Shown: positions 1 to 64,000 of the stretch, in pieces | How the letters are laid out: each line of letters begins with the position of its first letter | How positions within the stretch are numbered: position 1 is the stretch's first letter | NCBI GenBank assembly: GCA_023247275.1 | Contig: JAHFGT010000001.1 | Span: 6,265-70,264, forward strand | Reading direction: 5' to 3' | DNA: 64,000 nucleotides | Origin: Candidatus Omnitrophota bacterium | GTDB taxonomy: Bacteria; Omnitrophota; Gorgyraeia; Aquiviventales; Aquiviventaceae | The notes under the pieces: generated by a model | Seen by the model: only the letters and a program-made list of their open reading frames with translations | Told to the model about the DNA's origin: nothing | Database searches by the model: none | Program-made: the position numbers and the translations under genes

Positions 1-989
1 GCGGCCCGGAGCAGCTTGGCGGCGAACTCCGGGGCGGTGGGATTGATATAGAATCCGGTGCCCCATTCGAACCCGGCGGTGCGGGTCAGCTTTGGGATCA
101 GCTCCAGATGCCAATGGTACTCTTCCCGCTCGCGCGGCTCAATGGGCGCGGTGTGGAGGATGTAATTATACGGCGGCTCAGCCAGCGCCACGCGCAACCG
201 GCCCAGCACCTCTTTGAGCAACCGGGCAAAATCCTGCACCTGTTCAGCCGAAATGTGGGCGAAATCGGCTCGATGTTCGCGCGGCAACACCCAAATCTCA
301 AACGGAAAGTTGGACATAAACGGGCAGAACGCGATGAACGACTTGTTGTCGCACACCACCCGCTCATCCTCTTCGAGCTCCTGACGCAGCATGTCGCAAT
401 ACGGGCACCGGTCGCGAAACTCAAAGTACCGTTGGGCGCCGCGCAGCTCTTCCTGAACCCGCTTCGGCACGATGGGCAACGCGATCAACTGCGAGTGGCT
501 ATGCTCCAGCGATGCCCCGGCCGACAGGCCCACGTTTTTGAAGAGGAGGGTATATTTTAGCCGCTTGTCGCCTCGCAGATCCAGCGATCGGACTTGATAC
601 GCGGTCAGCACGTTGACGATGTCTGGCAACGAGAGATCGCCGAGCTGCTGCTGGTGATCCGGTGTCTCAATGATCACCTCATGCGCGCCAACCCCGTTGC
701 AGAAATCAAAGACCCCAAGCCCGCGACGGCCCAGGTCGCCTTCAATCTTCAACGCGGGAAATTTATTGGGCACCACTCGTAGCTGCCACCCTGGCCCGTT
801 GGCTTGGCTGTCGGCCGGCCGCAACGCGTAAATCTCTGGGGGGGTCATGGCTTCACTGCCATAGCAGAATGGACACCGACTGCTGCCGGCGGTCCGCCGC
901 TCAATCGAAAATCCATCCGGTCCGAGTGGCTGCTCGGTCTCGACGATATTCCATCGTCCAAGCACCGGATCACATCGCAGCTCAGACAT
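1..989 (-). CDS. Galactose-1-phosphate uridylyltransferase-like protein (GalT/HIT family), paralog 2; C-terminus runs past window start
   Basis: Manual minus-strand translation gives MSELRCDPVLGRWNIVETE...CPFCYGSE...EHSHSQLIALP...HWHLELIPKLTRTAGFEWGTGFYINP. It is colinear with the adjacent GalT ORF and has no stop before position 1. It is absent from the ORF track because it is open at the edge. Its ATG overlaps the upstream stop (ATGTCTGA). Confidence 0.8.
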   Translation of the reverse strand, partial: MSELRCDPVLGRWNIVETEQPLGPDGFSIERRTAGSSRCPFCYGSEAMTPPEIYALRPADSQANGPGWQLRVVPNKFPALKIEGDLGRRGLGVFDFCNGVGAHEVIIETPDHQQQLGDLSLPDIVNVLTAYQVRSLDLRGDKRLKYTLLFKNVGLSAGASLEHSHSQLIALPIVPKRVQEELRGAQRYFEFRDRCPYCDMLRQELEEDERVVCDNKSFIAFCPFMSNFPFEIWVLPREHRADFAHISAEQVQDFARLLKEVLGRLRVALAEPPYNYILHTAPIEPREREEYHWHLELIPKLTRTAGFEWGTGFYINPTAPEFAAKLLRA

Positions 990-2061
990 CTGACCGCCCC
1001 GCCGGCGCTGCAGCCTGTTCTTCCTGTTCACCCGGCACGAGCGCCTCCCGCAGATATCGGGCTGATTCCTCCGGCGGCGTCGGATTGATGTAGAACCCGC
1101 TGCCCCATTCGAACCCGGCCACGCGGGTCAGACGCGGGATCAGCTCCACATGCCAATGGTAATCCTCTTCGATCGTCTGCCAATGGCCTCGACGCTGGTG
1201 ACGAAATGGCGCCGTATGCAGCAGACAGTTGTACGGCGGGTCGTCCAACACCCCCTTGAGTCGGCTGAGCAAGCCCTTGAACGCCGCGGCTAAATCCATG
1301 AGCTCATCCGGGGCGATTTTCGCGAAATCGCATCGATGCCGCTTGGGCACGATCCAAACCTCGAACGGAAATCGCGACGCGAACGGACACAGCGCAACGG
1401 TGTGCGGCGTCTCCAGGACGACACGGGTCCGTGCGTCCAGCTCTTGACTGACCAGATCGCACACCAAGCACCGCTCTTTGTCCTCATAATACCGTCGAGC
1501 GCCGAGCAGCTCTTCTTTGACCCGCAGCGGCGTTACTGGGGTCGCGATCAACTGCGAACGACTATGTGGCACGCGGCCGGCCCCGGCCACCGACCCGTAG
1601 TTCTTGAACCAGAGCACATAGCGGAACCGCGGATCGCGTTCCAGATCGGTCATCCGGATTGTCGCTGTCTGCAACGCCGCCTGGACTTGCGTCAGGGGCA
1701 AATCAGCGGCGTTGTGCACATGCTGAGGAGTTTCCACGATCACCTCATGGGCGCCGATTCCATCCATGACGTCATACATGCCTTTGGCCCGCCGGTTCAA
1801 TTGGCCTTCAATTCGGAGAAGTGGCTTGATGCTCGGCACGACCCGGACGCGCCAGCCAGGCTGATCAGCCGCGGTCCCTTGGGTGCGCAGGGCAAAGATC
1901 TCCTTCGGCGTTTCAGATTCTTTCCCCTCGCAGAACGGACAGGCTGATGGAGCCACGGAATCGTCATGAGCGGCCAGGAAGTCGATTGGCCGTTTCGCGC
2001 GTTCGGTTGCGATAATCACCCACCGGCCGATCAACGGATCTTTACGGAGTTCAGGCATCAA
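982..2061 (-). CDS. Galactose-1-phosphate uridylyltransferase-like protein (GalT/HIT family), paralog 1
   Basis: 359 aa with a CPFCEG zinc motif. The C-terminal HWHVELIPRLTRVAGFEWGSGFYINP is typical of class I GalT. The active-site motif reads PHSRSQ, so the second His is Arg. Confidence 0.8.
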   Translation of the reverse strand: MMPELRKDPLIGRWVIIATERAKRPIDFLAAHDDSVAPSACPFCEGKESETPKEIFALRTQGTAADQPGWRVRVVPSIKPLLRIEGQLNRRAKGMYDVMDGIGAHEVIVETPQHVHNAADLPLTQVQAALQTATIRMTDLERDPRFRYVLWFKNYGSVAGAGRVPHSRSQLIATPVTPLRVKEELLGARRYYEDKERCLVCDLVSQELDARTRVVLETPHTVALCPFASRFPFEVWIVPKRHRCDFAKIAPDELMDLAAAFKGLLSRLKGVLDDPPYNCLLHTAPFRHQRRGHWQTIEEDYHWHVELIPRLTRVAGFEWGSGFYINPTPPEESARYLREALVPGEQEEQAAAPAGRSDV

Positions 2062-2971
2062 CGCGATCTCCCACCTTCATTGGATGGCCACTCAGAAATT
2101 CGCGAACGCTCATCCGCCGCCGACCGGCGAGCTGGACCTCTTCCAGCACCACAATCCCCTGTCCAGCGGCCACGGATAATCCGTCGGCACCAATGTCCAC
2201 AATCGTCCCTGGCGAACCGGACACCGTGGTCGACTTCACGCGCGCTCGCCAAATCCGCACGGGCGTCTTCTGCCACTGGGTCCACGCTCCAGGCCATGGA
2301 ACCAAGGCACGAACTTGCCGCTCGATCATCTCTGCTGGCCCGCGCCAATTGATCCGGCCATCGGCTTTCGTCAACTTCGGTGCGAGCGTGGCCTGGGAAT
2401 GATCTTGTGGGGTGGCGCGTGCGGTCTGATTGGCCAGGCTATCCAGCGCAGCGACCAGCTCTTCCGCTCCCAGCTCAGCCAAGCGATCGGTCAAGATCGG
2501 GCCGGTGTCATCAGGCCGCACCGGCATGAGGCGCTGGCGCAACACTTCGCCATCATCGAGCCGCTCGCTGAGCCGAAAAATTGATACGCCGGTCATCGGA
2601 TCGCCGTTGAGCAACGCCCAGGTAATCGGAGCCGCCCCTCGATACTTCGGCAGCAACGAGGGATGCACACCGACCATTCCATACGGTAGCGCGTCAAGCA
2701 GCTCCCGCCCAATGAGCCGTCCATACGCGATGACCACACCCACATCGACCTGCGCCGGGGAGAACAGTCCTGCGGTCGGCCGTTGCGGCTGCGCAATGGG
2801 AACCTGCAACCGCAGGGCCGCCTGTTTGACCGGTGGGGGCTCGGTCACCAGTCCTCGTCCGCACGGCCGATCCGGCTGCGTCACGCACAGTACCACGATA
2901 TGGTCACTGTGGATCAGCCGTTCAAGGCTCGGCACCGCAAATGGCGCGGTGCCAAACAATACGACCCGCAT
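2051..2971 (-). CDS. fmt: Methionyl-tRNA formyltransferase
   Basis: 306 aa. N-terminal formyltransferase fold (VVLFGTAPFAVPSLERL, HPSLLPKYRGAAPI) and a C-terminal Fmt domain. It lies immediately downstream of def, the conserved def-fmt arrangement. Confidence 0.9.
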   Translation of the reverse strand: MRVVLFGTAPFAVPSLERLIHSDHIVVLCVTQPDRPCGRGLVTEPPPVKQAALRLQVPIAQPQRPTAGLFSPAQVDVGVVIAYGRLIGRELLDALPYGMVGVHPSLLPKYRGAAPITWALLNGDPMTGVSIFRLSERLDDGEVLRQRLMPVRPDDTGPILTDRLAELGAEELVAALDSLANQTARATPQDHSQATLAPKLTKADGRINWRGPAEMIERQVRALVPWPGAWTQWQKTPVRIWRARVKSTTVSGSPGTIVDIGADGLSVAAGQGIVVLEEVQLAGRRRMSVREFLSGHPMKVGDRVDA

Positions 2972-3037
2972 GCCCGCGCTCCAATCAGACGAGCGCCATC
3001 GAGACGCGCGCTCGCTGAGATGGTCGATGAGTGCTCG

Positions 3038-3553
3038 TCACGGCAAGGACGTGCAGGCTGTTGCTCCAGCAGCGTGGGGCTGGCGGTGAAGCCGTCGACG
3101 ACGAAACCAGGGCAGCCGATCGATGAATAAATGCCCTGCCAGGTGGTCCAATTCGTGCTGCAGAATAATGGCCAACAACCCGGCGGCCTCGATCGTGACC
3201 ACGGCCCCGGACAAATCTTGCCCGCGCACCCGCACCGATCCGGCGCGTCGCACCCGCTCCCACACATCCGGCAGACTGAGGCACCCTTCCACCACGCTGG
3301 CCCGCCCTCCCACTGTCTCAAGAACCGGGTTGAGCATGACGACTTCGTTCCGGCGTTGCTCAGATGGATTCGCGACGAAGAGCTGAATCGCTTGCCCAAC
3401 TTGCGGAGCCGCTAACCCAATTCCCTTGTTCGCATACATGGTGTCAATCATATCGCGCGCCAGCCGACGCACCTGGTCGGTGATGCGGGGGATGGGGTGG
3501 GCTGGCTGATGCAACACTGGGTCTGGCTCGACGCACAATGGACGAATACTCAT
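3038..3553 (-). CDS. def: Peptide deformylase
   Basis: 171 aa with the three PDF motifs GIGLAAPQVG, EGCLS and HELDHL. Confidence 0.9.
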   Translation of the reverse strand: MSIRPLCVEPDPVLHQPAHPIPRITDQVRRLARDMIDTMYANKGIGLAAPQVGQAIQLFVANPSEQRRNEVVMLNPVLETVGGRASVVEGCLSLPDVWERVRRAGSVRVRGQDLSGAVVTIEAAGLLAIILQHELDHLAGHLFIDRLPWFRRRRLHRQPHAAGATACTSLP

Positions 3554-3641
3554 GCGAGTTATTCTAACCGGCGTCGGACAAAATGCAACTTTAGGAGACG
3601 GCTCGGCGGTTCATTTGCTCAATGGCGAACTCCTCAAACGA

Positions 3642-3684
3642 TTGAGCTATTGAGCCGCTGAGCCAATGAGCTATAATTTGTTTC
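3642..3684 (+). promoter_or_regulatory. Sigma70-like promoter (TTGAGC-N16-TATAAT) for the TPR gene; predicted leaderless transcript
   Basis: TTGAGC at about 3650-3655 and a perfect TATAAT at about 3672-3677, with 16-nt spacing. The ATG at 3685 lies 7 nt after the -10 and there is no SD sequence. A duplicated TTGAGC sits at 3642-3647. Confidence 0.45.
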
Positions 3685-4284
3685 ATGCCCACGGCCCCGG
3701 CGGTCCCGACCGACCTGCAACCGTATTTCGAGAAAGGGATCCAAGCCTACACGCAGGGCAGCTATGACTATGCCGTGGACCTGCTCACCTTTGTGATCCA
3801 ACACGCGCCAGATGCCACCGAGGCTCGTCGGTATCTTCGCCTTGCCATCCAAAAGCGGTTTGGCCAAGCGCCGCCTTCTCTGTTGACCCAACTCGGAGCC
3901 ACGCTGGTTTCTTGGCCGGTGCGCCTGTGGGCCATTCTGGCGCAACTGCAAGGCAACTATCGCCAGGCCACCAACCTGTATCAATGGTTGCTGAGCCTGT
4001 GTCCGCGATCGCGCTCGTTGCTGATGCGGATGGCCTGGACGCTGACACGGAGCGGGCTTGAAGATGCCGCGCTTCACACCTATGAAGAGCTGCTGTCGAT
4101 CGATCCGAATCATCTTGGCGCCCTGCGCAAACTGGCCCGTCTGGCGATGAAGCGCGGCAATGATGCGCTCGCTCGTCAATGTTTTGAACGGGTGCTCCAT
4201 CTTCATCCAGCCGATATCGAGGCGCAGCAAAGCCTGCGCAACCTTGATGCCCTCGGCACACTGAAAAAGGGATTCGCCACCTAA
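3685..4284 (+). CDS. Tetratricopeptide-repeat (TPR) protein
   Basis: 199 aa of helical-repeat sequence with repeated A/L/Y-rich 34-aa units (AYTQGSYDYAVDLL..., ALRKLARLAMKRGNDALARQCFERVLHLHP). Confidence 0.55.
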   Translation: MPTAPAVPTDLQPYFEKGIQAYTQGSYDYAVDLLTFVIQHAPDATEARRYLRLAIQKRFGQAPPSLLTQLGATLVSWPVRLWAILAQLQGNYRQATNLYQWLLSLCPRSRSLLMRMAWTLTRSGLEDAALHTYEELLSIDPNHLGALRKLARLAMKRGNDALARQCFERVLHLHPADIEAQQSLRNLDALGTLKKGFAT

Positions 4285-4290
4285 GCGCCT

Positions 4291-4323
4291 GGCTCAATGG
4301 TTCGAGGAGTCAGCCATTGCGCC
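4291..4323. terminator. Candidate bidirectional terminator hairpin between convergent TPR gene and priA
   Basis: GGCTCAATGG ... CCATTGCGCC forms a 10-bp stem with one mismatch and a 13-nt loop. It lies in the 52-nt gap between two convergent stop codons. There is no clear U-tract. Confidence 0.25.
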
Positions 4324-4336
4324 AATGACCTGTTGC

Positions 4337-6334
4337 TTAGAGCGGATCCACATTTACCTTCACCGGCAGCCCAGCGAACTTGCGGCCAGGCTGCAAGACC
4401 TGCCGTAACACAACCACCATTGGCTCTACCGCTCGCCCCTTCAGCATCAGGCACATCCGGTAGGCGCGGCGCAGTCGAGGAATCCGGTGAGGAGCTGGAC
4501 CGAGCAAGCTGATCCGGGCGGATTTGCCGTGCTGGCGGAGCCGCTCCGCAAGCTGCCCAGCCGCCTGCCCAACGCGCTCACTCGAACCGCCAATAACCGT
4601 CAGCTCGATCAGATGGAGAAACGGCGGCAGGCCCAGGCGCCGGCGCATCGTAATTTCTTCACGATAGAACTGCAGATAGTCCTGCTGGCGCGCGGCCTGG
4701 ATCGCGTAATGATCCGGACAGTAGGTTTGCACCAAGACCCGCCCAGGCTGGTCGCCACGACCGGCCCGACCAGCCATCTGTGTCAAGAGGTCAAACGTGC
4801 GCTCCCCGGCCCGGAAATCAGGCAAGTTCAATTCCGTATCCGCCGATACCACGCCGACCAGCGTCACTTGCGGAAAATCAAACCCCTTCGCGATCATCTG
4901 CGTGCCGACCAACAACCTCACCTGCTGATTTTTAACCGCCTGGTACAGCCGGTGATGACTCTGGCGATCCTTGGTCGTATCCCGATCCATCCGAGCGATC
5001 GACTCGGTGGGAAAGAGTCGGTGCAGTTCGGATTCAATGCGTTCGGTCCCGCTGCCCCGAAACTTGAGATACCCCTTATGGCACACGTCGCAGACGGTAG
5101 GAGGCTGCTCCTGCCGGTTGCAGTAGTGACAAATGAGCTGGCCAGCGCCGGCATGGTAAATCAATGGCACCGAACACTGGGCGCATCGCTTGACCGCCCC
5201 GCACAGTTGGCATTGGGCTGACCGAGCAAACCCGCGCCGGTTCAGCAGCAGCATCGCCTGCTCATTGCGCGCCACGGTTTGTTCCAGCGCGCGTTGCAGC
5301 ATGACCGACACCGCCCCAGCCCGCCGACGGCCATGCACATCGTCGCGCAAATCGATCAGCTCCACGCGCGGCAGCGGCCGACCCTGCACCCGCTCCGGCA
5401 GGACGACCATCCGCCCGCCCGGCTGCGTCGCCTGATAATAGCTTTCGATTGAGGGGGTCGCGCTGCCGAGCACCAACACCGCTTGCGCGAGTCGAGCCCG
5501 AGCCCGCGCCACCTCTCGCGCATGCACATGTGGCACAGCTTCCTGTTTGTAGCTGGTCTCCTGCTCCTCGTCGACCACAATGACCCCAAGCCGCTGAACC
5601 GGCGCAAACACCGCAGAGCGGGCGCCCACCACAACCTGACAATCTCCACACGCCAACCGGGTCCAATTTGATCGGCGCTGCGTCGCAGTCAATCGGCTGT
5701 GCCACACGACCACGCGCTCCCCGAACCGCTGGTGAAGCCGCTCCACGGTTTGCGGGGTCAATGCGATTTCAGGAATCAGATACAGGGCGCCTCGACCAGC
5801 GGCCAGCGCCGCCTCGATCACTCGCAGATACACCTCAGTCTTGCCTGACCCTGTGACCCCATGGATCAACACTTCTCCAAACGTGTCGGCAGCACAGACG
5901 TTCATGATCGTGCCCAGCGCCTGCTCCTGCGCTGGGGTTAACACCGGCCGCGGGGCCGCCGTCACAACTGACGCCATCTTCCCATCCCTGCGCCCTGGGG
6001 TGGTCGCAGCAGCATCCGGCCCAACTCGAATCGCGCTCGGCACCATGGCAGCCAAGGCTTCTCCGAGGCTGCAGCAATAATAGTCCGTGATCCACCGCGC
6101 GAGCGCCCACCGTTCGCCGGTGATGACCGCAGACGCATCAATCATTTGGCGGATGGGTTTGAGTTTCGCAATGGGACTGTCCGACAGTCGGGTGATGACC
6201 ATCCCCACCTGGTCCCGCGATCCAAACGGTGCGATGACCCGCACGCCCGGCTCAATCTGATCAGCCAGGCTGGCCGGGATCAGATAATGAAACGACCGGT
6301 CCAGCGGCACATTGAACACCACTTCTGCAATCAT
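4337..6334 (-). CDS. priA: Primosomal protein N' (replication restart helicase PriA)
   Basis: 665 aa with Walker A GVTGSGKTEVY, a DEAH-like VVDEEQE box, a Cys-rich zinc-finger insert (CQLCGAVKRCAQCS...CHYC...CDVC) and a helicase C-terminal domain. Confidence 0.9.
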   Translation of the reverse strand: MIAEVVFNVPLDRSFHYLIPASLADQIEPGVRVIAPFGSRDQVGMVITRLSDSPIAKLKPIRQMIDASAVITGERWALARWITDYYCCSLGEALAAMVPSAIRVGPDAAATTPGRRDGKMASVVTAAPRPVLTPAQEQALGTIMNVCAADTFGEVLIHGVTGSGKTEVYLRVIEAALAAGRGALYLIPEIALTPQTVERLHQRFGERVVVWHSRLTATQRRSNWTRLACGDCQVVVGARSAVFAPVQRLGVIVVDEEQETSYKQEAVPHVHAREVARARARLAQAVLVLGSATPSIESYYQATQPGGRMVVLPERVQGRPLPRVELIDLRDDVHGRRRAGAVSVMLQRALEQTVARNEQAMLLLNRRGFARSAQCQLCGAVKRCAQCSVPLIYHAGAGQLICHYCNRQEQPPTVCDVCHKGYLKFRGSGTERIESELHRLFPTESIARMDRDTTKDRQSHHRLYQAVKNQQVRLLVGTQMIAKGFDFPQVTLVGVVSADTELNLPDFRAGERTFDLLTQMAGRAGRGDQPGRVLVQTYCPDHYAIQAARQQDYLQFYREEITMRRRLGLPPFLHLIELTVIGGSSERVGQAAGQLAERLRQHGKSARISLLGPAPHRIPRLRRAYRMCLMLKGRAVEPMVVVLRQVLQPGRKFAGLPVKVNVDPL

Positions 6335-6364
6335 CGGATGAAGGGTCCTGAGAATGAGGTTGCG

Positions 6365-7204
6365 CTATCCATCTCTTTGTAGTGCAGCTTGGGTCGGCGG
6401 GTGCTGCATGACAGCACATGGCAGCCCAAAGGGCATAGCGAGCACACGGGTGAACGTCACACTGCGCGGATACTCCGGTAGGCCGATGACAAGATGGCGT
6501 TGCTCAACTCCAAAGCGGTAGGTGCCAAAGAGACGGTCCCAGAAGGAGAAGATCGTTGCATAGTTCGCATTCGTCTCTTCAGACGCCTGGGAGTGGTGGA
6601 TGCGGTGCATGTCCGGGGTGACAATAATCCACCGCAGCCATGTTTCCAGCGGCTCAGGGATACGCAGGTTGGCATGCTCGAGCTGGTTCAGCAGCCCGAA
6701 GACGATCTCAAAAATGACGATACTCGCCACCTGGGCTCCCAAGAACGCGATGACCCACAGCCGGAAGATGGCCGAGAGCACCATCTCTGTGAGATGGAAC
6801 CGGCCCGCAGTTGTCACATCGAGGTCGCGGTCACTGTGGTGCACCCGGTGCATGCGCCACATTAGCGGCAGCCCGTGGTACGCCCGGTGCCACCAGTACG
6901 TCGCTCCGTCCAGCACGATGACTGTCGCGAGCACGTTCCACCAGTCCCTGATGCCGAGCCAGTGCAGCAATCCGATCCGGTGCAGCTCATAGACGTGATA
7001 CAAGGCGACGATCATCCCGCCTAAGAGCGCGCTCAGCAGCAGCGCATTCGATCCCGCAATGAAGAAGTTAATGGCGTAGCGCCGGCGGCGGGACTCCACT
7101 GGCCGGCGGAACGGCCAGACCAGCTCCAGCAACAGCAGGAGGAGGAGTCCGCCGACACCGATGAACCCGCGTTCAATGGTCAACAGAGGCACCATGAGGA
7201 CCAC
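6365..7204 (-). CDS. Fatty acid hydroxylase / sterol desaturase superfamily membrane protein
   Basis: 279 aa, hydrophobic, with three His boxes (HRAYH, HRVHHS, HRIHHS). Confidence 0.75.
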   Translation of the reverse strand: MVLMVPLLTIERGFIGVGGLLLLLLLELVWPFRRPVESRRRRYAINFFIAGSNALLLSALLGGMIVALYHVYELHRIGLLHWLGIRDWWNVLATVIVLDGATYWWHRAYHGLPLMWRMHRVHHSDRDLDVTTAGRFHLTEMVLSAIFRLWVIAFLGAQVASIVIFEIVFGLLNQLEHANLRIPEPLETWLRWIIVTPDMHRIHHSQASEETNANYATIFSFWDRLFGTYRFGVEQRHLVIGLPEYPRSVTFTRVLAMPFGLPCAVMQHPPTQAALQRDG

Positions 7205-7928
7205 CTTCTGGTTCCCTGATGTCTCCTTGATCGAGGAGCTGCTTCACTCTTTTAAGGTCTTTCCAGGCGTCCTTTTTTGCGGCAGGGTTGCGCAGTAAGT
7301 AGGCTGGATGAAACGTCGGGACCAGCGGAATCCCATTGAAGTCGCGCACCTCTCCACGGATCTTCATGATCGAAAGGTGTGCGCCCAGCAACGCCTTGGT
7401 CGCCACCGCGCCTAAGGTACAGACCACGGCAGGCTGAATGATCTCCAATTGCCGCTGCAAAAATGGCGCGCACGCTTCCATCTCCTCTGGCAAGGGGGTC
7501 CGGTTGCCCGGTGGCCGATCTTTCAGCACATTGCAGATATACACCTGGTCCCGACGCAACCCCATGGCCACGATCATCCGATTGAGGAGTTGTCCGGCAG
7601 CACCAACGAACGGTTTTCCCTGCAGATCTTCGTCACGGCCTGGCGCCTCACCGATGAAGACCAGCCGAGCTGCCAGGGTCCCATCGCCGACCACCGCATG
7701 CGTTCGGGTGCGATACAACGAGCAGGCTCGGCAGCGTTGGACCTCCTGCGTCAGCGCGGCTAGCTGCTGCTCTTTCCACGCCACATCGCGCTCGTTCGCC
7801 TCTGGATCGATCGCTCGCTCAGGCGCCACCGGAACGCCGGTCACACCGCCTAGTCGCAACCCGTCAACATGCGCGCGCAACGCGCGAGCCATTCGTTGAA
7901 GCTCATGCGATCGGTTCACCTGCGTCAT
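7173..7928 (-). CDS. Uracil-DNA glycosylase, family 4
   Basis: CRACSLY Fe-S cysteines and the family-4 motif GEAPGRDEDLQGKPFVGAAGQLLNRM. The maximal ORF extends to 7949. The start at 7928 gives a 1-nt TGATG overlap with the upstream gene. Confidence 0.8.
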   Translation of the reverse strand: MTQVNRSHELQRMARALRAHVDGLRLGGVTGVPVAPERAIDPEANERDVAWKEQQLAALTQEVQRCRACSLYRTRTHAVVGDGTLAARLVFIGEAPGRDEDLQGKPFVGAAGQLLNRMIVAMGLRRDQVYICNVLKDRPPGNRTPLPEEMEACAPFLQRQLEIIQPAVVCTLGAVATKALLGAHLSIMKIRGEVRDFNGIPLVPTFHPAYLLRNPAAKKDAWKDLKRVKQLLDQGDIREPEGGPHGASVDH

Positions 7929-9022
7929 CAGGATCGCCTGGGGGTGCAAGCCAGTAACGGATCCATGACGTCGGCGACAATCCGCGCCGCTGCGCCGGCA
8001 CCGCCCAGTTGCTTCGCGGCGTGTCGCATGGCGGTCCTCTGCTCAGGATCTTGCAGCAGTCGCACGACCGCAGCGCTGACCTGTCGTGGCGTTGGGGCGA
8101 TGATTCCCGCGCCATGGCGCACCACATAGGCGGCGTTGAGCCGCTCTTGGCCAGGAATGACATGGGAGAGAATGAGCGGCAGCTCACGAGCCAGCGCTTC
8201 ACTGACCGTCAATCCCCCAGCTTTCGTGACAATCAGATCACTGACCCCCATCAGCTCTGCCATCCGATCGATGAATCCGAACACCCGCATTGGCATTCGG
8301 CTGGACGCAGCCGCCTGGGTCCATCTGGCCTGGGCCATGGCGTCTTGACCACACACAACGATCAATTGCAGCCGGCCAGGCCACCGAGGTTCGAGATCGA
8401 CCAGCGCCTGCACGACACGGTTGAAGTTGCCAACCGTCGTCCCACCACTCGTCACCAACACCGTCAATCGATCCATGGAGAGTTGCAGCTGCGCCAAGAC
8501 CGTCGTTCGGTCCACTGGTCGGCCGAAGGCCGGATCGATCGGAATGCCGGCCAGGTGGATTCGAGAGGGCACGACCCCACGACGCTGTAACAGCGCGACG
8601 CTCTCTGGTGTGGCCGCCACGACCGCATCCGCATGGGAAGAGATCCAAAACCAGTGCGGGTGTAAGTCCGTCACGACCACCACGACCGGGGCTTGCAACC
8701 ATCCCTGAGCCCGTCCAGCACTGCACACATCCGCGGGAAGAAAATGGGTCACCAGCACCACATCTGGACGCGTGGTCTTGAGTCGATCAACCAGCCGACG
8801 GGCGATCCAGAAATTCCACCGTTGTCGCACCGGCTGCACGAAGCGGTAGATGGCGTCCTGATCCAAGAGCGCGTAACTGAGACGCCAGACCCAGGAGAGA
8901 TGTCGGACCAGCAACAAGTATGTCGAGGAATAGACCGCAGAGAATCCACCGGGCGAATCGCTCAGCACATCAAGACACTCGACGACAGCCTCTGGGTGAC
9001 GCAGGCGGGCAGCCTGGGCCAA
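7928..9022 (-). CDS. MGDG-synthase / UgtP-like diacylglycerol glycosyltransferase (GT28)
   Basis: 364 aa. N-terminal MGDG_synth-like region (VLVTHFLPADV...VVVTDLHPHWFW) and a C-terminal GT28 domain (TSGGTTVGNF...KAGGLTVSEAL). Confidence 0.7.
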   Translation of the reverse strand: MAQAARLRHPEAVVECLDVLSDSPGGFSAVYSSTYLLLVRHLSWVWRLSYALLDQDAIYRFVQPVRQRWNFWIARRLVDRLKTTRPDVVLVTHFLPADVCSAGRAQGWLQAPVVVVVTDLHPHWFWISSHADAVVAATPESVALLQRRGVVPSRIHLAGIPIDPAFGRPVDRTTVLAQLQLSMDRLTVLVTSGGTTVGNFNRVVQALVDLEPRWPGRLQLIVVCGQDAMAQARWTQAAASSRMPMRVFGFIDRMAELMGVSDLIVTKAGGLTVSEALARELPLILSHVIPGQERLNAAYVVRHGAGIIAPTPRQVSAAVVRLLQDPEQRTAMRHAAKQLGGAGAAARIVADVMDPLLACTPRRS

Positions 9023-9089
9023 CGCTTCAGCCGCTCGACGATGACCGGCCCCGGCGGTGACGTAGAGGATAGTGATGCGGATCGCGGCT

Positions 9090-9800
9090 CTAACTTGGGT
9101 CTTTCAGTTGCCGGAAGAGGTCATAGTACCCGGAGAGCTTGGCGCGAAACAGCCATGGATTCCGGTCCCGGTCAGTCACCTTAATGCGGCGCAAGGCAAA
9201 TCGATCGATGCCTCGCACCGGCGACAGCCGGTTGGTGGTAAATGCAGCCCCATACCCTGCCGCGCGGATCGCCGCTTGAACGTGCGAACTGAACCCGCCA
9301 ACCGGATAACTGATAAACCTGATCGGCTGGCCCACCTGCTGCTCGATGATCCGCTTCGACTCCACGACTTCTTCTTGCAGCCGCTCACGTGGCACCGTTG
9401 GCAAATAGCTGTGATGCATCGTATGGCAGCCAATCACCATCCCGTCTTGGCCCATCTCGCACACCTGGCTCCACGTCGCGAACCCTTGCAGGCCAACCTC
9501 ACTGGGGGTAATAAACACCGTCGCTGGGAACCCGAACCGCTTCAGCCGCGGCCAGGCAATCGTGTAGGTCTCTTCATACCCATCGTCGAAGGTAATCGCC
9601 ACGCTGCGCCGGGGCCATGGAGCGCCTTGGTCGATGCACGTGGCCAGCTCCTCGGCGCTGAGCACACGATACTGCTCTCGTGCCAGAAACGCGAGTTGCC
9701 GTTCAAACGATTCTTCTGACACGGTGGGCACATGGTCGCCCTTCGACGACCCGACCCGGTGGTACCCTAGAATGGGCAGATAATAGCGCCAACGACTCAT
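9090..9800 (-). CDS. Polysaccharide deacetylase (CE4 / NodB homology)
   Basis: VAITFDDGYEETYT and HTMHHSYL motifs. The maximal ORF extends to 9848. Met-16 at about 9800 gives an ATGA overlap with the upstream gene. Confidence 0.8.
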   Translation of the reverse strand: MSRWRYYLPILGYHRVGSSKGDHVPTVSEESFERQLAFLAREQYRVLSAEELATCIDQGAPWPRRSVAITFDDGYEETYTIAWPRLKRFGFPATVFITPSEVGLQGFATWSQVCEMGQDGMVIGCHTMHHSYLPTVPRERLQEEVVESKRIIEQQVGQPIRFISYPVGGFSSHVQAAIRAAGYGAAFTTNRLSPVRGIDRFALRRIKVTDRDRNPWLFRAKLSGYYDLFRQLKDPS

Positions 9801-10597
9801 GCGGCGGTCTTCGCCTTCGATCCGATCACCAACACATACCGGCCACACGTCGCCGGCTCACCGAGTTGCAGCTCAAGATCCAACCACTGGGCTCGCTGCG
9901 CCTCGGTCAATGTCTGCGGGCTAATGCCAGTCAACCAGGACAACCGATCGATCGGGTATAGGTTGATCGCTGGGACATCAACCGACGCGTACAACTCGCG
10001 GAGTTGTTGTTCATCTTGCCAGTTGTAGTACTTGCTGTCTCGAAACGACCCTTCGCTATCGTGGAGGACGCGTGCCGCCGTGGGTAAATCATACAACCGA
10101 ACCGCTTCCAGCAGATAGTAAAATGTTGTCCGGTGAGACACGCACAGCAACCCTCCAGGCCGGACCGCACCGGCTAATGCGGCTAGCATCGGCCGGTACT
10201 GCGCCGACAAATACAACACTTCGGCGCAGACAACAATATCATAGCGGGATTCAGGCCTCTTACGCAGCACCTCCACCAGGTCGCCTCGGATGAGTTTGAG
10301 GTCCACCCCAGCGTGCTGGGCATGCTCTCTGGCTCGACGGATCGCAAACCCGGATGTATCAATCCCGGTCACGTGAAACCCGCGCTGAGCAAACCGTACC
10401 GCCAGCCGACCGGCCTGACATCCAGCCTCGAGCAGCGTGGCCGGTGACGTGAGCCCGGCGTTGGCCGCGTGGCGCAACACCCGTTCGAGATACAGCTGAG
10501 CAAACCATGCCTCATTCGCATCTGCATACATATCATAGTAATCTGGGTCATAGTCTGCCACGGTTCGGAGAATCTTCCGCACGGTCTTATGCATCAC
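9797..10597 (-). CDS. Class I SAM-dependent methyltransferase
   Basis: 266 aa with motif I LEAGCQAGRLAVRFAQRGFHVTGIDTS. Confidence 0.75.
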   Translation of the reverse strand: MMHKTVRKILRTVADYDPDYYDMYADANEAWFAQLYLERVLRHAANAGLTSPATLLEAGCQAGRLAVRFAQRGFHVTGIDTSGFAIRRAREHAQHAGVDLKLIRGDLVEVLRKRPESRYDIVVCAEVLYLSAQYRPMLAALAGAVRPGGLLCVSHRTTFYYLLEAVRLYDLPTAARVLHDSEGSFRDSKYYNWQDEQQLRELYASVDVPAINLYPIDRLSWLTGISPQTLTEAQRAQWLDLELQLGEPATCGRYVLVIGSKAKTAA

Positions 10598-12440
10598 GCC
10601 GCTGTTCCCACCGCTTGACGTGTGTCACAAACGTCCCATAGGCTACCAACACGCTCCTGAACCATCCTGGCCAGCCGGCCTGGTATCCCTGTTCCCTGAC
10701 ATAGGTCTGCCAGAAGGTGATGGCCGGGCGCACCCAGAGTCGGCGCGCCAGATTCTGCTGGGGCGTGTCCGCGCCGGTCGCGGCCTCAATGGTGGAACCC
10801 TGATTCATCCGGACCAGATAGCCATCCACCGTCAAGCGCTCATGGGCGAACAGCCCGTGTGGCATCCTGGTCAGTTCCCAGCACTTGGCCGTGTTGATCA
10901 CATGCGTCCAGCTGTTCTGCAGCGCCATCACGCGCCCGTAGACGCCGTCGCGAAATCCCTGTTTCTTGACGTACAGCTTCCAAAATAGCTTGCCCGGACG
11001 TAGGACCCCACGGTACCACAGGTCCCACCGGCTGAACCGCTCGCCGGATTCAGCCCACTGTTGCGCGGCCAAACTGGTATACCGGTTCACCTTGCCGACA
11101 AACTCCTCGAATCGGTCGCAGAACCAGTGTTCGATGTCTGCGTGCAGCACTCCCAGCGGTTCTGGCACATTGGGCCGTTCATGCACCCGCCCCACATACC
11201 GGGCCTTCGAGCGCCGCAGCACATGCGGAATGTAATGGGTCCATGCGCCATAGGCCAGCCGGTGGCCTAAAAACACGCTTTGCCGACGGAACTTGTACGC
11301 ATCGTAGCGTCCATCATCCGTGCGAAGCAGTTGTTCGACCGCTTGCCGCATCTGCGGGGTGACCACATCGTCCGCATCGAGCTGCAGCACCCACTCGCCG
11401 GTCGCGGCATCCAGGCCGGCATTGCGTTCGTCCGCAAAACTTCCACTGAACCGCCGCTGAATCACGCGAGCGCCGTGCTGGCGAGCGATCTCTACGGTGC
11501 GGTCCTCGCTCAGCCCATCCACAACGACGATGTCGTCCACCCACGATAGATGGGAGAGGCATCGGGCGATCCGGCGCTCCTCGTTCTTCGTGAGGATCAC
11601 CACGGACAGACGACTGCGCGCGGCGGGTTGCTGCTGTTGCCCATTGGATTCACCCGACGCAGATGGCGATGCCTGTTGCCTCACCTGCGCGTCCCGGGAA
11701 TCGCGCGGATACCACCCTCGCCAGGCTCCGGCCCGAATCGTAACCAGTTCTTGCAGTGACCGGACGGCATCTCGAATCACGTGCACCTTCGACGACTCAT
11801 CGTTGGACCACACCACCGGCACTTCCTTGATTCGATAGCCGAGGCGGTGCGCGATGAACAAGATTTCTGCGTCAAACCCCCACCCCTCGATGCGTTGCCG
11901 GTCGAAGATCTCGCGCGCCGTCGGGGCGTGGAAGCACTTGAATCCACACGTGATGTCCGTCACCCCAACGGTGAGCAGCTGGTTCGTCAGCCAGGTAAAC
12001 ACTTTTCCCATGAACTCGCGGAGCGGCGGCTGATGAACGCGCACCTGCGCGCCGGCCATTTTCCGCGATCCAATGACCAGGTCATACCCCTGCTCCAGCC
12101 ACGGCGCGCATTTGGCCCACTCCTCAATGCGGGTGGAATGATCAGCGTCCATAAAGAGGATCCGCTGGCCCTGCGCGGCCAAGACCCCGCGCTTGACCGC
12201 CGCTCCTTTGCCGGCGTGCGGTCCGCCCACCACGCGAATCGGAAATCGATCGGCCAGCTCGCGCACAATCATCAGCGTGGAATCGGTACTGCCATCATCC
12301 GCCACGACCATTTCATGCGTCAGTCGTCGCGCGGTGAGATAGGCGCTTACCGATTTCACGGTTGACGCGATCGCGGCTGACTCATTAAAGGCCGGGATCA
12401 CCACCGACAGGTACGGCTGAGGACAACCTTCAACGGTCAT
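10587..12440 (-). CDS. Bifunctional family-2 glycosyltransferase: N-terminal polyprenol-phosphate glycosyltransferase (DPM1/ArnC/GtrB-like) plus a second GT2 domain
   Basis: 617 aa. Domain 1 has VVIPAFNESAAI...VVADDGSTDST...MDADHS. A Q/S-rich linker follows. Domain 2 has LSVVILTKNEERRIARCL...VVVDGLSEDRT. Confidence 0.8.
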   Translation of the reverse strand: MTVEGCPQPYLSVVIPAFNESAAIASTVKSVSAYLTARRLTHEMVVADDGSTDSTLMIVRELADRFPIRVVGGPHAGKGAAVKRGVLAAQGQRILFMDADHSTRIEEWAKCAPWLEQGYDLVIGSRKMAGAQVRVHQPPLREFMGKVFTWLTNQLLTVGVTDITCGFKCFHAPTAREIFDRQRIEGWGFDAEILFIAHRLGYRIKEVPVVWSNDESSKVHVIRDAVRSLQELVTIRAGAWRGWYPRDSRDAQVRQQASPSASGESNGQQQQPAARSRLSVVILTKNEERRIARCLSHLSWVDDIVVVDGLSEDRTVEIARQHGARVIQRRFSGSFADERNAGLDAATGEWVLQLDADDVVTPQMRQAVEQLLRTDDGRYDAYKFRRQSVFLGHRLAYGAWTHYIPHVLRRSKARYVGRVHERPNVPEPLGVLHADIEHWFCDRFEEFVGKVNRYTSLAAQQWAESGERFSRWDLWYRGVLRPGKLFWKLYVKKQGFRDGVYGRVMALQNSWTHVINTAKCWELTRMPHGLFAHERLTVDGYLVRMNQGSTIEAATGADTPQQNLARRLWVRPAITFWQTYVREQGYQAGWPGWFRSVLVAYGTFVTHVKRWEQRRDA

Positions 12441-13972
12441 GGAGTCATCCGTGCAGACACGGCGGCAGGCCGCTGGTGATAGAGGATCACCCGTGGAGCA
12501 TTTAGCACCGTGGCGAAATGGTGTGAGCCAGGATCTTCGCGATTTTGCCAGTAGACATCCGGGGCATCCAGCTCAATACGATCATAGGTCGCTTCGATAC
12601 GCCGGAAATAGTCGCCGAAAAAAAATGCGGCTGGCGTCCACCCGCGGCGAAGCACAATCCATTCTGGATAGGTCTCCTCGGCAAAGGTTGAGGGACGTTC
12701 GACCGTCAGCGCGGTATAGAACAACACGGTCCGATCATCGTACGGAATCTTCACCCGATCGCCAGGATTCGCATGGGCGCGCAGATACGCGACGATCCCT
12801 TCCATCGGGCCGGTATACGCATGCGTCAGCTCATAGCCCAGGTCGACCAGCGGAACGTGCCAATGCGTCGACTGCAATCCGGTAGTGAACAGCGCCAGGA
12901 CGGTGAGCATCCCACCGATGAGCCGAGAACGTTGAATGAGATCCACCAGCCACAGCGCCTCCACGAACACCAGCAAGGGGAGCGTGGGAATCAAGTAGCG
13001 CATATGTCGTTGGTCTGGGATGAGCAGAAACACCAGTTGGGCGCTGATCATGAGGATGACAAACCATCGAGCCGGTGGCCGGATCTGCTGCCACAGTCTG
13101 GCCATGAGCACCTGCCGGCGCGCGCACCAGACGATCAGTCCACTGACCCCCATCGCCGCGATGGGGAGCAAGAACTTGTTGGTGATCCGGATGTAGTATT
13201 CCAGATGGTCGAACAGGCGTCGTGGGTCGACATGGCCCAAAAACGCGGGTCGATAGGTAAAGATCGCCCAGGGCAACGTGAACAGGCCGACGACGATCGC
13301 CCCGATCCAGCCCCACCGGCGCGTCTGCCATCGACCCCACCAACCCTGATGCAGGACAACAGCCACCACAGCAGGAATCCATAGTCCAAAATTAGTATGG
13401 AACAGCAAGACCAGCAACACACTGAGCCAGACCGCCAAGCTTCTGCGCGGGTGTTCGAGCAACGCCAGGTAGGTCTGGCAGATTCCCAAGAGCAGCACGG
13501 TCGTCAGCGCATAGTATCGGCATTGGCGCATGTGCAACAGAAAGGGGACCGAGCAGATGAGCAACGCGACACTGAGCCGTTGGACCCGCCGGTCAGGCAG
13601 CAGCCGACCAGCCAGACGCCAGGTGAGGTACAGGCTTAGCAGCCCGCACGCCGCAAAGGGCAACCGTGCGGTCCAGGTCGATTGACCAGCCACTGCGAAC
13701 ACCGCGGCCAGGAGATAAAAGGGTAACCACGGACTGTAGACCCAGGATTCGCCTGGCCCATATCCATGCGAGGTGATTTCGATATAACTTCGACCGTCAT
13801 ACGCCCGAGGATACCCCTGCGTCACCACCGCCCTGGCCAGCACCGCGGTCTCGGCTTCGTCTTGCCATAAGTAGCCATTGTCCAGATGGCCGAACAGCAA
13901 CCAACACGCGATGGCCAATAGCCCGACGATGACCCAGTCGATCCGGACACGACGCGCCTGGGTCTCACCCAT
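12437..13972 (-). CDS. GT-C fold membrane glycosyltransferase (ArnT / PMT family, GT39/GT83-like)
   Basis: 511 aa, polytopic membrane protein. The N-terminus (YLWQDEAETAVLARAVVTQGYP...) is typical of 4-amino-arabinose or dolichyl-P-mannose protein mannosyltransferases. It is coupled to the upstream ArnC-like GT2. Confidence 0.65.
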   Translation of the reverse strand: MGETQARRVRIDWVIVGLLAIACWLLFGHLDNGYLWQDEAETAVLARAVVTQGYPRAYDGRSYIEITSHGYGPGESWVYSPWLPFYLLAAVFAVAGQSTWTARLPFAACGLLSLYLTWRLAGRLLPDRRVQRLSVALLICSVPFLLHMRQCRYYALTTVLLLGICQTYLALLEHPRRSLAVWLSVLLVLLFHTNFGLWIPAVVAVVLHQGWWGRWQTRRWGWIGAIVVGLFTLPWAIFTYRPAFLGHVDPRRLFDHLEYYIRITNKFLLPIAAMGVSGLIVWCARRQVLMARLWQQIRPPARWFVILMISAQLVFLLIPDQRHMRYLIPTLPLLVFVEALWLVDLIQRSRLIGGMLTVLALFTTGLQSTHWHVPLVDLGYELTHAYTGPMEGIVAYLRAHANPGDRVKIPYDDRTVLFYTALTVERPSTFAEETYPEWIVLRRGWTPAAFFFGDYFRRIEATYDRIELDAPDVYWQNREDPGSHHFATVLNAPRVILYHQRPAAVSARMTP

Positions 13973-14786
13973 CCGCGCGAGAAGCAGATGATTCTCGATA
14001 CTTGGCGTACGAGACGAATTGGTACAGGCCGCCGAACACCGCCGCGAACAACCCCCAAAATCCGTCCCGGTAACCCTGCTTACCGATAAAACTTCGCACG
14101 AACCGATCGATGGTCCGCCACAACGCCTTGCCCAGTGTCACGCGACGTCCGTCACGTACCCACTTCTTGGCCTCTAGCGTGGTCTGCCGGTCCAGCTTCT
14201 GCAAAAAGTCACTGACGCCGCTGTACGAGAAGTGGACCAGGTCAGCGGTCAGCGTGCCCCACGTACCAGTCAGATCAGCTCGAGGATGCACCTCAGCTTC
14301 TTCCCATCGAAACATCGATTTGCGGAACAACTTCAGTTGCGCGCTCGGATACCACCCGCCGTACCGCAGCCAGTGACGCCCAAGATAGTTGCGACGCGGG
14401 ATGGCGTACCCGGCATGCGGACCATCCCCTTGCACCACCTGGGCGATCTGTCTCTGCAATTCCGGGGTCACCCGCTCGTCCGCATCAAGGCTCAACACCC
14501 AGTCATGCACCGCCTGGGCATACGCCCAATTGCGATGCCGACCTTCCATCTCCATCTTGCGTGTGAACACACGTGCGCCAAGCGACTGAGCCATGTGGAC
14601 GGTCGCATCCTGGCTTTCATCGTCAACGATGACCACATCATCAGCCCACCGGACGCTGCGCAGGCAGTCTTCAATCCGACGCGCCTCGTTCTTCGTGATC
14701 ACCACGACTGAGACCGGGTGTTTGTTCGAGCCAAGGGCTGCCGGATCGATCGCTGAGGGTTGTACGTTCATCGGCTGTTCAACCAT
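13965..14786 (-). CDS. Family-2 glycosyltransferase (TKNE type)
   Basis: VSVVVITKNEARRIEDCLRSVRWADDVVIVDDESQD. Confidence 0.8.
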   Translation of the reverse strand: MVEQPMNVQPSAIDPAALGSNKHPVSVVVITKNEARRIEDCLRSVRWADDVVIVDDESQDATVHMAQSLGARVFTRKMEMEGRHRNWAYAQAVHDWVLSLDADERVTPELQRQIAQVVQGDGPHAGYAIPRRNYLGRHWLRYGGWYPSAQLKLFRKSMFRWEEAEVHPRADLTGTWGTLTADLVHFSYSGVSDFLQKLDRQTTLEAKKWVRDGRRVTLGKALWRTIDRFVRSFIGKQGYRDGFWGLFAAVFGGLYQFVSYAKYRESSASRADG

Positions 14787-15891
14787 GGACGATCTCTCCG
14801 CCAGCAGGATTGGCCACGCCGGTCATCGAGAGATGAGTGGGCGACTCGACCTGAGCACGATGCACCGATGCGAAGCCTGCAAAGATGCGTTCCCAACTAG
14901 GTGTGCCGGTCACGATCCGGTGAAACCGTTTTTTCTTCGTCAGCACCCAAGCCAGGATCTTCACGGCACGACCGAGAGAGGAGATCATCTTGGGCACGAT
15001 ATGGAGATGCCGCGGCAACCGATCCGTCGTCGGATCGATCCCAACGACCCAGACCTTATGCCCCCTGTTGGCCAGTTCGCGAATCTGCTCAGGCAACGGA
15101 TCCGGCAACCTGGCCTGCTTCCGTCCGAGGATCCAAGCGATCCGCTGCGGCTTGGCCTGCGGCCACTTGTGGTAAAACCGATTCGCATTGTCAGCAAACC
15201 GCTGATCACGGCTCGGGTCCTGTTTCATCGTCGCGCTGCCATGGTGCCAGACATACGCCCGCTCGGCCACGGCGCAATGAAATCCGGCTTGTCGGACGCG
15301 CAGCGAATAGTCTGCATCCTCGAAATACATGAACTGAAACTCCTCATCGAGGCCGCCGACGGCCTTCAGCACAGGCTGGGGAATCAGCAGGCAAAACCCC
15401 ACACCCCCCCAATGCTCGATCCAGGCATGGGGCTGGTGGCGACATTGCTCGGCAACTGAATCGATCGATTGCTCGGGTTGCGGCGACACGCCGAACTCGT
15501 TGCTCATCGGGTTAATCAGGCCAAGCGATCGATCCGATTCCCCGACACGGATCATCTCCTCCAACCACCCATCGGTCACCAGGATATCGTTGTTCAACAA
15601 GCAAACCCATGGCGCGGTCGCGTTCGCTAACCCGGTATTCATCCCTACCGCATAGCCGTCGTTACGAGGTCGCCGGATCACTTCAACCTGCACCCAGGAG
15701 GTTCCGGTCACCTCATGTAAAAATGCCTGCGAGGCCTGATCCGTGCTGCCATTATCCACGATGATCAGCCGGACCGGCAGCTGGGTCGATTTCAAGATTC
15801 GCTCAACGCACGGTCGGGTCAAGTCGACTCGGTTCCATGTCAACAGAATGAGGTCACAGACGCGCGGAGCGTCAGGTGGGACCGGTATCAT
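14779..15891 (-). CDS. Family-2 glycosyltransferase (paralog A)
   Basis: ILLTWNRVDLTRPCVERI...LIIVDNGSTDQ. The maximal ORF extends to 16011. The Met at 15891 gives a TGATG junction with paralog B. Confidence 0.75.
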   Translation of the reverse strand: MIPVPPDAPRVCDLILLTWNRVDLTRPCVERILKSTQLPVRLIIVDNGSTDQASQAFLHEVTGTSWVQVEVIRRPRNDGYAVGMNTGLANATAPWVCLLNNDILVTDGWLEEMIRVGESDRSLGLINPMSNEFGVSPQPEQSIDSVAEQCRHQPHAWIEHWGGVGFCLLIPQPVLKAVGGLDEEFQFMYFEDADYSLRVRQAGFHCAVAERAYVWHHGSATMKQDPSRDQRFADNANRFYHKWPQAKPQRIAWILGRKQARLPDPLPEQIRELANRGHKVWVVGIDPTTDRLPRHLHIVPKMISSLGRAVKILAWVLTKKKRFHRIVTGTPSWERIFAGFASVHRAQVESPTHLSMTGVANPAGGEIVHG

Positions 15892-17075
15892 CAACCCGGG
15901 TTCATCGCCAAGGGACGAGGTTGCCGCTGTCCGTACACCGTCTGGGCCTGGTTCAGATCGAGCAGTTGAGCGCGATGCACCCTGCGCAGTGCCGCCATCA
16001 TCCGTGCCCACCCAGCGGTCGGTGCCAAGATGAAATTAAACGGTTTCTTGCGCCGTCTGAGGATCCAGGCGGCCGCGGCCCATGGGGCCATTCGATGCGG
16101 AATGTGAAACCAATGGATATCCGCATGCGGCACCAACCCGACCGATTGAAACAACGTCTCCCCGGTCATACCGGACGGGATAGGACAGTAGACATAGACC
16201 ATGGTCCGTCGGCGAGCCCACTTCAGCAGACTGAGCAACCAATCCCGGAGCTCATCAGACCCAGGAACGATCGGCTCGAATCGTGGCCAGGCCAGCCGAA
16301 GTCGCTTGCCCCACCGCTCTTCGCACCACCGGCGGTTTCGCGCGAACAGCGCTTCGCGTTCTGGCATCTTGCTCACGGTCTGGTGTTCGGCATGGAACAC
16401 ATACGAGCCAGCCGCGACCACTGACTGGTACCCGGCCTGTTGAGCGCGCATACAGAAGTCTTCGTCTTCAAAGAAAATTCGCTCCACTTCTTCGTTCAAG
16501 CCGCCGATCCGGTCCATCACCTCGCGTTTAATCAGCATGCAAAATCCGATGCACATCCCGACCTCGGTATACCGGCCATGCAGCGACCGCCGACGCTCCG
16601 CGTACGTATCGAGCGAGATGCCGCGCCCTGGCCGATTGCCAAAGGTATTGCTCGTCGGGTTGACCACCCCAATGGTCGGATGGGTGGCGGCCACATAAAT
16701 CATCTCTCTGAGCCACCCGGTCGTAAAGCGCAGATCATTATTGAGCAGGCAGACATACGGCGCGCGAGATGCCCGGATCCCTTGGTTCATCCCGCGCGGG
16801 AACCCTTCATTCTGCTCGAGCTGCACCAGGGTCACGTCCTTAATCGCACCAGCCGGCCGCACCTGGCGTAACACCTCGCGCACAGGGGGTTCGCTGCCAT
16901 TGTCCACAATGACCAGCCGCGTGGGGAGCTTGGTGCACTGAAACAGGCTCTCCAGACAGGGCTGAGTCTGTTCAAGGTGGTTCCAACTCAGGAGAATCAG
17001 ATCACACAGCGGTTGATTCCGATTTCCTGTATGGACAGGATGCGTTAGCCGCTGCAAGGTCTCCGGGCTGTTCAT
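15891..17075 (-). CDS. Family-2 glycosyltransferase (paralog B)
   Basis: LILLSWNHLEQTQPCLESL...LVIVDNGSEP. Colinear with paralog A, so a tandem duplicate. Confidence 0.75.
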   Translation of the reverse strand: MNSPETLQRLTHPVHTGNRNQPLCDLILLSWNHLEQTQPCLESLFQCTKLPTRLVIVDNGSEPPVREVLRQVRPAGAIKDVTLVQLEQNEGFPRGMNQGIRASRAPYVCLLNNDLRFTTGWLREMIYVAATHPTIGVVNPTSNTFGNRPGRGISLDTYAERRRSLHGRYTEVGMCIGFCMLIKREVMDRIGGLNEEVERIFFEDEDFCMRAQQAGYQSVVAAGSYVFHAEHQTVSKMPEREALFARNRRWCEERWGKRLRLAWPRFEPIVPGSDELRDWLLSLLKWARRRTMVYVYCPIPSGMTGETLFQSVGLVPHADIHWFHIPHRMAPWAAAAWILRRRKKPFNFILAPTAGWARMMAALRRVHRAQLLDLNQAQTVYGQRQPRPLAMNPG

Positions 17076-18235
17076 GGGGTTGGCGAGCTCACGTTCGGGC
17101 GAGCCACACGTGCGGGAGCGTGCTCTCCACTCACCAACCCGAATCGCTCAAGTTCTTGCGCAGCCGACTCCACACGATCCTGCGCCACTTGTTCTGTGCC
17201 CCACTCGACCAGCTTGCGCAGTCCATCTTTGAGCACCACCTTGGGCTGAAACCCGATCGACCGAATCGCGGAGATATCCGCGGCGCAATGACGGATGTCG
17301 CCGGCCCTGAACTTGTGCGTCGGGGTCACTTGGACGTCGACCTGGTACAGCTCAGCCAACAGCCGGGCAATGTCACGGATCGTCACCGGATGTCCGGTCC
17401 CCACATTGAATACCTGGTCATCGGCGCGCGGGTCGGCCATCACGAGCAGGTTGGCCTGCACAATATCGCTCACATGGATGAAATCGCGCGACTGTTGCCC
17501 ATCTTCATACACTAACGGCGGGCGCCCGTTTTTGATTTGAGCCGAGAAGATGGCGCACACCCCGGTGTACGGATTCGACAGCGCTTGCCGCGGGCCGTAC
17601 ACATTAAAGTATCGTAACGCCACCGTCGGAATCCGGTAGCTGCGACCCACCGACAAGCACAGCTCTTCCTGATCGCGCTTCGACACCGCATAGACCGACG
17701 TCGGAGCCAACGGCTTGGATTCTGCGGTGGGGACCGGTGTGGCCGGCTGGTGGCACTGGGGGCAGTCCATCTCCCACCGGTGCTGCGCGAGCTGCGCATC
17801 GGATCGCAATGAGGGAAATACCGGCCCGCACTGCGCGCAACGATACGGTCCTTCCCCATAGATGCTCATCGAACTGGCGACGATCAGCTTTTTTGGCCGG
17901 AGCTGATCGTTGACGATCACATCAAGGAGCACCGCGGTCCCCAGCACGTTGGCCGCGACATACTTCTCGATCTGGTACATGGATTGCCCGACCCCGACCG
18001 CCGCCGCTTCGTGGAAGACCACGTCCATTTGGGCCAGCGCTCGACGCACGGCCTGGCGGTCCCGCACATCGGCGCGCAGGTACTCAGCGCGCGGATTGAG
18101 ATACGTGGGGGGCGTTGTCCCATGCACCTGTGGCTCGAAACTGTCCAGCACGCGGACCTGATGGCCTTGCGCGATCAACGCATCCACCAGATGCGATCCA
18201 ATAAATCCTGCGCCTCCGGTCACGAGAATCTTCAT
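17072..18235 (-). CDS. NAD-dependent nucleotide-sugar epimerase/dehydratase (extended SDR) with an internal Cys4 insertion
   Basis: MKILVTGGAGFIGSHLVDAL and the YAVSK catalytic motif. A roughly 45-aa insert (CAQCGPVF...CPQCHQP) sits between the S and YxxxK regions. The maximal ORF extends to 18301. The MKILVTGG start follows an AGGTGG RBS. Confidence 0.8.
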   Translation of the reverse strand: MKILVTGGAGFIGSHLVDALIAQGHQVRVLDSFEPQVHGTTPPTYLNPRAEYLRADVRDRQAVRRALAQMDVVFHEAAAVGVGQSMYQIEKYVAANVLGTAVLLDVIVNDQLRPKKLIVASSMSIYGEGPYRCAQCGPVFPSLRSDAQLAQHRWEMDCPQCHQPATPVPTAESKPLAPTSVYAVSKRDQEELCLSVGRSYRIPTVALRYFNVYGPRQALSNPYTGVCAIFSAQIKNGRPPLVYEDGQQSRDFIHVSDIVQANLLVMADPRADDQVFNVGTGHPVTIRDIARLLAELYQVDVQVTPTHKFRAGDIRHCAADISAIRSIGFQPKVVLKDGLRKLVEWGTEQVAQDRVESAAQELERFGLVSGEHAPARVARPNVSSPTP

Positions 18236-18386
18236 CCCACCACCTGCCGGCGGCGCGCCCGCAGCGCAACGACGGGGTCGCGCGCCGGGAACGTGCGCCA
18301 TTCAGCACGATAGGCGGGTCTTGAGCGGCTCATCGAATCTCCGTGAAACGTTCCTGACCGCCATCGGCGGTCACCAGCAGGGGGGA

Positions 18387-19235
18387 TCATGCGAGTGGTC
18401 GCGACTCCTTCTCTATGGTCGACACGATCTGTTGGGCACGCTGGCGGTAGGTGTGGTGCTGCAACACGCACGCCTGGCCGGCCGCAGCAATCCGCTCCCG
18501 TTCCTGGTCATGCTGCAGGTAGTACGCCAAGAGCTGAAACAGTTCCTGCGGGGTGTGATACACCACCAGCTCTTGCCGATCATGGAATCCCAGCAACTCA
18601 TAATCTCCATCGCCCAGCGCGTTGGTCAGCAACAAGCGGCCAGCGGCCAGGATTTCATACACCCGCATACTGACATGATCTTTGAGCGGGCTGGTCCGCT
18701 CGATATAGTGGAATCCGATCTTGGCCTGGCTGTACATCGAGGCCATCTGCGTGTGCGGCGCCCTGCCGATGAAGCTGTTCGGATACCGCTCGCGCAGTTC
18801 CTGGAGATACAATTTCCTCGGCACGCCGCCATCATTGCCGACAAAGGCGACATCGTACCGCACCGGTTGACCGGTCCCGCGATGAACCTGAGGATCACAG
18901 GCGAGCGGCACCCAGACCGCTCGCCGGAGCTGCTGGGCCGCCTGGCGCTGCGCGCAAAACACCTTATCATACCATGTTGCCTGCCGCTGGATCGACCGCC
19001 ATGCGTGCGCCAGGTGGGTATCCACCACATAGAACCCGGCCGGCCGCAGCCGGCGCGGCAGGTCGCACGCATAATCGCCATGGTCGATCCGCAAATGTAG
19101 CTGGTATCCGCCTGGGCACTGTTCGGCTGACACGGTACTGAAATGATCCACCTGATGACCCAGGTCGGTGAACGCCCGGTGAAAATAGTCCCCAATGGTG
19201 CCAGGCGATGGATTGTAAAATAACGCGAGCCTCAT
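18387..19235 (-). CDS. CgeB-family glycosyltransferase-like protein (tentative)
   Basis: 282 aa. The C-terminal region resembles the CgeB / GT1-like family. This is a weak call made from memory. Confidence 0.3.
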   Translation of the reverse strand: MRLALFYNPSPGTIGDYFHRAFTDLGHQVDHFSTVSAEQCPGGYQLHLRIDHGDYACDLPRRLRPAGFYVVDTHLAHAWRSIQRQATWYDKVFCAQRQAAQQLRRAVWVPLACDPQVHRGTGQPVRYDVAFVGNDGGVPRKLYLQELRERYPNSFIGRAPHTQMASMYSQAKIGFHYIERTSPLKDHVSMRVYEILAAGRLLLTNALGDGDYELLGFHDRQELVVYHTPQELFQLLAYYLQHDQERERIAAAGQACVLQHHTYRQRAQQIVSTIEKESRPLA

Positions 19236-19636
19236 GGGCAGACCGTTGCAAAGAAGGCTTGGGGCTCGATAGGCTGATCACAATGCCACAGCCTCACCCC
19301 ACCGTCCGAAGATTCCTCGACCGTATAGAGCCGTGATCCGACCCATGGGAACCAGCGGGCAACCCAGTCGGCTGTCTTCGGATTGTCGACCAAGACCGCG
19401 GTCATGGGTCTGCAACTGCCCCACACGAGCATCGCCCAGACGGTCACGCGATACCACAAACGCGGGATCCCGCAGATCTGCATCCCGGGATACGGGGTGA
19501 GCACCTGAATAACCTCTTGCGAGACCACCCCACGAATCACGTGGCGGACCGCGGTCCCCTGCTGACACACCGGGATCGTGAGCTGTCGAGCACCGGCCCA
19601 CCCCTTCTCCACGAGCGACAGGATAGACATCGTCAA
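19232..19636 (-). CDS. Hypothetical protein
   Basis: 134-aa ORF that exactly fills the gap between two genes. It has 4-nt ATGA-type overlaps at both ends. No recognisable motif. Confidence 0.4.
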   Translation of the reverse strand: MTMSILSLVEKGWAGARQLTIPVCQQGTAVRHVIRGVVSQEVIQVLTPYPGMQICGIPRLWYRVTVWAMLVWGSCRPMTAVLVDNPKTADWVARWFPWVGSRLYTVEESSDGGVRLWHCDQPIEPQAFFATVCP

Positions 19637-20745
19637 TTGACCGCCGGCGCTGCAGCGCCTGGGCGCGGCCGGGATTCGAGCGCCTGCTCACAGGCGCTGA
19701 GCACATCGGCCGGCTCGATGTGGAGCAGACAGGCCCGCTCGTACGGGCATGGCGGTAACTTGAATTGATGGTAGCAGGGTCGACAGGGCAACCCGCTGAA
19801 GGACACGACACGATGCCGAGAATCAGACGGTGGGTACGGTCCATAGACCCGCGGATCCACCGGGCCAAAGATCGAAACCGTCTTCACGCCTTGGCTCACC
19901 GCCAGATGCAGCGGGCCGCCATCATTGCAGATGACCAGCCCTAATCGGCCCAGCAGACTGACAAATTGTCCGAGCGATGTTTGGCCGCTCAGGTCCATCA
20001 CAGCGGATCGCATCGTGCTGGCGACGGTCCGGCACAGCGGTTGATCCACCGCCTCCCCGAACAGCAAGATCTTTGCGCGGTACCGCTGTACCAGCGCATC
20101 CGCGACGGTGGCAAATCCTTCAGCGCTCCAGCGACGAAACGGCGCATCCGTTCCCCAACTAACACCCCCGGCTGGCACAATACCCACCAGCAGCTCCTCT
20201 GGGGCAACATTATGGGCCCGCAGCCACTCATCGGCCCAGCGTTCATCCACATCTCGAACCGGCAACTCCAACAGGCCATCCACGAGCTCGATACCCATGA
20301 ATCGCAACAACCGACGATAGTATTCGACCACGTGATCATCGTGATATCCATCGATCGCTAGTTGCTCGGTGAGAAATCGGCCTCGTCGGCGATAGTTGAA
20401 CCCGATCCGACGCGGCACGCTCAGCAACTTGAGAATCAGTCCGTAGCGTTCACCGAGTGACAGATCGATGGCCAAGTCGATCCTAGCTCCACGGAGTCGG
20501 CGCAGCAGTCCGAGGAGTGCGGTGACCCCCTGAACTTTGGAGGTCCGCCACAGGTGGAGCAACTCGTCTTTCTCATAAATGAACAACTCGTCAAGATGCG
20601 GGTTATCCCGCAGAATCTGTTCGGTTCGTCGATTACACACATAGCCAATCCGGCTCTGCGGAAAGGCACGCCGCACCGCCCGAACCAGCGGGGTGCTAAA
20701 CAGGACATCGCCAATACCAAACGGGTTCACAATGAGAATATTCAT
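19633..20745 (-). CDS. Family-9 glycosyltransferase (LPS heptosyltransferase-like)
   Basis: MNILIVNPFGIGDVLFSTPLVRAV and a C-terminal GGPLHLAVSQGVKTVSIFGP. The maximal ORF extends to 20769. Confidence 0.8.
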   Translation of the reverse strand: MNILIVNPFGIGDVLFSTPLVRAVRRAFPQSRIGYVCNRRTEQILRDNPHLDELFIYEKDELLHLWRTSKVQGVTALLGLLRRLRGARIDLAIDLSLGERYGLILKLLSVPRRIGFNYRRRGRFLTEQLAIDGYHDDHVVEYYRRLLRFMGIELVDGLLELPVRDVDERWADEWLRAHNVAPEELLVGIVPAGGVSWGTDAPFRRWSAEGFATVADALVQRYRAKILLFGEAVDQPLCRTVASTMRSAVMDLSGQTSLGQFVSLLGRLGLVICNDGGPLHLAVSQGVKTVSIFGPVDPRVYGPYPPSDSRHRVVSFSGLPCRPCYHQFKLPPCPYERACLLHIEPADVLSACEQALESRPRPGAAAPAVN

Positions 20746-21764
20746 CCCACCTGCCGCACAGCTTGCCATTGCTGCTGAGTGGCTTCCACCACTTCATCAA
20801 CGGTAATGGAGTCCATTGAAGGCTTCCAGATCACCACATGGCCAGGCCCCCACGGACCCCACCGCCCTGGTCCGGTCGCAGGATTCGTCGTTCCGAACAA
20901 GGCCACCGTCCGCGTACCCAATGCACTCGACAAATGCACCGGGCCGCTATCTCCCGAAATCAGCAGCGTTGCGCGCTGGAGCAAGGCGGCGAGCTGTGGG
21001 AGCGACGTGCGCCCCACCAGGTTCGCGATTGACGCGTCCGTCGGCACGATCTGTTCGATTCGCTCACGAGGTTGCGGACTGCCAATCACGACCAGTTTCG
21101 CCGGCACGCGTTCCAGTAGCTGGCGCAACAGCGCTCGGTAGCAGGAGGCCGGCCATTCCTTCGCCGGATGAGACGACCACGGATGCACAATGAGCAGCGG
21201 GTCGGTCAACCGACAACCAGACGGCTGCAGCAGGTCGCGTACGTCATCTTGCTCGTGCGAAAACTGGGGGGAGGACCACTGCGGCGTCGACGGTGACAGC
21301 CCAAGCGCCCGGACCAGATCCAAATTATACTCAACTTCGTGGCGGTCGCCAATCGCCTTGCGCTCCGGCACGCGATGCGTCAAGAGTCGGTCCCATTTTC
21401 GATCATACCCGACCCGGCACGGGATCCCAGCCAGCCAGATGGCCAGATGGAACTCTTTCTTGGGATTCGAAACAATCGCGACCTGAAACCGCAGCTGACG
21501 CAGCTGACGACTCAACCGAATGGCCGCAGTCCACCCGCCTGCCCGCGCTCCAGGATCGTACGTCACCACATGGTCGATCTGGGGCCACCGCTCCAGCAGC
21601 GGCTGCAGCTCGCGGCTGACCAGCATGGTCACCGATGCCTGCGGCCAGGCGGCGCGCAGCGCGGTTACCGCCGGGAGATTCAGGATGGTCTCCCCGAGTC
21701 GATCCGTGCGGACAAACAGGATTCGTTCGGCGCGGTCGAGCGGACCTGGTCTACCCTGTGGCAT
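20742..21764 (-). CDS. Family-9 glycosyltransferase (LPS heptosyltransferase-like), second copy
   Basis: ILFVRTDRLGETILNLPAVTAL and a C-terminal SGDSGPVHLSSALGTRTVALFG. The maximal ORF extends to 21860. Confidence 0.8.
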   Translation of the reverse strand: MPQGRPGPLDRAERILFVRTDRLGETILNLPAVTALRAAWPQASVTMLVSRELQPLLERWPQIDHVVTYDPGARAGGWTAAIRLSRQLRQLRFQVAIVSNPKKEFHLAIWLAGIPCRVGYDRKWDRLLTHRVPERKAIGDRHEVEYNLDLVRALGLSPSTPQWSSPQFSHEQDDVRDLLQPSGCRLTDPLLIVHPWSSHPAKEWPASCYRALLRQLLERVPAKLVVIGSPQPRERIEQIVPTDASIANLVGRTSLPQLAALLQRATLLISGDSGPVHLSSALGTRTVALFGTTNPATGPGRWGPWGPGHVVIWKPSMDSITVDEVVEATQQQWQAVRQVG

Positions 21765-23010
21765 GCGAATCGTGGATGTCTGTTGTGCCAGCCGCGCGTC
21801 CGCTCCATCCGACGGCCAAACCGGCGAACGTCCAAAACATCGCCGCCTGTCGAAGCGCATAGAAATTCGTATCGATCGCCGCTTGGGCCAGAAATGCCAC
21901 TAGCCCGCCAAGCAATCCGGCGAAGATCACAGACCCATCTGTTCGTGTCGCCTGAATCTGCTGGATGATCCGGACCGTGATCGCGACCAATAACGCCATA
22001 AACAGCACCAACCCAACCACGCCGGTCTCGGCGCCCACTTGCAAGTAACAGTTGTGGGCGTACCGTGGGGTGCGCTCACCTGCGACCCAATAGGTGAGAT
22101 AATTGGACATAAACGTATTCACGCCATGTCCCAGGACCGGCCGATCGCGAATCATACCAATCGCCGCCTGCCACATGGCCCATCGGTCGATCTTTCCGAG
22201 CTCTGAGGGAGAGAGGATGTCCCCTAACCGTCCGACATGGAGCAGGAATCCCACCACCGCAACCCCCACGATCCCGATCAGCAACAAACTGGGAAATCGC
22301 AGCGGGCGGCTGAAGCAGCCCATCGCGAAGATTCCTATCCCCAACCCGAGCCAGGCCCCAGTCGCCTCGGTCCGTGCCAGGCACAACGCAAGAACGAGCA
22401 ACAGTCCCCCAAGCGCTGGTCGGGCTCGGCGACGAATCTGGGCCAGCGCCAGGATGAGCGGGATCACCACCATGAAGTACGTGGCCAAATCGATGGGGTT
22501 TTCATACGGCCCGGTCATCCGCCGATACCGGAACAGCTCATGCCGGCGAAACAGCCCGACACCCCACCACTCTTGCGTGACGCACTCAATGATCACCAGC
22601 CCTGCCGAGCAGGCCAAGACCATGAGGAGGCGCCCAACAACCTGTGGTCGGTTCCACGCCAGATCAGCGACCATCGCAAACAGCCAGAGATATTCCAACC
22701 ATTTGCCGACGAACCCTTCCACACTCTGGCGCGGATACTGGCTCACCAGAATAGACATCGCACAGACGGCCAGATAGGCGCATCCGGCTAACACCAAGCC
22801 CCGCAGCTCTGGCCGCCGCCAGACGATCTGGGCTCGGCCGGTCGCGTCGAGCCGGCCGATGATCCACCCGAGCAGCATCACGCCGAACATGAGTTCGACG
22901 GCCGCCTTGGAAAATGGCAGGAGCAAGATCAGGACGTACAGGCTGCCCTCTTGCAGAAGGGTCGCGAGCTTGGATCGGCCGTCGGGTGTGGTCAGTACGG
23001 TCAGCGACAT
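21751..23010 (-). CDS. O-antigen ligase / polymerase family membrane protein (Wzy_C domain)
   Basis: 419 aa and polytopic. The region after the periplasmic loop (AHNCYLQVGAETGVVGLVLFMALLV) is typical of WaaL/Wzy-type proteins. Confidence 0.6.
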   Translation of the reverse strand: MSLTVLTTPDGRSKLATLLQEGSLYVLILLLPFSKAAVELMFGVMLLGWIIGRLDATGRAQIVWRRPELRGLVLAGCAYLAVCAMSILVSQYPRQSVEGFVGKWLEYLWLFAMVADLAWNRPQVVGRLLMVLACSAGLVIIECVTQEWWGVGLFRRHELFRYRRMTGPYENPIDLATYFMVVIPLILALAQIRRRARPALGGLLLVLALCLARTEATGAWLGLGIGIFAMGCFSRPLRFPSLLLIGIVGVAVVGFLLHVGRLGDILSPSELGKIDRWAMWQAAIGMIRDRPVLGHGVNTFMSNYLTYWVAGERTPRYAHNCYLQVGAETGVVGLVLFMALLVAITVRIIQQIQATRTDGSVIFAGLLGGLVAFLAQAAIDTNFYALRQAAMFWTFAGLAVGWSGRAAGTTDIHDSHATG

Positions 23011-23061
23011 GGCCGGCAGGTTACCGACACGGTGAAGGCGAGATCTGACCAGCGGGGTGGG

Positions 23062-24885
23062 TCACAGCGCGTCGATCACGCCGGCGGTCACGACTTTCCA
23101 CGTCACGCCCCGCGGCTCGCACTGCTGCTGGATGCACTGCAGCAACTCGCCTGGCGGATCGCTCATCGCGATGAGCACTTCGCGGATGCCGTACGCCTCA
23201 AGGCTGTTGGCCAGCTTGCCGCGGCCTCCTAACACCTGGCACCCATGGATTCGGCTCCCATGGGTCCGAATATCATCATCGAGAATGGCGACGACTCGGC
23301 GGGTCGGGCGGGTTTCGTATTTGAGGTAGCGCGCGACGAGCTGGCCGGTATCGCCCGCGCCGATGAGGAGCACCGGGACACCGCGTTCGGCCGCCGCGCC
23401 GATCCACTCATCGAGCAACCGCTCGACGATCCGGGATCCGCCGATGGCCAAAAACGACAGCATCCAATCAATAATGAGCACCGCTCGAGAATAGCCTTGA
23501 AACCGCCAGAGATACAACAGCGCCAGTGCTGAGAGAATCGATCCGAACGAGACCGCGCGGAACATCATCACGATGTCCCATAAACCCAGATATCGCCAAA
23601 TCCCCCGGTACAAGCCACAACTGGCAAAACAACTGATCTTGATCAGCAAGATGATCGGCAACGACTGCACAATGAGCCGTTGGAGATCGCCCGAGAGCAC
23701 CCCCTCGAACCGCAACAGATGCGCGAACACATACACGCTGCCGATCAGACAAAAATCCACGAGAATTTCGACGAGTCGCCGCTTGTGCAGCAGCATCGTC
23801 TCGATAAACGTTCCTGTACTACCAGACGGTGAGAGTACCGGTTCGGCGGCTTGCGGCTCCAGCCGATACACATTGACCCGCGAGAGATACCGGCCAACGA
23901 GTACTAGTCCGGTCAGCACGGACAGCCACAGCGCCAACGCCGGAAGAGGTTTCAAGGTAATGGACACCAGGCTGAGCAGCCCAAAGCCAAGGCTCAGACC
24001 GTACAACACCGTGACGGTTTGCCGAGTACTGAGACCGAGAATCGCGAGCCGGTGCGACACATGGTCGGTCCCACCAGTAAACGGGTGTTGTCGATTCGCA
24101 AGCCGTTGCACCGTCACGAAACAGGTATCGAAGATGGGGACCGCCAGGATGAGTGTCGGGATGGCCAACACGCTGATGACATGCGTGGAGTGGTACCAAC
24201 TTCCCAAGAGCGCGAGCGCGGCTAAGCTGAGCCCAATGAGGTGGCTGCCTGAATCGCCCATAAAAATCTTTGCGGGCGGGAAATTGTAGCGCAGAAACCC
24301 CAGGCAGATTCCCGTCACAATCGCCGCCAGCGTCGCGGTCGTCCACTGGTTGCTGACCACCGCGTGGACCAGGCAGAACCCTGCGCCGATCGCCCCAACG
24401 CCAGCCGCCAACCCGTCCATATTGTCCAAGAGATTGAGGGCATTCATCAGCAGGACAAACCACAAGACGGACAACGGAATGGCAATCCAGGGCCACTGGA
24501 ACAGTTCGATTCGGATTCCGCTGATGACCATGGCGCAGCCGATGATGAGCTGCCCGAGCAGCTTCGTGTACGGCGGCATGCGGCGTAGATCGTCCATCAG
24601 ACCGAGGAGAAACACCAGGCAGGCGCCAAGGAAAAACCCGACGAGCGGCTTCGTCACAGGAAGCCACAGGGCGGCCGAGCCGATGAAACCAAGAAACATC
24701 GCCACGCCGCCGAGCCGGGCGATAATCCGTTTTCCCCACCGATCTTCAACTGGCTTGGAGATCCAGCCAAATCGGACCGCGAACGACCGCACCAGCGGGG
24801 TCAGCACAAAGGTCACCCCCAGGGCGGTCGCACCGGCCGCGAGCACCCGGCCAAAATCGTCCAACAACTGGATGGGAGCACTCAT
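23062..24885 (-). CDS. Polyprenol-phosphate N-acetylhexosamine-1-phosphate transferase (MraY/WecA family) with a C-terminal Rossmann-like domain
   Basis: 607 aa. WecA motifs LMDDL, NALNLLDNMDGL and IFMGDSGS are present. The C-terminal 120 aa (LLIGAGDTGQLVARYL...VVAILDDD) resemble the CoA-binding-like domain of WbaP/CapD-type proteins. Confidence 0.8.
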   Translation of the reverse strand: MSAPIQLLDDFGRVLAAGATALGVTFVLTPLVRSFAVRFGWISKPVEDRWGKRIIARLGGVAMFLGFIGSAALWLPVTKPLVGFFLGACLVFLLGLMDDLRRMPPYTKLLGQLIIGCAMVISGIRIELFQWPWIAIPLSVLWFVLLMNALNLLDNMDGLAAGVGAIGAGFCLVHAVVSNQWTTATLAAIVTGICLGFLRYNFPPAKIFMGDSGSHLIGLSLAALALLGSWYHSTHVISVLAIPTLILAVPIFDTCFVTVQRLANRQHPFTGGTDHVSHRLAILGLSTRQTVTVLYGLSLGFGLLSLVSITLKPLPALALWLSVLTGLVLVGRYLSRVNVYRLEPQAAEPVLSPSGSTGTFIETMLLHKRRLVEILVDFCLIGSVYVFAHLLRFEGVLSGDLQRLIVQSLPIILLIKISCFASCGLYRGIWRYLGLWDIVMMFRAVSFGSILSALALLYLWRFQGYSRAVLIIDWMLSFLAIGGSRIVERLLDEWIGAAAERGVPVLLIGAGDTGQLVARYLKYETRPTRRVVAILDDDIRTHGSRIHGCQVLGGRGKLANSLEAYGIREVLIAMSDPPGELLQCIQQQCEPRGVTWKVVTAGVIDAL

Positions 24886-24898
24886 CGCGTCGGTGGCG

Positions 24899-25906
24899 TC
24901 ACGGGGTGCGCGATCTCGGCGGCGTCATCGCGTCAGCGTCTTGGGGCAGCGCGCGCAGGCTCTCAATCACGTTCCGGATAATGTCATCCAGGTTGGCCGT
25001 TGGCTGAAATCCAATCAAGGATCGGATCTTGCTGATATCCGGCACCCGACGCGGCATGTCTTCAAACCCTTCTTCATACGCTTGTTCGTACGGCACATAG
25101 GCGAGCCCTGAATCCGATCCGGTGATCGCGAGGACCCGCTTGGCCAACGCTTCGATCGTCACCTCTTCCTGACTGCCGAGGTTGAACACCTCGCCAACAG
25201 CCCCAGGGTGCTCCATCAATTGAATCATCGCCCCCACCACATCCCGGACATGCAGAAAGCATCGGGACTGTTTCCCGTTGCCATGCACCTCGAGCGGTTT
25301 TCGCGCCAAGGCTTGGCCCACAAATCGCGGAATGACCATGCCGTAGGCACCGCTCTGGCGTGGCCCGACCGTATTGAACAGGCGCACGATGATCGTCGGC
25401 ACGCCTTTTTCTTTCCAGTACACATGAGCGAGGATCTCATCGACCGCTTTCGAGGTCGAATAGCTCCAACGGCTTTTCAAGGGCGACCCGAGCACCCGGT
25501 CATCTTCTTCCTTAAAAGGTCCGTGCACATTCTTGCCATAGATTTCTGATGTCGACGCCACGAGCACCTTCTTGCGATAGCGATGTGCCATCTCCAGCAC
25601 GATTTCGCTGCCGCGGATGTTGGTCATCATCGATTCGAGCGGCCGTTTGATGATCAGCTCGACGCCAACCGCCGCGGCCAAATGAAACACCGCCTGGCAC
25701 CGCTCCATCAACTTATCGACCAACGATTCGTTGAGGATCGTGCCGATCACGGGATGAAAATTCGGATGCCCGTCCAGATGCGCGACGTTTTCGTACCGCC
25801 CGGTCGACAAATTATCCAGGATCGTCACATCGTCGCCGCGCGCCACTAGCCGCTCGGCCAGATGCGACCCGATAAATCCAGCCCCTCCGGTAATCAAGAC
25901 GTGCAT
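24899..25906 (-). CDS. NAD-dependent nucleotide-sugar epimerase/dehydratase (UDP-glucuronate decarboxylase / 4-epimerase-like)
   Basis: MHVLITGGAGFIGSHLAERLVARGDDVTILDNL and YSTSK. Confidence 0.85.
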   Translation of the reverse strand: MHVLITGGAGFIGSHLAERLVARGDDVTILDNLSTGRYENVAHLDGHPNFHPVIGTILNESLVDKLMERCQAVFHLAAAVGVELIIKRPLESMMTNIRGSEIVLEMAHRYRKKVLVASTSEIYGKNVHGPFKEEDDRVLGSPLKSRWSYSTSKAVDEILAHVYWKEKGVPTIIVRLFNTVGPRQSGAYGMVIPRFVGQALARKPLEVHGNGKQSRCFLHVRDVVGAMIQLMEHPGAVGEVFNLGSQEEVTIEALAKRVLAITGSDSGLAYVPYEQAYEEGFEDMPRRVPDISKIRSLIGFQPTANLDDIIRNVIESLRALPQDADAMTPPRSRTP

Positions 25907-27120
25907 GCGGTCAACTCCTCATAGATCGTGGCCATGTCGGTCACGAACCGGCGGGCCGTAAATCGCGTGCCCACATACGATCGACCCGCGTCTACCAGCC
26001 GCTGGCGCAGCGGCAGATCGGCGGCGACTCGCTCAAGCGCTGCCGCCATCCCATCGGCTCCTGCTGCTAATTGTACCAAGACACCGCGTTCGGCGATATC
26101 GTAACCTTGGCCGCGCTCAACCATCTCGCCGAGCAGATCGGCCACACCCCCCACAGCCGTTGACACCACCGGCCGGCCAGCCGCCATGGCCTCGATCAGT
26201 GACACGGGCGTGCCTTCGTTGCGTGATGTCAGACACACACAGTCCAGATCCGCATAGACATCGGCCAAGCAGAGTTGCCAGCTGACGAACCGCACCCGGT
26301 CGCTGATCCCCAGCGCGCGAGCGAACGATTCCAATGCGTGGCGGCGTTCCCCATCTCCGATGATGACACACCGTGCCCGCGGGTGCCGGCGCGCCAATCG
26401 ACTGGCCGCCTCAAGGAACAGCTCGTGCTGTTTGATGGGCACCAACCGACCCACGATCCCGACCAAATACTCGTCGGCCGACAGCTGGTGTTGATTCCGA
26501 AAGTGGTATCGATACCCATTCACCGCTTGCAACTCGGCAAGCTCCAACCCCAACGGCACCACGCGCAGGCGGGTGTCATCGCCGATCCGCAGCCGCAACA
26601 GTTCCCGCTGCAACGAAGGATTAATGGCGATCAAGACATCGGTGGACCGGCCCAACCATCGCTCGATGCGCACAAACAGCCCGGATACGGCCTCACCAAA
26701 ATAGCCAGACAAGACATGGCCATGGAACATGTGCACCTGTCGAACGCTGGGCCGGGATGGCGACAGCCAGCGCACCGCATTGTACCAACGGGCCGCCACG
26801 CGCCCAAGAGCGCCGGCCTTTGCGGTATGGGTGTGGATGACATCCGGCCGCTGCTGCCAGAGGAGCCGGCAGAGTCTGACCAGCGCAATCAGATCCCGCA
26901 CCGGATGGACCGCGCGCCCGAGCTGTGGGATCACCAGATGTGGAACACGCGCTGGCAACAGTGACGCCAGGTCGCCTTCATCCGCTGACGGCAACCCGGT
27001 AATCACCAAAGTGGAGAAGTACGCCGGATCGAGTCCATCGACCAAGACCGCCATCTGTCGAGCGGTGCCGCCGATGTTTAGCCGGGCGATCACCTGGAGG
27101 ACTTTAATCGGCCGTGGCAT
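25894..27120 (-). CDS. Family-4 (GT-B) glycosyltransferase
   Basis: EGTPVSLIEAMAAGRPVVSTAVGGVADLL in the C-terminal GT1 domain. Confidence 0.8.
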   Translation of the reverse strand: MPRPIKVLQVIARLNIGGTARQMAVLVDGLDPAYFSTLVITGLPSADEGDLASLLPARVPHLVIPQLGRAVHPVRDLIALVRLCRLLWQQRPDVIHTHTAKAGALGRVAARWYNAVRWLSPSRPSVRQVHMFHGHVLSGYFGEAVSGLFVRIERWLGRSTDVLIAINPSLQRELLRLRIGDDTRLRVVPLGLELAELQAVNGYRYHFRNQHQLSADEYLVGIVGRLVPIKQHELFLEAASRLARRHPRARCVIIGDGERRHALESFARALGISDRVRFVSWQLCLADVYADLDCVCLTSRNEGTPVSLIEAMAAGRPVVSTAVGGVADLLGEMVERGQGYDIAERGVLVQLAAGADGMAAALERVAADLPLRQRLVDAGRSYVGTRFTARRFVTDMATIYEELTACTS

Positions 27121-29107
27121 GGGGATGTGTCAAGGGCTTTGAGAGATAGCCCCGCTTCCAATAGGAGAGGATCCCAAGATACTCATGGAGAATGCCGTTG
27201 GCTTGTTGGAGCGTCACACGCTTGCGAATCCACCGCTCATCAGGGCCGCGCTGGTGGGAATAAAACCGGCTGATCGGGATCGGGACATAGATCGCGCGCT
27301 TATCCGGCGCCTGCGCATTCCACACGAGCTGGACACGACGCATATGATAGGGGCTGCTCACCACGAGTACCTGCGTCCACCCTTGCTGTCCGAGAATCCG
27401 ATTCACAAACCGCACGTTGTCGAACGTGTTGGTCGCTTGGTCTTCCAGGATGATCCGCTCTGCCGGGACGCCGAGCGAGACCGCGAGCACTTTCATCACG
27501 TCGGGTTCCCGAAACGTATACATATAGCCGGAGGAAAAAATCAGGTGTTGGGCAAATCCCTGATGGTACAACTCCGCCGCCCATGCCACCCGCTCTTCGT
27601 ACCCTTGAGCCGGTTTGCCGGATTCCCCGACGCCGCCTGCAAACACGACAATCGCATCGCTGGGCACCGGGGCTTGTGAAATCTGCAGCGGCGAGGCCGC
27701 CCACCACACCACCGGCGTATAAAAGATCAGCAGATACGCCGCTAACAACGCCAGGCCGATGCGCGCGATGCGACGCCGCGCGCGATGGTACAGCATCACC
27801 AGCCGCTCCTGCCATTCCACCGGCCCGGTCGCGGCTTGCTGCCGGATCCGGTCCGCCATGAGTCGACTCATTTCCTCAATGCGCCGGTCCCACCCGTTGT
27901 CATAGGCCGCGGCGATCCGACGCTGCACTAGATGATCATCCCGGCGGCTCAACGCCTGCTCGACGTGCTGTACGAACTGCGGATAATCCTTGGCGATCTG
28001 CACCAACGGGCCGTAGCGCTCATTAAACGCTGCGACTTCTGGCAAGAAGGTGGACACCACCGGCTTGCCCAAGGCATGGTACTCGTTCAATTTTGTCGGA
28101 TAGACCGTTTTCGTGTATTCCGACTCCACGTACGGGATCATGGCAACCTCGAACGCTTGGATGTAGTGCGGCAGTTCTTCAAACGGCTTCTGGCCCAAAA
28201 AGAAAATATTGCTGGAGCCGTTGACCGGCGAGATATCGGCTTGCACCGGACCGATCAGCGCCAGCGACCACTCTTTTCGCTGGGTCGCGATGAACTGTAG
28301 CAGGTGAAAATCGACATGCCGGTGCACCCCCCCCACATACCCGATGATCGGTCGGGGGATCGTGTGCAGGTCGTCCGGCAGCCGAGGAGCGGCGTGCGCC
28401 TGTTCGAACGCCTCCAGGTTGACCCCGAAGGGAAACACGTGCACCTGCGGATTCCACTGACGGCACTTGGCCTCGAGCGCAGGCCCCTGAGCAAAGATGA
28501 GGTCACAATGTTGGATGACCGCCTGTTCGGTTCGCCGCACCTTGTGCGGATGGGGCACCAGCTCCTCGAATTCGGCGATGCAATAGTAGACGGCCAACTT
28601 GTGCTCGAGATGGGTCAAGATATCCACGGCGATTCCGGTCGGCAAGAAGGTCCAAATGATCGGGTCATGTGACCCGGTCGCACGGATCCATCGTCGGATC
28701 GCCGTCAGCAGCAACCATTGGTTGATCCAGCGAATGACGCGTGAATACGGACCGGGCAGGATGATCGGCGAATAGACCCAGAGACGATCTTGCACCTTGC
28801 GAAACCCTTTGAAACTTTTGAACCAGTTGACCAGCCGGCGTTGCAGCCGCGGCCAGTCGCGCGGCGTTGGCATGCGCACCCCAGTGTTCTCGATAAACAG
28901 GACATCGTTGCCATGCTTGGCAAACGTCGACATGATCTCCTGATGACCCTGCCACACCGAGTCCCAATCGATCGACGAGAGACAGAGGAGATGTTCGCCG
29001 GTGATCACGCGCGTCTCACACGGTCTGTGGATCCGGATGCCGGAGCCGACGCCAGTCCCACCCGCCGAGCAGTTTTTGCTCAAACACCCGCACACGGTCG
29101 TGCCCAA
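27104..29107 (-). CDS. Fusion protein: GT-B glycosyltransferase-like N-terminal region plus C-terminal DUF218 (YdcF/ElyC/SanA-like) domain
   Basis: 667 aa. The N-terminus (LCLSSIDWDSVWQGHQEIMSTFAKHGNDVLFIEN) is GT1-like. The C-terminus (AIVVFAGGV...LIFSSGY...NTFDNVRFVNRIL...VLVVSSPYHMRR) is DUF218. Confidence 0.6.
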   Translation of the reverse strand: MGTTVCGCLSKNCSAGGTGVGSGIRIHRPCETRVITGEHLLCLSSIDWDSVWQGHQEIMSTFAKHGNDVLFIENTGVRMPTPRDWPRLQRRLVNWFKSFKGFRKVQDRLWVYSPIILPGPYSRVIRWINQWLLLTAIRRWIRATGSHDPIIWTFLPTGIAVDILTHLEHKLAVYYCIAEFEELVPHPHKVRRTEQAVIQHCDLIFAQGPALEAKCRQWNPQVHVFPFGVNLEAFEQAHAAPRLPDDLHTIPRPIIGYVGGVHRHVDFHLLQFIATQRKEWSLALIGPVQADISPVNGSSNIFFLGQKPFEELPHYIQAFEVAMIPYVESEYTKTVYPTKLNEYHALGKPVVSTFLPEVAAFNERYGPLVQIAKDYPQFVQHVEQALSRRDDHLVQRRIAAAYDNGWDRRIEEMSRLMADRIRQQAATGPVEWQERLVMLYHRARRRIARIGLALLAAYLLIFYTPVVWWAASPLQISQAPVPSDAIVVFAGGVGESGKPAQGYEERVAWAAELYHQGFAQHLIFSSGYMYTFREPDVMKVLAVSLGVPAERIILEDQATNTFDNVRFVNRILGQQGWTQVLVVSSPYHMRRVQLVWNAQAPDKRAIYVPIPISRFYSHQRGPDERWIRKRVTLQQANGILHEYLGILSYWKRGYLSKPLTHPHATAD

Positions 29108-29867
29108 GAATCTCCGTGCGACATAACAGCAACGGATCCCGGCCCGGACGATTCAGATCGTGGTGGCTGCACACGCCGAGTTGATAGCCCGCACGAGCCG
29201 CGGCATCCCTGACGCGTTGATCCACCGACCCATGCGGGTATGAGACCGTCGTGACCGGCCGCTGGACCACCTGCTCTATCCACCGGCGGCTGTCGCGCAA
29301 CTCCTGGTCAACATCCTGATCGTTTAACGTCGCCAACCGGCGATGCGTCATGCCATGAGAGCCGATCGAGCAGCCTGGTACGTCGGCCAACCGACGCAGC
29401 TCGGCCATCGTCAGGTAGGCTGGCTGCCCGGTGGTGACATACTGCGGGACGATGAACACGCTAAACGGCAGCGAGAGGGCGTGGAGGATGGGGGCGGCGA
29501 TGGTCCAGGTATCGCGAAAGCCGTCATCAAACGTGATCGCGACCTCCATAGCGTTGGCGGGCGTGGACCAGCCTGGCTCGAGCGCAATGGTGTTCACCTG
29601 TGGATAGCGAACGAGAGCCGCCATCTGTTTCCGGAAGCGTTCCGGGGCGATGCTGATTCCATACGGGTCTGATGGTAGTCGGGTGCCGACCGCATGGTAG
29701 AGGAGAATTCGCAGGCCGGCTGCTGGCTGCCCGGCGCGTGCCAGCGAATAGATCTCAGCGATTCCTCTTGAAACCGCACGCTTCCAACTGATCGCAGTCA
29801 GCGCAGCCACCGTCTCATGGCCTGATTGGCCCCCCAGGACACCGCCTTGGTCAAGGCCCATTCCCAT
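29016..29867 (-). CDS. Polysaccharide deacetylase (CE4)
   Basis: VAITFDDGFRDTWTIAAPIL...GSHGMTHRRL. Confidence 0.8.
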   Translation of the reverse strand: MGMGLDQGGVLGGQSGHETVAALTAISWKRAVSRGIAEIYSLARAGQPAAGLRILLYHAVGTRLPSDPYGISIAPERFRKQMAALVRYPQVNTIALEPGWSTPANAMEVAITFDDGFRDTWTIAAPILHALSLPFSVFIVPQYVTTGQPAYLTMAELRRLADVPGCSIGSHGMTHRRLATLNDQDVDQELRDSRRWIEQVVQRPVTTVSYPHGSVDQRVRDAAARAGYQLGVCSHHDLNRPGRDPLLLCRTEILGHDRVRVFEQKLLGGWDWRRLRHPDPQTV

Positions 29868-30820
29868 TCGCCCAGATATTGGATCCGCTCTCCGCCAAAT
29901 CCTTGTTTGAAATGGTTCACACCGGCGGCTGACGGCTGGTCCGGGCTGATCCCTCCGAAATCGAGTCGGCTGGCTCCGCGCTGTTTCAACACATCAAACA
30001 AGGTCGAGATCATCGCGTAGGCCGCGCTCACTCGCCTGCCCTGCGTCCCGGTGGCCGCCGTCATGTAGAACACCTTGTCCCCGATCCGCAGCGTCAGGCA
30101 GGCGGTCACCGGCACGCGGGCCTGATACCCGATTAACACCAGACAATTGGACTGAAACTGGTCAGCGAGGGCTTGCAGGCTCCCCAACTCCACCGCTGGT
30201 AGCCTGGCCTGCTTGACGCGAGACATCTGCGCATACAGGTGCGCGAAATCGTCCAGCAACGCGGAGGAACGACCCATGGTCCATGTGAGTCCTGCGGCCT
30301 GCGACTGCTTCACATAGTACCGGTGCTTGCGGGTCATGGCTGAGCGCAATTCGTCGAGCGACCGGGTGAGGTCCAACTGAATCGTGTAGCCACTGGTCAC
30401 TGGTACGCTGGGTCGCCCGCAGACACGGGTCAAGCCGGCCGCCGCCTCAGCACACACCCGGTGATGACTGGAAAATCTGGCGTAGACCAGCCGGTGATGG
30501 CGACGAAATGATTCCAACCACTCTGACACCAGCGCTCCGGACATCTGGCCGTGACAGTTTGGAAATCCGATCACCGGCCCACCAGGCGTCCAGACCAAGA
30601 AACGATTGAAGAGGAGCTGTTTCTTGAGGACCTGCAGACAGCCAAGCGGCTGGCGGTGCTCATCGATCGCCTGCCATCGCTCAGGTTCCCATCCAGATCG
30701 GCGCTTGTATTCGCCCCAGGCATACGATTGGAACGGGTTGGCGTCCGTGGCTTGGCCGAGCAGCTGGTCCCACGCCGCGGGTGTGGTGTCTTGCGCAGAA
30801 CAGCGAACCCATTCTACCAT
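29798..30820 (-). CDS. FemAB-family / GNAT-fold (Acetyltransf_6) transferase
   Basis: About 340 aa starting MVEWVRCSAQD. The QSYAWGEYKRRSGWEPERW N-terminus and C-terminal GNAT-like region resemble FemX/FemAB-type aminoacyl transferases. The maximal ORF extends to 30889. Confidence 0.5.
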   Translation of the reverse strand: MVEWVRCSAQDTTPAAWDQLLGQATDANPFQSYAWGEYKRRSGWEPERWQAIDEHRQPLGCLQVLKKQLLFNRFLVWTPGGPVIGFPNCHGQMSGALVSEWLESFRRHHRLVYARFSSHHRVCAEAAAGLTRVCGRPSVPVTSGYTIQLDLTRSLDELRSAMTRKHRYYVKQSQAAGLTWTMGRSSALLDDFAHLYAQMSRVKQARLPAVELGSLQALADQFQSNCLVLIGYQARVPVTACLTLRIGDKVFYMTAATGTQGRRVSAAYAMISTLFDVLKQRGASRLDFGGISPDQPSAAGVNHFKQGFGGERIQYLGEWEWALTKAVSWGANQAMRRWLR

Positions 30821-32808
30821 AGGAATCTCACGCACCAGAGTGCGGTTACTCCTCGGCGAGCCGATGTATCGGTCGCGAGATCCGGCCACTGGAAACAGCG
30901 CAATCCCTGCTGGTGCAACGCGGCTCTCGCCTGCTGTAGCTGGCCTGCTGCCCGAAAGGGATAGCCATACGGAACGACCCAGGCCGGCAGCGTGGGAAAT
31001 ATCGGCTGAACACCGACCCTGGCCAACAGGTGTCCCACGAACTGATACAGCTGTTGACGTCGTGTGGTTTCTTGGATCGGATCGACCAGATGAATGTCGT
31101 CAGCCAACAGCGCAGAGGGCCGAGCGGATTCTGGCAGCGTCGTCTCATCGCGGGCGACAGGCCAGAGCGGACGCGTCGAGTCGAGTAGCCATTGGAATCG
31201 GCGCTCACCAAGCCATGGCACCGCGCCCCGCACGGCTTGCTTTATACGGTACCGGACTGGCACATGCCCATCAAACCGGGGCTGCGGCGGCAGGTCAAAT
31301 GAAGAATCCGCCTGCACCGCTAACCCAGCACCATTTGGCAGGGGGATCGTCTTACGGAAGCTAAAAATTCCTAGCGGCGCGCGGGTCCCGAGCCATGCGC
31401 CTGCAGCGTCTTTGCTCAAGAACCCGTGCGCGTTGTCTTCAATGAGCACGGCTCTGGTGCGTCGAGCGTACGCCTCAAACAGAGCCAGGTCTTGTGGGAA
31501 TCCAAAATAGTTGACGGCAATGATCGCGCGCGCCGGTGGCAGCGTTGCTGGATCATCGGCCAGCGCCAGCTTTTCGTTGACCCGATAGAACACCGGCCGC
31601 GCGCCAACCGCGTGCAGGCTTGACAACAGTTCCCGGCAGATCAGCTCAGGCATCAGTACCGCGTCGCCAGGACGAACCTGAATCAGCCGAAGGGCTTGCG
31701 TCAAGGCCCATCGGCCATAGTTAAAGTAGCGCAGCCGCACCCCAGGCCCGAGCAGCGCCTGAATCGACCACGGCTGCTCTGCTCTGGGCAGGACATAGAC
31801 CGATCGGGATCGGGGACAGCCACCGATCTCCGATTGTTTGATGGAAGAGATCGGTGGCTGTCCCCGATTCCCGGTGATTCGGATCAAGACCTGACGGGCG
31901 CACCGGCTGGCAAGCCAGGGCCATCGATTCGCAACGAACGACTCGAGCTGGAGCGGATACGGATGTGGCGCCAGACGCAGGTCCGGATGAAACCACAACT
32001 CAGAATATCCCGCAACAATCTCACACCGGCCGCCACGAAACGATCGCCACCGCTGTGTCCACGCTCGAGCCGACAAACGGTTCAGCTCCATGATCCCGGT
32101 GGATCCTCGACGATGAAACCGTTTGCCGAAGAGCCGATACACGGCGCGCAGCCCGAGCGCCGGGTTCAGATTATGGAGTTCGATCAAACACCGCGATTGC
32201 AACACTCGATCGCATTCCTCCTGGAACTTGGCGAACACAGTCTCTGGCAGATGCTGCAGTGTCTGCACACTCCACAACCCGGTGATGGTCGCATCGCGAA
32301 TCGGCAGCGCGGCCGCATCCGCGCAGACCAGCACCACACGAGGATGGGAGCCGAGCACCTGTTGCGCGAGCCGCAGATTGCCCAGCGATAGATCGACCCC
32401 GAGGATCCGTGCCCCGCTGGTCTGGGATAACCAATGCCATCCGTAGCCGATTCCCACATCCAAGATCCACTGGTCTGCCGCCCAGCGACGGTAGAATGCG
32501 CTGGCCTGTTGAGCCATGACCGGCAGACAGTGGTGTTGAGCGGCCCTGCGGAGCAATGCGTCACGCGTGGCATGCTGCTGCGTCATGGCTTGAGCCTCTC
32601 GAAATCGGATCTCTGACGCTTGCGCAGGACGATGACCAGGCAACAGCATCGGGATTCCATCGAGAATCGGATACCGCTGGTCGCATCCTGCGCAGCGAAT
32701 CCGGTCGGCAGACTCGAGCGCCAATTGGGCGTGGCAGGCTGGACAGGCCAGCACCTCTGAGAGAGCCTGTTGCAGCGGTTCGCTCTCAAGCAGCGTGTGG
32801 GTGTCCAT
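30814..32808 (-). CDS. Tri-domain protein: Trm112-like zinc ribbon + class I SAM methyltransferase + DegT/DnrJ/EryC1-like PLP aminotransferase domain
   Basis: CPACHAQL...CAGCDQRYPILDGIPMLL is a Trm112/DUF343 ribbon. ILDVGIGYGWHW is methyltransferase motif I. The C-terminal GDAVLMPELICREL...AIIAVNYFGFPQD...VLIEDNAHGF...FSFRKTIPLPNGAGLAV is colinear with DegT/ArnB-type aminotransferases and retains a Lys. The maximal ORF extends to 33009. The Met at 32808 gives a TGATG junction. Confidence 0.7.
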   Translation of the reverse strand: MDTHTLLESEPLQQALSEVLACPACHAQLALESADRIRCAGCDQRYPILDGIPMLLPGHRPAQASEIRFREAQAMTQQHATRDALLRRAAQHHCLPVMAQQASAFYRRWAADQWILDVGIGYGWHWLSQTSGARILGVDLSLGNLRLAQQVLGSHPRVVLVCADAAALPIRDATITGLWSVQTLQHLPETVFAKFQEECDRVLQSRCLIELHNLNPALGLRAVYRLFGKRFHRRGSTGIMELNRLSARAWTQRWRSFRGGRCEIVAGYSELWFHPDLRLAPHPYPLQLESFVANRWPWLASRCARQVLIRITGNRGQPPISSIKQSEIGGCPRSRSVYVLPRAEQPWSIQALLGPGVRLRYFNYGRWALTQALRLIQVRPGDAVLMPELICRELLSSLHAVGARPVFYRVNEKLALADDPATLPPARAIIAVNYFGFPQDLALFEAYARRTRAVLIEDNAHGFLSKDAAGAWLGTRAPLGIFSFRKTIPLPNGAGLAVQADSSFDLPPQPRFDGHVPVRYRIKQAVRGAVPWLGERRFQWLLDSTRPLWPVARDETTLPESARPSALLADDIHLVDPIQETTRRQQLYQFVGHLLARVGVQPIFPTLPAWVVPYGYPFRAAGQLQQARAALHQQGLRCFQWPDLATDTSARRGVTALWCVRFLW

Positions 32809-33722
32809 TACCGTCGCACCCGCGCCAGATTGAGCAGGCCTAAGACGCACGTCTTCCAGGCGAATGGATCTTGCTCTAGCGCCTGCCCAAAGCTGTGCCA
32901 GGCGCGGGCATGGTCGCCCTGTTGCATCAAGGCATGTGCCGCGCCGCGGATCGCCGCCGCGCGCTGCCGCCGCATGGCATACCGGTATCGGAGCGATCGA
33001 TTCGTCCACTGTTGGTAGTGCGCGTCCAACACCGCCAGCACATGGTCGCGATGCTCCTCGATCCGGCTGGTCACGCCCAGCGGATGGACCCGGTAGACGC
33101 CGAGCGGTTCATGCAGGTAGGTGAATCGACCGCCGGCTTTGGCCAGGCGCAACCATAGATCATAGTCTTCGACGCCGTTGATTCGCAGCTCCTCGGAAAA
33201 CCCGCCCACGTCGAGGACAAGCCGCCGCCGCACCACGGTCGCGGACGTTGACAGGCAGTTCCCGCGAAACAAGAGCTGATCGTATCGTCGATGCGGCCCG
33301 TACCGCAGCCGCGATCGATGGCCATTCTCTCGCACCAACCACTCGTCATGACACACAAGGTCGATCGCGGGATCGTTCTCCAACACCGCGCTGACCCGCT
33401 CTAACTTGCGGTCCACCCAATAGTCATCCGCATCCAAAAACGCCACGAACCGACCGCTCGCCGCCTGGATCCCGGTGTTGCGCGCCGCGCCGATGCCCTG
33501 ATGTGGTTGAGTGCACAGCCGGATGACGACGTCCGGATGGTCGCGTCTCCAGGCGTCGGCGAGATCACGCGTTCGGTCGGTTGACCCGTCGTCGACCACT
33601 ACGACTTCATCCGCTCGACAGGTCTGCTGCTGGACAGAATCCAGCGCCTGGGTGATGAACCGCTCAGCGTTACGGGCAGGAATGATGACGCTATACAAGG
33701 ACATCGGCGACGGCAGCCGCAA
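32808..33722 (-). CDS. Family-2 glycosyltransferase
   Basis: YSVIIPARNAERFITQALDSVQQQ...VVVVDDGSTDRT...FLDADD. Confidence 0.8.
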   Translation of the reverse strand: MRLPSPMSLYSVIIPARNAERFITQALDSVQQQTCRADEVVVVDDGSTDRTRDLADAWRRDHPDVVIRLCTQPHQGIGAARNTGIQAASGRFVAFLDADDYWVDRKLERVSAVLENDPAIDLVCHDEWLVRENGHRSRLRYGPHRRYDQLLFRGNCLSTSATVVRRRLVLDVGGFSEELRINGVEDYDLWLRLAKAGGRFTYLHEPLGVYRVHPLGVTSRIEEHRDHVLAVLDAHYQQWTNRSLRYRYAMRRQRAAAIRGAAHALMQQGDHARAWHSFGQALEQDPFAWKTCVLGLLNLARVRR

Positions 33723-35556
33723 CGGTCCGGGTCCCGGCAGAGAATAACTGCTCGCGCATGTAGGCTCTCTCAGCGGGTGATGGCATACCCTGGTGTGGAT
33801 GCTGGCACCAGCGCTCGAGCGCTGTCCGCAGTTCGCCGATCGATCCGAATCGCGGAATCGCCATCACAGCAGCCAACGCCGCGCTGTTAAAACCGGTCGG
33901 CAGCCATTGCCACACCGGTTTGCCGAGCACGAACGCCTCTTCAGCGACGGTCGAATACGTAAACAACACCAGGTCCGCCGCACGCACATCGTCATCGAGC
34001 GGCGCCTGGCTGATAGTGATGCGCTCGTTCCATTTGGTAATGGCCGGGTGGCGACTGATGGGCTGCAAGGGATGCGGTCGCAGGCGGATGCGAATCTGCG
34101 CCATGCCGTCTGTCGCTGCGCACACCGCATCGACTAACTCCAGTTCAGTCGCCAGGTCAAATCCAAGTGCGACGAGAATCTCGAGCGGCCGAGCGCCACC
34201 CGCTGCCAAGGATACCGGACCGCGCGTCAAGGCAATCGCTCGCAGATACTCATAGCGCGGGGTGCCGGTCGGGACGAGCTGCTGACGGGAATACCCGCAG
34301 GTGCGCAGCACCCGCTGGGCCCATGTGCCCATCGTGCACACCATCGCTGGATGCGGAACCGCCACGCCATCCGGCCGCCCCTGAAACTCGAGCGTCGGGT
34401 GCAGCAATAAGAACGTTTTTTCGTGGCTATAGCTTGCGTGTTGGACCGCCCACGAAGTCGTCCCGACCGCCGCGCGCTGCGCGCCCTCATAACAGGCCCG
34501 GGCGTGCGGAAAATGTTCCAGGAAGCTGAGCATCAGTGTCGGCCGATATCGCTGGCACGCACGCTGGGTGGCCAGCGCGACCACCCCCCCATGGGGCAGA
34601 CTGGAATCCAATGTCCCTTGGATCAGCTTGTCAGAGAACAGCGGATAATAGTTCAGCCCGTCCCGCCAACAGGCCGCACGTAACGCCCCAGACTGGTGGA
34701 ATTGCCGCACGATCCACCACGGACGCAGATCCATGAGCGCTGTGCATACCTCCTGCCACCGCAAGAGCGACTGGAGCATCACAACCTGGTCCGTGGCCTG
34801 GGACGTAGGCTGCGCTTGGTGCGGATCATACCAGGCCAACCATCCGCAGGAGATCTGCTGGCTACGAAGCTCGGTTGGCAACTGCCCAAAATATTTGTCA
34901 ACGAGCTTCCCGGTCGTTTGATCCCACCGCACGCTCCAACTCCAAAACCCGCACAACGCCACTTGAAACGATCGACCTGGAAGGCTGCGGCGGCGCAAGC
35001 GCCTGCAGTCGCGCAAGAGCCGGGCTCCATACCGCAGGCGCGTGGCGATGGCTCGGATCATGTCCACCCATCCATGGGACCGACGCTGGCTTCGTTCCAC
35101 CACATGAAATCGGGTTTTCAGTACCGCCACGATTCGAGCTGGGGCGCCATCGAGAATCAGGCGATCGCATCGCGCCTGGGCCGCGGTCGCGCAAATTGTC
35201 AGAATCGCGATGAGGTCGTTAAAGGTTGGGTCGACCTCGCAATCTTTGAACGTGACCGGATGAAACCACCATCGACTCGCGTGCCCTGGCACGGTGAGTC
35301 GCTGACGCAACGTCTGCCCGTCACGATCGGTAGCCAGACCCAGCCGTGCGACCAAGTGGACATACAATCGACGGGCCGTTGTCCGCACCCCCTGTGAAGC
35401 GACCCGTGCCCGGACCACGGTATGGGGAGATCGGACGGCTAACGCTTCCTCTTGAATCGGTGGGAGAAAACTGAGGATCGCGGCGGACGTAACAAACGCC
35501 TGTCGCGGCGGCTCGCGCCAACAGACCCAGACGGACCGCTGGCCAGCCGCCATCAC
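33691..35556 (-). CDS. Large TagF-like (CDP-glycerol glycerophosphotransferase family) or capsule-type transferase, tentative
   Basis: 621 aa. The C-terminal RLRPHP...ADLVLFTYSTVAEEAFVLGKPV resembles the TagF/Glyphos_transf motifs (IKPHP...DLLITDYSS...KPIIFY). Confidence 0.35.
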   Translation of the reverse strand: MMAAGQRSVWVCWREPPRQAFVTSAAILSFLPPIQEEALAVRSPHTVVRARVASQGVRTTARRLYVHLVARLGLATDRDGQTLRQRLTVPGHASRWWFHPVTFKDCEVDPTFNDLIAILTICATAAQARCDRLILDGAPARIVAVLKTRFHVVERSQRRSHGWVDMIRAIATRLRYGARLLRDCRRLRRRSLPGRSFQVALCGFWSWSVRWDQTTGKLVDKYFGQLPTELRSQQISCGWLAWYDPHQAQPTSQATDQVVMLQSLLRWQEVCTALMDLRPWWIVRQFHQSGALRAACWRDGLNYYPLFSDKLIQGTLDSSLPHGGVVALATQRACQRYRPTLMLSFLEHFPHARACYEGAQRAAVGTTSWAVQHASYSHEKTFLLLHPTLEFQGRPDGVAVPHPAMVCTMGTWAQRVLRTCGYSRQQLVPTGTPRYEYLRAIALTRGPVSLAAGGARPLEILVALGFDLATELELVDAVCAATDGMAQIRIRLRPHPLQPISRHPAITKWNERITISQAPLDDDVRAADLVLFTYSTVAEEAFVLGKPVWQWLPTGFNSAALAAVMAIPRFGSIGELRTALERWCQHPHQGMPSPAERAYMREQLFSAGTRTVAAAVADVLV

Positions 35557-37469
35557 GCACCCGAAGGGACGACGTCGGTCGTCGGATTGACCGCGAGGAT
35601 CACCTTGAGATGGGTGCGGGCGCGCGCCAGTTGCCAGGCATGTTCAAATGCCTGCATCGGCAGTGTGTGTTGGAGCAACGCCGTGGTGTCGATCGTTGGC
35701 AGCAGGTTAATCGCTTCTTCGAAATCTACGCCAGCGCTTGCCACCGAGCCGATGAGGGTTTTGTCAGATCCTACGATGTCTTCAAAATTGTACGGCCGGC
35801 GGGCATACGGCAACCCGAGCAGCAAGATCGTGGATCCCGGCGCAGATTGGCGCAAGATCCTCTCAAGCGAATCAGGATCTCCGGTTGCCTCAATGATCAC
35901 GCTAACATCGCGAAGCGAATCCAATCCCTGCGCACTCCTCATGTTGGTGGCCGTCAGGAGCCTGAGCCGATCAACGCGCTGATCCACAACGATCACGTGA
36001 TGACCTCGACGCGCCAGCACCTGCGCGACCAGATGCCCGATCGGCCCGGCTCCGATCACCGCGCAGCTCTTCGGTCCACTAGGGCCCCAGGCAGATTCCA
36101 ATCGCCGGAGCCCTTTCAAGACGACAGCGAGCGGTTCGCAGAGTGCGGCGGCTTTTAAACTCACCTGGTCTGGAAGCCGATGGACGCACCGAGCCGGCAC
36201 GATCAGATAGTCGGCATAGCCGCCGTGATGGCCGATGACCCCTACCTCCTGGCGCTCAGGACACTGAACCGTGTCGCCGGCGCGACAGACAGCGCACTCT
36301 CCACAGCCTTGAAGGCACTCGACCACGACCCGATCCCCCTCAGCCCACTCAGTGACCCGAGATCCGCTCGCCGCGATCACCCCAGAGCATTCGTGTCCTG
36401 GCACGACCGGATAGCTGGCTTGTCCTGACCGGTAATAGCCTAACGTCCCGTCGAGGATGTCCAGGTCCGTCGCGCACACACCTTCGTACGCCACCCGGAT
36501 CAACACCTCGCTGGGCTTGAGCAGAGGCAGTTCGAGCTGCTCAAGGCTGGCCTGCCCTGGCCCACGAATCACGACCGCTGGATACGACACGCGAAACAAC
36601 AGCCGGGCCTGCGCCGACTCGTTCGATGCCTGATGCCCGTTCCATAACCCGGTCGCGGTCCCGACAAACTTCTGCCATCGAAACTGTGCGATCTCAGCGC
36701 CTCGGGTCTGGAGGCAACGGCCATGCCACGCATGGGCCAGATCGCCGATCAGATAACGCAGTTCGCGCCAGGCTTCCCCGGTGACATCCCAGGGCTGTTT
36801 CAGCCCGAGCGTCTTGGCCGCCTGCGCCTCTCGGTAATATCGTCGAAACACCTGCGGCCAGGTTTCGCGATGGAGATGGCAGACGCTGGCCGCTGGTTCA
36901 TAGATGACCTGGTACCCTTGCTGCATCCAATGCTTGGCCCATTCGATATCCTCAAGACCTGGCAACCGCTCATCAAACGGATGCTGCTCCCACAGCTCTC
37001 GCCGCAGCGCCGCGTTGGCGTTATTCGCGAAAAACCGCGGAGACGTCAGGACCTGTCGACAGCCTCCAAACGTCCGCCGAAAGTCACGCGCCTCGCCCAG
37101 CTTGGAGTCCTGATGACCTTCCTGCCGCCCATACACCATGGCGGTCTGCTCCTCGCGAAGCGCAGCAATCAGATGTGTCAACCAGTCAGGGCCTGTCGGC
37201 AGCGCATGCGCAGAAACGATGACCAGATACCGACCCTGACTGTTGCGGATTCCGACATTGGCAGAGTAGCCGAAGGTGAAGTCCTGTTGCCGAATCCGTA
37301 CGAGCCGGTCAGCGCGCTCCTGCGCGATGGCGCGCGTGCGGTCGATCGACCCTGAGTCCACGACAATGGTCTCAACATCCTGGTAGGTCTGCGCGGCGAG
37401 TCGGTCGAACAACGCCGGCAAGAGGGCTTCTTCGTTATAGGTGCGGATAATAATCGAGGTCTCAGCCAT
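35553..37469 (-). CDS. Fusion protein: N-terminal family-2 glycosyltransferase plus C-terminal zinc-dependent medium-chain dehydrogenase (MDR/ADH)
   Basis: The first roughly 280 aa are GT2 (MAETSIIIRTYNEEALL...VVDSGSIDRT). They are followed by GVCATDLDILDG...GHECSGVIAASG and the Rossmann motif VIGAGPIGHLVAQV. The maximal ORF extends to 37643. Confidence 0.75.
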   Translation of the reverse strand: MAETSIIIRTYNEEALLPALFDRLAAQTYQDVETIVVDSGSIDRTRAIAQERADRLVRIRQQDFTFGYSANVGIRNSQGRYLVIVSAHALPTGPDWLTHLIAALREEQTAMVYGRQEGHQDSKLGEARDFRRTFGGCRQVLTSPRFFANNANAALRRELWEQHPFDERLPGLEDIEWAKHWMQQGYQVIYEPAASVCHLHRETWPQVFRRYYREAQAAKTLGLKQPWDVTGEAWRELRYLIGDLAHAWHGRCLQTRGAEIAQFRWQKFVGTATGLWNGHQASNESAQARLLFRVSYPAVVIRGPGQASLEQLELPLLKPSEVLIRVAYEGVCATDLDILDGTLGYYRSGQASYPVVPGHECSGVIAASGSRVTEWAEGDRVVVECLQGCGECAVCRAGDTVQCPERQEVGVIGHHGGYADYLIVPARCVHRLPDQVSLKAAALCEPLAVVLKGLRRLESAWGPSGPKSCAVIGAGPIGHLVAQVLARRGHHVIVVDQRVDRLRLLTATNMRSAQGLDSLRDVSVIIEATGDPDSLERILRQSAPGSTILLLGLPYARRPYNFEDIVGSDKTLIGSVASAGVDFEEAINLLPTIDTTALLQHTLPMQAFEHAWQLARARTHLKVILAVNPTTDVVPSGA

Positions 37470-38424
37470 GGGCGGATGTCTGCGCAACCGGTCGGTGTAA
37501 GACGTCCAGCAGATTTCGGATCGTGCGTTCGTGCACCGCAGTCGCGGCTTGGGGGCTGCTGTTCGCGTTGTGCGGAGCCAGCCAACAGTTGGGCAGTCGA
37601 CGGAGCGGGCTGTCCGCCGGCAACGGCTCAACGTCGAACACATCCAACGCCGCGCCGGCGATTCGTCTTTGCTCCAGGGCGCGCACCAACGCGGATTCCT
37701 CTATCACCGGCCCGCGCGAGGTATTCACGATCACAGCGGTCGGTTTCATGCGCGCGAACGCCGACTCGTCCATCAAATGAAACGAGGTGGGGTTCAGTGA
37801 CGGGTTCAGACTGATACAATCGGCCTCGCGCAGGAGCTGGTCACGTGCCACCATCTGGATCCCGGTACTGGCGACAAATGGCTGTGGTAGCTCTACCGGA
37901 TCATGTCCCAACACCCGCATGCCGAACGCGACCGCCCGACGCACCACCGCCTTGCCGCAATTGCCGACGCCGATCACCCCCAATGTGCGCTCCCGCAGCG
38001 AGACGAGTTCCGGCTTGATCCATTGGCCCTCATGCATCTGCGCATTCATCTCGGCCAGCCGACGGGCAAACAGCAGCAGATATCCCATGACCGTATCAGC
38101 CACTGGTTCACTAAACGCGTTCGGCGTATTGCACACTACGATCCCGCGTTGAGCCGCCGCCTCAAGGTCAATCGAATCGATTCCAGTGCCCCACTTTGAG
38201 ATGACCTTCAGCCGTGGTGCAGCCTCCAGCACCTGGCGCGTCAGCCGATCATCCCCGCAGATGATCCCGTCGATATCACCCACCACCGGCAACAATTCAG
38301 CCTCGCTCAGCCGTTCCTGGACGCGCGCGACAATGACCTCGCATCCAGCGGCTTCCAACGCTGCGCGGTACCGGTCAATCACCGATATGGCATACGGAGC
38401 AGAGATCAGCACCCGGTCGCTCAT
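37462..38424 (-). CDS. D-isomer-specific 2-hydroxyacid dehydrogenase family protein
   Basis: GIVVCNTPNAFSEPVADTVMGYLL and the NAD motif TLGVIGVGNCGKAV. Catalytic R/E/H region. Confidence 0.85.
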   Translation of the reverse strand: MSDRVLISAPYAISVIDRYRAALEAAGCEVIVARVQERLSEAELLPVVGDIDGIICGDDRLTRQVLEAAPRLKVISKWGTGIDSIDLEAAAQRGIVVCNTPNAFSEPVADTVMGYLLLFARRLAEMNAQMHEGQWIKPELVSLRERTLGVIGVGNCGKAVVRRAVAFGMRVLGHDPVELPQPFVASTGIQMVARDQLLREADCISLNPSLNPTSFHLMDESAFARMKPTAVIVNTSRGPVIEESALVRALEQRRIAGAALDVFDVEPLPADSPLRRLPNCWLAPHNANSSPQAATAVHERTIRNLLDVLHRPVAQTSAHG

Positions 38425-39200
38425 TGCGCCGCGGCCGCCTGTCTGTAGCGAGCGATCAGCGGATCGTTCGCCAGCATCGCTTCAACGCTGGGCACATCAT
38501 CCGGCACATCAACCGCCTGGCTGAACCGATCGGTCTCAACCAAGCGCACGCGATACCCATGCTCCAAGAGCCGCAGCATATCGATCGACTCAGCCTGCTC
38601 CAATGGCGTTGGTGGCAGCGTAGCGTAGCGCAGCAACAGGTCCCGCCGGAATGGAATGACGCACACCTGCTTGTAATAGCGCGGATGGCTTGGCAATTCA
38701 CCGGGCGATGATCGGCGAGCCGGAATAACCGCCCGCGAAAAATACAGCGCGTCCCCGCGCGCTGACTGCACCACTTTAATCGTGTTCCAATCCTGTAACT
38801 CGCGCGCCGATCGGATCGGCGCGACCAGATTCACACACCCGACCGCCGGCTCGCGCGCCAACGGCTCGATGGCCGCATCGATCATTTCCGGGACGATCAA
38901 TGGTTCATCACCTTGGACCATCACGATGAGGTCCGCCGTCAACCCCTGCGCGGCCTCAGCGACTCGATCGCTCGCACGCTCATGAGCGGACGAGGTCATC
39001 ACCGCGTGCCCCCCAAACCGCTCAACCGCGGCGGCGATGGCGTCATCACACGTCGCCACCACCACATCGTCCAACGAGTCGCACAGCCGGGTGCGCCAAT
39101 AGACATGTTCGATCATCGGCCGGCCGGCGATCAGCGTCAGTGGTTTGCCAGGGAATCGGGTTGACCCAAGCCTGGCCGGGATGATCGCCGCGATCTTCAT
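38421..39200 (-). CDS. kdsB: 3-deoxy-manno-octulosonate cytidylyltransferase (CMP-Kdo synthetase) family
   Basis: MKIAAIIPARLGSTRFPGKPL...QGDEPL...YFSRAVIP. Colinear with E. coli KdsB. Confidence 0.8.
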   Translation of the reverse strand: MKIAAIIPARLGSTRFPGKPLTLIAGRPMIEHVYWRTRLCDSLDDVVVATCDDAIAAAVERFGGHAVMTSSAHERASDRVAEAAQGLTADLIVMVQGDEPLIVPEMIDAAIEPLAREPAVGCVNLVAPIRSARELQDWNTIKVVQSARGDALYFSRAVIPARRSSPGELPSHPRYYKQVCVIPFRRDLLLRYATLPPTPLEQAESIDMLRLLEHGYRVRLVETDRFSQAVDVPDDVPSVEAMLANDPLIARYRQAAAAQ

Positions 39201-40198
39201 CCGGTCTCCATCGGTCGGCGAGCCACCACCCGGACATGCGAGCTAAGCCGATGCTGACTCAGGAAACTTTGGAAGGCCTGCCGAGTGGCATCATTCGCCT
39301 GCACCAGCGACCTCACAAACCGGGGCATGGGAATCGTCGGATTCTCTTGTACCATGTTCGCCACGATATCGACGTCCAGTCGCCCAGGCGTCGACAGCTC
39401 AACCAACTCGAGGCCGGCTCGCTCCATCAGCCGCTGCAGACCGTGAATCGATAACAGATTGAGATGGTGCGGCGGATGGATGCTCTTCGACCGGTCCCAT
39501 AACACCTGCAAGTCAAAGCCGCTGATGGTGAGCGTCGTCAGGACCAGTAGCCCACCCGGACGCAGCACCTGGCACGCCGCGGTCACAAACTGCAACGGAT
39601 CGAACGGATGCTCCACCACCTCAAACGCGGTGGCAACATCGACCTGACATTCGTCCGGTGTGACCGCCTCCAGCGGTTTCTCAATGACGCGGAATCCGCG
39701 CTGGCGGCAGACGGCGGCCAATGTCGGTCCTGGCTCAATACCCAACACCGTGGAGAACCGATCCAGCCGTTGGATCTCTTCCAAGAACACCCCATAGCCG
39801 GATCCGATGTCGACGAAACTGGAGGCGCGCTCCGCGTGCCGGCCCACGAACTCCTGCACCAACTGGGCGCGCGGGGCAAACAGGTTGCGGCGACGCGATT
39901 CAGCGGTCTGCCGAAAAAAGTCGGTGCTCCAAAATTTCACGGACGCTCCCTCGCGGTAGAATACTGCGAGTTGATCTGCGCTCGGACGCGGCGACACATA
40001 CAGCGAGTCGCACGCGGCACAGCTCACATACGAAAACCCCAGCTTCTCAAATGCTGGCGTCTGCTGCGCAGACCCGCAGCCTGGGCATGGGACCGCCGTA
40101 AACTGTCCGGACGCGTGTGCCAACGACTCCGCATCACGCCGCGCCAGCGTCAGATAGTCGTTAAACAAATCCAGGGGTCGGATATCGGCTTCTTTCAT
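39197..40198 (-). CDS. SAM-dependent methyltransferase with N-terminal Cys4 zinc-binding domain (PF08421-like)
   Basis: CPGCGS-x18-CAAC followed by methyltransferase motif I FVDIGSGYGVF. Confidence 0.8.
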   Translation of the reverse strand: MKEADIRPLDLFNDYLTLARRDAESLAHASGQFTAVPCPGCGSAQQTPAFEKLGFSYVSCAACDSLYVSPRPSADQLAVFYREGASVKFWSTDFFRQTAESRRRNLFAPRAQLVQEFVGRHAERASSFVDIGSGYGVFLEEIQRLDRFSTVLGIEPGPTLAAVCRQRGFRVIEKPLEAVTPDECQVDVATAFEVVEHPFDPLQFVTAACQVLRPGGLLVLTTLTISGFDLQVLWDRSKSIHPPHHLNLLSIHGLQRLMERAGLELVELSTPGRLDVDIVANMVQENPTIPMPRFVRSLVQANDATRQAFQSFLSQHRLSSHVRVVARRPMETG

Positions 40199-40315
40199 CG
40201 CCGAGTGGCCTCGCGCCGTTCCAACGTCAGCAGACTCATCGTACCCGTCAGAAGAACCCGAGCACTGCTGCGCTGGACCGTTCGGTAAGCTTCAGCGTGA
40301 AGAGTTGGAACGGCA

Positions 40316-41356
40316 CTAGCGGGGTTCAGGTGCCCAGGAATCTGAATTGTCAATGCAGGCTTTGCAGACCGGGTTCTCTGCGTATCGTCCTTGCTGATGG
40401 AGGATGCGCAGCTGCTGCATTTTCTCGCCGTTCCAAATGGACTTGACGTCTGCCGTATGGGCGTTGCCCATCACCAGATGTTCCGCGGCTCGCATATTGC
40501 AGCACGGCAACACCGACCCATTGGCCCGGACGGTCACCCGCTGAAACGGGCTTGGGCATCGCGGCGTGATCGTTGGCGTCCGCGGAGCCCCGGTGGTGAA
40601 GTGGACCTGCTTTTCCTCCCGCATGGCGCCATCAAACGGGTTGTGCAAATTCTGAATCGAAAACAGATCGGCCTTGTCTTCCCAATAGTCCAAGAACGGT
40701 TCCAGCTCGTGCAGATTGTCGGCCATCCGCAAAAAGGTCAGTTTCAACAGCGGTAACCGGACGCCCAGCTCTTTGCGGATCTCCAAAAACCGGTGGATCG
40801 CTTTGAGCAGCTTGGCGTACTCCCCGCCGACACGCACCTTCGCGTACGTCTCGGCTGAGAACGCATCCACGGAAAATGACAGCTTGGTCAGCCCGGCCGT
40901 GATCAATTCCTGAGTCAACTCATCGGTGAGGAGTAAGCCATTGGTATTGAACATCACCTCGACCGCGCCAGCTTCGCGCGCGCAGCGGACGAATTGGGGC
41001 AGGTCTCGTCGAATCAGCGGCTCATTAATGTAGTTAAGATTCACCGCGCGCAACCCGTGCGTGACTCCATCCGTGACGATCTGTTTGAAAAATTCAAACT
41101 CCATCCAGGAGCTTTTGCCCTTCCCATAAGTGGCCTCAGCGCTCCAGGTACACATCGGGCATTTCAGATTGCAGGAGACGTTCAGCTCGAAATCGATCTG
41201 GACCGGATACGATCGTTCCAGCTCCAGCTTGGTCGTCTGCTCCCATTCTGTGCGATACTCAGCATACCCAGGGCCGATCTCTTCAATCAACACCCGGTGC
41301 GGATCTTCATGCGGACTGTACAACGATTTGCGCCAACCTTTATGCACGTACGCCAT
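40316..41356 (-). CDS. Radical SAM protein with C-terminal SPASM/twitch-like Cys cluster
   Basis: CNLKCPMC (CxxxCxxC) at about residue 70. The C-terminus has CPSPFQRV...LPCCNM...CKAC. Confidence 0.8.
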   Translation of the reverse strand: MAYVHKGWRKSLYSPHEDPHRVLIEEIGPGYAEYRTEWEQTTKLELERSYPVQIDFELNVSCNLKCPMCTWSAEATYGKGKSSWMEFEFFKQIVTDGVTHGLRAVNLNYINEPLIRRDLPQFVRCAREAGAVEVMFNTNGLLLTDELTQELITAGLTKLSFSVDAFSAETYAKVRVGGEYAKLLKAIHRFLEIRKELGVRLPLLKLTFLRMADNLHELEPFLDYWEDKADLFSIQNLHNPFDGAMREEKQVHFTTGAPRTPTITPRCPSPFQRVTVRANGSVLPCCNMRAAEHLVMGNAHTADVKSIWNGEKMQQLRILHQQGRYAENPVCKACIDNSDSWAPEPR

Positions 41357-43202
41357 CGTCTCCCCTTGTCAATGCGATGATCGATCCGACGCGGGCCGGC
41401 TCCAGTCTCGACGCCGGCTCAGGCTGAACGATTGCAGGACCTCCCGCCTGTAACGCCCAGTACGCGCTGCGGCGCGACACGAGCTGTTCATGGGTCCCCT
41501 GTTCGGCGACTCGGCCATGCTCCAGGACCACGATGTGATGCGCCTTGAGGATCATCGACAGCCGGTGCGCCACAATAATCACGGTGCGGCCCTGGCTGAT
41601 TCTCAGCATCGCCTGATGCACACGCCGCTCGGACTCTTGGTCAAGGGCGCTGGTCGCTTCATCAAACAGCAATACGTCAGGTCGGCGCAACACCGCTCGC
41701 GCAATGGCGATCCGTTGCCGCTGGCCACCGGACAGCTTTAGACCTCGATCGCCAACGATGGTGTCGTACCCCTGTGGCAAGGCGTGGATGAACTCATCCG
41801 CATCCGCCTGTTGCGCCGCCCAGCGAATGTCTGATTCGCTGGCCGATGGGTGCGCGAACGCAATATTGTCCGCGATCGACGCGTGAAAGATGAACGTGTC
41901 CTGGCTCACGAACCCGATCCGGCTTCGCCACGAAGCGATATCGAAAGTGTTGAGATCAACCCCATCCAGGGTCACTCGACCCGCGGTGGGATCGTACAGG
42001 CGAACCAGCAGATCCACGATCGTCGACTTTCCTGCCCCTGACGGGCCAACGATGACTGTGGTCTGTCCCACGGGAAACGTGAGGGTCACCTCAGACAGCA
42101 CCTCCACCCCCTCGGCGCCCGGATAGGCAAACCGCACATGGTCCAACCGAACCGCCTCCTGAATGCCTGGGCATGGCAGACCGGCTGGTTGATCGTGCTG
42201 CGGCCTGGGCAACTCTAGCAGCTGCTGCACGGTGCGCACTGAAGCGACCTCAGCGCGCAGCTTGATCAGTTCTTTGTTGAGCCCACCGACCAGCGGCAAC
42301 AACCGGGCCAAGATCACGACCACCATCACCACTACCGACAAGAGATTCTCTGCGGTGGACGACCCGTGATTCAGCACCATCACCGACACCATCATGACGA
42401 CCGCGGCCGCCACCTCGCCCAACGGCTGCGCCAACACGGGCAGGATCTGGAGTCTGAAATTGGCCTGGCTCATCTGATCCGCCATGCGCTGAAACCCGGC
42501 CTGGAGCCGATCTTCTGCGGAGAAGACTTTGACCTGCCTGATCCCAAGGATGGCCTCGGCCGTGAGGGCGGTAAAGTCGCGAACCAGCCGCTGCCGGATC
42601 GATGCCAGTCGCCGAGACGTGAGCGCGAGCCGCTGCAATCCGATCGTCAACACCGCAAACGTGAGCGTCGCAGCACAGGTGGCCTGCCAGGAGATGCAGA
42701 TGAGCAGGACGTAGAGCGCCGCGATAGTGGTCGTAATGGACAACAGCGACAGGACGGTGGAAACCGCTTGTCCGGCGATGCCGGTCTCACCAAACAGATC
42801 GTTGATCAGCCGGCCTTGCCGTCGATCCAGGAAAAACTGAAACGGCGAGTGCAGGTACCGGTCAAAGATTCTAGTCCGCAGATCCTTCACCGTCCCGAGC
42901 TCAATGCGCAAGCCGAGCAGTCGGCTGGCATACCCCAACAGGTTTTTCAGGATGATGGCGGCCAGTAAGACGCCGGCAATCCATTGCACCTGCGCGTGGC
43001 GCGGGCCATTACCGGCCACCCACCGACTCAGCGCCAGCACACTGTTTGGGAGCGGCTGCCGACCGGTCGTCAGCGGCATGAACAGCGGCACAAATAAGCT
43101 AATACTCGCTGATTCGAGAATCGCGCTCCCGGTTCCAAGCGCCACACACGCCACTAGCAGCCACCGGTACGGCCGCACCAACCGCCACACGGCCTGCATC
43201 AC
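41340..43202 (-). CDS. ABC exporter, fused permease + ATPase (MsbA / lipid A-flippase-like)
   Basis: 620 aa with six TM helices, then Walker A GPSGAGKST, signature LSGGQRQRIAIARA and Walker B LLFDEATSALD. No N-terminal peptidase domain. Confidence 0.9.
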   Translation of the reverse strand: MMQAVWRLVRPYRWLLVACVALGTGSAILESASISLFVPLFMPLTTGRQPLPNSVLALSRWVAGNGPRHAQVQWIAGVLLAAIILKNLLGYASRLLGLRIELGTVKDLRTRIFDRYLHSPFQFFLDRRQGRLINDLFGETGIAGQAVSTVLSLLSITTTIAALYVLLICISWQATCAATLTFAVLTIGLQRLALTSRRLASIRQRLVRDFTALTAEAILGIRQVKVFSAEDRLQAGFQRMADQMSQANFRLQILPVLAQPLGEVAAAVVMMVSVMVLNHGSSTAENLLSVVVMVVVILARLLPLVGGLNKELIKLRAEVASVRTVQQLLELPRPQHDQPAGLPCPGIQEAVRLDHVRFAYPGAEGVEVLSEVTLTFPVGQTTVIVGPSGAGKSTIVDLLVRLYDPTAGRVTLDGVDLNTFDIASWRSRIGFVSQDTFIFHASIADNIAFAHPSASESDIRWAAQQADADEFIHALPQGYDTIVGDRGLKLSGGQRQRIAIARAVLRRPDVLLFDEATSALDQESERRVHQAMLRISQGRTVIIVAHRLSMILKAHHIVVLEHGRVAEQGTHEQLVSRRSAYWALQAGGPAIVQPEPASRLEPARVGSIIALTRGDDGVRA

Positions 43203-44077
43203 GCCGCTGACTCCGATGGTCTATCGCCCCAACCCGGTGGAGACGCCTCAAGGAGAGCTGGCTGGGCCGACGAGCGCGAGCCAGGGTTCGCGTCTGGCTT
43301 TTCCATCAGCAGCACCACATGGTCCCAGCCGCCCACGCGCGCCTGCCGGCGATACGTTTCCGCGATCACTCGACACCCGAATCGGCGCTGATACCGTTTG
43401 CGCAGATCATGGAAGAACACATCGTCCTCGAACAAGGCCACCCCACCCAGCGCCTCCGGCCTGTAGTTCCATGTCGGCTCCAGATGCAGCACATACCGCG
43501 AGGAGACCCTGAGCACTTCCCGCAGAACGTCAGTCACCCGTGAGGGTGAGACATGTCCGAGGACCATAAAGGTGTACACGAGCTCGAAGGCTCCATCGGC
43601 AAACGGCAAGGAGAACATGTTGCCCTGCACAAAGTTCACCCCGTGCTGCACGAACCCGAGTTCGCGCGCCCCCTGGAGCTGTTCAGGCGCCACATCGATC
43701 CCGGTGAATCGGCTCAGCGGATAGTGTCGCTGAAAAAAGTCCAGGTTCCAGCCCGGCCCGCAGCCGACTTCGAGCCATGATGCCGGGATGATTTTCTCAG
43801 TGCGCAGACCATCCAGCACCAACTGTTGCCGCAAGGCGATTCGCTGCTTCGCTTCAGGATCAGACCATTTCGCCACATAATGCTGAATCGTCCGGTTGGT
43901 GATAAACCGGGGGTCTTGGTACCCTTGGATCCGTTGAGCCTGCACGGTGCTGCGGCCCATCAACCTGCGCAGCAGATACGCCACCCGGTACGGGTGCTCC
44001 AACCCAAAATAGCTGCGCTCCAGGATCCCTTGAACGACCGCTTTGAGTGGACGCCGAAGCACCGCCGGCAGTCTCAT
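43199..44077 (-). CDS. Class I SAM-dependent methyltransferase
   Basis: LEVGCGPGWNLDFFQRHYP...GIDVAPEQL. Confidence 0.75.
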   Translation of the reverse strand: MRLPAVLRRPLKAVVQGILERSYFGLEHPYRVAYLLRRLMGRSTVQAQRIQGYQDPRFITNRTIQHYVAKWSDPEAKQRIALRQQLVLDGLRTEKIIPASWLEVGCGPGWNLDFFQRHYPLSRFTGIDVAPEQLQGARELGFVQHGVNFVQGNMFSLPFADGAFELVYTFMVLGHVSPSRVTDVLREVLRVSSRYVLHLEPTWNYRPEALGGVALFEDDVFFHDLRKRYQRRFGCRVIAETYRRQARVGGWDHVVLLMEKPDANPGSRSSAQPALLEASPPGWGDRPSESAA

Positions 44078-46038
44078 GAGTGCCGCCTGTTGACGACCAG
44101 CTGATCCTGCTGGATCATAGCAACCACCGCGTCTCTGAATCGAGTGATCGCGTGCCCATCGGTAAACGGATCAAACAGCTGTCGGACACGATTCACCACG
44201 GTCGCCGGAATAGCCTCGACGTCTTGGGCGACAGAACCCTCTGACCCTGTTCCGCTGACGACCGGCCGATGCAATGAGGCGATCACCGCGTTGACCAGCG
44301 CCGATTCCTCATCGAACATCAGCCGCCACTGATCGAAAAATTCCGCGGCAAACGGCGCCACCCGAAACTCCGATGGCGTGAACACGTACGAGGGCTTCCC
44401 CAGCAGCAACGCCTCGATCCACACCGAGCCGAACGCCGCGTATTGCCCGGTGGACATGACCGCATCCGCCTGCTGGATTAAGTACTGGGCCGTGCAGGTC
44501 AGCTGCTTGGTGGGATCAAGGATCGCGATCCGTTGCGCCCGCACGCCAGGCTCAAGGATGTCCCAAAAAGGTGGCGTGAACAAAAACCGCGAATGCTCAG
44601 GCCACTCCTCGTTGGCTTTGGGCTTGAGGATGATCCGCAGAGGAACCGGGCGTCGGGCCAGCTCGGCGATCGCCAGCAGGAAGCGACGGTTGCGTTCCAT
44701 CACAAAAACATCAGGCGTATACGAACCGGTAAATGCGGCAAGGATCGTTTCACCAGGCTGTCGATCGACCAGCAGCCGTCGCACCGGTTCGCTGGCAGCC
44801 TGATCGTCCGACATCCTGGAGCTGTCGTTACTCGGCATCCCGATGGCGGTCACCTGCATCCGACGGCTCCAGGTCTGGCCATAGATCGACACCGGAAACC
44901 ACCCTTGGACCGGAAACAGATCGTAGTGCAGGTACGCGGTCTGCGCGCCGGCGGTGGTAAACGCGGTGTACGGCACCCAGGTCGTGCGGCCGCCGGTATG
45001 GTTGAGCACGATCGTTTCAATAATATGGTGGTACGCGTGCTCTTCCGCATTGAGCAACACGCGCAGCGGAGAGTGACGCAGAAACGTCTCCAGCTGGATT
45101 CCGTACCGAACTGCCCCGGTCAGACCACGCCGCAGCGGCGGATGGGGCGACTGACCAGTTCGGCACAGAGCACCGACCAGGCGAGCGAGTCGAGGAATCA
45201 ACCGCAACAAATCGCTCAAGACCATCGGTGGCCCGCACAACCTGGCCCATCGCAGGCCAGCGTGATCATATTCCCGGATGCGTTGAGCTTCAGGACCTTT
45301 TCCCGATATGACCAGCAGGAGATCGCTGCGCTGGACGCGATCCCCATCGGCCAGGAAATCGGCCGAACGCAACTCGTTGGGCCGGCCGGTCACCGTCCAA
45401 TAGTCGTGAAATCCGATCCGAGGTGCCGCACGGTGGCGAACGCGTACACAGAGCCCTTGCCGGACACACTGCGTCAGCACCTGCCACACCAACCCAGCCG
45501 CGACGATTCCATGTCCGATCAGCGGCTGCCACCAGCGCCACGCACTCGGCTGTGATTCCTGCCGACTCTGTATCGCGTGCTGGGGCCAGATTGTTTGACG
45601 CAGTCGCCAGCCATCCAGCAATTTCGCAGACCATGAACTCGTGACAACAAACGTCGCCTGCGTGCACCGCTGTTGACGTGCCTGCTCCAGCGCAGCGTGG
45701 TACAGTGCCACCTGGTCTTGCACCCAGTGACACACGATCTTCCGGCAGACCAAACGCACCTGCGGGTCGCCGTAGAAAAACTGCTGGAACGCCTGCTCGA
45801 GATCAGGTTCGACTAAATCGCGAAACAACGTTTCGGTGAGCTCAACGCTGAGCAATGATGCCGCGGCCAGCCCGGCCCCCATCTGTTCCCGACGCAACAC
45901 TTGCCCAGCCATTCTGGTCCAGCGGTGCCATGGACCGATGGCCGGCCGCAATGCCACCGTCGTTCCGCACGCGCATCGAGAGGCTTCCTGCACGTGGCGG
46001 ATCCGCCCAAGCCGCTGAGGTCGCTCTACAATGATCAC
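44074..46038 (-). CDS. Large hypothetical protein, possibly TagF-like / capsule-type transferase
   Basis: 654 aa. The C-terminal ILKPKANEE...ADAVMSTGQYAAFGSVWIEALLLGKPSYVF loosely resembles the TagF family C-terminus. Confidence 0.3.
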   Translation of the reverse strand: MIIVERPQRLGRIRHVQEASRCACGTTVALRPAIGPWHRWTRMAGQVLRREQMGAGLAAASLLSVELTETLFRDLVEPDLEQAFQQFFYGDPQVRLVCRKIVCHWVQDQVALYHAALEQARQQRCTQATFVVTSSWSAKLLDGWRLRQTIWPQHAIQSRQESQPSAWRWWQPLIGHGIVAAGLVWQVLTQCVRQGLCVRVRHRAAPRIGFHDYWTVTGRPNELRSADFLADGDRVQRSDLLLVISGKGPEAQRIREYDHAGLRWARLCGPPMVLSDLLRLIPRLARLVGALCRTGQSPHPPLRRGLTGAVRYGIQLETFLRHSPLRVLLNAEEHAYHHIIETIVLNHTGGRTTWVPYTAFTTAGAQTAYLHYDLFPVQGWFPVSIYGQTWSRRMQVTAIGMPSNDSSRMSDDQAASEPVRRLLVDRQPGETILAAFTGSYTPDVFVMERNRRFLLAIAELARRPVPLRIILKPKANEEWPEHSRFLFTPPFWDILEPGVRAQRIAILDPTKQLTCTAQYLIQQADAVMSTGQYAAFGSVWIEALLLGKPSYVFTPSEFRVAPFAAEFFDQWRLMFDEESALVNAVIASLHRPVVSGTGSEGSVAQDVEAIPATVVNRVRQLFDPFTDGHAITRFRDAVVAMIQQDQLVVNRRHS

Positions 46039-47297
46039 GATGACCCCTGGGCGAGCAAGCGATCCACTAGCTCCTGTGTCGCGCTGACTGATAATCGATA
46101 CACCCGAATGCGCGCCAACGCGTGCAGTTGCAGAAACTCATCCCTCAGCCGAGCCAATTGCTGGAGATGTTCAACGGTTAAAAACCCGGACAGGAACGCC
46201 TCGCGAATCAGCCCTGGGAACTCTCTAGCTGTCTGTGAGCCCTCCGGAACACCGACCCTCTGGAGTTGGAACCCAGCCCGAATCGCGGCGATCGCTTGAT
46301 ACCCGCGTTTGAGCCTGGCCGCCACACGATCCCCCAACAACCGTTGGGTCCACTGAAACAGACGGGTGCGCCCGGTCGCAACTCCATAAGGAAAATCATC
46401 GCTCAACGCCCGGTTGATCAGCGCCTGCGCGGTCGCCACATCTTCTGCGCAGCTCCACTCGCGCTCGCTGGGACTGGGATCCACCTCAGCGATCACCGCC
46501 AACTGATCGAACGTCAGCAGCCCTGGCGCATACTCGGTGATGGCCACCACGCGAAACCCATGCTGTTCCAGCGTCTGAATCAGGCTGCGGCGAGAATACA
46601 GGATCACGTGCGTCTTGATCATATGCCGTTGATGCAAGAACCCCAGATCCGGCGTTTCCAAATAGATGAGACCGCCCGGGCGCAACACGGTGCGGACCGC
46701 CGCCAGGAACGCGGGCGGGTCGTTAATGTGTTCAAAAAATTGAAAGAACGCGATGATATCAAACGTCGACCCATCCGCCAGGCCGGCCGGAAAATAGTCT
46801 GATACCATTTGCACGCCATACTGCTCGCGCGCCCAGTGCGCGTACCGTGCGTTCGGATCGATCCCCATGGTCTGCCATCCGCGCTGCTGCATGAGCCAGA
46901 GAAACGACCCATCCCTGGCACCAATCTCCAACAGCCGACGACCGGATGGCTCGCGCCCCACCGCCGCCAGCTGTTGCTCAAACCATCGCTGACGATACCG
47001 ATTGCGCTCACGACGATACGCGGTATCTTTGCGCCAGGTTGTGCGATCCATCTGTTGGTACGGCGAGACGTAGACCGTATCAAGCCCGTCATGGTCCTCG
47101 ATGACGCGTTCGGTATGCACCAGCCCGCACCGCGCGCAATGGCCATACACGACCCCAACGCTGGCCGGGACATATTTCGTTGCGACATGCAGCAGCGGCT
47201 GGCGATCAACGCCTCCACAGACCGGGCACCGGGCCCGCGGCATCATCACGATGGCAGGCGCGGTGTGTGGCCGATCAGCCAGCATGACCCGCTCCAA
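46035..47297 (-). CDS. SAM-dependent methyltransferase with N-terminal Cys4 zinc-binding domain and extra C-terminal domain (TylC3-type C-methyltransferase architecture)
   Basis: CPVCGG-x26-CARC. Methyltransferase motif LLEIGARDGSFLWLM. A roughly 150-aa C-terminal extension. Confidence 0.7.
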   Translation of the reverse strand: MERVMLADRPHTAPAIVMMPRARCPVCGGVDRQPLLHVATKYVPASVGVVYGHCARCGLVHTERVIEDHDGLDTVYVSPYQQMDRTTWRKDTAYRRERNRYRQRWFEQQLAAVGREPSGRRLLEIGARDGSFLWLMQQRGWQTMGIDPNARYAHWAREQYGVQMVSDYFPAGLADGSTFDIIAFFQFFEHINDPPAFLAAVRTVLRPGGLIYLETPDLGFLHQRHMIKTHVILYSRRSLIQTLEQHGFRVVAITEYAPGLLTFDQLAVIAEVDPSPSEREWSCAEDVATAQALINRALSDDFPYGVATGRTRLFQWTQRLLGDRVAARLKRGYQAIAAIRAGFQLQRVGVPEGSQTAREFPGLIREAFLSGFLTVEHLQQLARLRDEFLQLHALARIRVYRLSVSATQELVDRLLAQGSS

Positions 47298-49272
47298 CCG
47301 ACGGCTCCATCAGGACACCGTGGGCCTTCTCCAACGTGGCAACCCCCTGTCTCTGCGCAATCGCGCGGAGCGCATGAACAGCTCGTTCGGCTGAGCGTCC
47401 ATCCTGCTGCGCAGTGCCATAGCGACATAGAAATTCGTCATTGATCGGCTCAGGGGCGCGCCAAACCGGCCGGCGCAGCATCGCGTCGATCTCCTGTAAG
47501 AACGCCGGTTGATTCGTTGTCACGATCGCGCGCGCGGATAACAGCTGTTGCGCCTCTGGGTACAGCCGCATGAACCGGGTATCGGCTAAGACGATGATCG
47601 GCTGATCCGTCGTCAGCGCCTGCAGCAGCGTTGTGGCCGGGCTATCGATCAGGATCAGATCCGCGCGAGCCAACAGCTCGGCAAACGGTGGCGTCTGAAC
47701 CAGGCGGCATCGTCGGACCCGGGTCCGGCGCGCCCACGCTGCGAGCGGGTTGGTAAGACGATCTCGCGGATCCAACTTCACGATCAGCTCCACATCGGCA
47801 ACGCGCTCGCACCGCTCCACCACAGCGCGTTGGAGCCGCCAATACCAGATATCTGGGTAGATATGCCGGCTAAAATATCGCCAGTCTCCCATCAGCTCTG
47901 TCGGAACGTATAGGATGGTTCGACGGGCACGCAACCGATGACGAGGACGCTCAACGGGTCCTGGCACTCGACGCCTAGTGCAGAGGCGATCTAAGGCCGC
48001 CGATCCGACTGTGCTAGGCTGCGCTGCCCTCAGAGCATTGGTTCGGACGTGATCCACACCCAATCGCTCCACGGTCTCACGCACGCCATCGCCATAACAC
48101 AGAAAATAGTCGGCCAACTGCAGTTCAGAGAACGGCAGCATCGGGTACTCCAGATAGCCGACAAACCCGCCATGCTGAGCGACCACCGTTGGCACGCCAT
48201 GCTGGCGCGCGACCACCGCGCACGCGACGTCCTCGATCGTCAGGTACGCTGAGCCGAGAATCACCGAGGCCGAAGTCGAAGGCTTCTCCAACAGCCGCGC
48301 GAGCGCTGTCGCAGTGCTGACATGCCGCCCGAGCGCCTCAACCAACAGCGTGCGGGCCGATTGCTCGATCAGCGGCCACAGATCCAGGCCTGCGATGGTG
48401 CATGCGTCCCGGACCGCTTGATCTGTGCGCAGTCGATCCCACAGGCGATCGGTGACGCTAGCCTCTACCGGGGCGATGCCATGCTGAGCCTGGTTGCGAT
48501 GACGCGGCAGACGCATCAACCGTCGGTCGATGATCCCATGTCCTTGGGCAAGCCAAGCGGTTAACACCTCTTCATCTGACCAGTATCCGGTCAGAAGAAT
48601 TCGTACCCCTATGGCACGCGATCCATATCCATGGCGAATTCGCCACCGGGTCCATCGATCCTGATGGGGTCGTCGAAACGCACCGATCACCCGAGACAAC
48701 GCTCTAACCGACCTGGTGATGCGCGTGTCAATTCTGTTCGGCTCTGAGGACGATGGTGGTAGCGCGCACAACGCGATTCCCAGTTGCTGCGTCAGATACG
48801 GCAAGCACTGCATCGTCAAGATCCCGAGGCGAAGATCTGTTGGGACGTGCGCCGGTACGGCGGCCACAATGGTCTGGGGTGTGACCAGTTCGATCGCCGA
48901 TTTCAGCGTATAGGTTCGATGCAGCAGAGCGTCGACAACAATTTTTACGCGATAATAGAGCGACTGCAACGAAAACCCTGCCAACGTAGCCGGTTCTACG
49001 CAAGCCTGAAGATGAGAATCGACCGCGGCGCACAGCTGTTCAGTTTTTCGGAAGTTATCATGTCCTAACGCCAACAAGGCGTCCTCGTCGTAGCAGTCCT
49101 CGATGGTTCGGTATGTCAAGCCCTGACGCGTTGCCGCTTCGTCAGCAGCCGGTGTGAGCGCAACTAAGCTCAGCGGCCGACCCTGGTGTTGGCTCCAGAC
49201 CAGGAGCTGTTGGAGTTCGTCTGGGGTGGCGAACAGCCCCATCGTCGTGTGCGCGGTCCTGTTCATTACCAA
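47275..49272 (-). CDS. Large TagF-like (CDP-glycerol glycerophosphotransferase family) protein, tentative
   Basis: 665 aa. ILYVPTE...IVKLDPRD...ADLILIDSPATTLLQALTTDQPIIVL parallels the TagF motifs. Confidence 0.35.
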   Translation of the reverse strand: MVMNRTAHTTMGLFATPDELQQLLVWSQHQGRPLSLVALTPAADEAATRQGLTYRTIEDCYDEDALLALGHDNFRKTEQLCAAVDSHLQACVEPATLAGFSLQSLYYRVKIVVDALLHRTYTLKSAIELVTPQTIVAAVPAHVPTDLRLGILTMQCLPYLTQQLGIALCALPPSSSEPNRIDTRITRSVRALSRVIGAFRRPHQDRWTRWRIRHGYGSRAIGVRILLTGYWSDEEVLTAWLAQGHGIIDRRLMRLPRHRNQAQHGIAPVEASVTDRLWDRLRTDQAVRDACTIAGLDLWPLIEQSARTLLVEALGRHVSTATALARLLEKPSTSASVILGSAYLTIEDVACAVVARQHGVPTVVAQHGGFVGYLEYPMLPFSELQLADYFLCYGDGVRETVERLGVDHVRTNALRAAQPSTVGSAALDRLCTRRRVPGPVERPRHRLRARRTILYVPTELMGDWRYFSRHIYPDIWYWRLQRAVVERCERVADVELIVKLDPRDRLTNPLAAWARRTRVRRCRLVQTPPFAELLARADLILIDSPATTLLQALTTDQPIIVLADTRFMRLYPEAQQLLSARAIVTTNQPAFLQEIDAMLRRPVWRAPEPINDEFLCRYGTAQQDGRSAERAVHALRAIAQRQGVATLEKAHGVLMEPSVGAGHAG

Positions 49273-50138
49273 CAGGTTCTACCTCCGTCGATCACCAGGT
49301 TTGCCCCGGTCATGTACGACGACGCATCTGAAACCAGAAAAATCACGGCGGCCTTATACTCATCAGGCTGCGCCATTCGACCCATGGGAATGAGCTCTGA
49401 CAGCCGCTGCACAAATGGGGTTGGTTGGTCGGTCTGTACGCCGCCTGGTGAGATCGCATTTACCCGAACCCCGCGATCTGCCCAATAGGTCGCCAGATAC
49501 CTGGTCAAACCGAGCAGGCCGGTTTTTACCACCGCGTAGCTGATCGGCTTAGTGGGTTGCTGGTCATCAGGCAATCCAGGCTGACGATAGATTCGCTGAT
49601 CCGGGGCGATGACCGCCAAGTCTGACGCGATGTTGAGAATCACCCCCTGACCCTGCCGCGCCATTTCAGCGCCGATGAGTTGGCTGCACACAAATGCTCC
49701 GGTTAATCCGACCGCTAGATCACGGTTCCACAGATCTAATGGAAACTGGTCCAACCGGGTCCATGAACCTTCGCATGAATGGCCCGGGGGGCTCGCCGAC
49801 ACCTGTGGGTTGTTGGCCGCATTGTTGATCAGAATATCGACCCGTCCAAAACTCGCCAACGTCTGTCCCAACGCGGCGGCTATCGAAGAGGGGTTCGTGA
49901 CATCAGCCCGGATCCCGAGCGCTGAGCCACCATGCTCCTTGCTGATGGCCTGAGCAGCGGTTTGGGCATCTGGCTCGCGCACATCTAGGAGCACCGGGAT
50001 CCCCCCCATTTCAGCGATCGCCTCAGCATGCTTGGCGCCCAACAGCCCTGCCCCGCCGGTAATGATGGCGACGCGGCCTGTTAAATCGAATCGATCCCGA
50101 ACCGAAGCTGCCACTCGTGGTTGTGCTGTAGTACTCAT
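49266..50138 (-). CDS. Classical SDR-family oxidoreductase
   Basis: RVAIITGGAGLLGAKHA and YAVVKTGLLGLTR (YxxxK). The maximal ORF extends to 50183. Confidence 0.85.
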   Translation of the reverse strand: MSTTAQPRVAASVRDRFDLTGRVAIITGGAGLLGAKHAEAIAEMGGIPVLLDVREPDAQTAAQAISKEHGGSALGIRADVTNPSSIAAALGQTLASFGRVDILINNAANNPQVSASPPGHSCEGSWTRLDQFPLDLWNRDLAVGLTGAFVCSQLIGAEMARQGQGVILNIASDLAVIAPDQRIYRQPGLPDDQQPTKPISYAVVKTGLLGLTRYLATYWADRGVRVNAISPGGVQTDQPTPFVQRLSELIPMGRMAQPDEYKAAVIFLVSDASSYMTGANLVIDGGRTCW

Positions 50139-51187
50139 CGCGCCGCCACGATCCGAAGGCATGTCCGATCCCCGCCATAACACAACTCCTCTGATCCCAG
50201 CAGCTCAGCGCACCGCTCAGGGCGGATCCTGGTCACCAGCTCATCAGCCATTTTCGTTGGGAGGCAGGACAACAACGCCTTGCCTGTGTTGACCAGCCAC
50301 CGGCGTGGCGCTGATGGCGTCGCGCGAGTGGTGCCATTGCACCGATTTGACCACCAGTCCGCATACGTCGGGCCGCAGGTCTCGAGAAACTTCACCGTCA
50401 ACCCGGCCTGCTGGAACACGCGCGCTAAACTGTCCTGGCTAAAGAACCCCAGATGCGGCGCGTCGTTGTCTCGACGCTCGGCATGCTGGCGCAAATCACA
50501 ATGCGGCACTTCGCAGATCATAATCCCATCATCGCTGAGTAACGGCTTAACCTGCATCAGCCACGCCACCGCATCCACGCCATTGACATGCTCCAGCACA
50601 TGGGACATCAAGATCAGCTCAAAGGTGTTGCCGGGCGGGCTCCCAGCACATGGCTTTCGCGGATCCAGTGACTGTGCGATCACCTGCACCCCAGCGCGTT
50701 GCCGCAACCATTGAGCGGCTGACTCGTCAGGCTCGATCACAGATGCCTGAAGCCCGGGACACACCTGAGCGAGCGCATCTAGACTGGCCCCCTGGCCTGG
50801 CCCAATGTCCAGGAACGATTCTCCTGTGTGAAATGTTCGGAACAGCTTCGCCAGCAGCACCTGCGCGACTGCACGAGGATCCAACCGGGCGCGCCATGGC
50901 CCTGAGCTGCCCAGCGCATGCACCGACCCAGGGGCTCGATACTGGTGGCGATAAAATCGTTCGAGTCTGGCCACATCCACCGCAGGAGTTGCGTATCCAA
51001 ACCCGCACGATCCGCAGACCAGAATCTCCAAGCCGGTAAACGGATTCTCGGCTTGGGGCAGATGCGAACATTGCTGATCGATGTACCTCATCCGCACCAA
51101 CGTCCCTACTGTGGCTGCGCAGATTGGACAACCGTTCAGCAAGGGTGGCACCGGCTGCGCAAGAGACAACACGGCCGCATCTACCAT
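50135..51187 (-). CDS. SAM-dependent methyltransferase with N-terminal Cys4 zinc-binding domain
   Basis: CPICAA-x34-CGSCGF, then FLDIGPGQGASLDAL. The maximal ORF extends to 51220. Confidence 0.75.
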   Translation of the reverse strand: MVDAAVLSLAQPVPPLLNGCPICAATVGTLVRMRYIDQQCSHLPQAENPFTGLEILVCGSCGFGYATPAVDVARLERFYRHQYRAPGSVHALGSSGPWRARLDPRAVAQVLLAKLFRTFHTGESFLDIGPGQGASLDALAQVCPGLQASVIEPDESAAQWLRQRAGVQVIAQSLDPRKPCAGSPPGNTFELILMSHVLEHVNGVDAVAWLMQVKPLLSDDGIMICEVPHCDLRQHAERRDNDAPHLGFFSQDSLARVFQQAGLTVKFLETCGPTYADWWSNRCNGTTRATPSAPRRWLVNTGKALLSCLPTKMADELVTRIRPERCAELLGSEELCYGGDRTCLRIVAAR

Positions 51188-51957
51188 CCGCGTGTCTGCC
51201 CGCCATCGACGACCAAACACGCGCCAGTCAGAAACGACGCGCGCGTTGAAGCCAGGAACACCGCCGCATCCGCGACTTCGTCGACCCGACCAAATCTGCC
51301 CAGCGGCACTTCGCGCTGAATGTACTTGGCGACCTGCTCAGACTGCTGCTGTTGATACCGGTCCCATGATCCACCGGGGAACAAGATATTTCCCGGCGCC
51401 ACCGCATTGACCCGCACCCCATGCGGGCCGACCGCGCGTGACAAACTCTTCATCGTGCTGTGCAACGCGGCCTTGGCCGCGCTGTACGGCACCGGTGCCC
51501 CGAGCGCCTCACAACCAGCGATCGAGGAAATAAATGTGAGACTCCCAGCACGCTGACGAACCAGATGTTTGAGGACCGCGTCCGCCAACTGCACGCTACC
51601 TAAAAGGTTCATCTGAAGGCTCGCCTGCCACTCCTTAGGCGTCACATGCCATCCGCTTGGTCCGACCCCGCTGCCAATGTTCGCCACCACCGCATCTAGC
51701 CGCTTAAACCGAGCGAGTACCTGCTCCACCGCTTCTTGAATACGCACCGGATCAGTCAGATCGCCTTGCACCGCCATGACGCGGGACGGGTCGCTGGCCT
51801 CCGCCAAGCGTCGCGTCGCCTGGTCTAGCACATCCGGCCGGCGTCCGCTAATCACGACTGATGCGCCTTCCTTCAAGAACGCCTCGCTAATCGCGAGCCC
51901 AATGCCTTGACTCGATCCGGCAATGAAGACCACCGATCCTTCGAGTTCCAGATTCAT
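51181..51957 (-). CDS. Classical SDR-family oxidoreductase (3-oxoacyl-ACP reductase-like)
   Basis: VVFIAGSSQGIGLAISEAF and YSAAKAAL. Confidence 0.85.
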   Translation of the reverse strand: MNLELEGSVVFIAGSSQGIGLAISEAFLKEGASVVISGRRPDVLDQATRRLAEASDPSRVMAVQGDLTDPVRIQEAVEQVLARFKRLDAVVANIGSGVGPSGWHVTPKEWQASLQMNLLGSVQLADAVLKHLVRQRAGSLTFISSIAGCEALGAPVPYSAAKAALHSTMKSLSRAVGPHGVRVNAVAPGNILFPGGSWDRYQQQQSEQVAKYIQREVPLGRFGRVDEVADAAVFLASTRASFLTGACLVVDGGQTRGW

Positions 51958-52799
51958 GCTGCAGGAACAGCCACAACGTTGACCTGCTGCTCAATCAACT
52001 GGCGATTGCGGATCGCCAACTGGAGCTCAGATACCGATGGATCTCTCGCGGCTTGCAGAACCAACGGTCCTGAAAATCGGCGTTCCCCAAGCAGCCGAAA
52101 CACCGTCGGAAAGTCAGCAGCCCCGGTCCCCAATCCCACCGACGGGCCACCTCGCGGACGGTCCTTCACATGGACGCTGCCCACCCAGGCCCCAATCGCC
52201 GTCAGCTCCTCGGTTGGATCATGGCCCAGAGCCGCGCAATTGCCGATGTCGTACGTATATTTCACCATGGGGTGCGCCACCGCGGTCATCAGCTCGACTA
52301 GCGGCTGGGCTTGCAGATCCATTTCCAGGTGTAACTCAACGTGCGTTCGCTCGGCGACAGGGACTACTCGCCGCAACATTTCCACCACCGCATGGCCTTG
52401 TGCGGCGGTTGTCAGCGACGACGCGTCGACAAACGGCAACACCACATGGCGGGCGCCCAGCATCTGAAGGCGTCCCAGCAACCAGCTCAGATGCCGCTGG
52501 GTCGGCTGATGAATCGTGCCATCTGGCTCAATCAGCGGCCGGGTCATGTAGTAATCGGCGCAGACCGACCAGACTGAGACGCCACTGTCCTCACTCACTC
52601 GCCGGATCTCCTGAAGACCATCATCGGTGCGCAACGGATTCACCGATTCAGATTCCTGATCATAGATCCATTCGATGCAGGACAACCCGGCGTGTTGTGC
52701 CAGCGCAAACTCTGCCCGCCAGGTGCGCGTTGGAAATGATTGCAATCGCCCGCGATCCGGCGGCGACAATCTGCCTTGCATCAGGCCAATCACATTCAT
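51954..52799 (-). CDS. Sugar-phosphate isomerase/epimerase (xylose-isomerase-like TIM barrel)
   Basis: MNVIGLMQGRLSPP...FALAQHAGLSCIEW... The maximal ORF extends to 52994. The MNVIG start gives an ATGA overlap with the upstream aminotransferase. Confidence 0.65.
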   Translation of the reverse strand: MNVIGLMQGRLSPPDRGRLQSFPTRTWRAEFALAQHAGLSCIEWIYDQESESVNPLRTDDGLQEIRRVSEDSGVSVWSVCADYYMTRPLIEPDGTIHQPTQRHLSWLLGRLQMLGARHVVLPFVDASSLTTAAQGHAVVEMLRRVVPVAERTHVELHLEMDLQAQPLVELMTAVAHPMVKYTYDIGNCAALGHDPTEELTAIGAWVGSVHVKDRPRGGPSVGLGTGAADFPTVFRLLGERRFSGPLVLQAARDPSVSELQLAIRNRQLIEQQVNVVAVPAA

Positions 52800-53851
52800 C
52801 GCGCGGTCCCAAACACATACGGCGACACTCCGGCGGCCGGTGGCGTAGTGCGGACACGATCCCACTGTTTGATTTGCTCCACAATATCGATACCCACGTT
52901 GCGGCTCCATTGCGCCAACAGCGCCTGTGTGACCGGCCCAGGCGTTCCAGCACCGATCGGTTGCCCATTCAACTGAGTCACCGGGAGCAGACAAAACGGC
53001 GTAGCCGTCATGAAGGCTTCATCCGCTTGCAGCACGTCATACGACTCCAGCTGGTCTTCAGCAACCCGCAATTCGAGTTGTCGCGCCAGCTCTTCCATGA
53101 CATAGTGACGACTAATTCCCCGGAGGACGTTCTGCCCCAGTGGCGTGATGAGCTGCCGACCTTTCACAAGAAAGAAATTACTGCCCGTGCCCTCCGTAAT
53201 AAAGCCGTTGGGATCCAACAAGAGTGCCCAGTTGTGCGACCCCTGCCACCGGCTCACTTCGAGATTGGCTTTGAAGTAGTGCAGGCGACTTCGGTGCTTC
53301 ACTTTCGGATCCAGCAATGAGGCCGGGATCGCTCGCTGAGACGGAATGACGGCATGAATCCCCGCATCGAACAACTCCCCCATCCCGGCCACGGTCCAGC
53401 GCAGCGGGAAATCCGCCATAATGACCTGCGGTCCCTTCGGGACGCCAACAACCCCTTCGTAGATACTGAGCAGGCCTCGGGTCACGTTGATCATCAGGCG
53501 GTGTTCATCATCCGCTGTGCACAGCGACTCGTTCGCCTGGATAGTCTGCTGCGCGGCCGCCTCCAACTCGGTGAAGCTGAACGGCAGTGGCAGCTCGACC
53601 GCTTTCGCCGATTGGGATAACCGCTCAAGGTGCTCTCGCAATTTGAACTGGACCTTCCCAAACGACCGGGTCATTTCGAAAACCATGTCACCAAACATCA
53701 GGGCGGAATCATAGATCGACAATCGCGCATCTGCCTCCGGCACGAATTGCCCGTTCCACCACACCACGCGCGAACGTTCTGGAATCATGCCGCGCCGTCC
53801 CGGCCGCTCGGGGGGAGGGTCGCGCCTTCGACGAATCCGCTGCGCTGCCAT
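52796..53851 (-). CDS. PLP fold-type IV aminotransferase (branched-chain / D-amino-acid aminotransferase family)
   Basis: SIYDSALMFGDMVFEM, ITEGTGSNFFLVKGRQLITP. Confidence 0.8.
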   Translation of the reverse strand: MAAQRIRRRRDPPPERPGRRGMIPERSRVVWWNGQFVPEADARLSIYDSALMFGDMVFEMTRSFGKVQFKLREHLERLSQSAKAVELPLPFSFTELEAAAQQTIQANESLCTADDEHRLMINVTRGLLSIYEGVVGVPKGPQVIMADFPLRWTVAGMGELFDAGIHAVIPSQRAIPASLLDPKVKHRSRLHYFKANLEVSRWQGSHNWALLLDPNGFITEGTGSNFFLVKGRQLITPLGQNVLRGISRHYVMEELARQLELRVAEDQLESYDVLQADEAFMTATPFCLLPVTQLNGQPIGAGTPGPVTQALLAQWSRNVGIDIVEQIKQWDRVRTTPPAAGVSPYVFGTAR

Positions 53852-54138
53852 GTCAACGCATTGATCGCTTTGTCATCAATGTAGACATCTGCCGAGGGTT
53901 TGCCCATCTGCAGGATGTGGTAGCGCACTCTCCAGTCCCGCAACTGCTGCTCGGTGAGCGCCCGCCAGTCGATCCCGGTAGTCCCGCCGCGCGCGGTGTA
54001 CAATACAATGCGGTGCCCGGCCTGAAAGAGCCGATTCACCTCGTTGATGATCTTTGGAAACGGCTGCGCCTGATGGTACTCCCCGTTGGTGTTCGTGCAG
54101 AGCGTCCCATCGATATCAAAACAGTACGTCATCAGCAT
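53785..54138 (-). CDS. HAD-superfamily hydrolase (small phosphatase)
   Basis: CFDIDGTLC motif I and VLYTARG motif II. The maximal ORF extends to 54216. Confidence 0.55.
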   Translation of the reverse strand: MLMTYCFDIDGTLCTNTNGEYHQAQPFPKIINEVNRLFQAGHRIVLYTARGGTTGIDWRALTEQQLRDWRVRYHILQMGKPSADVYIDDKAINALTWQRSGFVEGATLPPSGRDGAA

Positions 54139-54152
54139 TCTCGGCTGGGCGG

Positions 54153-54956
54153 TTAGACAGCCGGATGTTCTACACAGGCCTGCACCCCAGATCCTGAGTT
54201 GGCAACCCGTCGGCATTCTGCGTCATACCATCGGATGATGTCAGTGATGTGAAAGCTGGGGTTCTTCGGGTAGAGCGTGTCATACAGGCTTGCCATGAAC
54301 GCATACTCGGCGCGCGTGTTGACATCGAGTACCAGGTCTGGTCGGCGGAATGCTCCTGGACACGCCACGGTACCGATGCGATAGCGCATCGGATCCGCCG
54401 GGCGCTGGCGAGCATAGTCGAAGAAATTCAGATGCGGATGCTCTCGACGCTCAGGATCCGTGCAGGCGCGCCACACCTCTTCCAAGGTTGTGAGATGAAA
54501 CACTTCGGCGCCGATTCCATTCGGATACCCATTGCCGTAGACCTCGGCCAGATTAGAGGAGAAGTGACTGGATCCTGAAAGATGGGCTGTAATGATCCGA
54601 TCGATTTCCGTTGGTTCAGGCACTGGGTTGTCGGCAGGCAGCCGCGCGATGACATCTGCGCCGCAGCTTCGCGCTGCCTGAACATATCGATCGACCACAT
54701 CATGCTCTGATCCTCGGAACACCCGCACACCCTCAGCAGACGCGAGGTGCGCTAGCACGTCATCCTCTGAGTGCGTGGTCGTGGCGACGACAAGCTCATG
54801 CACCCATTGGCATCGCTTGACCCGCTCCAGCAGCCGCGCCAGCAATGGGCGGCCAGCGAGCGGCAACATCGATTTCCCCGGCAGTCGCAAAGATCCCATG
54901 CGAGCCTGCATGATCAACGCCACACGCGGGCGGGTCGGCAACTTAGTCAACGGCAT
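54153..54956 (-). CDS. Cytidylyltransferase (SpsF / acylneuraminate cytidylyltransferase-like, CTP_transf_3)
   Basis: RVALIMQARMGSLRLPGKSMLPLAGRPLL...VVATT. The maximal ORF extends to 55175. Confidence 0.7.
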   Translation of the reverse strand: MPLTKLPTRPRVALIMQARMGSLRLPGKSMLPLAGRPLLARLLERVKRCQWVHELVVATTTHSEDDVLAHLASAEGVRVFRGSEHDVVDRYVQAARSCGADVIARLPADNPVPEPTEIDRIITAHLSGSSHFSSNLAEVYGNGYPNGIGAEVFHLTTLEEVWRACTDPERREHPHLNFFDYARQRPADPMRYRIGTVACPGAFRRPDLVLDVNTRAEYAFMASLYDTLYPKNPSFHITDIIRWYDAECRRVANSGSGVQACVEHPAV

Positions 54957-55929
54957 GATCTGCGACTTGGCCGAGCCGATCCCCAGGTCCCCAGTATCGG
55001 AGTTTCTTGGCATTGGCTGCTTCAGCCGGCGTGACCCGCTTGACCCCATCCCCCATGACCAGCGGGATGGTTCTGACGTAACTGGTGAGCATTTCCAGTC
55101 CGCGCTTTTCCAGCGAGGCGGCTTGATCGCTGCCATACATCGCCCGGTCCAGCGTGATGTGCCGCTCGACCGCAACCGCCCCCATCATCGCGGCCAGCAC
55201 CCCTGGGACCATCGTCACTTCATGGCCGCTATAGCCGACCGGGCAGCCGTAGCGGCGGCGCAGCTCGACGAGACAGCGCAGGTTCAGCGCCTGTTCCTGG
55301 GCCGGGTACTCTGAGAGGCAGTGCATCAGCACAAACGGACAGTCGTGCCGGCGAAACACCTCGACCGCGGCATCGATCTGGTCATACCCGCTCATGCCGG
55401 TCGAAATAAAGGTTGGCTTGCGCTCTTGCGCCACGTACTCCACCAGTTCGCGATGCGTCAACAGTGGCGACGCGATCTTGTTGTAGGCGAGGTCATACGA
55501 TCGAAGAAACTCCTGGCTCGGGACATCCCACGCCGATGCAAACCAGGCGATCCCGATCGAGCGGCAATAGGCGTCGATCTGATCGTACTGCGCTCGGCCG
55601 AACTCTAGCGCCTCTTTTTGGGCGCGCTGGGTCGTGCCCCATGGGCTGGCGCGCGGCGAGTCCAGAAACTCCTTGGTATAGACTATGGACACTGTGCGTT
55701 TCTGAAATTTGACCGCATCGCAGCCAGCGTCTTTGGCCATCCGAATCAGTTGCTTGGCGATTGACACATCGCCGTTATGGTTGATGCCGATCTCCGCAAT
55801 CACGGCGACATGACGGGCAATGGGCCAGGGGTTTGATTGGATCAGCGTTGTGGCGAACGCAAACCGGTCGTCCACGGCCGGCGGCGGCGAGGTCAACACC
55901 GTCGCTGGAGCGCTGGAGAGCGGGTTCAT
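54943..55929 (-). CDS. NeuB-family nonulosonic/octulosonic acid synthase (sialic acid synthase / SpsE-like)
   Basis: IAEIGINHNGDVSIAKQLIRMAKDAGCDAVKFQ, ISTGMS, HCLSEYP, GYSGHE. 328 aa. A C-terminal SAF domain appears to be absent or short. Confidence 0.85.
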   Translation of the reverse strand: MNPLSSAPATVLTSPPPAVDDRFAFATTLIQSNPWPIARHVAVIAEIGINHNGDVSIAKQLIRMAKDAGCDAVKFQKRTVSIVYTKEFLDSPRASPWGTTQRAQKEALEFGRAQYDQIDAYCRSIGIAWFASAWDVPSQEFLRSYDLAYNKIASPLLTHRELVEYVAQERKPTFISTGMSGYDQIDAAVEVFRRHDCPFVLMHCLSEYPAQEQALNLRCLVELRRRYGCPVGYSGHEVTMVPGVLAAMMGAVAVERHITLDRAMYGSDQAASLEKRGLEMLTSYVRTIPLVMGDGVKRVTPAEAANAKKLRYWGPGDRLGQVADHAVD

Positions 55930-55930
55930 C

Positions 55931-56608
55931 TCACCTCAATGGTTGGAGCGCGCCATCCACGGCTGGGACATCGGCTCCATCACGTTGAATCACGATGACC
56001 TTCTCTTCCGGCACGCCAAGTTGCGCCAGTCGAGTTTGAAGCTGTTCGACGTCCTCGTGCAGCGAGCTGAGGATCCCGCAGTCATAGGTGAGGGTGGGGA
56101 TGGCAGCAGACGAGAGCACCGGCAGCCCAAGGAACGTTTGCCCGACCAGCCGATCATCCACGACCGCAACAAGGGTATGCCCCAATGCCTTTAGCGTGAT
56201 GTAGGCGATCTCGCTAATTTCCCCAGCGCCGAAACAGACAATGCTCGCGCCCCCGGACGGGACCAGTCGGGCTAGCGAGGTCTTGACCACCTCACGCACC
56301 GTGCGATACAGATAGAGCGAGTACTCGAGAAATTCATAGGTCAGCCGGGTCTTTTCGGCGATGCCTTTGGGGGTGATCAGGTATCGGATTCGGTTGCGCT
56401 GGATGTTCACCGCCTTGACATACCCTTTGGTGACTAACCGGCGAATCATCAGATTGGTCAGCCCGAGTGCGACTTCAAGCCGCTTGGCCAGGTGGCGTTG
56501 AGTCACTGAGGAGTCAGCCGCGATCGCTTCGAGCGCTTTGAGCTCTCGGTAGGACTCAGTGTTCATCACGTGAACAATAAAGCCGCCACAGACCCTTGTC
56601 AAGGTCAA
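55931..56608 (-). CDS. Winged-helix (MarR-like) DNA-binding domain fused to a Rossmann/CoA-binding-like domain
   Basis: The N-terminus (LKALEAIAADSSVTQRHLAKRLEVALGLTNLMIRRLVTKGYV) is a wHTH. The C-terminus (IVCFGAGEISEIAYITLKALGHTLVAVVDD...GLPV) is paralogous to the C-terminal domain of the WecA-like protein. Confidence 0.5.
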   Translation of the reverse strand: MTLTRVCGGFIVHVMNTESYRELKALEAIAADSSVTQRHLAKRLEVALGLTNLMIRRLVTKGYVKAVNIQRNRIRYLITPKGIAEKTRLTYEFLEYSLYLYRTVREVVKTSLARLVPSGGASIVCFGAGEISEIAYITLKALGHTLVAVVDDRLVGQTFLGLPVLSSAAIPTLTYDCGILSSLHEDVEQLQTRLAQLGVPEEKVIVIQRDGADVPAVDGALQPLR

Positions 56609-56616
56609 TCTCCTAG

Positions 56617-57780
56617 TTACAAGCGGCGGGAACGGAGGAGGTCGTGAAATGTGTTGATCAGCGTTGGACCATGGACGGTCAACGAGTACCGCTGTTCAAT
56701 GGTGCGCCGGCCGGCCTGGCCGATTCGCTGGCGCAAGGCGGGATCGTTCATGAGCCGGGTGAGCTTTTCGATCCATTCATCCTCGGTGCTGGCCAACAAC
56801 CCGTTGACGCCATCCTCAATGATCTCGCGGTTGACGCCAACCGCCGAGGCGACCACCGGCACGCCACATCCCATAAACTGAATCGCCTTAAAGCCGCACT
56901 TACCGCGAGCCCAGGGATCATCCCACAACGGGTACACGCCAATATCGCACCGCTGAAAATCGTCGACTTCAGTCGCCAACGCCCACGGACGAGACTCCAC
57001 CGGCACCCCGCCGAGTGTGAGTCCATCCGGAGCGCCAACCACCGAAAACCGAAACCGATGCGTGGTGGCCACTCGTTCAAGCACACGTCGGAGATCAGAC
57101 AGATATTTGGCGGTGGAATGGCTGCCAACCCATCCGATCGTCGGCACCGCATTCGGCTTAACACCTGATCGCGGACAAAAGCGTGTGGTATCGATGCAGG
57201 TTGGCAACACGACAACGCGCCGCGCATGTTCACGCGCGTACTCGGCCAGAAACTGGTTGCCGGCCATGACGACATCACAGCACGCCATCACCTGCTTGGG
57301 CGTGTCCAACCGCTCCAGTCGGGCGAGCATCGCTCTTCCCTGCCGCTGCGGCAGGAACATCGCGTCATCGTAATCATAGATCTTTGGCCCGGGAAATCGG
57401 CGGACATGGTCGAGCCCAATCGTCAAGCCGAGCGGAAAGGTTTCTCGATGGATCCACAGCACATCAGCCTGTCGAGCCGCCTGCCGTAGCCGACCTAAGC
57501 GGCGCACGGTGCCTGACAGGCTGTACGCGGCTTTCGCCGGCCACCACCCTCGTCGATACAGTACGCGCGCAGCCGTGTCTGAGTAAAACGAATCCAGCGC
57601 CAGCGAAAACCCGGCCTGCTCCAACATCGATCGCCATTGCACAATGCGAAACCGCGTGCTCGGCCCGGTCATCGGGTTGGTCGCCATCGCCAGGATCCGC
57701 TTGCGATGAATTGATGGCCTATCGGTGACCCATGGGCGGCGGCTCCGGCTCTTGACAATCTGATGCGTATCGAGTGCCAT
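56617..57780 (-). CDS. Family-4 (GT-B) glycosyltransferase
   Basis: GCGVPVVASAVGVNREIIEDGVNGLL. Confidence 0.8.
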   Translation of the reverse strand: MALDTHQIVKSRSRRPWVTDRPSIHRKRILAMATNPMTGPSTRFRIVQWRSMLEQAGFSLALDSFYSDTAARVLYRRGWWPAKAAYSLSGTVRRLGRLRQAARQADVLWIHRETFPLGLTIGLDHVRRFPGPKIYDYDDAMFLPQRQGRAMLARLERLDTPKQVMACCDVVMAGNQFLAEYAREHARRVVVLPTCIDTTRFCPRSGVKPNAVPTIGWVGSHSTAKYLSDLRRVLERVATTHRFRFSVVGAPDGLTLGGVPVESRPWALATEVDDFQRCDIGVYPLWDDPWARGKCGFKAIQFMGCGVPVVASAVGVNREIIEDGVNGLLASTEDEWIEKLTRLMNDPALRQRIGQAGRRTIEQRYSLTVHGPTLINTFHDLLRSRRL

Positions 57781-57829
57781 TAATCAGTAGTGCTCAATGC
57801 ACAGTCTCTGACACAAGGAGCGCGCTGCC

Positions 57830-58114
57830 ATGCCCACACCCAAGCCCACCACGATCCCAGCCGTGAAGGCGCGTGTGCGCTTCGGGGAAATTATGAAACG
57901 CGCCGCGCTGCAGCGAGAGCGCTTTATCGTTGAAAAATCCGGGTTGCCGGTGGTGGCTATCATCAACGCGACCGAGTATCTCACCTGGGTCCAAGAGCGC
58001 GAGGAGCGCTTTCACATCTTAGACCGCGTGAAAGGCCATCTCCCACGCGTCGCTCCTCAAGAGGTTGAACGCGACGTCCAGCGAGCCGTTCGTGCCATCA
58101 AGCTTCGTGATTAA
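57830..58114 (+). CDS. Type II antitoxin, Phd/YefM family
   Basis: 94 aa. RFIVEKSGLPVVAIINATEYLTW matches the Phd/YefM core. An AAGGAG RBS lies 9 nt upstream. Overlaps the PIN gene. Confidence 0.65.
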   Translation: MPTPKPTTIPAVKARVRFGEIMKRAALQRERFIVEKSGLPVVAIINATEYLTWVQEREERFHILDRVKGHLPRVAPQEVERDVQRAVRAIKLRD

Positions 58115-58523
58115 GGCTGTTCTCGATACCAACCAGTTCGTCAGTAGCCTGCTGACCCGAACAGGACCATCCGCCAAACTCCTCGAGGAGTGGCGAGCCC
58201 ATGCGCATCTGCTCGTCACCTCTCAAGAGATTCTCGCAGAGATCGAACGGGTGCTTCAGCATCCGCACATCGCCAAGAAGTATCGCATCACGGAAGCTGA
58301 CGTGACGGCCCTGATCGAGCTGCTGGAACACGAAGCCGTCGTCTTGCCCCAGACACAGCGTATCGACGTCATCACCGATGATCCCACCGATAACAAGATC
58401 CTGGCCTACGCGATCGACGCCCGAGCGCCGTACATCGTCTCCGGCGATCAACGCCTGCTGCGCCAGTACCACGGAATCGCCATCGTCACCGCCTGCGAAT
58501 TCCTCGCCGTCCTTCATCAGTAG
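58065..58523 (+). CDS. PIN-domain toxin (VapC-like ribonuclease)
   Basis: VLDTNQFVSSLL (first Asp), then conserved E and DDPTDNKILAYAIDA...VSGD acidic residues. The likely true start is the GTG at about 58107, overlapping the antitoxin stop (GTGATTAA). Confidence 0.75.
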   Translation: MNATSSEPFVPSSFVIKAVLDTNQFVSSLLTRTGPSAKLLEEWRAHAHLLVTSQEILAEIERVLQHPHIAKKYRITEADVTALIELLEHEAVVLPQTQRIDVITDDPTDNKILAYAIDARAPYIVSGDQRLLRQYHGIAIVTACEFLAVLHQ

Positions 58524-59725
58524 CACGTGATCCGCTTGATTGACATATCCTGTCCCGGCAATAGAGCGACCAGTAGCGGGACGTGCCGATGGAGAGGGCG
58601 AAGATTGACTCGGCGACGTGGCGACACCGGGCTGGCAGGGTCGGGTCGGCCCAGAGCGATTCGAGCTGATCCAGCGCCGCGTCATAGGCCGCGCTAGTGC
58701 AGGAGCGCAAGACCACGCCAACGTTGTTGGATTCAATGATGGCGCGGATATCACCGACCTGGTCGGTCGCAATGACCGGCAGGCCGGTGGCGAAGTACTC
58801 GCCCAACTTGGTCGGGCACACCCCCTGCCATGAGGTGCCGGACTTGATCAGTGACAAGCCGACATGGGCTTGGCCAAGCCACGAGGGGATCTGTTCTGGG
58901 GAAACGGTGTGGATCGTCACCGCCCGAGCAGCCGGCGACCGGCGCAACGGTTGTTTGGCTTCCTCTATATCACGGGTCAGGATGATGAACCTGGCCTCTG
59001 GAAACCGATGCAACGCTCGCTCGAACAACTGGGCCATCTCGTCCATCAAATACCAGGTGCCCAGCGAGCCGGTATAGAGGAATACCGGGGCTGAAACAGG
59101 CGGAAACCGCCTCGGGACCAGCGCAAACCGATCCAGATCCACGCAGGTGGGGATCACCGTCACGCGCGGGGTTGAAAGACCTGGCCACTGTTCAACCACC
59201 TCGCGGGCCGCATCGCTGAGCGTGACAATCTCATCCGCATCAGCCAGCAGCTGATGCTCAAGCCGCTTGGCTAGTCGGTACAGCCGGCTAGTGGATGGCC
59301 ATTGGCCTGAATCCACACGACCATCCGCCCAAAACCCCCGCATGTCGAAGATCATCCGGACCTTGCACAGTCGTTTCAAGCACCACGCCATCGTGGCTGG
59401 GATGTAGCTTCTGGCATGCACGAGCTCAATGGACGCTCGCGTGACGACCCGCCAGCCGACGATAATCCCGATGACCAGATCATACGTCGTGGCCAACAGC
59501 GACGGGCGCTTATGATACGTCAGCGGGATCCACTGGATCCCGCTGCGCGCCAGGCTAGCGTGAGCGGATTGGTAGAGGTCGACTTGCCGTCGATCAGCAG
59601 GCTTCTCAAACGAGATCAACGTGATCCGAGCGCCCTGGGCGGCGAGCTCGCGCACATACGGCTGCACCTGCGACTGGCCCAACGGTTCGAGCAGCCCGTC
59701 GTACGTGATATACAGCACGCGCGGG
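58486..59725 (-). CDS. Family-4 (GT-B) glycosyltransferase
   Basis: VLYITYDGLLEPLGQSQV N-terminus and C-terminal GT1 motifs. The maximal ORF extends to 59883 but its 5' part covers the terminator hairpin. A GTG start near 59725 is likely. Confidence 0.75.
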
Positions 59726-59763
59726 GTGTGCAGCGCAGTAGCGCTGGGTTGCTGCTGTGAAAT

Positions 59764-59794
59764 GACCGTCACTTCAAGGGCCGAAGTGACGGTC
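59764..59794 (-). terminator. Perfect 12-bp stem / 7-nt loop hairpin immediately after the methyltransferase stop codon
   Basis: GACCGTCACTTC-AAGGGCC-GAAGTGACGGTC. The stop codon (59793-59795) lies in the right arm. A third copy of GTCACTTC follows. There is no strong U-tract. Confidence 0.5.
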
Positions 59795-60587
59795 ACTTCG
59801 CGAGCGCCCATACGGGATTCTCCTGTGGGGATCGCGTCATCTCTGCTGGAGGGGTCGCGACCACGACGTACCGCCAACAGCACCAGCGGCCCAGCTGCAG
59901 CCTTAGGATCAGTTTGGACAGCAGCGTGTCGAGCGCTAGGACGAGTTGCTCAACCGCGCGAGCGTTCGGCACCAGCTCTGGGCCGATATACCCGCCGCTC
60001 AATGGCAATGCGATCACGTCCCGATACTCGACGCGCTCAATCGTCCATCCAGACCGATGCAACATGCGGCGCGCCTCATCCATCGGGAGGGCTTCACACG
60101 ATTCATGCCCCACTAACCGACGCGCCACGCGCAGCGCAGGCATCATGTTGGACTCGAACACGATCACTCGTCCACGAGTCAGCCGGGCCGCCTCAGCAAG
60201 CGCGCGATCAGATTCCAGGTGGTGCAGGCTGTCGCGGAACACTACCGTATCGAACGATTGGTCTGCGAACGGCAGCCGGTACGCATCGCCGACCACTACC
60301 GGGATGTCGCCTAGCACTTCCCTACCGGCCTGCAACCCTGCTTGGTCCATATCAACGCCGATCGCTGTCAGGCCGTGCGCACGCAACGAGCTGACCAATG
60401 CGCCATAACCGCAGCCGATCTCGAGCACTCGTGGCCCCTTGACCAGCGTGCGCAACTGCGCGTCCTGACACGCCACGACCCGGCCCCAGAACCGCTGAAG
60501 CCTTGCCGCGAGCTGCCGGTGTTCGGCCAGGCTCTGCGGACGTTGGTCACGATGCGCAGGGTGCGGGCGCGTGGGCGCGTGAGCCAT
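59793..60587 (-). CDS. Class I SAM-dependent methyltransferase
   Basis: RVLEIGCGYGALVSSLRAHGLTAIGVDMD. The maximal ORF extends to 60788. Confidence 0.75.
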   Translation of the reverse strand: MAHAPTRPHPAHRDQRPQSLAEHRQLAARLQRFWGRVVACQDAQLRTLVKGPRVLEIGCGYGALVSSLRAHGLTAIGVDMDQAGLQAGREVLGDIPVVVGDAYRLPFADQSFDTVVFRDSLHHLESDRALAEAARLTRGRVIVFESNMMPALRVARRLVGHESCEALPMDEARRMLHRSGWTIERVEYRDVIALPLSGGYIGPELVPNARAVEQLVLALDTLLSKLILRLQLGRWCCWRYVVVATPPAEMTRSPQENPVWALAK

Positions 60588-61539
60588 CAGATATCTCGTG
60601 CTGCCATGCGGAATCCCGATGCGCCGTTGCCAGCGCGCATGAGGTGACAAACAGATGGCTCTGAGCCAACTGCTCGAACATGCTCTTGAACAGCGCCAGC
60701 TTGCGTGCCACCGGCAACCGGATGCCGGGATGATGGTTGAGCCGAGGATCGATCTGATCCTGATCCGGCCCGAGGACGTCGACCGCATGCATCACAAACA
60801 CGATGTCTTCTGACCGCAGTTGCCGGAGCGCTGCGGCCGCGTACGCTGATCCCCAACTCAGGACTGCCGTGCCATAGAACGGCAACCGCGACATCGGCAG
60901 CGTCGCCACCGGGAGCTCTACCAGCGGTCTGGCCGGATCGACTCGCCACAACGACTGCGCCGCGGGACGGTATGGCTGTCGGGGCGCGCGCAGGAAACTC
61001 AGCCGACCCATCGTGCCATGCTCAGCCTGGCGACGCAGCCGGGTCCATATCTGCATCAACCGGATCGGGATGGATAGTGTCGTCGGAAACACCGAGGAAT
61101 CGTACCAGTAGCCGCGCGATTCCAACAAGGCTAACAACGGCTCGTCAACATCATACCCAGGATTACGAAACCCTACCGGCCGGTTTCCGGTCCAGGACAC
61201 GATCGCCTGCTCAGCGGCGATGAGTTCCTGCTCTTGCGCCTGAGGCGACCACCGGGTCATCCCATACGGATGCGTGTGGCTGTGGTTAGCGATCTCATGG
61301 CCGGCAGTAATCAGCTCGCGCAGCCACCGACCAGCCGACCCGCGCACCTCTGAGCCGACGACGAACACGGTCGCGCGGATCTTATGCTCGTTGAACAGCT
61401 CGATCAGCCGAGGAATCACCAGGTCGTAAAACGGCTCTGGTGCGTCGTCGGATGGATAGCCATAGTACCGCAGCAGCGTCGCAAATGAATCCATATCGAC
61501 CTGCACCGCGCACTGAGGCCGAACCGCACCAGCGGTCAT
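60547..61539 (-). CDS. Polysaccharide deacetylase-like (CE4) protein
   Basis: RATVFVVGSEV...GHEIANHSHTHP... Confidence 0.7.
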   Translation of the reverse strand: MTAGAVRPQCAVQVDMDSFATLLRYYGYPSDDAPEPFYDLVIPRLIELFNEHKIRATVFVVGSEVRGSAGRWLRELITAGHEIANHSHTHPYGMTRWSPQAQEQELIAAEQAIVSWTGNRPVGFRNPGYDVDEPLLALLESRGYWYDSSVFPTTLSIPIRLMQIWTRLRRQAEHGTMGRLSFLRAPRQPYRPAAQSLWRVDPARPLVELPVATLPMSRLPFYGTAVLSWGSAYAAAALRQLRSEDIVFVMHAVDVLGPDQDQIDPRLNHHPGIRLPVARKLALFKSMFEQLAQSHLFVTSCALATAHRDSAWQHEISDGSRAHAPAPCAS

Positions 61540-62207
61540 GTGGACTCCAGGTCTCGGACATACACAACCGAGTCGCCACCGAAGATTCGGATCGGCCCGG
61601 CCGGCGCAAATCCAAGATTGCGATAAAAGATGTTGGCCATCAGATTGTCAGCCCGGACCAACGCCCGCACCTGCTTGCCACGGTGGTCGCGCAGACAGTC
61701 AAGCGCGGCCTGACCCAGCGCCTGCGCGACCCGGATATTGGTGCGCTGCATGAACTGCAGCGACCGGTAGGCCGGGGCCACCGCCAGCGACAACATCTCG
61801 CTGGGCGCATCGTCTGGCATGGCCGGGGGATGGCTCAGGAAGGCGACCGCCTCACCGACAGCGCCCCATCGACTCGGCTTGAGAATCACCGTTGCGAGGA
61901 ACACGCCGACCAGCGCACCCCAATGGCGGCGGGCGACGGATTGGAACAAATGCGCCCAGTCGGTCGTCGCCGCGATGAACCCGGCCACCTGTCCGTCGTA
62001 CTCATACACCACACAGCAGGCCGTTGGCGATTCCGGAATGTAGCGATAGTAGAACCGCGCGAGAAACTCCTCTCCGAGCCGGGCGAGGATTCCTTCGCGC
62101 AACTCGTCGGCATGCAGCCGGGCTACGGCCGGAATATCCTCCGCGCGCAACGAACGGACGCATCCAACGCTCACGCGCGGCTGGTCAATGGATGCCACGA
62201 TCAGCAA
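61536..62207 (-). CDS. GNAT-family N-acyltransferase
   Basis: 223 aa with a GNAT core (VVYEYDGQVAGFIAAT...LAVAPAYRSLQ). Confidence 0.7.
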   Translation of the reverse strand: MLIVASIDQPRVSVGCVRSLRAEDIPAVARLHADELREGILARLGEEFLARFYYRYIPESPTACCVVYEYDGQVAGFIAATTDWAHLFQSVARRHWGALVGVFLATVILKPSRWGAVGEAVAFLSHPPAMPDDAPSEMLSLAVAPAYRSLQFMQRTNIRVAQALGQAALDCLRDHRGKQVRALVRADNLMANIFYRNLGFAPAGPIRIFGGDSVVYVRDLEST

Positions 62208-62424
62208 GGATCTCCTTAATCGCGCGGACGCTGACCATCTGCGACCACTCTTCCACGGTAAACTTCACACCGAACTGGAGCTCCAGCTCAGTGATCAGCG
62301 CCAAATGACCCAACGAATCCCACAGCGCCACCGTGCCTGGGGCAGCCTCGTCCGGGAGCTGCTCCACGTTGAACGCCTTGCAAAAAATCGCCTGCAGCCG
62401 CTCATCCGTCGTGACAGCCATCAC
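62185..62424 (-). CDS. Acyl carrier protein (phosphopantetheine-binding)
   Basis: 79 aa. The WDSLGHLALI motif is the canonical DSL serine attachment site. Confidence 0.8.
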   Translation of the reverse strand: MMAVTTDERLQAIFCKAFNVEQLPDEAAPGTVALWDSLGHLALITELELQFGVKFTVEEWSQMVSVRAIKEILADRGIH

Positions 62425-64000
62425 GCGATCGCCTCCACCGCAGCGTCGACTCGAATCAGTGGTTCCTCAGGCCATGGCCGGGCCAGATCGCGTTGCCACC
62501 GGATCGTTTCGCCCTTTTGTCCGGCCGGTTCAAACCCAGCCTGGGCAAACAATCCCTTGACCACGTGATTTTTTGCTGTCGGCGCATAGCGGCCGACCAA
62601 CACTGAGCCACCGGCTGCTTGCGCGGCTTGGCACAATGCGCCAAGAAACGCGAACTCGATCCGCCGACCCATCACCCGGCAGCTCATCAGCAGCGTGTCC
62701 AGCTCCCAGACGTCTGCCATCATCCGCACAATCGCCACACCAACCAGCCCAGCATCACCAAACCGATCCTGCACGCGAAGTGTGTACACACGCGCGGTTG
62801 AAGACTCGAGCAGGTCCTGGATGTCTCGCTGTTGATATCGCCGTGTGGTCAGATTGAACTGGTTCGTCTTCTGCGTCAGCTGCGCCACACGAGCCACCTC
62901 TGCGGGTTGCATACGCTGCACGCTGATGACGATCTCCAGTGACTTCAAGTAGTCTTCCAGCGTACATGTCTGGGCCTGGGTCTGTTGCCGAGCCTGTTCT
63001 GCCGCATACAGCTCAGCGCGGCGCTGATCCTCTTCTGTGGTCTGCAACCGCTCGAAATCGGTGAGCGAGCTCAGCGCGCTGGCATATTCCAATGGATCCG
63101 TCGGCCAGTCAGGGGTCAACACTTGTGGCAACAGGTGGCGCATCAGCTCGCGCTCAAACGGCTGGTCGTCGATGAAGACCAGGCTATCCAAGCCAAGGTT
63201 CAACTCTGCAGCCAGCGCCTGCATGTTGGTCGCCTTGTCCTGCCAATTGATCCGCATCGCGGCAACATGGTGTTCGCGCAGCACCATACCTGGGTGGCTG
63301 CGCAAGACGGCGAGCGCATCGGCCGGGTTGTTCTTACTGTTAATCGCCAACAGGATCCCCCGCGCTCGTAGGTCCAAGAGCGCCCGCTGGAACGCCACAT
63401 AGCCGGTGCCTGGTCCATCGTCGCCGAGGACCAGCGCGTCCGGCCCGTCCTCGCCTACGACCCCTCCCCAGAGGGTGTTGTCAAGGTCCACCACCACGCA
63501 TTTTCTGGTCAAACCTTTGTAGGCTTTGACGAACGCGAGCATCGCCCGAGCAAGGTGCCGCATGAACTCAGGGGCCCAGGGAATCTGCGCGACCGACTTC
63601 AGCCGCTCATCGCACATGCGCTGTTTGCCGAAAAAGGCGGCGAGCCGGTCCAGGTCGAGCACGCGCAGTTGCGGGTGCTGGGCACACCGCGTCGCCAGCA
63701 TGGCGTTGAGCTGTGTGGTCAGCGTCGCGGCCGGTGATGGATCAAGTCGGTACGGCTCATCGCTGGGCACGACAAGATTATGCCAGATGAGCAACCCCTT
63801 ACTGTGCCGAGTAAACGCGTCGCTCAGCTCATTGATCCGGGTGATGAGTGGTTCGCTCGCTGATCCGTCCGATGCGCCAGCCACGATCCCAGCCGCCGCT
63901 GCCGCGACCACCACCAGTTCAGGGGCGAAAGCGTACAGGCGCCCATTGGCATCGAGCAGCTCAGATTGAAATTGATTGTAGCCGCCGCACCAGATGTCGA
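62421..64000 (-). CDS. FkbH-like protein (HAD-IIIC phosphatase domain + C-terminal GNAT-like domain); N-terminus beyond window edge
   Basis: VVVDLDNTLWGGVVGEDG...ILLAINSKNN...LVFIDDQPFERE is the HAD-IIIC / FkbH signature. The reading frame continues open upstream of the listed Met to position 64000 (..DIWCGGYNQFQSELLDANGRLYAFAPELVVVAAAAAG..). Confidence 0.7.
   Translation of the reverse strand, partial: DIWCGGYNQFQSELLDANGRLYAFAPELVVVAAAAAGIVAGASDGSASEPLITRINELSDAFTRHSKGLLIWHNLVVPSDEPYRLDPSPAATLTTQLNAMLATRCAQHPQLRVLDLDRLAAFFGKQRMCDERLKSVAQIPWAPEFMRHLARAMLAFVKAYKGLTRKCVVVDLDNTLWGGVVGEDGPDALVLGDDGPGTGYVAFQRALLDLRARGILLAINSKNNPADALAVLRSHPGMVLREHHVAAMRINWQDKATNMQALAAELNLGLDSLVFIDDQPFERELMRHLLPQVLTPDWPTDPLEYASALSSLTDFERLQTTEEDQRRAELYAAEQARQQTQAQTCTLEDYLKSLEIVISVQRMQPAEVARVAQLTQKTNQFNLTTRRYQQRDIQDLLESSTARVYTLRVQDRFGDAGLVGVAIVRMMADVWELDTLLMSCRVMGRRIEFAFLGALCQAAQAAGGSVLVGRYAPTAKNHVVKGLFAQAGFEPAGQKGETIRWQRDLARPWPEEPLIRVDAAVEAIA

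Follow-up and report, generated by a model that had tools for sequence, protein, structure and literature searches.

The window, by which we mean the whole stretch of 64,000 nucleotides of Candidatus Omnitrophota DNA analyzed here, contains 48 minus-strand and two plus-strand genes within 9090-64000 by ORF and gene count, in line with a sequence-only reading that announced at least 45 genes from 9090 to the window end, all but two on the minus strand. Functions were assigned by Pfam and NCBIfam profile searches of the cluster proteins, and the genes described below lie on the minus strand unless stated otherwise.

The conserved low-coordinate anchor of the locus is an MGDG-synthase/GT28-like glycosyltransferase gene (7928-9022; PF06925 7.4e-20, PF04101 4.6e-17), which adjoins UDG and PriA and has an equivalent position in the related loci L084 and L085 (50% identity). 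It is followed by the polysaccharide deacetylase CE4-a (9090-9800; PF01522 1.6e-26; orthologue 63% identical at the equivalent position in L084 and L085), the SAM methyltransferase MT-a (9797-10594; PF13649 6.8e-15; orthologue in L084 at 65% identity), a double GT2 glycosyltransferase (10587-12440; PF00535 5.1e-47, two stretches) and an ArnT-like membrane glycosyltransferase of the GT-C fold, PMT_2 (12437-13972; PF13231 1.3e-08), with about eight hydrophobic segments. The N-terminal domain of the double GT2 resembles polyprenyl-phosphate hexose transferases, yet its matches to NF041391, PpgS and ArnC are all below cut-off; of the ArnC/ArnT-like enzymes originally listed, the PMT_2 enzyme is present while the ArnC-like part comes down to sub-threshold matches. 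Next are GT2-b (13965-14786), GT2-c (14779-15894) and GT2-d (15891-17075) (PF00535 6.5e-18 to 6.1e-21), with identities to L085 and L084 genes of 68% for GT2-d and 59-62% for GT2-b, and the NAD-dependent sugar epimerase/dehydratase epimA (17072-18301; PF01370 4.8e-56), which is 54% identical to an L090 gene and reaches no equivalog cut-off.

A GT1_2-type glycosyltransferase (18387-19235; PF13524 2.4e-26) and a 134-aa protein without family match (19232-19636) are collinear in L089 with 47 and 35% identity, respectively. The adjacent pair of GT9 (heptosyltransferase-family) genes (19633-21764; PF01075 2.4e-26 and 1e-35; 61 and 45% identity to L089 genes) encodes proteins that match the heptosyltransferase I, II and III models below cut-off. 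Wzy_C proteins comprise both WaaL ligases and O-oligosaccharyltransferases. The member of this O-antigen-ligase/O-oligosaccharyltransferase family encoded here (21751-23010; PF04932 2e-18; 43% identity to an L089 gene) has about eight hydrophobic segments, and its best NCBIfam matches, IctB and a putative O-glycosylation ligase, are all far below cut-off. The initiating polyprenyl-phosphate sugar-1-phosphate transferase of the WecA/MraY family (23062-24885; PF00953 1.4e-33, PF13727 7.9e-09) is a fusion whose C-terminal transmembrane and CoA_binding_3 region resembles the N-terminal half of WbaP/WcaJ, residues 375-599 aligning to positions 1-226 of the WcaJ and EPS_sugtrans models. The same fusion is found in L089 (60% identity), together with counterparts of the sugar epimerase/dehydratase epimB (24899-25906; PF16363 1.3e-56; 75%) and the glycosyltransferase GT4-a (25894-27120; PF00534 1.2e-31; 44%). 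Then follows a GT4-DUF218 (ElyC/SanA/YdcF) fusion (27104-29008; PF02698 2.8e-27, PF13692) that is conserved across Omnitrophota: among its best 120 matches listed, with 50-68% identity, the named ones are almost all from this phylum.

From 29 kb onward, domain searches identify the deacetylase CE4-b (29016-29810), a FemAB-family protein (29798-30820), a Trm112-like/methyltransferase/DegT-aminotransferase fusion (30814-32808) and GT2-e (32808-33722). The following 620-aa soluble protein (33691-35553), without Pfam match or relative in the PDB, is distantly like the Leptospira TIGR04326 'surface carbohydrate biosynthesis protein' (7.5e-16; 57.6 bits vs a cut-off of 250). A GT2 fused to a zinc alcohol dehydrogenase (35553-37469) and a D-2-hydroxyacid dehydrogenase (37462-38424) precede the CMP-Kdo synthetase KdsB (38421-39200; NF009905 292.8 bits, cut-off 255; TIGR00466 163.5, cut-off 155.2), the methyltransferase MT-b (39197-40198) and a radical SAM/SPASM enzyme (40316-41356). 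The only candidate flippase in the cluster is a fused TMD-NBD ABC exporter (41340-43202), which is HepA/MsbA-like and below every equivalog cut-off. As it scores higher against HepA_fam (492 bits) and MsbA (381.5) than against PglK (247, cut-off 1000), its substrate is not fixed by sequence.

The module at 43199-49272 is composed of MT-c (43199-44077), the uncharacterised 612-654-aa protein hyp654 (44074-46038), MT-d (46035-47285) and a LIC12162-like protein (47275-49272). Its order of LIC12162-like protein, methyltransferase and hypothetical protein is kept in L087, where an ABC exporter lies about 6.5 kb further downstream. Only four close relatives of hyp654 were found, a profile search yields 243 family representatives, and some distant relatives match TIGR04417 'PFTS motif protein'. 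The adjoining ulosonic-acid-type sugar module (49266-55929) encodes SDR-a, MT-e, SDR-b, a xylose-isomerase-like TIM barrel, a class IV aminotransferase, a HAD phosphatase, a cytidylyltransferase (CTP_transf_3) and a NeuB-family synthase (PF03102 8.7e-64; NeuB_NnaB 219.5 bits, cut-off 399.65; PseI 176.6, cut-off 340.25).

Beyond a MarR-family, EPS-associated-type transcriptional regulator (55931-56608; PF13412 1.6e-07; TIGR04176 MarR_EPS 62.9 bits, cut-off 88), the glycosyltransferases GT4-b (56617-57780; PF13692 1.4e-14) and GT4-c (58486-59811) flank the two plus-strand genes. These encode a Phd/YefM-like antitoxin (57830-58114; phd_fam 20.4 bits, cut-off 20.8) and a PIN toxin (58065-58523; TIGR00305 70.3 bits, cut-off 29.15; PF13470 1.6e-18), an inserted type II toxin-antitoxin pair that is not part of the glycan machinery. 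In L090, the GT4-b homologue comes directly after the GT4-c homologue. GT4-c, MT-f (59793-60587) and the deacetylase CE4-c (60547-61539) are called in agreement on the identical contig L083. The last genes encode a GNAT acyltransferase (61536-62207; PF00583 1.5e-07), a 78-aa ACP-like protein (62185-62421) with PDB 2lml, a 'putative acyl carrier protein', as only match (E 4.4e-05), and an FkbH-domain protein (62421 to beyond the window; 602 aa in L083; TIGR01686 308 bits vs a cut-off of 146.65), upstream of which L083 carries MaoC-SDR and a second PMT_2 gene.

Nearly the entire product list drawn up from the letters (a WecA-like initiating enzyme, glycosyltransferases, an O-antigen-ligase-like protein, KdsB, a NeuB set, an exporter and a radical SAM enzyme) is recovered by the domain searches, as are the seven methyltransferases and three CE4 deacetylases by Pfam/NCBIfam. 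By domain, the glycosyltransferases comprise six GT2, five GT4/GT1-type and two GT9 enzymes. The supposed teichoic-type enzymes have to be withdrawn: Pfam and NCBIfam domain searches gave no TagF/TagB/LicD-type match in the cluster. Among the cluster proteins tested, only KdsB and the FkbH domain reach a curated NCBIfam cut-off, and consequently no sugar or linkage can be named. Genes for lipid A (lpx), KdsA, WaaA or ADP-heptose were not found within the window.

Within 9090-64000, 99.4% of the bases are coding (fraction 0.994). With start codons picked by the analyst, 38 of the 47 same-strand junctions are overlaps (21 of 1 or 4 nt, 17 of 7-41 nt) and five are gaps of at most 14 nt, giving 43 junctions with an overlap or a gap of at most 14 nt; the four gaps above 15 nt measure 51, 85, 117 and 705 nt. 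The description of most junctions as 1-4 nt overlaps or gaps under 15 nt strictly applies to 26 of the 47, a further 17 being longer overlaps. Gene calls made independently on identical metagenome contigs show this pattern too, and the loci of relatives are likewise packed with 1- and 4-nt overlaps, whereas the housekeeping genes of L085 show larger gaps. The stop/start overlaps point to translational coupling along long co-directional transcripts. Several transcription units may result from the toxin-antitoxin insertion and the three gaps of 51-117 nt. Promoter-like and terminator-like sites occur at chance level in scans of the region, and sequence alone does not decide between a single transcript and several.

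Neither proposed boundary of the cluster holds. Below 9090, strand and tight packing run on through GT28, UDG, a fatty-acid hydroxylase and PriA, where the tight packing in the window stops; past 64000, glycan genes continue in L083, an identical metagenome contig that extends about 2.8 kb past the window end, to at least 66.8 kb. Co-orientation reaches the neighboring housekeeping genes both in the window and in L085 and is not specific to the cluster. GC content is even across the window (0.59-0.63), and GC skew is negative throughout, placing all genes on the G-rich strand.

Synteny was compared over ±10 kb windows in a handful of relatives. L089 is collinear with the window from 29008 down to 18387 (nine orthologues, 35-75% identity), and L090 has a core in common with L089 and the window. 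Common to L084, L085 and L086 are GT2s, MT, CE4, GT28, UDG, PriA, Def, Fmt and two GalT-like genes. PriA has named relatives at 55-65% identity, every one of them from Candidatus Omnitrophica/Omnitrophota. The genes upstream of GT4-DUF218 differ in every genome compared. The region is composite, with a backbone of about 7.9-29 kb that is collinear in other Omnitrophota and, between 29 kb and at least 66.8 kb, a stretch that varies by genome. What stands of the unusual, self-contained supercluster first perceived is a real, dense run of glycan genes; this run is composite, interrupted by the toxin-antitoxin insertion and three gaps, and of a size known elsewhere.

We propose, with a probability slightly above one half (about 0.55), that this is an envelope-glycan locus of an uncultured Candidatus Omnitrophota, functionally like a combined LPS-core/O-antigen (rfb/waa-type) locus in two layers. 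As such, it is the phylum's own version of a familiar LPS/O-antigen-type locus and not a new kind of system. The first layer (about 7.9-29 kb) would comprise GT4-DUF218, GT4, epimerase, the WecA-like enzyme, Wzy_C, two GT9, GT1_2, epimerase, GT2s and GT-C, then CE4, GT28, UDG and PriA. The second layer (29 kb to at least 66.8 kb) would be a genome-specific extension supplying unusual sugars and decorations through KdsB and a pair of dehydrogenases, a NeuB-family ulosonic-acid module that carries a cytidylyltransferase and a phosphatase of its own, an FkbH-ACP-GNAT acyl-loading module and, as decorations credited to it, seven methyltransferases, two further CE4 deacetylases and the radical SAM enzyme. 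The earlier idea of a heavily decorated surface glycan, largely right in gene content, is the most reasonable inference.

Only four cluster proteins are polytopic membrane proteins (PMT_2, Wzy_C, the WecA fusion and the ABC exporter), and Wzx (MOP), Wzz, Wza and ABC-2 Wzm have no Pfam match in the cluster, leaving a route via WecA, an ABC flippase and a ligase. The glycan would be begun on undecaprenyl phosphate at the cytoplasmic face by the WecA-like enzyme and extended with modified sugars by soluble GT2/GT4/GT9 enzymes together with three large uncharacterised proteins. Once finished, the lipid-linked glycan would be flipped by the single fused ABC exporter and joined by the Wzy_C protein to an acceptor, most likely lipid A-core, and GT-C (PMT_2) enzymes would add periplasmic residues from polyprenyl-phosphate sugars.

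Several abutting, independent loci, brought onto one strand by a regional gene-strand bias, are a possible but less probable explanation: an LPS-core/ligase backbone, a capsule/exopolysaccharide locus that has an ABC exporter to itself, and a module for nonulosonic acid or protein glycosylation. The orientation that runs into unrelated housekeeping genes in the window and L085, the window-wide negative skew and the different conservation patterns of backbone and extension are consistent with such a division, and so are the insertion, the 51-117 nt gaps and a MarR_EPS-like regulator with a promoter-like site mid-region. Moreover, the LIC12162-MT-hyp654 module with a nearby related ABC exporter stands alone, with KdsA-like genes, in the unrelated contigs L087 and L088. 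However, about 58 kb contain only a single initiating transferase, a single exporter and a single ligase-like protein, of which independent loci would each need their own, and where the presumed sub-loci meet, the junctions are just as tight as inside them.

A general protein O-glycosylation or S-layer/pilin glycan system, with the Wzy_C protein as a PglL/TfpM-type O-oligosaccharyltransferase instead of a WaaL ligase, is unlikely. Wzy_C does match 'putative O-glycosylation ligase' (5.5e-12) and TfpM (9.6e-04), and the route from WecA via an ABC flippase to a transferase is common to protein glycosylation (PMC2841628), yet these NCBIfam matches are far below cut-offs, two GT9 heptosyltransferase-family genes adjoin the Wzy_C gene in all relatives examined, and a bona fide KdsB is present, both features being typical of LPS core assembly. 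A chimeric contig, as an artefact of assembly or binning, is highly improbable although the source is a metagenome-assembled contig, given three independently assembled ENA contigs matching at 98-100% identity (together covering 27104-43202 and 59793 to beyond 64000), uniform GC content and a gene order that recurs in related genomes.

An LPS/O-antigen-type locus can be compared with several known systems. Hypervariable polysaccharide cassettes of about 25-26 kb are already described for Omnitrophota; they are strain-variable and, like the locus described here, encode an O-antigen ligase, an LPS exporter, heptosyltransferase II and numerous glycosyltransferases, but carry Wzc/Etk and AlgI/AlgJ, which are absent here, and are shorter than its at least 58 kb (bioRxiv 10.64898/2026.05.20.726742; 10.64898/2026.06.07.730766). 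The passages searched in these two preprints hold no mention of a conserved backbone beside GT28, UDG and PriA. Similar to the enterobacterial waa and rfb loci, there are GT9 heptosyltransferase-family and WaaL-family proteins, a WecA-type initiator, KdsB-type CMP-Kdo activation and sugar-nucleotide modification genes. [quoted passage not shown]

The O-antigen genes of Helicobacter pylori are scattered and not in one locus. The WecA-Wzk-WaaL pathway of this species, related to Campylobacter PglK-type N-glycosylation, likewise combines a WecA-family initiator, a single fused ABC flippase replacing Wzx (the presumed role of the exporter here) and a WaaL-family ligase (PMC2841628), whereas the exporter found here is closer to HepA/MsbA than to PglK. 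In a different phylum, the rfb locus of Leptospira is also a very large, gene-dense LPS O-antigen locus with conserved chromosomal position and variable content (PMC4758666; PMC13111663). Shared with it are a MarR-type regulator, many methyltransferases and glycosyltransferases, NeuB-type genes and, as weak parallels far below cut-offs, MarR_EPS and the obscure families TIGR04326, LIC12162 and spiro-SPASM-like. The Leptospira pathway relies on Wzx, Wzy and an initiator of the WcaJ type, in contrast to the WecA/MraY-family initiator and fused ABC exporter, without Wzx, of the Omnitrophota locus. The size that had been considered unusual is not exceptional, since Leptospira rfb loci span 3.8 to 121 kb and those of pathogens have a median size near 99.5 kb (PMC4758666).

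The locus between 9090 and 64000 is best filed as an LPS-core/O-antigen-type locus of Omnitrophota with a conserved backbone and a variable extension. The sequence-only reading had described it as a tightly packed run on a single strand, which is correct in substance: 48 genes lie on the minus strand and two on the plus strand, with a coding fraction of 0.994 (start codons were placed near upstream stop codons for the gene and junction counts), and the junction pattern is reproduced by independent gene calls on identical metagenome contigs. Among the 47 same-strand junctions, 21 are overlaps of 1 or 4 nt, 17 are overlaps of 7–41 nt and five are gaps of at most 14 nt; the four larger gaps measure 51 nt (23011-23061), 85 nt (18302-18386), 117 nt (40199-40315) and 705 nt (57781-58485). 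Shine-Dalgarno-like motifs precede few start codons in the whole window. Two further plus-strand ORFs (18321-19100 and 52037-53320) were rejected as genes; they are without family matches and overlap well-supported minus-strand genes. The minus strand is tiled by long ORFs over all 64 kb and not just from 9090. GC content is uniform at ~61% throughout the window, and all 2-kb bins have a negative GC skew, which puts virtually all genes on the G-rich strand. A strong leading-strand gene bias fits the negative skew better than a cluster-specific property does.

Matches to sigma-70 promoters and intrinsic terminators were no more frequent than chance predicts and none fell in the four larger gaps, no Rfam family matched at the gathering threshold, and the RfaH ops motif (GGCGGTAG) matched once on the non-coding strand, as expected by chance, and never on the coding strand. 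Transcription units can therefore not be defined from sequence. The best sigma-70-like match in its third of the window (TTGACA, 17-nt spacer, TATTGT; 10/12; 56574-56602, minus strand), one of a chance-level overall count, is located at the start of a MarR_EPS-like regulator gene; if used, it would start a transcript near the ATG at 56566. The 117-nt gap (62% GC) is the largest same-strand gap besides that of a toxin-antitoxin pair. It is enclosed entirely by a 13-bp stem (GCCGTTCCAAC...GTTGGAACGGC), and it folds with only a slightly lower energy than shuffled sequence does (z = -1.75).

Positions 9090 and 64000 are not the real limits of the tight run of glycan genes. Below 9090, genes for a GT28/MGDG-synthase-like protein, UDG, an OlsE-like fatty-acid hydroxylase, PriA, Def, Fmt and two GalT-like proteins continue on the same strand, with tight packing as far as PriA. 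Every named homologue of this PriA (55–65% identity) comes from Candidatus Omnitrophica/Omnitrophota. The order GT28, UDG, PriA, a TPR gene on the other strand, Def, Fmt and two tandem GalT-like/DUF4921 paralogues is kept in high-GC Omnitrophota. In three contigs of related Omnitrophota genomes (L084, L085, L086), variable glycan genes are followed by CE4, GT28, UDG, PriA, Def, Fmt, the two GalT-like genes and glycolysis genes, the last coming after the conserved GT28-to-GalT-like block in L085 and L086. All these genes lie on one strand, excepting the TPR gene, which is also found on the opposite strand in L084 (strands were taken from precomputed gene tables, longest-ORF counts being unreliable at high GC owing to spurious antisense ORFs). 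The fatty-acid hydroxylase (6365-7195; PF04116; OlsE is the best NCBIfam match with 83 bits, below cut-off) looks like a lineage-specific insertion, because it is missing between UDG and PriA in L084 and L085. At the other end, the identical ENA contig (L083) encodes a 602-aa FkbH protein and, upstream on the same strand, a MaoC-SDR fusion and a second PMT_2 gene; glycan genes thus reach at least ~66.8 kb in window coordinates.

The inner division of the locus follows from the same comparison. A further related contig (L089) is collinear with the window from 29008 down to 18387, with identities of 59% for GT4-DUF218, 44% for GT4, 75% for the epimerase, 60% for the WecA-CoA_binding_3 fusion, 43% for Wzy_C, 45% and 61% for the two GT9 proteins, 35% for a 134-aa protein and 47% for GT1_2. 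The same core is kept in a more distant genome (L090). GT4-DUF218 (27104-29008), in which a GT4 carries a DUF218 (ElyC/SanA/YdcF) domain as a fusion, is conserved throughout Omnitrophota, the best 120 matches listed being 50–68% identical and ~620 aa long. Its gene always stands upstream of the GT4, epimerase and WecA block. Further upstream, gene content differs per genome and includes methyltransferases, radical SAM enzymes, asparagine synthase and GT4s. The supercluster therefore comprises a conserved backbone (~7.9–29 kb) and, from 29 kb to at least 66.8 kb, an extension specific to the genome. Within the extension, a LIC12162-like gene (47275-49272), a methyltransferase gene and the gene of an uncharacterised protein, hyp654 (44074-46038), form a portable module: unrelated contigs keep them in this order, with an ABC exporter encoded ~6.5 kb downstream and genes for a cytidylyltransferase and a KdsA-like protein in the vicinity.

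The two plus-strand genes of the extension encode a Phd/YefM-like antitoxin (phd_fam 20.4, borderline to the cut-off of 20.8) and a PIN toxin (TIGR00305 70.3, cut-off 29.15). As in type II toxin-antitoxin systems, the small antitoxin gene precedes the toxin gene, and their ORFs overlap at 58065-58114. Homologues of the flanking minus-strand genes GT4-c (58486-59811) and GT4-b (56617-57780) are adjacent in L090, which shows the pair in the window to be an insertion between them. An 11-nt direct repeat (10/11 bases) flanks the pair, with copies at 57780-57790 (TTAATCAGTAG) and 58513-58523 (TTCATCAGTAG); by a rough estimate, a stretch of 1.1 kb would hold a few 10/11 repeats by chance alone. The first copy reads ...ACT GAT TAA TG on the minus strand, suggestive of a 1-nt stop/start overlap that may have linked GT4-c and GT4-b before the insertion. 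The second has GAA in place of TAA, and GT4-c now reads on for nine more codons, in antisense over the end of the PIN gene.

With regard to gene content, Pfam and NCBIfam searches bear out nearly all product calls of the sequence-only reading. The cluster holds three CE4 deacetylases, seven methyltransferase-domain genes and 14 glycosyltransferase genes (six GT2, five GT4/GT1-type, two GT9 and one PMT_2 GT-C), in addition to two epimerase/dehydratases, aminotransferases, a radical SAM/SPASM enzyme and a GNAT protein. Glycosyltransferases and genes for sugar-nucleotide synthesis and modification thus occur together, as expected of an LPS/O-antigen-type locus. KdsB (38421-39200) scores above all curated cut-offs (NF009905 292.8, cut-off 255; NF003952 284, cut-off 193; TIGR00466 163.5, cut-off 155.2). 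Of the cluster proteins tested, only KdsB and the FkbH domain reached a curated NCBIfam cut-off, and sugars and linkages can therefore not be named. The label ArnC-like has only sub-threshold matches behind it, and the teichoic-type enzymes have to be struck from the list: no ORF in 9090-64000 has a Pfam or NCBIfam match to a CDP-glycerol/CDP-ribitol phosphotransferase or a relative (TagF/TagB/TarI-J/LicD).

The cluster encodes four polytopic membrane proteins: PMT_2, a Wzy_C-family protein, a WecA fusion and an ABC exporter. The WecA fusion (23062-24885) is an initiating polyprenyl-phosphate sugar-1-phosphate transferase (PF00953, 1.4e-33) that matches the WecA and MraY NCBIfam models below their cut-offs. 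Its residues 375-599 match the non-catalytic N-terminal half (transmembrane helices and CoA_binding_3) of WbaP/WcaJ-type phosphoglycosyl transferases. Full-length matches come from Omnitrophota, Candidatus Scalindua, a Desulfovibrionaceae MAG and a Fibrobacterales MAG; the fusion is present in L089 (14477-16279), and the WecA-family transferase of L090 is unfused (344 aa). The Wzy_C-family protein (21751-23010) is well supported (PF04932, 2e-18; 67.1 bits, cut-off 31.7), a family assignment that does not separate WaaL ligase from O-oligosaccharyltransferase. The exporter (41340-43202) is the sole ABC protein and has a fused ABC_membrane and ABC_tran architecture (PF00664, PF00005). Its architecture would fit a fused flippase of the H. 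pylori type; however, its scores stay below the cut-offs for PglK (247, cut-off 1000), MsbA (381.5, cut-off 602) and HepA (492, cut-off 725).

This set has a bearing on the export route. No ORF of the cluster has a Pfam match to Wzx (MOP), Wzz, Wza or Wzm/Wzt. The locus thus differs from the ABC-dependent (Wzm/Wzt) O-antigen pathway, whose separate ABC-2 permease and ATPase were not found in it. It differs also from the Wzx/Wzy-dependent pathway: the Wzz chain-length regulator and the MOP flippase were not found in the locus, and none of the four polytopic proteins resembles the latter. One route is left, in which WecA-type initiation would take place on undecaprenyl phosphate, soluble transferases would elongate the glycan in the cytoplasm, the fused ABC exporter would flip it and the Wzy_C protein would transfer it to its acceptor. 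The same logic of WecA, ABC flippase and ligase is used in O-antigen synthesis of H. pylori and is related to N-glycosylation (PMC2841628). We favour lipid A-core as the probable acceptor, since two GT9 genes adjoin Wzy_C in all relatives examined and KdsB is a true member of its family; however, the Wzy_C family covers ligases and O-oligosaccharyltransferases alike, and no lpx, waaA or lpt genes lie within the window.

A NeuB-family synthase with a clear domain (PF03102, 8.7e-64) is encoded together with its own cytidylyltransferase and HAD phosphatase. However, the canonical Neu5Ac, pseudaminic and legionaminic acid pathways are matched neither by the synthase, which stays below equivalog level (NeuB_NnaB 219.5, cut-off 399.65; PseI 176.6, cut-off 340.25), nor by companion enzymes: NeuC, PseB/C/H/G or LegB/C/H/G counterparts were not found in the locus, with weak LegB, PseB and LegC matches below cut-off. 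The genes next to that of the synthase instead encode a class IV aminotransferase, a TIM-barrel isomerase-like protein, two SDRs and a HAD phosphatase. The FkbH domain (TIGR01686 308, cut-off 146.65) adjoins a 78-aa carrier-like protein, the arrangement of an FkbH-ACP glyceryl/acyl loading module. The latter protein has no Pfam or NCBIfam match, and its sole support as an acyl carrier protein is a DSL motif and a match to PDB 2lml ('putative acyl carrier protein', E 4.4e-05).

The sequence-only reading had considered a cluster of this size, dense coupling and mixture unusual, a view that does not hold against the known precedents. The rfb loci of Leptospira span 3.8–121 kb (median in pathogens near 99.5 kb), have a MarR gene at their start and occupy a conserved position in the chromosome (PMC4758666, PMC13111663). 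Several window proteins weakly match the Leptospira O-antigen families TIGR04326, LIC12162, spiro-SPASM and MarR_EPS. In Omnitrophota, two 2026 preprints already describe hypervariable polysaccharide cassettes of ~25–26 kb with O-antigen ligase, LPS exporter, heptosyltransferase II and glycosyltransferases (10.64898/2026.05.20.726742, 10.64898/2026.06.07.730766). There are thus precedents for the size, the single-strand layout and the mixed content; the layout also recurs within the relatives compared, and the locus reveals no new kind of system. The feature itself is real and well described, and machinery for a decorated surface glycan is a reasonable reading of it.

A different reading, which we regard as rather unlikely, is that the PriA-anchored backbone conserved across Omnitrophota makes an envelope glycoconjugate peculiar to the lineage and distinct from classical LPS, assembled by way of the WecA fusion, the ABC exporter and the Wzy_C protein. 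The NeuB-like synthase, class IV aminotransferase and TIM-barrel enzyme would then yield a new ulosonic acid, the glycan would be heavily methylated and carry FkbH/ACP-derived acylation, and the ~600-aa TIGR04326-like, LIC12162-like and hyp654/PFTS-like proteins would be new transferases. Such a non-LPS glycan in nano-sized Omnitrophota could govern host attachment. The lifestyle of Omnitrophota is inferred as host-dependent or episymbiotic in one 2026 preprint (10.64898/2026.06.07.730766). The backbone common to relatives is well suited as a marker and as a heterologous-expression target, and the variable extension probably underlies surface diversity at strain level. Omnitrophota are uncultured, very small bacteria, and it is probably through their surface chemistry that they meet hosts and phages.

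The TIGR04326-like (33691-35553), LIC12162-like and hyp654 proteins are now placed in a defined context of ulosonic-acid and ABC-exporter genes, which narrows the functional hypotheses for these families. No meaningful match was found for these three large proteins in PDB sequence searches, nor significant homology among them by BLASTP and hhalign, the sole signal being a 41-column C-terminal motif at 16.6% probability. Hyp654 has four close relatives among 5.8 billion proteins in a word-based search, and a profile search among 1.84 billion proteins gave 243 representatives of its family; some distant relatives match TIGR04417 ('polysaccharide biosynthesis PFTS motif protein'). Its AlphaFold2 model, built on a five-sequence alignment, was unusable for fold search (mean pLDDT 55, pTM 0.44). 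The hyp654 family is rare and soluble, always with an adjoining methyltransferase, with ulosonic-acid genes near and an ABC exporter in the neighbourhood. Two other fusions of the extension are unusual in their domain composition. The 664-aa protein at 30814-32808 joins a Trm112-like zinc ribbon, a methyltransferase and a partial DegT-type aminotransferase, and the 638-aa protein at 35553-37469 combines a GT2 with a zinc alcohol dehydrogenase and adjoins a 2-hydroxyacid dehydrogenase and KdsB.

Follow-up and report, generated by a model that had tools for sequence, protein, structure and literature searches.

In the DesV/DesVI and TylB/TylM1 systems, deoxysugars are aminated and then N,N-dimethylated by two enzyme classes that serve one sugar pathway as separate proteins. 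The Arn pathway (ArnB, ArnA, the GT2 ArnC, the CE4 deformylase ArnD and ArnT) brings together a DegT enzyme, an N-acyltransferase, a GT2 and a CE4 enzyme. In canonical DegT enzymes, the Thr or Ser of the 'SGT' motif contacts the phosphate and the aromatic residue of the 'P-x-x-T-F/W/Y' motif stacks on the ring. The known partners of Trm112, for their part, methylate tRNA, rRNA or release factors, and natural fusions of Trm112 with a methyltransferase (MT) are on record in archaea and bacteria (PMC5372719). Here, we describe a 664-aa gene that joins a Trm112-like ribbon, an MT and a DegT-like domain. It is a genuine in-frame fusion of two adjacent genes, and a rare one. Its architecture is unusual; its parts and its logic are familiar.

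The fused gene sits in a surface-glycan (polysaccharide) island of more than 55 kb of an uncultivated Omnitrophota bacterium; the host was placed by its PriA protein, whose matches with a taxon name (55–65% identity) all come from Omnitrophica/Omnitrophota. In the window, that is, the whole stretch of 64,000 nt that was analysed, the gene, its parts and its neighbours are as follows:

30814–32808, minus strand: fused ribbon, MT and DegT-like gene, 664 codons plus a TAG stop at 30814–30816
32635–32772, minus strand: Trm112-like Cys4 zinc ribbon, residues ~13–58 (Pfam, NCBIfam and PDB matches)
31870–32625, minus strand: class I SAM-dependent MT, residues ~62–313 (Pfam PF13649/PF08241, 46 bits)
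31801–31869, minus strand: junction or linker NRGQPPISSIKQSEIGGCPRSRS, residues ~314–336, with calculated disorder
30817–31800, minus strand: divergent DegT-type fold-type I PLP domain, residues 337–664 (profile, structure model and clade alignment)
32808–33722, minus strand: soluble GT2 glycosyltransferase, 304 aa, upstream, translationally coupled, in a conserved position
29798–30820, minus strand: FemAB-like/Acetyltransf_6 protein, 340 aa, immediately downstream (Pfam PF02388/PF13480)
29016–29810, minus strand: CE4 polysaccharide deacetylase, 264 aa, cassette partner
27104–29008, minus strand: group-1 glycosyltransferase (Glyco_trans_1_4) fused to DUF218, 634 aa, frequent cassette neighbour
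33691–35553, minus strand: LIC13510-like (TIGR04326) surface-carbohydrate protein, 620 aa, without a Pfam domain, frequent cassette neighbour

The frame is open over 30814–33009 on the minus strand and, read from the ATG at 32808, gives the single 664-aa product that the first-pass annotation had proposed and that public assemblies also call (ORF listing). This ATG is preferred over a GTG at 33009 because it agrees with the public gene call and with the coupled start of the orthologue; the 731-aa version beginning at the GTG, which would run 200 nt into the GT2 gene, was rejected. The ATG overlaps the TAA of the GT2 gene by 1 nt (TAATG), and the 3′ end of the fused gene overlaps the start of the FemAB-like gene by 7 nt. 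All three domains claimed for the protein are borne out by Pfam, NCBIfam and PDB matches that are far beyond chance.

The ribbon carries the signature C22-P-A-C25 ... C39-A-G-C42 ... Y46PILDGIPMLL, which is the knuckle and strand of Trm112/DUF343 (PF03966) proteins; all 34 family sequences compared have the four cysteines (C22, C25, C39 and C42), and the YPILDGIPMLL motif forms a beta strand. Pfam Trm112p (PF03966) reaches 21.9 bits over residues 15–51, against a gathering score of 22.0, and is listed in the precomputed matches of the orthologous fusion P0002 and of most family members. NCBIfam Trm112_arch (E 1.6e-8) and SCO3027, a Trm112-like protein of solved structure (PDB 2kpi, E 2.5e-8), also match the ribbon. 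The MT behind it scores 46 bits (E 7e-12) with Pfam Methyltransf_25/11 over residues 115–205, where the gathering scores are 27 and 21.2. It shows the class I build, with a helical N-terminal extension, a Rossmann core with motif I (L116DVGIGYG123), D139 and D164, and a conserved C-terminal lid carrying the SELWFHPD motif; the family alignment shows no variation at D117, G119, G121 and D139. AF2 models were made separately of the ribbon plus MT (316 residues) and of the C-terminal part. The former was modelled as a single rigid body (pLDDT 92.5, pTM 0.91; pLDDT above 90 in the ribbon), whose Foldseek matches comprise RlmA(I), small-molecule MTs, phosphoethanolamine N-methyltransferases and the Hvo_0019-Trm112 complex. 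The first-pass annotation had found the architecture unfamiliar. This holds for the tri-domain fusion, which forms two sequence clusters among 5.8 billion clusters, but the covalent Trm112-MT module is not new, because the ribbon-MT half is a common stand-alone family of ~310 aa, with more than 60 clusters, and such fusions have been reported (PMC5372719).

The C-terminal part is matched by Pfam DegT_DnrJ_EryC1 (PF01041) over residues 367–496 with 46.7 bits (E 3.5e-12), exceeding the gathering score of 19.8, but the match spans only positions 50–182 of the 360 of the profile, and neither Pfam nor PDB sequence matches extend beyond the middle third of this part. All NCBIfam models stay under their cut-offs on it, the best being WecE with 40.7 of 375 bits. 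The truncated DegT domain hinted at by the partial Pfam match was rejected on the structure prediction, which the first-pass annotation had suggested as a check, and on the fold search: in the AF2 model (pLDDT 84.7, pTM 0.86) the part is a complete fold-type I domain with its large and small domains, and Foldseek aligns 328–352 columns with WbpE, perosamine synthase, WecE, ArnB and DesV (TM ~0.6, probability 1.0). The motifs quoted at first pass are all present, those of the ribbon as given above and here G381D..P387, IIAVNYFG436, I456EDNAHG462 and F482SFRKT487. Among 144 clade members, K486 (31351–31353) and D458 (31435–31437) are 100% conserved, and H461 and S483 97%. Pairwise phmmer alignment places K486 two positions early, suggesting a displaced and hence inactive Lys; this reading was rejected because profile and MAFFT alignments show a clade-wide deletion of two residues with the Lys in register. 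Given this gap, the clade profile sets K486 against the catalytic Lys of KdnA and 8vr3, and the Lys is thus retained in the Schiff-base register, as had been claimed.

Other positions depart from the canonical pattern. R366 (31711–31713), C391 (31636–31638), R485 and Y434-F-G-F437 do not vary within the clade. In the alignments, the Thr of the 'SGT' motif falls on R366, and the aromatic residue of the 'TF' motif, a Phe in WecE and TlmJ, falls on C391; neither of the canonical cofactor-site residues (Thr/Ser of 'SGT', aromatic of 'P-x-x-T-F/W/Y') is found in the clade. Because R366 and C391 replace these two residues, the chemistry of the domain may differ from simple transamination. The domain also ends in FLW, without the last helix of canonical DegT proteins. 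The clade is large: at E≤1e-30 it comprises 2334 clusters at 50% identity, and the species-representative genomes scanned contain at least 545 stretches with relatives. We found no curated model or paper that describes it.

How did the two halves come together? The fused gene occupies a cassette with the conserved order (LIC13510-like) – GT2 – [Zn-ribbon MT] – DegT-like – FemAB-like – CE4 – (group-1 GT/DUF218), which is present in Omnitrophota, Elusimicrobia, freshwater Acidimicrobiia, Nitrospira, Chlorobium and others. The scan of species-representative genomes kept 80 loci among the matches listed, and the source genome is not one of these. Of 43 genome loci, 37 have the FemAB-like gene directly after the DegT-like gene, and just upstream of the DegT-like gene 25 have the GT2 gene and 1 has the MT; a CE4 gene is found within 3 kb in 20 of 39. 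As a cassette member, the MT is accessory and optional. Seen from the MT, a DegT-like gene comes directly after it in 23 of 35 MT-seeded loci, and the MT family was found only in glycan cassettes in the loci examined. The two are separate adjacent genes, MT upstream, in 22 other loci, for example GT2-MT(307)-DegT-like(359)-FemAB-CE4 in L014, and also in L013 and in the Chlorobium loci L039 and L071. The tri-domain protein is an MT family gene joined to its usual downstream neighbour. By alignment, the linker corresponds to the old C-terminal tail of the MT together with the N-terminal leader, variable in sequence, that stand-alone DegT-like proteins carry; pLDDT is below 50 at residues 1–16 of the C-terminal AF2 model (residues 317–332 of the protein). 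Besides the MT, the DegT-like domain is found fused to GT2 (P0003 and P0015) and to CE4 (P0117). The FemAB-like neighbour matches TIGR03019 at 44 bits, under the cut-off, and FemX/FemA at E ~1e-3. Assignment to a PEP-CTERM/XrtA locus was not adopted, as the FemAB-like and GT4 neighbours match TIGR03019 and TIGR03088 only far below the cut-offs. No dedicated keto-sugar-forming enzyme directly adjoins the fused gene, and the nearest SDR 4,6-dehydratase-like gene lies five genes downstream. A literature search on the cassette and on aminotransferase-methyltransferase fusions returned nothing relevant.

We consider it likely that the gene encodes a genuine bifunctional glycan-tailoring enzyme that arose by loss of a stop codon between adjacent, translationally coupled cassette genes, and amino-sugar formation plus methylation is a plausible activity. 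In such a scheme, the C-terminal domain would turn a keto sugar, most probably a nucleotide-activated one, into an amino sugar with the help of PLP; the FemAB-like neighbour would acylate or aminoacylate the amine so made, and the GT2 would install the sugar. The N-terminal MT, stabilized by its in-cis ribbon in the way that Trm112 acts in trans, might optionally methylate this sugar or the substituent that it bears, and the fusion would hold the MT and PLP activities close and in 1:1 stoichiometry. As to the methylated atom, an O-methyl is the first candidate, at somewhat less than an even chance, followed by two weaker and equal possibilities, an N-methyl on the sugar amine and a methyl on the FemAB-added substituent or elsewhere.

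The main alternative is that the protein unites DesV and DesVI in one polypeptide, the PLP domain aminating an NDP-4-keto-6-deoxyhexose and the MT N-methylating or N,N-dimethylating the same amine. Both activities are plausible from the domains, phosphoethanolamine N-methyltransferases are among the structural neighbours of the MT, and the fusion and the strict adjacency of the genes argue that both halves act on the same molecule. However, the best characterized sequence relatives of the MT are the sugar O-methyltransferases AtmM (6uv6, E 3e-8) and RebM (3bus), then MftM, and neither DesVI nor TylM1 appears in its PDB sequence matches at E≤1 or among its best 50 fold matches. The FemAB-like protein so often encoded next to the DegT-like gene would need a free amine, which it would be expected to consume, and N,N-dimethylation would block it. 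The MT is, moreover, an optional member of the cassette, and 6 MT-seeded loci lack a DegT-like gene at this point, so that the MT directly precedes the FemAB-like gene. The N-methylation of DesV/DesVI type put forward in the first-pass annotation thus found no specific support, and we hold it possible but rather doubtful.

The bifunctional enzyme may be part of something wider. Speculatively, and on balance improbably, it would mark an unstudied but widespread pathway in which the Cys/Arg PLP clade, a FemAB-like transferase (possibly aminoacyl-tRNA-dependent), GT2 and CE4 work as a physical multi-enzyme assembly and yield an aminoacyl- or acyl-amido sugar, optionally methylated by the ribbon MT. 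If this were true, the MT, GT2 and CE4 fusions would be Rosetta-stone evidence for a multi-enzyme complex, and the in-cis ribbon would be the first Trm112-type activation for a carbohydrate methyltransferase.

A role of the DegT-like domain other than sugar amination is quite unlikely; it would then perform other PLP chemistry through the invariant Cys391 (a dehydration, for example, or action on an amino-acid substituent) or serve as a non-catalytic scaffold that recruits MT, GT2 and CE4. The clade's own invariants (R366, C391, R485 and YFGF 434–437) where canonical DegT enzymes differ, the shortened C-terminus ending in FLW and the promiscuous fusion to three different partners would fit such a role, and the DegT family does contain dehydratases, ColD and E1, both matched by the clade profile. 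Nevertheless, the conservation of K486, D458, H461 and S483 across 144 divergent sequences is the pattern of a working PLP Schiff base, and only aminotransferases are found among the best matches by fold and by profile. ColD has a His in place of the Lys that is kept here; in E1-type dehydratases, too, His replaces the Lys.

That a frameshift, a sequencing error or a chimeric assembly joined two genes is a negligible explanation, for although an MT directly before a DegT-like gene is a separate gene in 22 of the 22 other loci examined, the 1995 nt of the fused gene are identical in three assemblies (0 mismatches against ENA ERZ27276474 and Logan SRR14366783), one of which has 7 differences in 18,665 flanking positions and so is not a copy, the frame runs without a stop and with level GC and GC3 across the MT/DegT-like junction, and an orthologous fusion, P0002 (671 aa, 46% identity, 98% coverage), is found on 8 contigs from other metagenomes and samples. 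The frameshift or assembly join against which the first-pass annotation had cautioned was looked for and not seen. The intervening stop is missing only in the P0001 and P0002 lineages. A single ancestral origin of both fusions is doubtful, because in a simple NJ/distance analysis no pair in the MT family lies further apart than the two fused proteins (rank 52 of 52), and either half of P0002 is closer to a stand-alone relative than to the other fusion.

The fusion is a small evolutionary event, and its worth lies in the functional linkage that it reveals: it ties a dedicated zinc-ribbon MT family to a large, divergent DegT-like clade. The fusions with MT, GT2 and CE4 suggest that the enzymes of the cassette work as one unit on a single sugar. 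The fused gene is a compact, single-polypeptide target for finding the product of the cassette, and it offers a way to ask whether bacterial Trm112-like ribbons activate non-RNA methyltransferases.

Compared with the DegT/DnrJ/EryC1/StrS aminotransferases (WbpE, GDP-perosamine synthase, WecE, ArnB, DesV and KdnA), the C-terminal domain has the full fold-type I fold, a clade profile that matches KdnA at E 7e-26, conserved residues for the Schiff base (Lys), the pyridine N (Asp) and the phosphate (Ser), a conserved His/Gln position, and a polysaccharide gene cluster as its setting. It differs in an identity of only 17–19%, in FSF-RK instead of the canonical FSFHxxK, with two residues deleted before the Lys, in an Arg for the Thr of SGT and an invariant Cys for the 'TF' aromatic, and in the YFGFPQ clade signature and the shortened C-terminus with its FLW end. 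With Trm112-MT holoenzymes and fusions, the N-terminal half shares a Cys4 knuckle ([C/D]PxC...CxxC) and beta strand placed N-terminal to a class I MT; the two form one rigid unit in the model, and Hvo_0019-Trm112 is among its fold matches. The partners of Trm112, however, act on the substrates named at the outset, whereas the MT family here is confined to the glycan cassette. Over all of its 316 residues, the ribbon-MT model finds its best structural match in the 23S rRNA m1G745 methyltransferase RlmA(I) (PDB 1p91), which likewise has an N-terminal zinc ribbon and a class I MT, with an identity of 14%; its ribbon recognizes RNA, whereas the genomic context of the fused gene gives no hint of an RNA substrate. 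DesV/DesVI and TylB/TylM1 are similar in their combination of enzyme classes and differ in that the MT here is not specifically similar to DesVI or TylM1 and that the cassette has an amine-acylating partner, arguing against dimethylation. The Arn pathway matches the cassette in its enzyme classes and in a PMT_2 (ArnT-like) gene nearby in L013, L014 and the window. It is retained as an analogy only: NCBIfam scans of the GT2 and CE4 neighbours gave no ArnC or ArnD model, the GT2 is without an obvious C-terminal membrane anchor, and the acyltransferase has a FemAB fold, not that of a formyltransferase. In its bifunctional ArnA, the same pathway offers a precedent for fusing two steps of amino-sugar synthesis.

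The three-domain gene on the minus strand at 30814-32808 is a genuine fusion of operon neighbours. In the ORF listing its frame is open from 33009 to 30814 and the ATG at 32808 yields 664 residues, in agreement with the publicly called gene of identical sequence and with the single product claimed in the first-pass annotation, whose quoted motifs are all found at the expected residues. This ATG and the upstream gene's TAA stop have one A in common (TAATG), and at the 3′ end there is a 7-nt overlap with the ATG of the following gene, so the fused gene is part of a tightly coupled operon. Both predicted catalytic domains exceed their Pfam gathering scores: Methyltransf_25/11 scores 46 bits over residues 115-205 and DegT_DnrJ_EryC1 46.7 bits over residues 367-496. 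The zinc ribbon (Trm112p, residues 15-51) reaches 21.9 bits, with the threshold at 22, and NCBIfam Trm112_arch matches at E 1.6e-8; the NCBIfam models WecE, ArnB, LegC and PseC match far below threshold only. In comparisons with solved structures, the ribbon hit SCO3027, a Trm112-like protein (E 2.5e-8), the methyltransferase (MT) core hit AtmM (E 3e-8) and RebM, both sugar O-methyltransferases, and the C-terminal half hit TlmJ, WecE and ArnB, this last match being limited to its residues 47-185.

A frameshift or an assembly join merging two genes can be dismissed: the 1995-nt gene has 0 mismatches against the ENA and the Logan assemblies, GC and GC3 stay even across the junction, and the three domains recur in a second protein, P0002 (671 aa, 46% identity, 98% coverage). 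With 7 differences from the window over 18,665 positions, the ENA contig is an independent assembly. P0002 occurs on 8 contigs from several JGI and Logan samples, with the gene order of the window, and no frame interruption was found in either fusion lineage.

How did this gene arise? Each half belongs to a stand-alone family: a well-conserved one of about 310 aa for the N-terminal 316 residues (more than 60 clusters at 45-57% identity, four Cys invariant) and one of about 330-380 aa for the C-terminal half. When 1.84 billion representatives were searched exhaustively with a profile, 2334 proteins of the DegT-like clade were returned at E<=1e-30; the top 150 of these matches contain only three long proteins, P0001 (the window lineage), P0002 and P0117. 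In other loci the MT and DegT-like genes are separate, adjacent and in the same order:

L014: GT2 – MT(307) – DegT-like(359) – FemAB-like – CE4
L013: MT and DegT-like
L039 (Chlorobium MAG): MT and DegT-like
L071: MT and DegT-like

Among 35 MT-seeded metagenome loci having enough downstream sequence, the gene next to MT is DegT-like in 23, FemAB-like with no DegT-like gene in 6, and neither in 6. A stop is retained between the two genes in the three cases where they share a reading frame. Since the halves are separate neighbouring genes elsewhere, the window gene is a stop-loss fusion of operon neighbours. Its linker (residues ~314-336), predicted to be disordered, is equivalent to the MT tail together with the variable leader that stand-alone DegT-like proteins carry. 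No pair within the MT family lies farther apart in BLOSUM distance than the two fused proteins, and both halves of P0002 have closer stand-alone relatives (P0089 and P0113); this simple NJ analysis tentatively suggests two independent fusions, or later fission.

The surroundings of the DegT-like gene define a cassette, which we counted in 50 species-representative genome loci with close DegT-like genes, among the matches listed:

FemAB-like, immediately downstream of DegT-like: 37/43 loci
GT2, immediately upstream of DegT-like: 25/43 loci
CE4 deacetylase, within 3 kb downstream of DegT-like: 20/39 loci
MT, just upstream of DegT-like: 1/43 loci

The first of these counts identifies the DegT-like/FemAB-like pair as the cassette core. 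MT is an optional accessory, yet largely dedicated to the cassette, and six metagenome loci (L114-L117, L121, L122), where MT is directly followed by FemAB-like with no DegT-like gene between, tie it as closely to the FemAB-like step as to the PLP step. Elsewhere the DegT-like domain is fused to GT2 (P0003, L009 8001-9911; P0015, L011 8001-10031) or to a CE4 polysaccharide deacetylase (P0117), and it is the C-terminal partner in every GT2 and CE4 fusion found. Both domains of the window protein come from a cassette whose members fuse in differing pairwise combinations. Among the matches listed, hosts include Elusimicrobia, Ilumatobacteraceae and other Acidimicrobiia, Candidatus Ferrigenium straubiae KS, Nitrospira, Chlorobium, Bdellovibrio-like MAGs, Arcobacter, Omnitrophota and some archaea. 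None of the curated models scanned specifically names a cassette member, and a literature search for the cassette found no paper. A degraded-looking copy lies in a Nitrospiraceae MAG (GCA_027717545.1, L015 7001-13004), where the MT gene is intact, the DegT-like region lacks a gene call and shows only as a tblastn match at 9686-10465, the Acetyltransf_6 gene has been cut down to a length of 225 aa, and next to it lies a transposase (rve_3).

The window itself is a single long minus-strand glycan island. Likely genes over the 64 kb all lie on the minus strand, with frequent start/stop overlaps, and cumulative GC skew falls steadily over 1-64000. The island holds Wzy_C, two GT9 heptosyltransferase-like genes, many GT2 and GT4 genes, a PMT_2 gene, an ABC exporter, at least seven further methyltransferase genes, a radical SAM/SPASM protein, two cytidylyltransferases, SDRs and a class IV aminotransferase. 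The housekeeping genes fmt and priA are found towards low coordinates, at that end of the window; the PriA relatives bearing names (55-65% identity) are all Candidatus Omnitrophica/Omnitrophota, which marks the host as an uncultivated member of Omnitrophota. Other features are:

23062-24885 (-): 607 aa, WecA/MraY-type Glycos_transf_4 plus C-terminal CoA_binding_3/EPS sugar-transferase-like region; it is unusual for these two modules, both of initiating-transferase type, to be joined
27104-29008 (-): 634 aa, group-1 glycosyltransferase (TuaH-like) fused to DUF218 (ElyC/YdcF-like); such fusions adjoin the cassette in many loci (L007, L010, L039, L060, L110, L124)
33691-35553 (-): 620 aa, no Pfam domain, weak TIGR04326 match (LIC13510 surface-carbohydrate protein); accompanies the cassette in many loci
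35553-37469 (-): N-terminal GT2 fused to a C-terminal Zn-dependent alcohol dehydrogenase, in the operon of the fused gene
40316-41356, 39197-40198, 38421-39200 and 37462-38424 (-): upstream group with radical SAM/SPASM protein, methyltransferase, CMP-sugar-type cytidylyltransferase and 2-hydroxyacid dehydrogenase
44074-46038 (654 aa), 47275-49272 (665 aa) and 62421-63914 (497 aa), all (-): large ORFs with no Pfam domain

The dehydrogenase part of 35553-37469 is closest to scyllo-inosose 3-dehydrogenase (150 bits) and threonine dehydrogenase (133 bits), both below cut-offs, and could be the keto sugar source for the PLP domain. Sets comparable to the upstream group (NeuB, CTP_transf_3, radical SAM, 2-Hacid_dh) stand beside the cassette in L003, L010 and L011, and may point to an ulosonic or nonulosonic acid in modified form.

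With intact cofactor signatures in two predicted catalytic domains and a flexible linker between them, the protein is compatible with the following scheme. The PLP domain would convert a keto sugar to an amino sugar, whose amine the FemAB-like enzyme may acylate or aminoacylate; GT2 would transfer the sugar, CE4 would remove an N-acyl group from some part of the product and MT might add an optional methyl group. The first-pass annotation had proposed an N-methylated amino sugar made by one polypeptide, by analogy with DesV and DesVI. The domains make both activities plausible, but DesV/DesVI-like N,N-dimethylation of the new amine appears rather unlikely: the usual consumer of the amine is the FemAB-like enzyme, MT is optional and sometimes sits beside a FemAB-like gene with no DegT-like gene, and its best characterised sequence relatives are sugar O-methyltransferases. 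Mono-N-methylation by MT is possible. The observation is thus confirmed and its interpretation partly supported; the main value of the fusion is as a pointer to a widespread, uncharacterised DegT-like/FemAB-like glycan-tailoring cassette.

Is the DegT-like part a whole domain? An AlphaFold2 model of residues 317-664, built on an alignment of 14 clade members, is confident (pLDDT 84.7, pTM 0.86), with disorder in the first 16 residues only. Foldseek aligned it with WbpE, GDP-perosamine synthase, WecE, ArnB and DesV over 328-352 columns (probability 1.0, TM about 0.6, 17-19% identity). Given this model and these alignments, the part is a complete fold-type I domain. Conservation over an alignment of 144 clade members was as follows:

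K486, D458, R366, P387, F435, G436, G474, P613, W641: 100%
C391: 99%
R485: 98%
H461, S483: 97%

Pairwise phmmer placed K486 two positions before the catalytic Lys, a register overruled by the clade profile and MAFFT alignments, in which a clade-wide two-residue deletion (FSF..RKT against FSFhpRKT and YSFdsVKT) aligns K486 with the Schiff-base Lys; the lysine is retained, as first read. In canonical DegT enzymes the Thr of the 'SGT' motif and the aromatic residue of 'TF' serve in phosphate contact and ring stacking, respectively. The clade instead aligns R366 with that Thr and C391 with the Phe of 'TF' in WecE and TlmJ, has the signature YFGFPQ, ends in ..FLW and lacks the last helix. With Cys391 and Arg366 invariant, the PLP chemistry may be non-canonical. 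At 30874-30876 the window encodes A645, a position that is Pro in 98% of clade members, within a conserved C-terminal WPDLP motif.

For residues 1-316 the model has very high confidence (pLDDT 92.5, pTM 0.91), which implies that the ribbon packs on the MT as one body. Its best full-length fold match is RlmA(I), also a zinc ribbon plus MT, followed by generic small-molecule MTs (phosphoethanolamine N-MTs, GPP C-MT, AtmM, MitM); the Hvo_0019-Trm112 complex is also among the matches, and DesVI and TylM1 are absent from both the solved-structure sequence matches and the fold matches of the MT. According to a review (PMC5372719), some bacteria and one archaeal subfamily carry Trm112 fused to MTase domains, so the ribbon-MT half, which also exists as a stand-alone family, is a known architecture in a new setting. 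What had been described as an unfamiliar architecture is therefore unfamiliar in its tri-domain form, a new and rare combination of known families.

Follow-up and report, generated by a model that had tools for sequence, protein, structure and literature searches.

The fusion gene and its neighbours

In the 64,000-nucleotide stretch of DNA that was analysed (the window), one open reading frame on the minus strand (35553..37469) encodes a protein of 638 residues, and its translation contains a single, terminal stop. The longest ORF in this frame extends to 37643; the ATG at 37469 was chosen as the start codon. It shares bases with the stop codon of the gene upstream (ATGGCTGA) and agrees with the N-termini of the homologs. 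The protein begins with a GT2 domain that ends in a helical tail; a short linker joins this to a Zn-dependent MDR dehydrogenase, which is complete. The original prediction of these two domains on one chain was borne out by the Pfam domain scan and the AF2 model (pLDDT 88, pTM 0.81), and the 638 codons run without a stop or frameshift between the domains. No transmembrane segment was found in the protein. The linker (aa 279-294; 36588..36635) has a pLDDT below 50 for residues 279-292, and the alignable part of stand-alone GT2 homologs stops at about query residue 290, ahead of the linker/MDR boundary. A frameshift or an assembly chimera is excluded, since an independent metagenome contig in ENA codes for exactly the same protein, its 90% cluster has a second member on an 18.7-kb ENA contig, and 120 homolog clusters have the full architecture with a coverage of 94-100%.

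The MDR domain (aa 295-628; 35586..36587, minus strand) is of the polyol/sugar dehydrogenase type. It matched Pfam ADH_N (PF08240) at aa 319-434 (E 2e-28, 99.4 bits against a cutoff of 23.5), and both ADH_zinc_N (aa 476-590) and Glu_dehyd_C (aa 441-625) scored above cutoff (PF00107 and PF16912: 40.4 and 54 bits against 31.8 and 34.9). The zinc ligands and the GxGxxG motif that had been read from the sequence were present, and the dehydrogenase part is intact, as all of its catalytic zinc ligands are kept: H359 and E360 within GHECSG (G-H359-E360, 36390..36398) and their partners C332 and E445 occur in 119-120 of the 120 family representatives. The structural zinc lobe CGECAVCRAGDTVQC (36261..36305; C389, C392, C395 and C403) is found in all 120, and the dinucleotide-binding motif reads GAGPIG (aa 473-478, 36036..36053; G473, G475, G478). 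In the Rossmann fold, NAD preference goes with an acidic residue terminating beta-2, and D496 (nt 35982-35984), present in 119/120 representatives, suggests the same preference here. From its residues, the domain looks catalytically competent.

Foldseek matched the MDR domain to HpsP, RspB, sorbitol/xylitol dehydrogenase and TDH (TMt 0.83-0.87). The domain matches polyol dehydrogenases, TDH and ADH about equally, with no special closeness to MDR aldose 1-dehydrogenases. None of the NCBIfam equivalog cutoffs was reached by it; the best was IolM (scyllo-inosose 3-dehydrogenase; 151 against 450 bits), and the L-threonine 3-dehydrogenase (TDH) equivalog scored 133 against 380 bits. Many homologs are labelled BchC by JGI. 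The assignment as BchC (2-desacetyl-2-hydroxyethyl bacteriochlorophyllide a dehydrogenase) was rejected, with a TIGR01202 score of 56.5 bits against 291 and a context of polysaccharide rather than photosynthesis genes; the name is an annotation artefact.

The catalytic core of the GT2 (GT-A) domain (aa 1-222; 36804..37469, minus strand) was modelled with a pLDDT mostly above 90. It matched Pfam Glycos_transf_2 (PF00535; aa 5-160, E 2e-24, 86.7 bits against a gathering cutoff of 23.3) and Glyco_tranf_2_3 (PF13641; aa 4-215, 46.8 bits against 27), and is 26% identical to RfbN-type rhamnosyltransferases over the whole domain. Its membership of GT2 therefore stands, but not the canonical motif set: the DXD metal/diphosphate motif, sought by alignment, is absent from the domain, and S86-A87-H88 (37206..37214) aligns to the DCD of the chondroitin synthase K4CP and the DSD of GalT1. 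SAH is found in 117 of the 120 representatives, with S and H each kept in 119. In the nucleotide-binding motif DSGSID (37341..37358), D38, S39, G40 and D43 are invariant and S41 is kept in 119/120. The putative catalytic base motif of inverting GT2 enzymes, E173-D174 (36948..36953), and the candidate metal or phosphate ligands of H198-L-H200 (36870..36878) are likewise found in all 120. The helical tail (aa 223-278; 36636..36803; AF2 helices 226-249 and 253-277) occurs also in stand-alone relatives, and D243, R264, G270 and G274 are common to the stand-alone plasmid homologs. This domain, too, looks catalytically competent, judging by the residues retained.

The fusion is translationally coupled to three genes, all on the minus strand and inside a 55-kb LPS/O-antigen supercluster. 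Upstream, a PGDH-like D-2-hydroxyacid dehydrogenase (37462..38424; Pfam 2-Hacid_dh/2-Hacid_dh_C; best PDB match P. horikoshii PGDH 1WWK) has the stop that overlaps the ATG of the fusion. It is preceded by a KdsB/KpsU-like cytidylyltransferase (38421..39200; CTP_transf_3), which passes the NCBIfam kdsB cutoffs (TIGR00466, 163.5 against 155.2; NF009905, 292.8 against 255) and has E. coli KpsU 1GQ9 as its best PDB match (E 2e-50). Downstream, the start of a protein of the TIGR04326 family (33691..35556; weak NCBIfam match) overlaps the stop of the fusion. The same family name appears in the JGI names for its homologs. A GT-B fold is predicted for it (AF2 pLDDT 88.5; Foldseek matches WecB/NeuC, TagF/TarL and BshA), and this protein is a candidate transferase for the activated sugar proposed below. 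A class I SAM methyltransferase (39197..40198; Pfam Methyltransf_23) belongs to this operon too, further upstream, and is a frequent neighbour, found in 13/80 loci. The window is rich in glycosyltransferases and methyltransferases, and also contains a DegT aminotransferase.

Distribution, domain fusions and gene linkage

The coupling of the two activities on one chain had been considered uncommon. The search of other genomes contradicted this, as the GT2-MDR fusion was detected in more than 120 protein clusters and 233 GTDB species representatives from many phyla, almost always within cell-surface sugar gene clusters. The cassette was also found in Chloroflexota and archaeal MAGs. Across phyla, the GT2 domain is 53-63% identical. 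A literature search found no biochemistry for any family member.

The S-A-H signature marks, at the level of sequence, a large GT2 clade whose members stand alone or are fused (at least 362 representatives at 50% identity, E <= 1e-30). Among the 148 best GT2-domain representatives of this wider clade, S-[AGV]-H is kept in 144, the ED motif in 142 and HxH in 137. Besides the MDR, the fusion partners of the SxH domain are cytidylyltransferases (CTP_transf_3, in both orders), a PGDH-like dehydrogenase (P0149), a UlaG-like lactonase, a cyclase and a methyltransferase; GT2-GT2 and GT2-GT9 fusions were also found. On three plasmids of Rhodobacterales and one of Pararhizobium, the SxH GT2 gene stands alone, with a PGDH-like gene and a cytidylyltransferase gene next to it or in its vicinity; the GT2 and cytidylyltransferase genes overlap in the Rhodobacterales plasmids. 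Maf/MptE-like proteins are encoded on all of these plasmids as well, and SDR and SMP-30 lactonase genes on two.

Linkage was counted in the 54 loci whose flanks extend for 3 kb or more. The KdsB-like gene was present in 38 of them, 31 of which had the PGDH-like gene as well, and the latter adjoins the fusion in 31/54. The usual order is cytidylyltransferase, 2-hydroxyacid dehydrogenase and fusion, with overlapping stops and starts. No cytidylyltransferase was found within 10 kb in 15/54 loci (about 30%). A second class of context contains a mutarotase-like gene (23/80 loci) and an ATP-grasp ligase (26/80), partners that suggest an unbound sugar and an intermediate that is a carboxylic acid; the assignment of the mutarotase-like gene is weak, as its Pfam scores fall short of the gathering cutoff and no PDB match emerged from a profile search.

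Within the loci themselves, the Kdo supply genes (KdsA, KdsD/KpsF, KdsC) were not members of the cassette, with KdsA in 0/80 and KpsF in 1/80, and NeuB was present in only 7/80. From the KdsA and NeuB counts, therefore, the acid would not be made by a local synthase. One locus (L093) shows downstream synteny with the window. Its cytidylyltransferase is 53% identical, and the TIGR04326 protein is retained; the fusion and the PGDH-like gene are replaced there by an HpcH/HpaI aldolase, a HAD phosphatase, an SDR and a divergent 2-Hacid_dh. An aldolase and a phosphatase of this type were found in 0/80 fusion loci.

Possible roles of the fusion

The sequence data show a two-domain protein with intact and conserved active-site residues, gene neighbours that recur, and fusions of its GT2 type to other enzymes. 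On this basis, the ORF can tentatively be regarded as a genuine bifunctional cytoplasmic enzyme of a widespread GT2-MDR family, its activity being predicted. From the context we infer, with a probability of about 40%, that it is a biosynthetic enzyme in a cassette making, without an aldolase, a CMP-activated acidic sugar, which is installed on LPS/O-antigen-type glycans. Part of this best explanation is that the cassette is a mobile four-gene unit formed with the KdsB-like, PGDH-like and GT-B genes. A role at the polymer level, in which the fusion would tailor the sugar that it transfers, is improbable; a biosynthetic role is preferred because of the conservation of the GT2 domain across phyla and the gene replacement in L093. 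The redox tailoring "at the point of transfer" suggested originally finds genomic evidence against it, namely the tight coupling to cytidylyltransferase and PGDH-like genes, the fusions of the SxH GT2 to both, and the same replacement, which agree better with the supply of a CMP-activated sugar acid precursor.

In the proposed pathway, the GT2 domain would take an NDP-sugar and free the sugar to water, or pass it to a small acceptor, in the manner of PseG/NeuC. The fused dehydrogenase, with NAD+, would then oxidise the free sugar or polyol, for example from an aldose to the aldonolactone or aldonate, and the 2-hydroxyacid dehydrogenase would oxidise C2 to give a 2-keto (ulosonic) acid. The KdsB-like enzyme would form the CMP ester, and the downstream GT-B protein would consume the CMP-sugar. 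That such a cassette reaches a CMP-activated 2-ulosonic or other acidic sugar by a route new to the literature and needing no aldolase, with GT-A sugar release and two NAD-dependent oxidations leading to the keto acid, is in its entirety an unlikely proposal. To our knowledge, physiological NDP-sugar hydrolysis by a GT-A domain has no precedent in GT2, which counts against the first step, and the GT2 domain may be an ordinary transferase because of its retained ED base motif and its RfbN-type resemblance. The lack of specific aldose 1-dehydrogenase kinship of the MDR and the loci without a nearby cytidylyltransferase are further points against the CMP-acid model. Also, since the cytidylyltransferase passes the KdsB cutoffs, it could, in diderm hosts, do no more than activate cellular Kdo.

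A second reading, rather unlikely in our view, is that the GT2 is a conventional polymer-level transferase, moving a sugar from an NDP-sugar to a lipid-linked glycan, while the MDR oxidises or reduces the residue or the donor to give a keto sugar (for methylation or amination) or a polyol-linked unit. The Pfam GT2 match, the conserved ED motif and nucleotide-binding Asp residues, the resemblance to RfbN rhamnosyltransferases and the GT2-GT2 and GT2-GT9 fusions all agree with it, and the glycosyltransferases, methyltransferases and DegT aminotransferase of the window could use a keto sugar. However, it leaves unexplained the cross-phylum coupling and fusions to cytidylyltransferase, 2-hydroxyacid dehydrogenase and lactonase-like domains, as well as the swap in L093, and the GT2 domain is more strongly conserved than is usual for an acceptor-specific transferase. 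In addition, known MDR polyol dehydrogenases act on small free substrates, not on glycan-bound sugars.

Quite unlikely is a third reading, in which the SxH GT2, having lost DXD, is a CMP-sugar-dependent transferase using the product of the neighbouring cytidylyltransferase, like the DXD-less GT-A sialyltransferases of GT29 and GT42 with their CMP-sugars, and the MDR and the PGDH-like enzyme make or tailor the donor. The replacement of DXD by S-A-H, the three invariant His residues, the direct fusions to CTP_transf_3 in either order and the gene overlap on the Rhodobacterales plasmids are in its favour, but 15 of the 54 loci have no cytidylyltransferase within 10 kb, other candidate transferases exist (the TIGR04326 GT-B protein and the Maf/MptE-like proteins), and the sequence is that of a classical GT2, not GT29/GT42-like. 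Nor does a natural fusion of a glycosyltransferase to a cytidylyltransferase imply that the former uses that CMP-sugar, C. jejuni CgtA-NeuA being an example. Finally, an artefact (frameshift, assembly chimera or two-gene read-through) or a dead remnant domain has a negligible probability and is refuted by the sequence data, with a continuous frame, the identical protein on independent contigs, the same architecture in 120 clusters and 233 species and catalytic residues conserved in both domains, the only support found being a few distant relatives (P0135, P0129) in which the MDR is truncated or has no Zn ligands.

If the cassette makes a new CMP-sugar acid, ulosonic acid formation based on dehydrogenases, and not on a PEP-aldolase, would be an added type of pathway in bacterial glycobiology. 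The product would be a bacterial nucleotide sugar of a new class, spread horizontally through many phyla. Such a pathway would also give a first function to the large DXD-less GT2 clade and would account for unassigned CMP-linked metabolites and surface-glycan components of environmental bacteria. CMP-linked sugars without assignment have been described in Magnetospirillum (bioRxiv 10.64898/2026.04.20.719630), a genus carrying the fusion; they are possibly related and are given as a lead only. Even conservatively, a widespread mis-annotation as BchC is corrected and a testable four-gene module is defined.

Comparison with known systems

The proposed logic of free sugar, 2-keto acid, CMP activation and transfer is that of the Kdo and nonulosonic acid pathways (PseG/NeuC, NeuB/KdsA, PseF/NeuA/KdsB and transferase), and the cytidylyltransferase of the window is a close KdsB/KpsU relative. 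In contrast to these pathways, most cassettes have no PEP-dependent aldolase-type synthase nearby and contain two NAD-type dehydrogenases instead, and the proposed hydrolase is GT-A, whereas PseG and NeuC are GT-B.

With the inverting GT2 enzymes of the SpsA, RfbN and WbbL type, the fusion shares the GT-A fold, the Asp residues of DSGSxD, the ED base and the C-terminal signature H..ESW..R..RE. It differs from them in S-A-H for DXD, in the conserved 55-residue helical tail and in the fused dehydrogenase, and it is accompanied in the genome by enzymes of sugar-acid metabolism and CMP activation, not by NDP-sugar synthesis genes. The GT29 and GT42 (CstII) sialyltransferases have a GT-A-like fold without DXD, a His in catalysis, CMP-sugar donors and a CMP-sugar synthetase as neighbour; no sequence relationship to them is detectable, and the SxH domain is a clear Pfam GT2 member.

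The Cys-His-Glu(-Glu) zinc site, the four-Cys structural zinc lobe and the GxGxxG with Asp of the MDR domain are common to the polyol/sugar MDRs (sorbitol/xylitol dehydrogenase, L-threonine 3-dehydrogenase, galactitol-1-P 5-dehydrogenase, L-idonate 5-dehydrogenase, the DHPS dehydrogenase HpsP and RspB), but here the MDR sits behind a GT2 domain on one chain. In TarI/TarJ and the fused Bcs1 (CDP-ribitol synthase), an MDR reductase and an IspD-type cytidylyltransferase produce a CDP-polyol, and no glycosyltransferase is fused. An MDR and a cytidylyltransferase making an activated surface-polymer precursor are thus common to both systems, the cytidylyltransferase being here of the KdsB type.

Integrity and anatomy of the fused protein

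Translation of the minus strand of the window between 37469 and 35553 yielded 638 residues and one terminal stop. The longest possible ORF extends to 37643; the start was placed at 37469 because the ATG there shares bases with the stop codon of the gene before it (ATGGCTGA) and the homologs begin in the same way, sharing the N-terminus M-x-E-T-S-I-I-I-R. The identical protein was found on an independent ENA contig, and a second member of its cluster on another ENA contig.

The original prediction of a single ORF with a GT2 domain and a complete medium-chain dehydrogenase (MDR) was accurate, and the finding is real. Pfam detected Glycos_transf_2 (residues 5-160, E 2e-24), Glyco_tranf_2_3 (4-215), ADH_N (319-434, E 2e-28) and Glu_dehyd_C/ADH_zinc_N (441-625) in one continuous frame. 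The confident AlphaFold model (pLDDT 88, pTM 0.81) comprised a GT-A core (1-222), two long helices (226-277), a disordered linker (279-292) and an MDR fold (295-628), and no transmembrane segment was detected in the protein. A hidden stop or frameshift, with two separate genes behind the apparent fusion, was ruled out by the unbroken frame and the conserved architecture, and the chance that the fusion is an artefact is negligible.

The anticipated zinc ligands and Rossmann motif were located as GHECSG (H359 and E360) and GAGPIG (473-478). C332, E445 and D496 were also present, together with a structural zinc lobe of four cysteines (389, 392, 395 and 403). Judged by these residues, the zinc site belongs to the Cys-His-Glu(-Glu) type of polyol and sugar dehydrogenases, and D496 points to a probable preference for NAD over NADP. 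When the whole model was compared with the PDB by Foldseek, only the MDR half was matched (HpsP, RspB, sorbitol/xylitol dehydrogenase, TDH and galactitol-1-P dehydrogenase, target TM 0.83-0.87), and no solved chain combining both domains was found. The MDR half scored below every NCBIfam equivalog cutoff. BchC, TDH and IolM were rejected as identities, all being far under their cutoffs (for BchC, 56 bits versus 291). Homologs are often named "BchC" by JGI; this label is an annotation artefact, given the low score and a genomic context that was photosynthetic in none of them. In some distant GT2-MDR relatives (proteins P0135 and P0129), catalytic zinc ligands are gone (VRPGD for VCATD, GREF for GHEC) or the MDR domain is truncated, so that this half is dispensable or repurposed in some lineages.

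Distribution of the fusion and its variant GT2 domain

A search of 5.8 billion proteins returned, among the matches listed, at least 120 clusters related to the fusion, all with 53-63% identity over 94-100% of the query and all containing both the GT2 and MDR Pfam families, except one protein (P0065). A scan of one genome per GTDB species detected relatives in 233 species, so that the fusion, originally described as uncommon, is far from rare in sequence space. The bacterial carriers included Nitrospira, Desulfobacterales, Acidobacteriota, Gemmatimonadota, Chloroflexota/Dehalococcoidia, Planctomycetes, Verrucomicrobia, Elusimicrobia and Rhodospirillales, the last with cultured Paramagnetospirillum and Magnetospirillum, such as P. 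marisnigri SP-1 and Magnetospirillum sp. SS-4; one Thermoplasmatales MAG carried a relative as well. Each catalytic position of both domains was retained in 119-120 of the 120 aligned representatives, and this conservation indicates a real fusion under strong purifying selection. No paper on the fusion, or on the cassette that it forms with its neighbors, was found in the literature; the family is large and uncharacterized.

S86-A87-H88 of the fusion aligned with the DXD motif of chondroitin synthase and GalT1 (DCD and DSD, respectively). This triplet was scored as invariant across the family, as were the nucleotide-binding DSGSxD, E173-D174 and H198-x-H200. By its motifs the GT2 domain is therefore not canonical, with S-A-H standing where DXD is expected. 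A PDB sequence search with the GT2 half gave generic GT2 matches only (K4CP, GalT1, PcManGT and DPMS). An exhaustive HMMER scan limited to the GT2 part matched 362 representatives at E <= 1e-30. The motif position was readable in 148 of the best 150 of these, and S-[A/G/V]-H was present in 144, ED in 142 and HxH in 137 of the 148. These sequence counts define a large "SxH" clade within GT2.

The fusion partners of SxH domains were counted in the same best 150 of 362. They were MDR (24), CTP_transf_3 in either order (3), a PGDH-like dehydrogenase (1; protein P0149, 49% identical to that of the window), an MBL domain closest to L-ascorbate-6-P lactonase (3-4), a cyclase/arylformamidase-like domain (5), a methyltransferase (3) and several other GTs. 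Stand-alone SxH GT2 proteins (approximately 320 aa, 36-38% identical, helical tail included) were located on four plasmids, three of Rhodobacterales and one of Pararhizobium. In the former, a PseF-like cytidylyltransferase and a PGDH-like dehydrogenase follow immediately; in the latter, these two genes lie about 2.4 kb upstream, with two SDR-like genes in between. GalE and Maf/MptE-like proteins are encoded nearby, and an SDR and an SMP-30 lactonase in two plasmids. Independently of each other, neighborhoods and domain fusions connect the SxH GT2 with a cytidylyltransferase and with a 2-hydroxyacid dehydrogenase.

Next to the trio of stand-alone GT2, cytidylyltransferase and PGDH-like dehydrogenase, three loci on Rhodobacterales plasmids (L088 on Thalassovita plasmid pAge77, L090 and L091) encode several MptE/Maf-like proteins of very large size, up to 1579 aa. 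Plasmid pAge77 also contains a complete KpsF-KdsB-KdsA set, and its cluster therefore encodes two cytidylyltransferases.

Genomic context in the window and in related loci

From about 9 to 64 kb, all genes of the window lie on the minus strand and have surface-glycan functions. They include two GT9 heptosyltransferases (19633-21860), an O-antigen ligase (21751-23010), a WecA-like initiating transferase of the GT4 family with a C-terminal CoA_binding_3 domain (23062-24885), many GT1/GT2/GT4 enzymes, more than eight methyltransferases (at least eight of class I) and a PMT_2 protein. This 55-kb region (9000-64000) resembles a supercluster in which LPS core and O-antigen genes are combined. Its edge is marked, toward the 5' end of the window, by housekeeping genes at 985-9022 (GalT-like, Fmt, PriA, fatty-acid hydroxylase, UDG and MGDG-synthase-like GT28).

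The fusion belongs to a translationally coupled run of a methyltransferase, a KdsB-like cytidylyltransferase (38421-39200, minus), a PGDH-like 2-hydroxyacid dehydrogenase (37462-38424, minus), the fusion and a 620-aa protein (33691-35556, minus). The cytidylyltransferase passed the NCBIfam kdsB cutoffs, and its best solved match was E. coli KpsU (E 2e-50). The 620-aa protein has no Pfam domain and is a member of TIGR04326, a "surface carbohydrate biosynthesis" family; its model (pLDDT 88.5, pTM 0.90) has a predicted GT-B fold, nearest to WecB/NeuC epimerases, the CDP-polyol transferases TagF/TarL, and BshA. Directly upstream, the same operon encodes a radical SAM/SPASM protein (40316-41356, minus) and an MsbA-like fused ABC exporter (41340-43202, minus).

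Additional features were observed around this run. The pairing of radical SAM/SPASM protein, methyltransferase and cytidylyltransferase recurs in the related locus L095. Three Pfam-less proteins of 620-665 aa are encoded in the window (33691-35556, 44074-46038 and 47275-49272), with no mutual similarity detectable by BLAST; the second is directly preceded by a Methyltransf_23 gene (46035-47297), and the third, weakly similar to the LIC12162 family, is preceded by another (50135-51220) with one gene in between. A second CMP-sugar module (51181-55929, minus) comprises genes for a synthase of the NeuB family (54943-55929), a CTP_transf_3 protein extended at its N-terminus (54153-55175), an aminotransferase of class IV (52796-53851), a TIM barrel resembling xylose isomerase (51954-52994) and an SDR (51181-51957). 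The single long ORF at 30814-33009 covers a segment rich in Cys, a class I methyltransferase and an aminotransferase domain of the DegT type; since its 5' end overlaps the upstream GT2 gene (32808-33722), its true start is probably internal.

The context was counted in 54 related loci with at least 3 kb of flank on both sides, neighboring ORFs in high-GC loci being called with a GC3-weighted gene picker. A KdsB-like gene (about 55% identity) was present in 38 of them, 31 of which also carried the PGDH-like gene (about 59%), and the loci with both nearly always showed the order cytidylyltransferase, PGDH-like dehydrogenase, fusion with overlapping ends. Linkage of the fusion to KdsB-like, PGDH-like and GT-B genes was observed. 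Fifteen loci had neither the KdsB-like nor the PGDH-like gene and carried an ATP-grasp ligase instead; in most of these, the gene directly preceding the fusion encodes a weakly mutarotase-like protein. This second context class, without a cytidylyltransferase within 10 kb, made up approximately 30% of the fusion loci (for example, L019, L029, L037, L039 and L065), and its ligase is PylC/Ter-like. A profile search of the mutarotase-like neighbor against the PDB gave no match, and the assignment is weak. An apparent triple fusion with the cytidylyltransferase in locus L022, and "overlapping" cytidylyltransferase matches in Magnetospirillum, were artefacts of ORFs read from stop to stop; in both cases the genes are separate, and in Magnetospirillum they follow the order PGDH-like dehydrogenase, fusion, cytidylyltransferase.

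Locus L093, located via its TIGR04326 protein, shares with the window the downstream series TIGR04326, GT2, methyltransferase, DegT, FemAB, deacetylase, GT1-DUF218 and ligase, and its cytidylyltransferase is 53% identical. In place of the PGDH-like gene and the fusion, it carries an HpcH/HpaI pyruvate aldolase, a divergent 2-hydroxyacid dehydrogenase, a HAD phosphatase and an extended SDR. Such an aldolase and phosphatase were found in 0 of 80 fusion loci, KdsA likewise in 0 of 80, and NeuB in only 7. Read most simply, the gene sets of the window and of L093 are non-orthologous suppliers of the acid sugar for the same cytidylyltransferase, and this would place the fusion in precursor biosynthesis and not in polymer assembly. 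The methyltransferase (310 aa) and DegT protein (360 aa) corresponding to ORF 30814-33009 are split in L093. Beside the cassette, three loci (window 29016-30889, L093 11898-13786 and L094 13586-15483) conserve a FemAB-like (aminoacyl-transfer) gene with a polysaccharide deacetylase gene after it, a hint that the glycan may contain an amino sugar decorated with an amino acid.

Proposed role and comparison with known systems

The context of the family points to a new CMP-sugar-acid pathway. The GT2 domain would take an NDP-sugar and release the sugar or pass it on; the fused NAD-type dehydrogenase would oxidize the free sugar or polyol; the 2-hydroxyacid dehydrogenase would make the 2-keto acid; the KdsB-like enzyme would form the CMP ester; and the GT-B protein would install the activated sugar, while the many methyltransferases may decorate the product. 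We give this model a probability of about 0.4. A sequence from free sugar to lactone to acid is supported by the recurring lactonase-type partners (SMP-30 and UlaG-like), by the carboxylate-using partners (2-hydroxyacid dehydrogenase and ATP-grasp) and by the mutarotase-like neighbor. Three points count against the model: that last assignment is weak, the MDR domain shows no specific likeness to known MDR aldose dehydrogenases, and no GT2 enzyme is known to be a dedicated hydrolase. The most novel form of the model, in which a CMP-ulosonic acid would be reached without an aldolase and a GT-A domain would release the sugar, is doubtful.

The original prediction had instead proposed an ordinary glycan-level transferase with redox tailoring. 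The single fused chain on which it was built stood, but the context favors precursor biosynthesis over a polymer-level role, making this reading rather unlikely. That the GT2 domain is a CMP-sugar-dependent GT-A transferase would agree with the links of SxH domains to cytidylyltransferases, yet appears improbable.

CMP-linked sugars without assignment were described in Magnetospirillum gryphiswaldense (2026 preprint, bioRxiv 10.64898/2026.04.20.719630). Genera related to this species carry the fusion, and a tie between the two is a lead only.

Each half of the fusion is a recognizable member of a known superfamily. The proposed logic of release, keto-acid formation and CMP activation resembles that of the Kdo and nonulosonic-acid pathways; unlike these, the cassette has no PEP-dependent synthase. 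In TarI/TarJ and Bcs1 an MDR reductase partners a cytidylyltransferase, an arrangement of which the cassette is reminiscent, although its cytidylyltransferase comes from another family.
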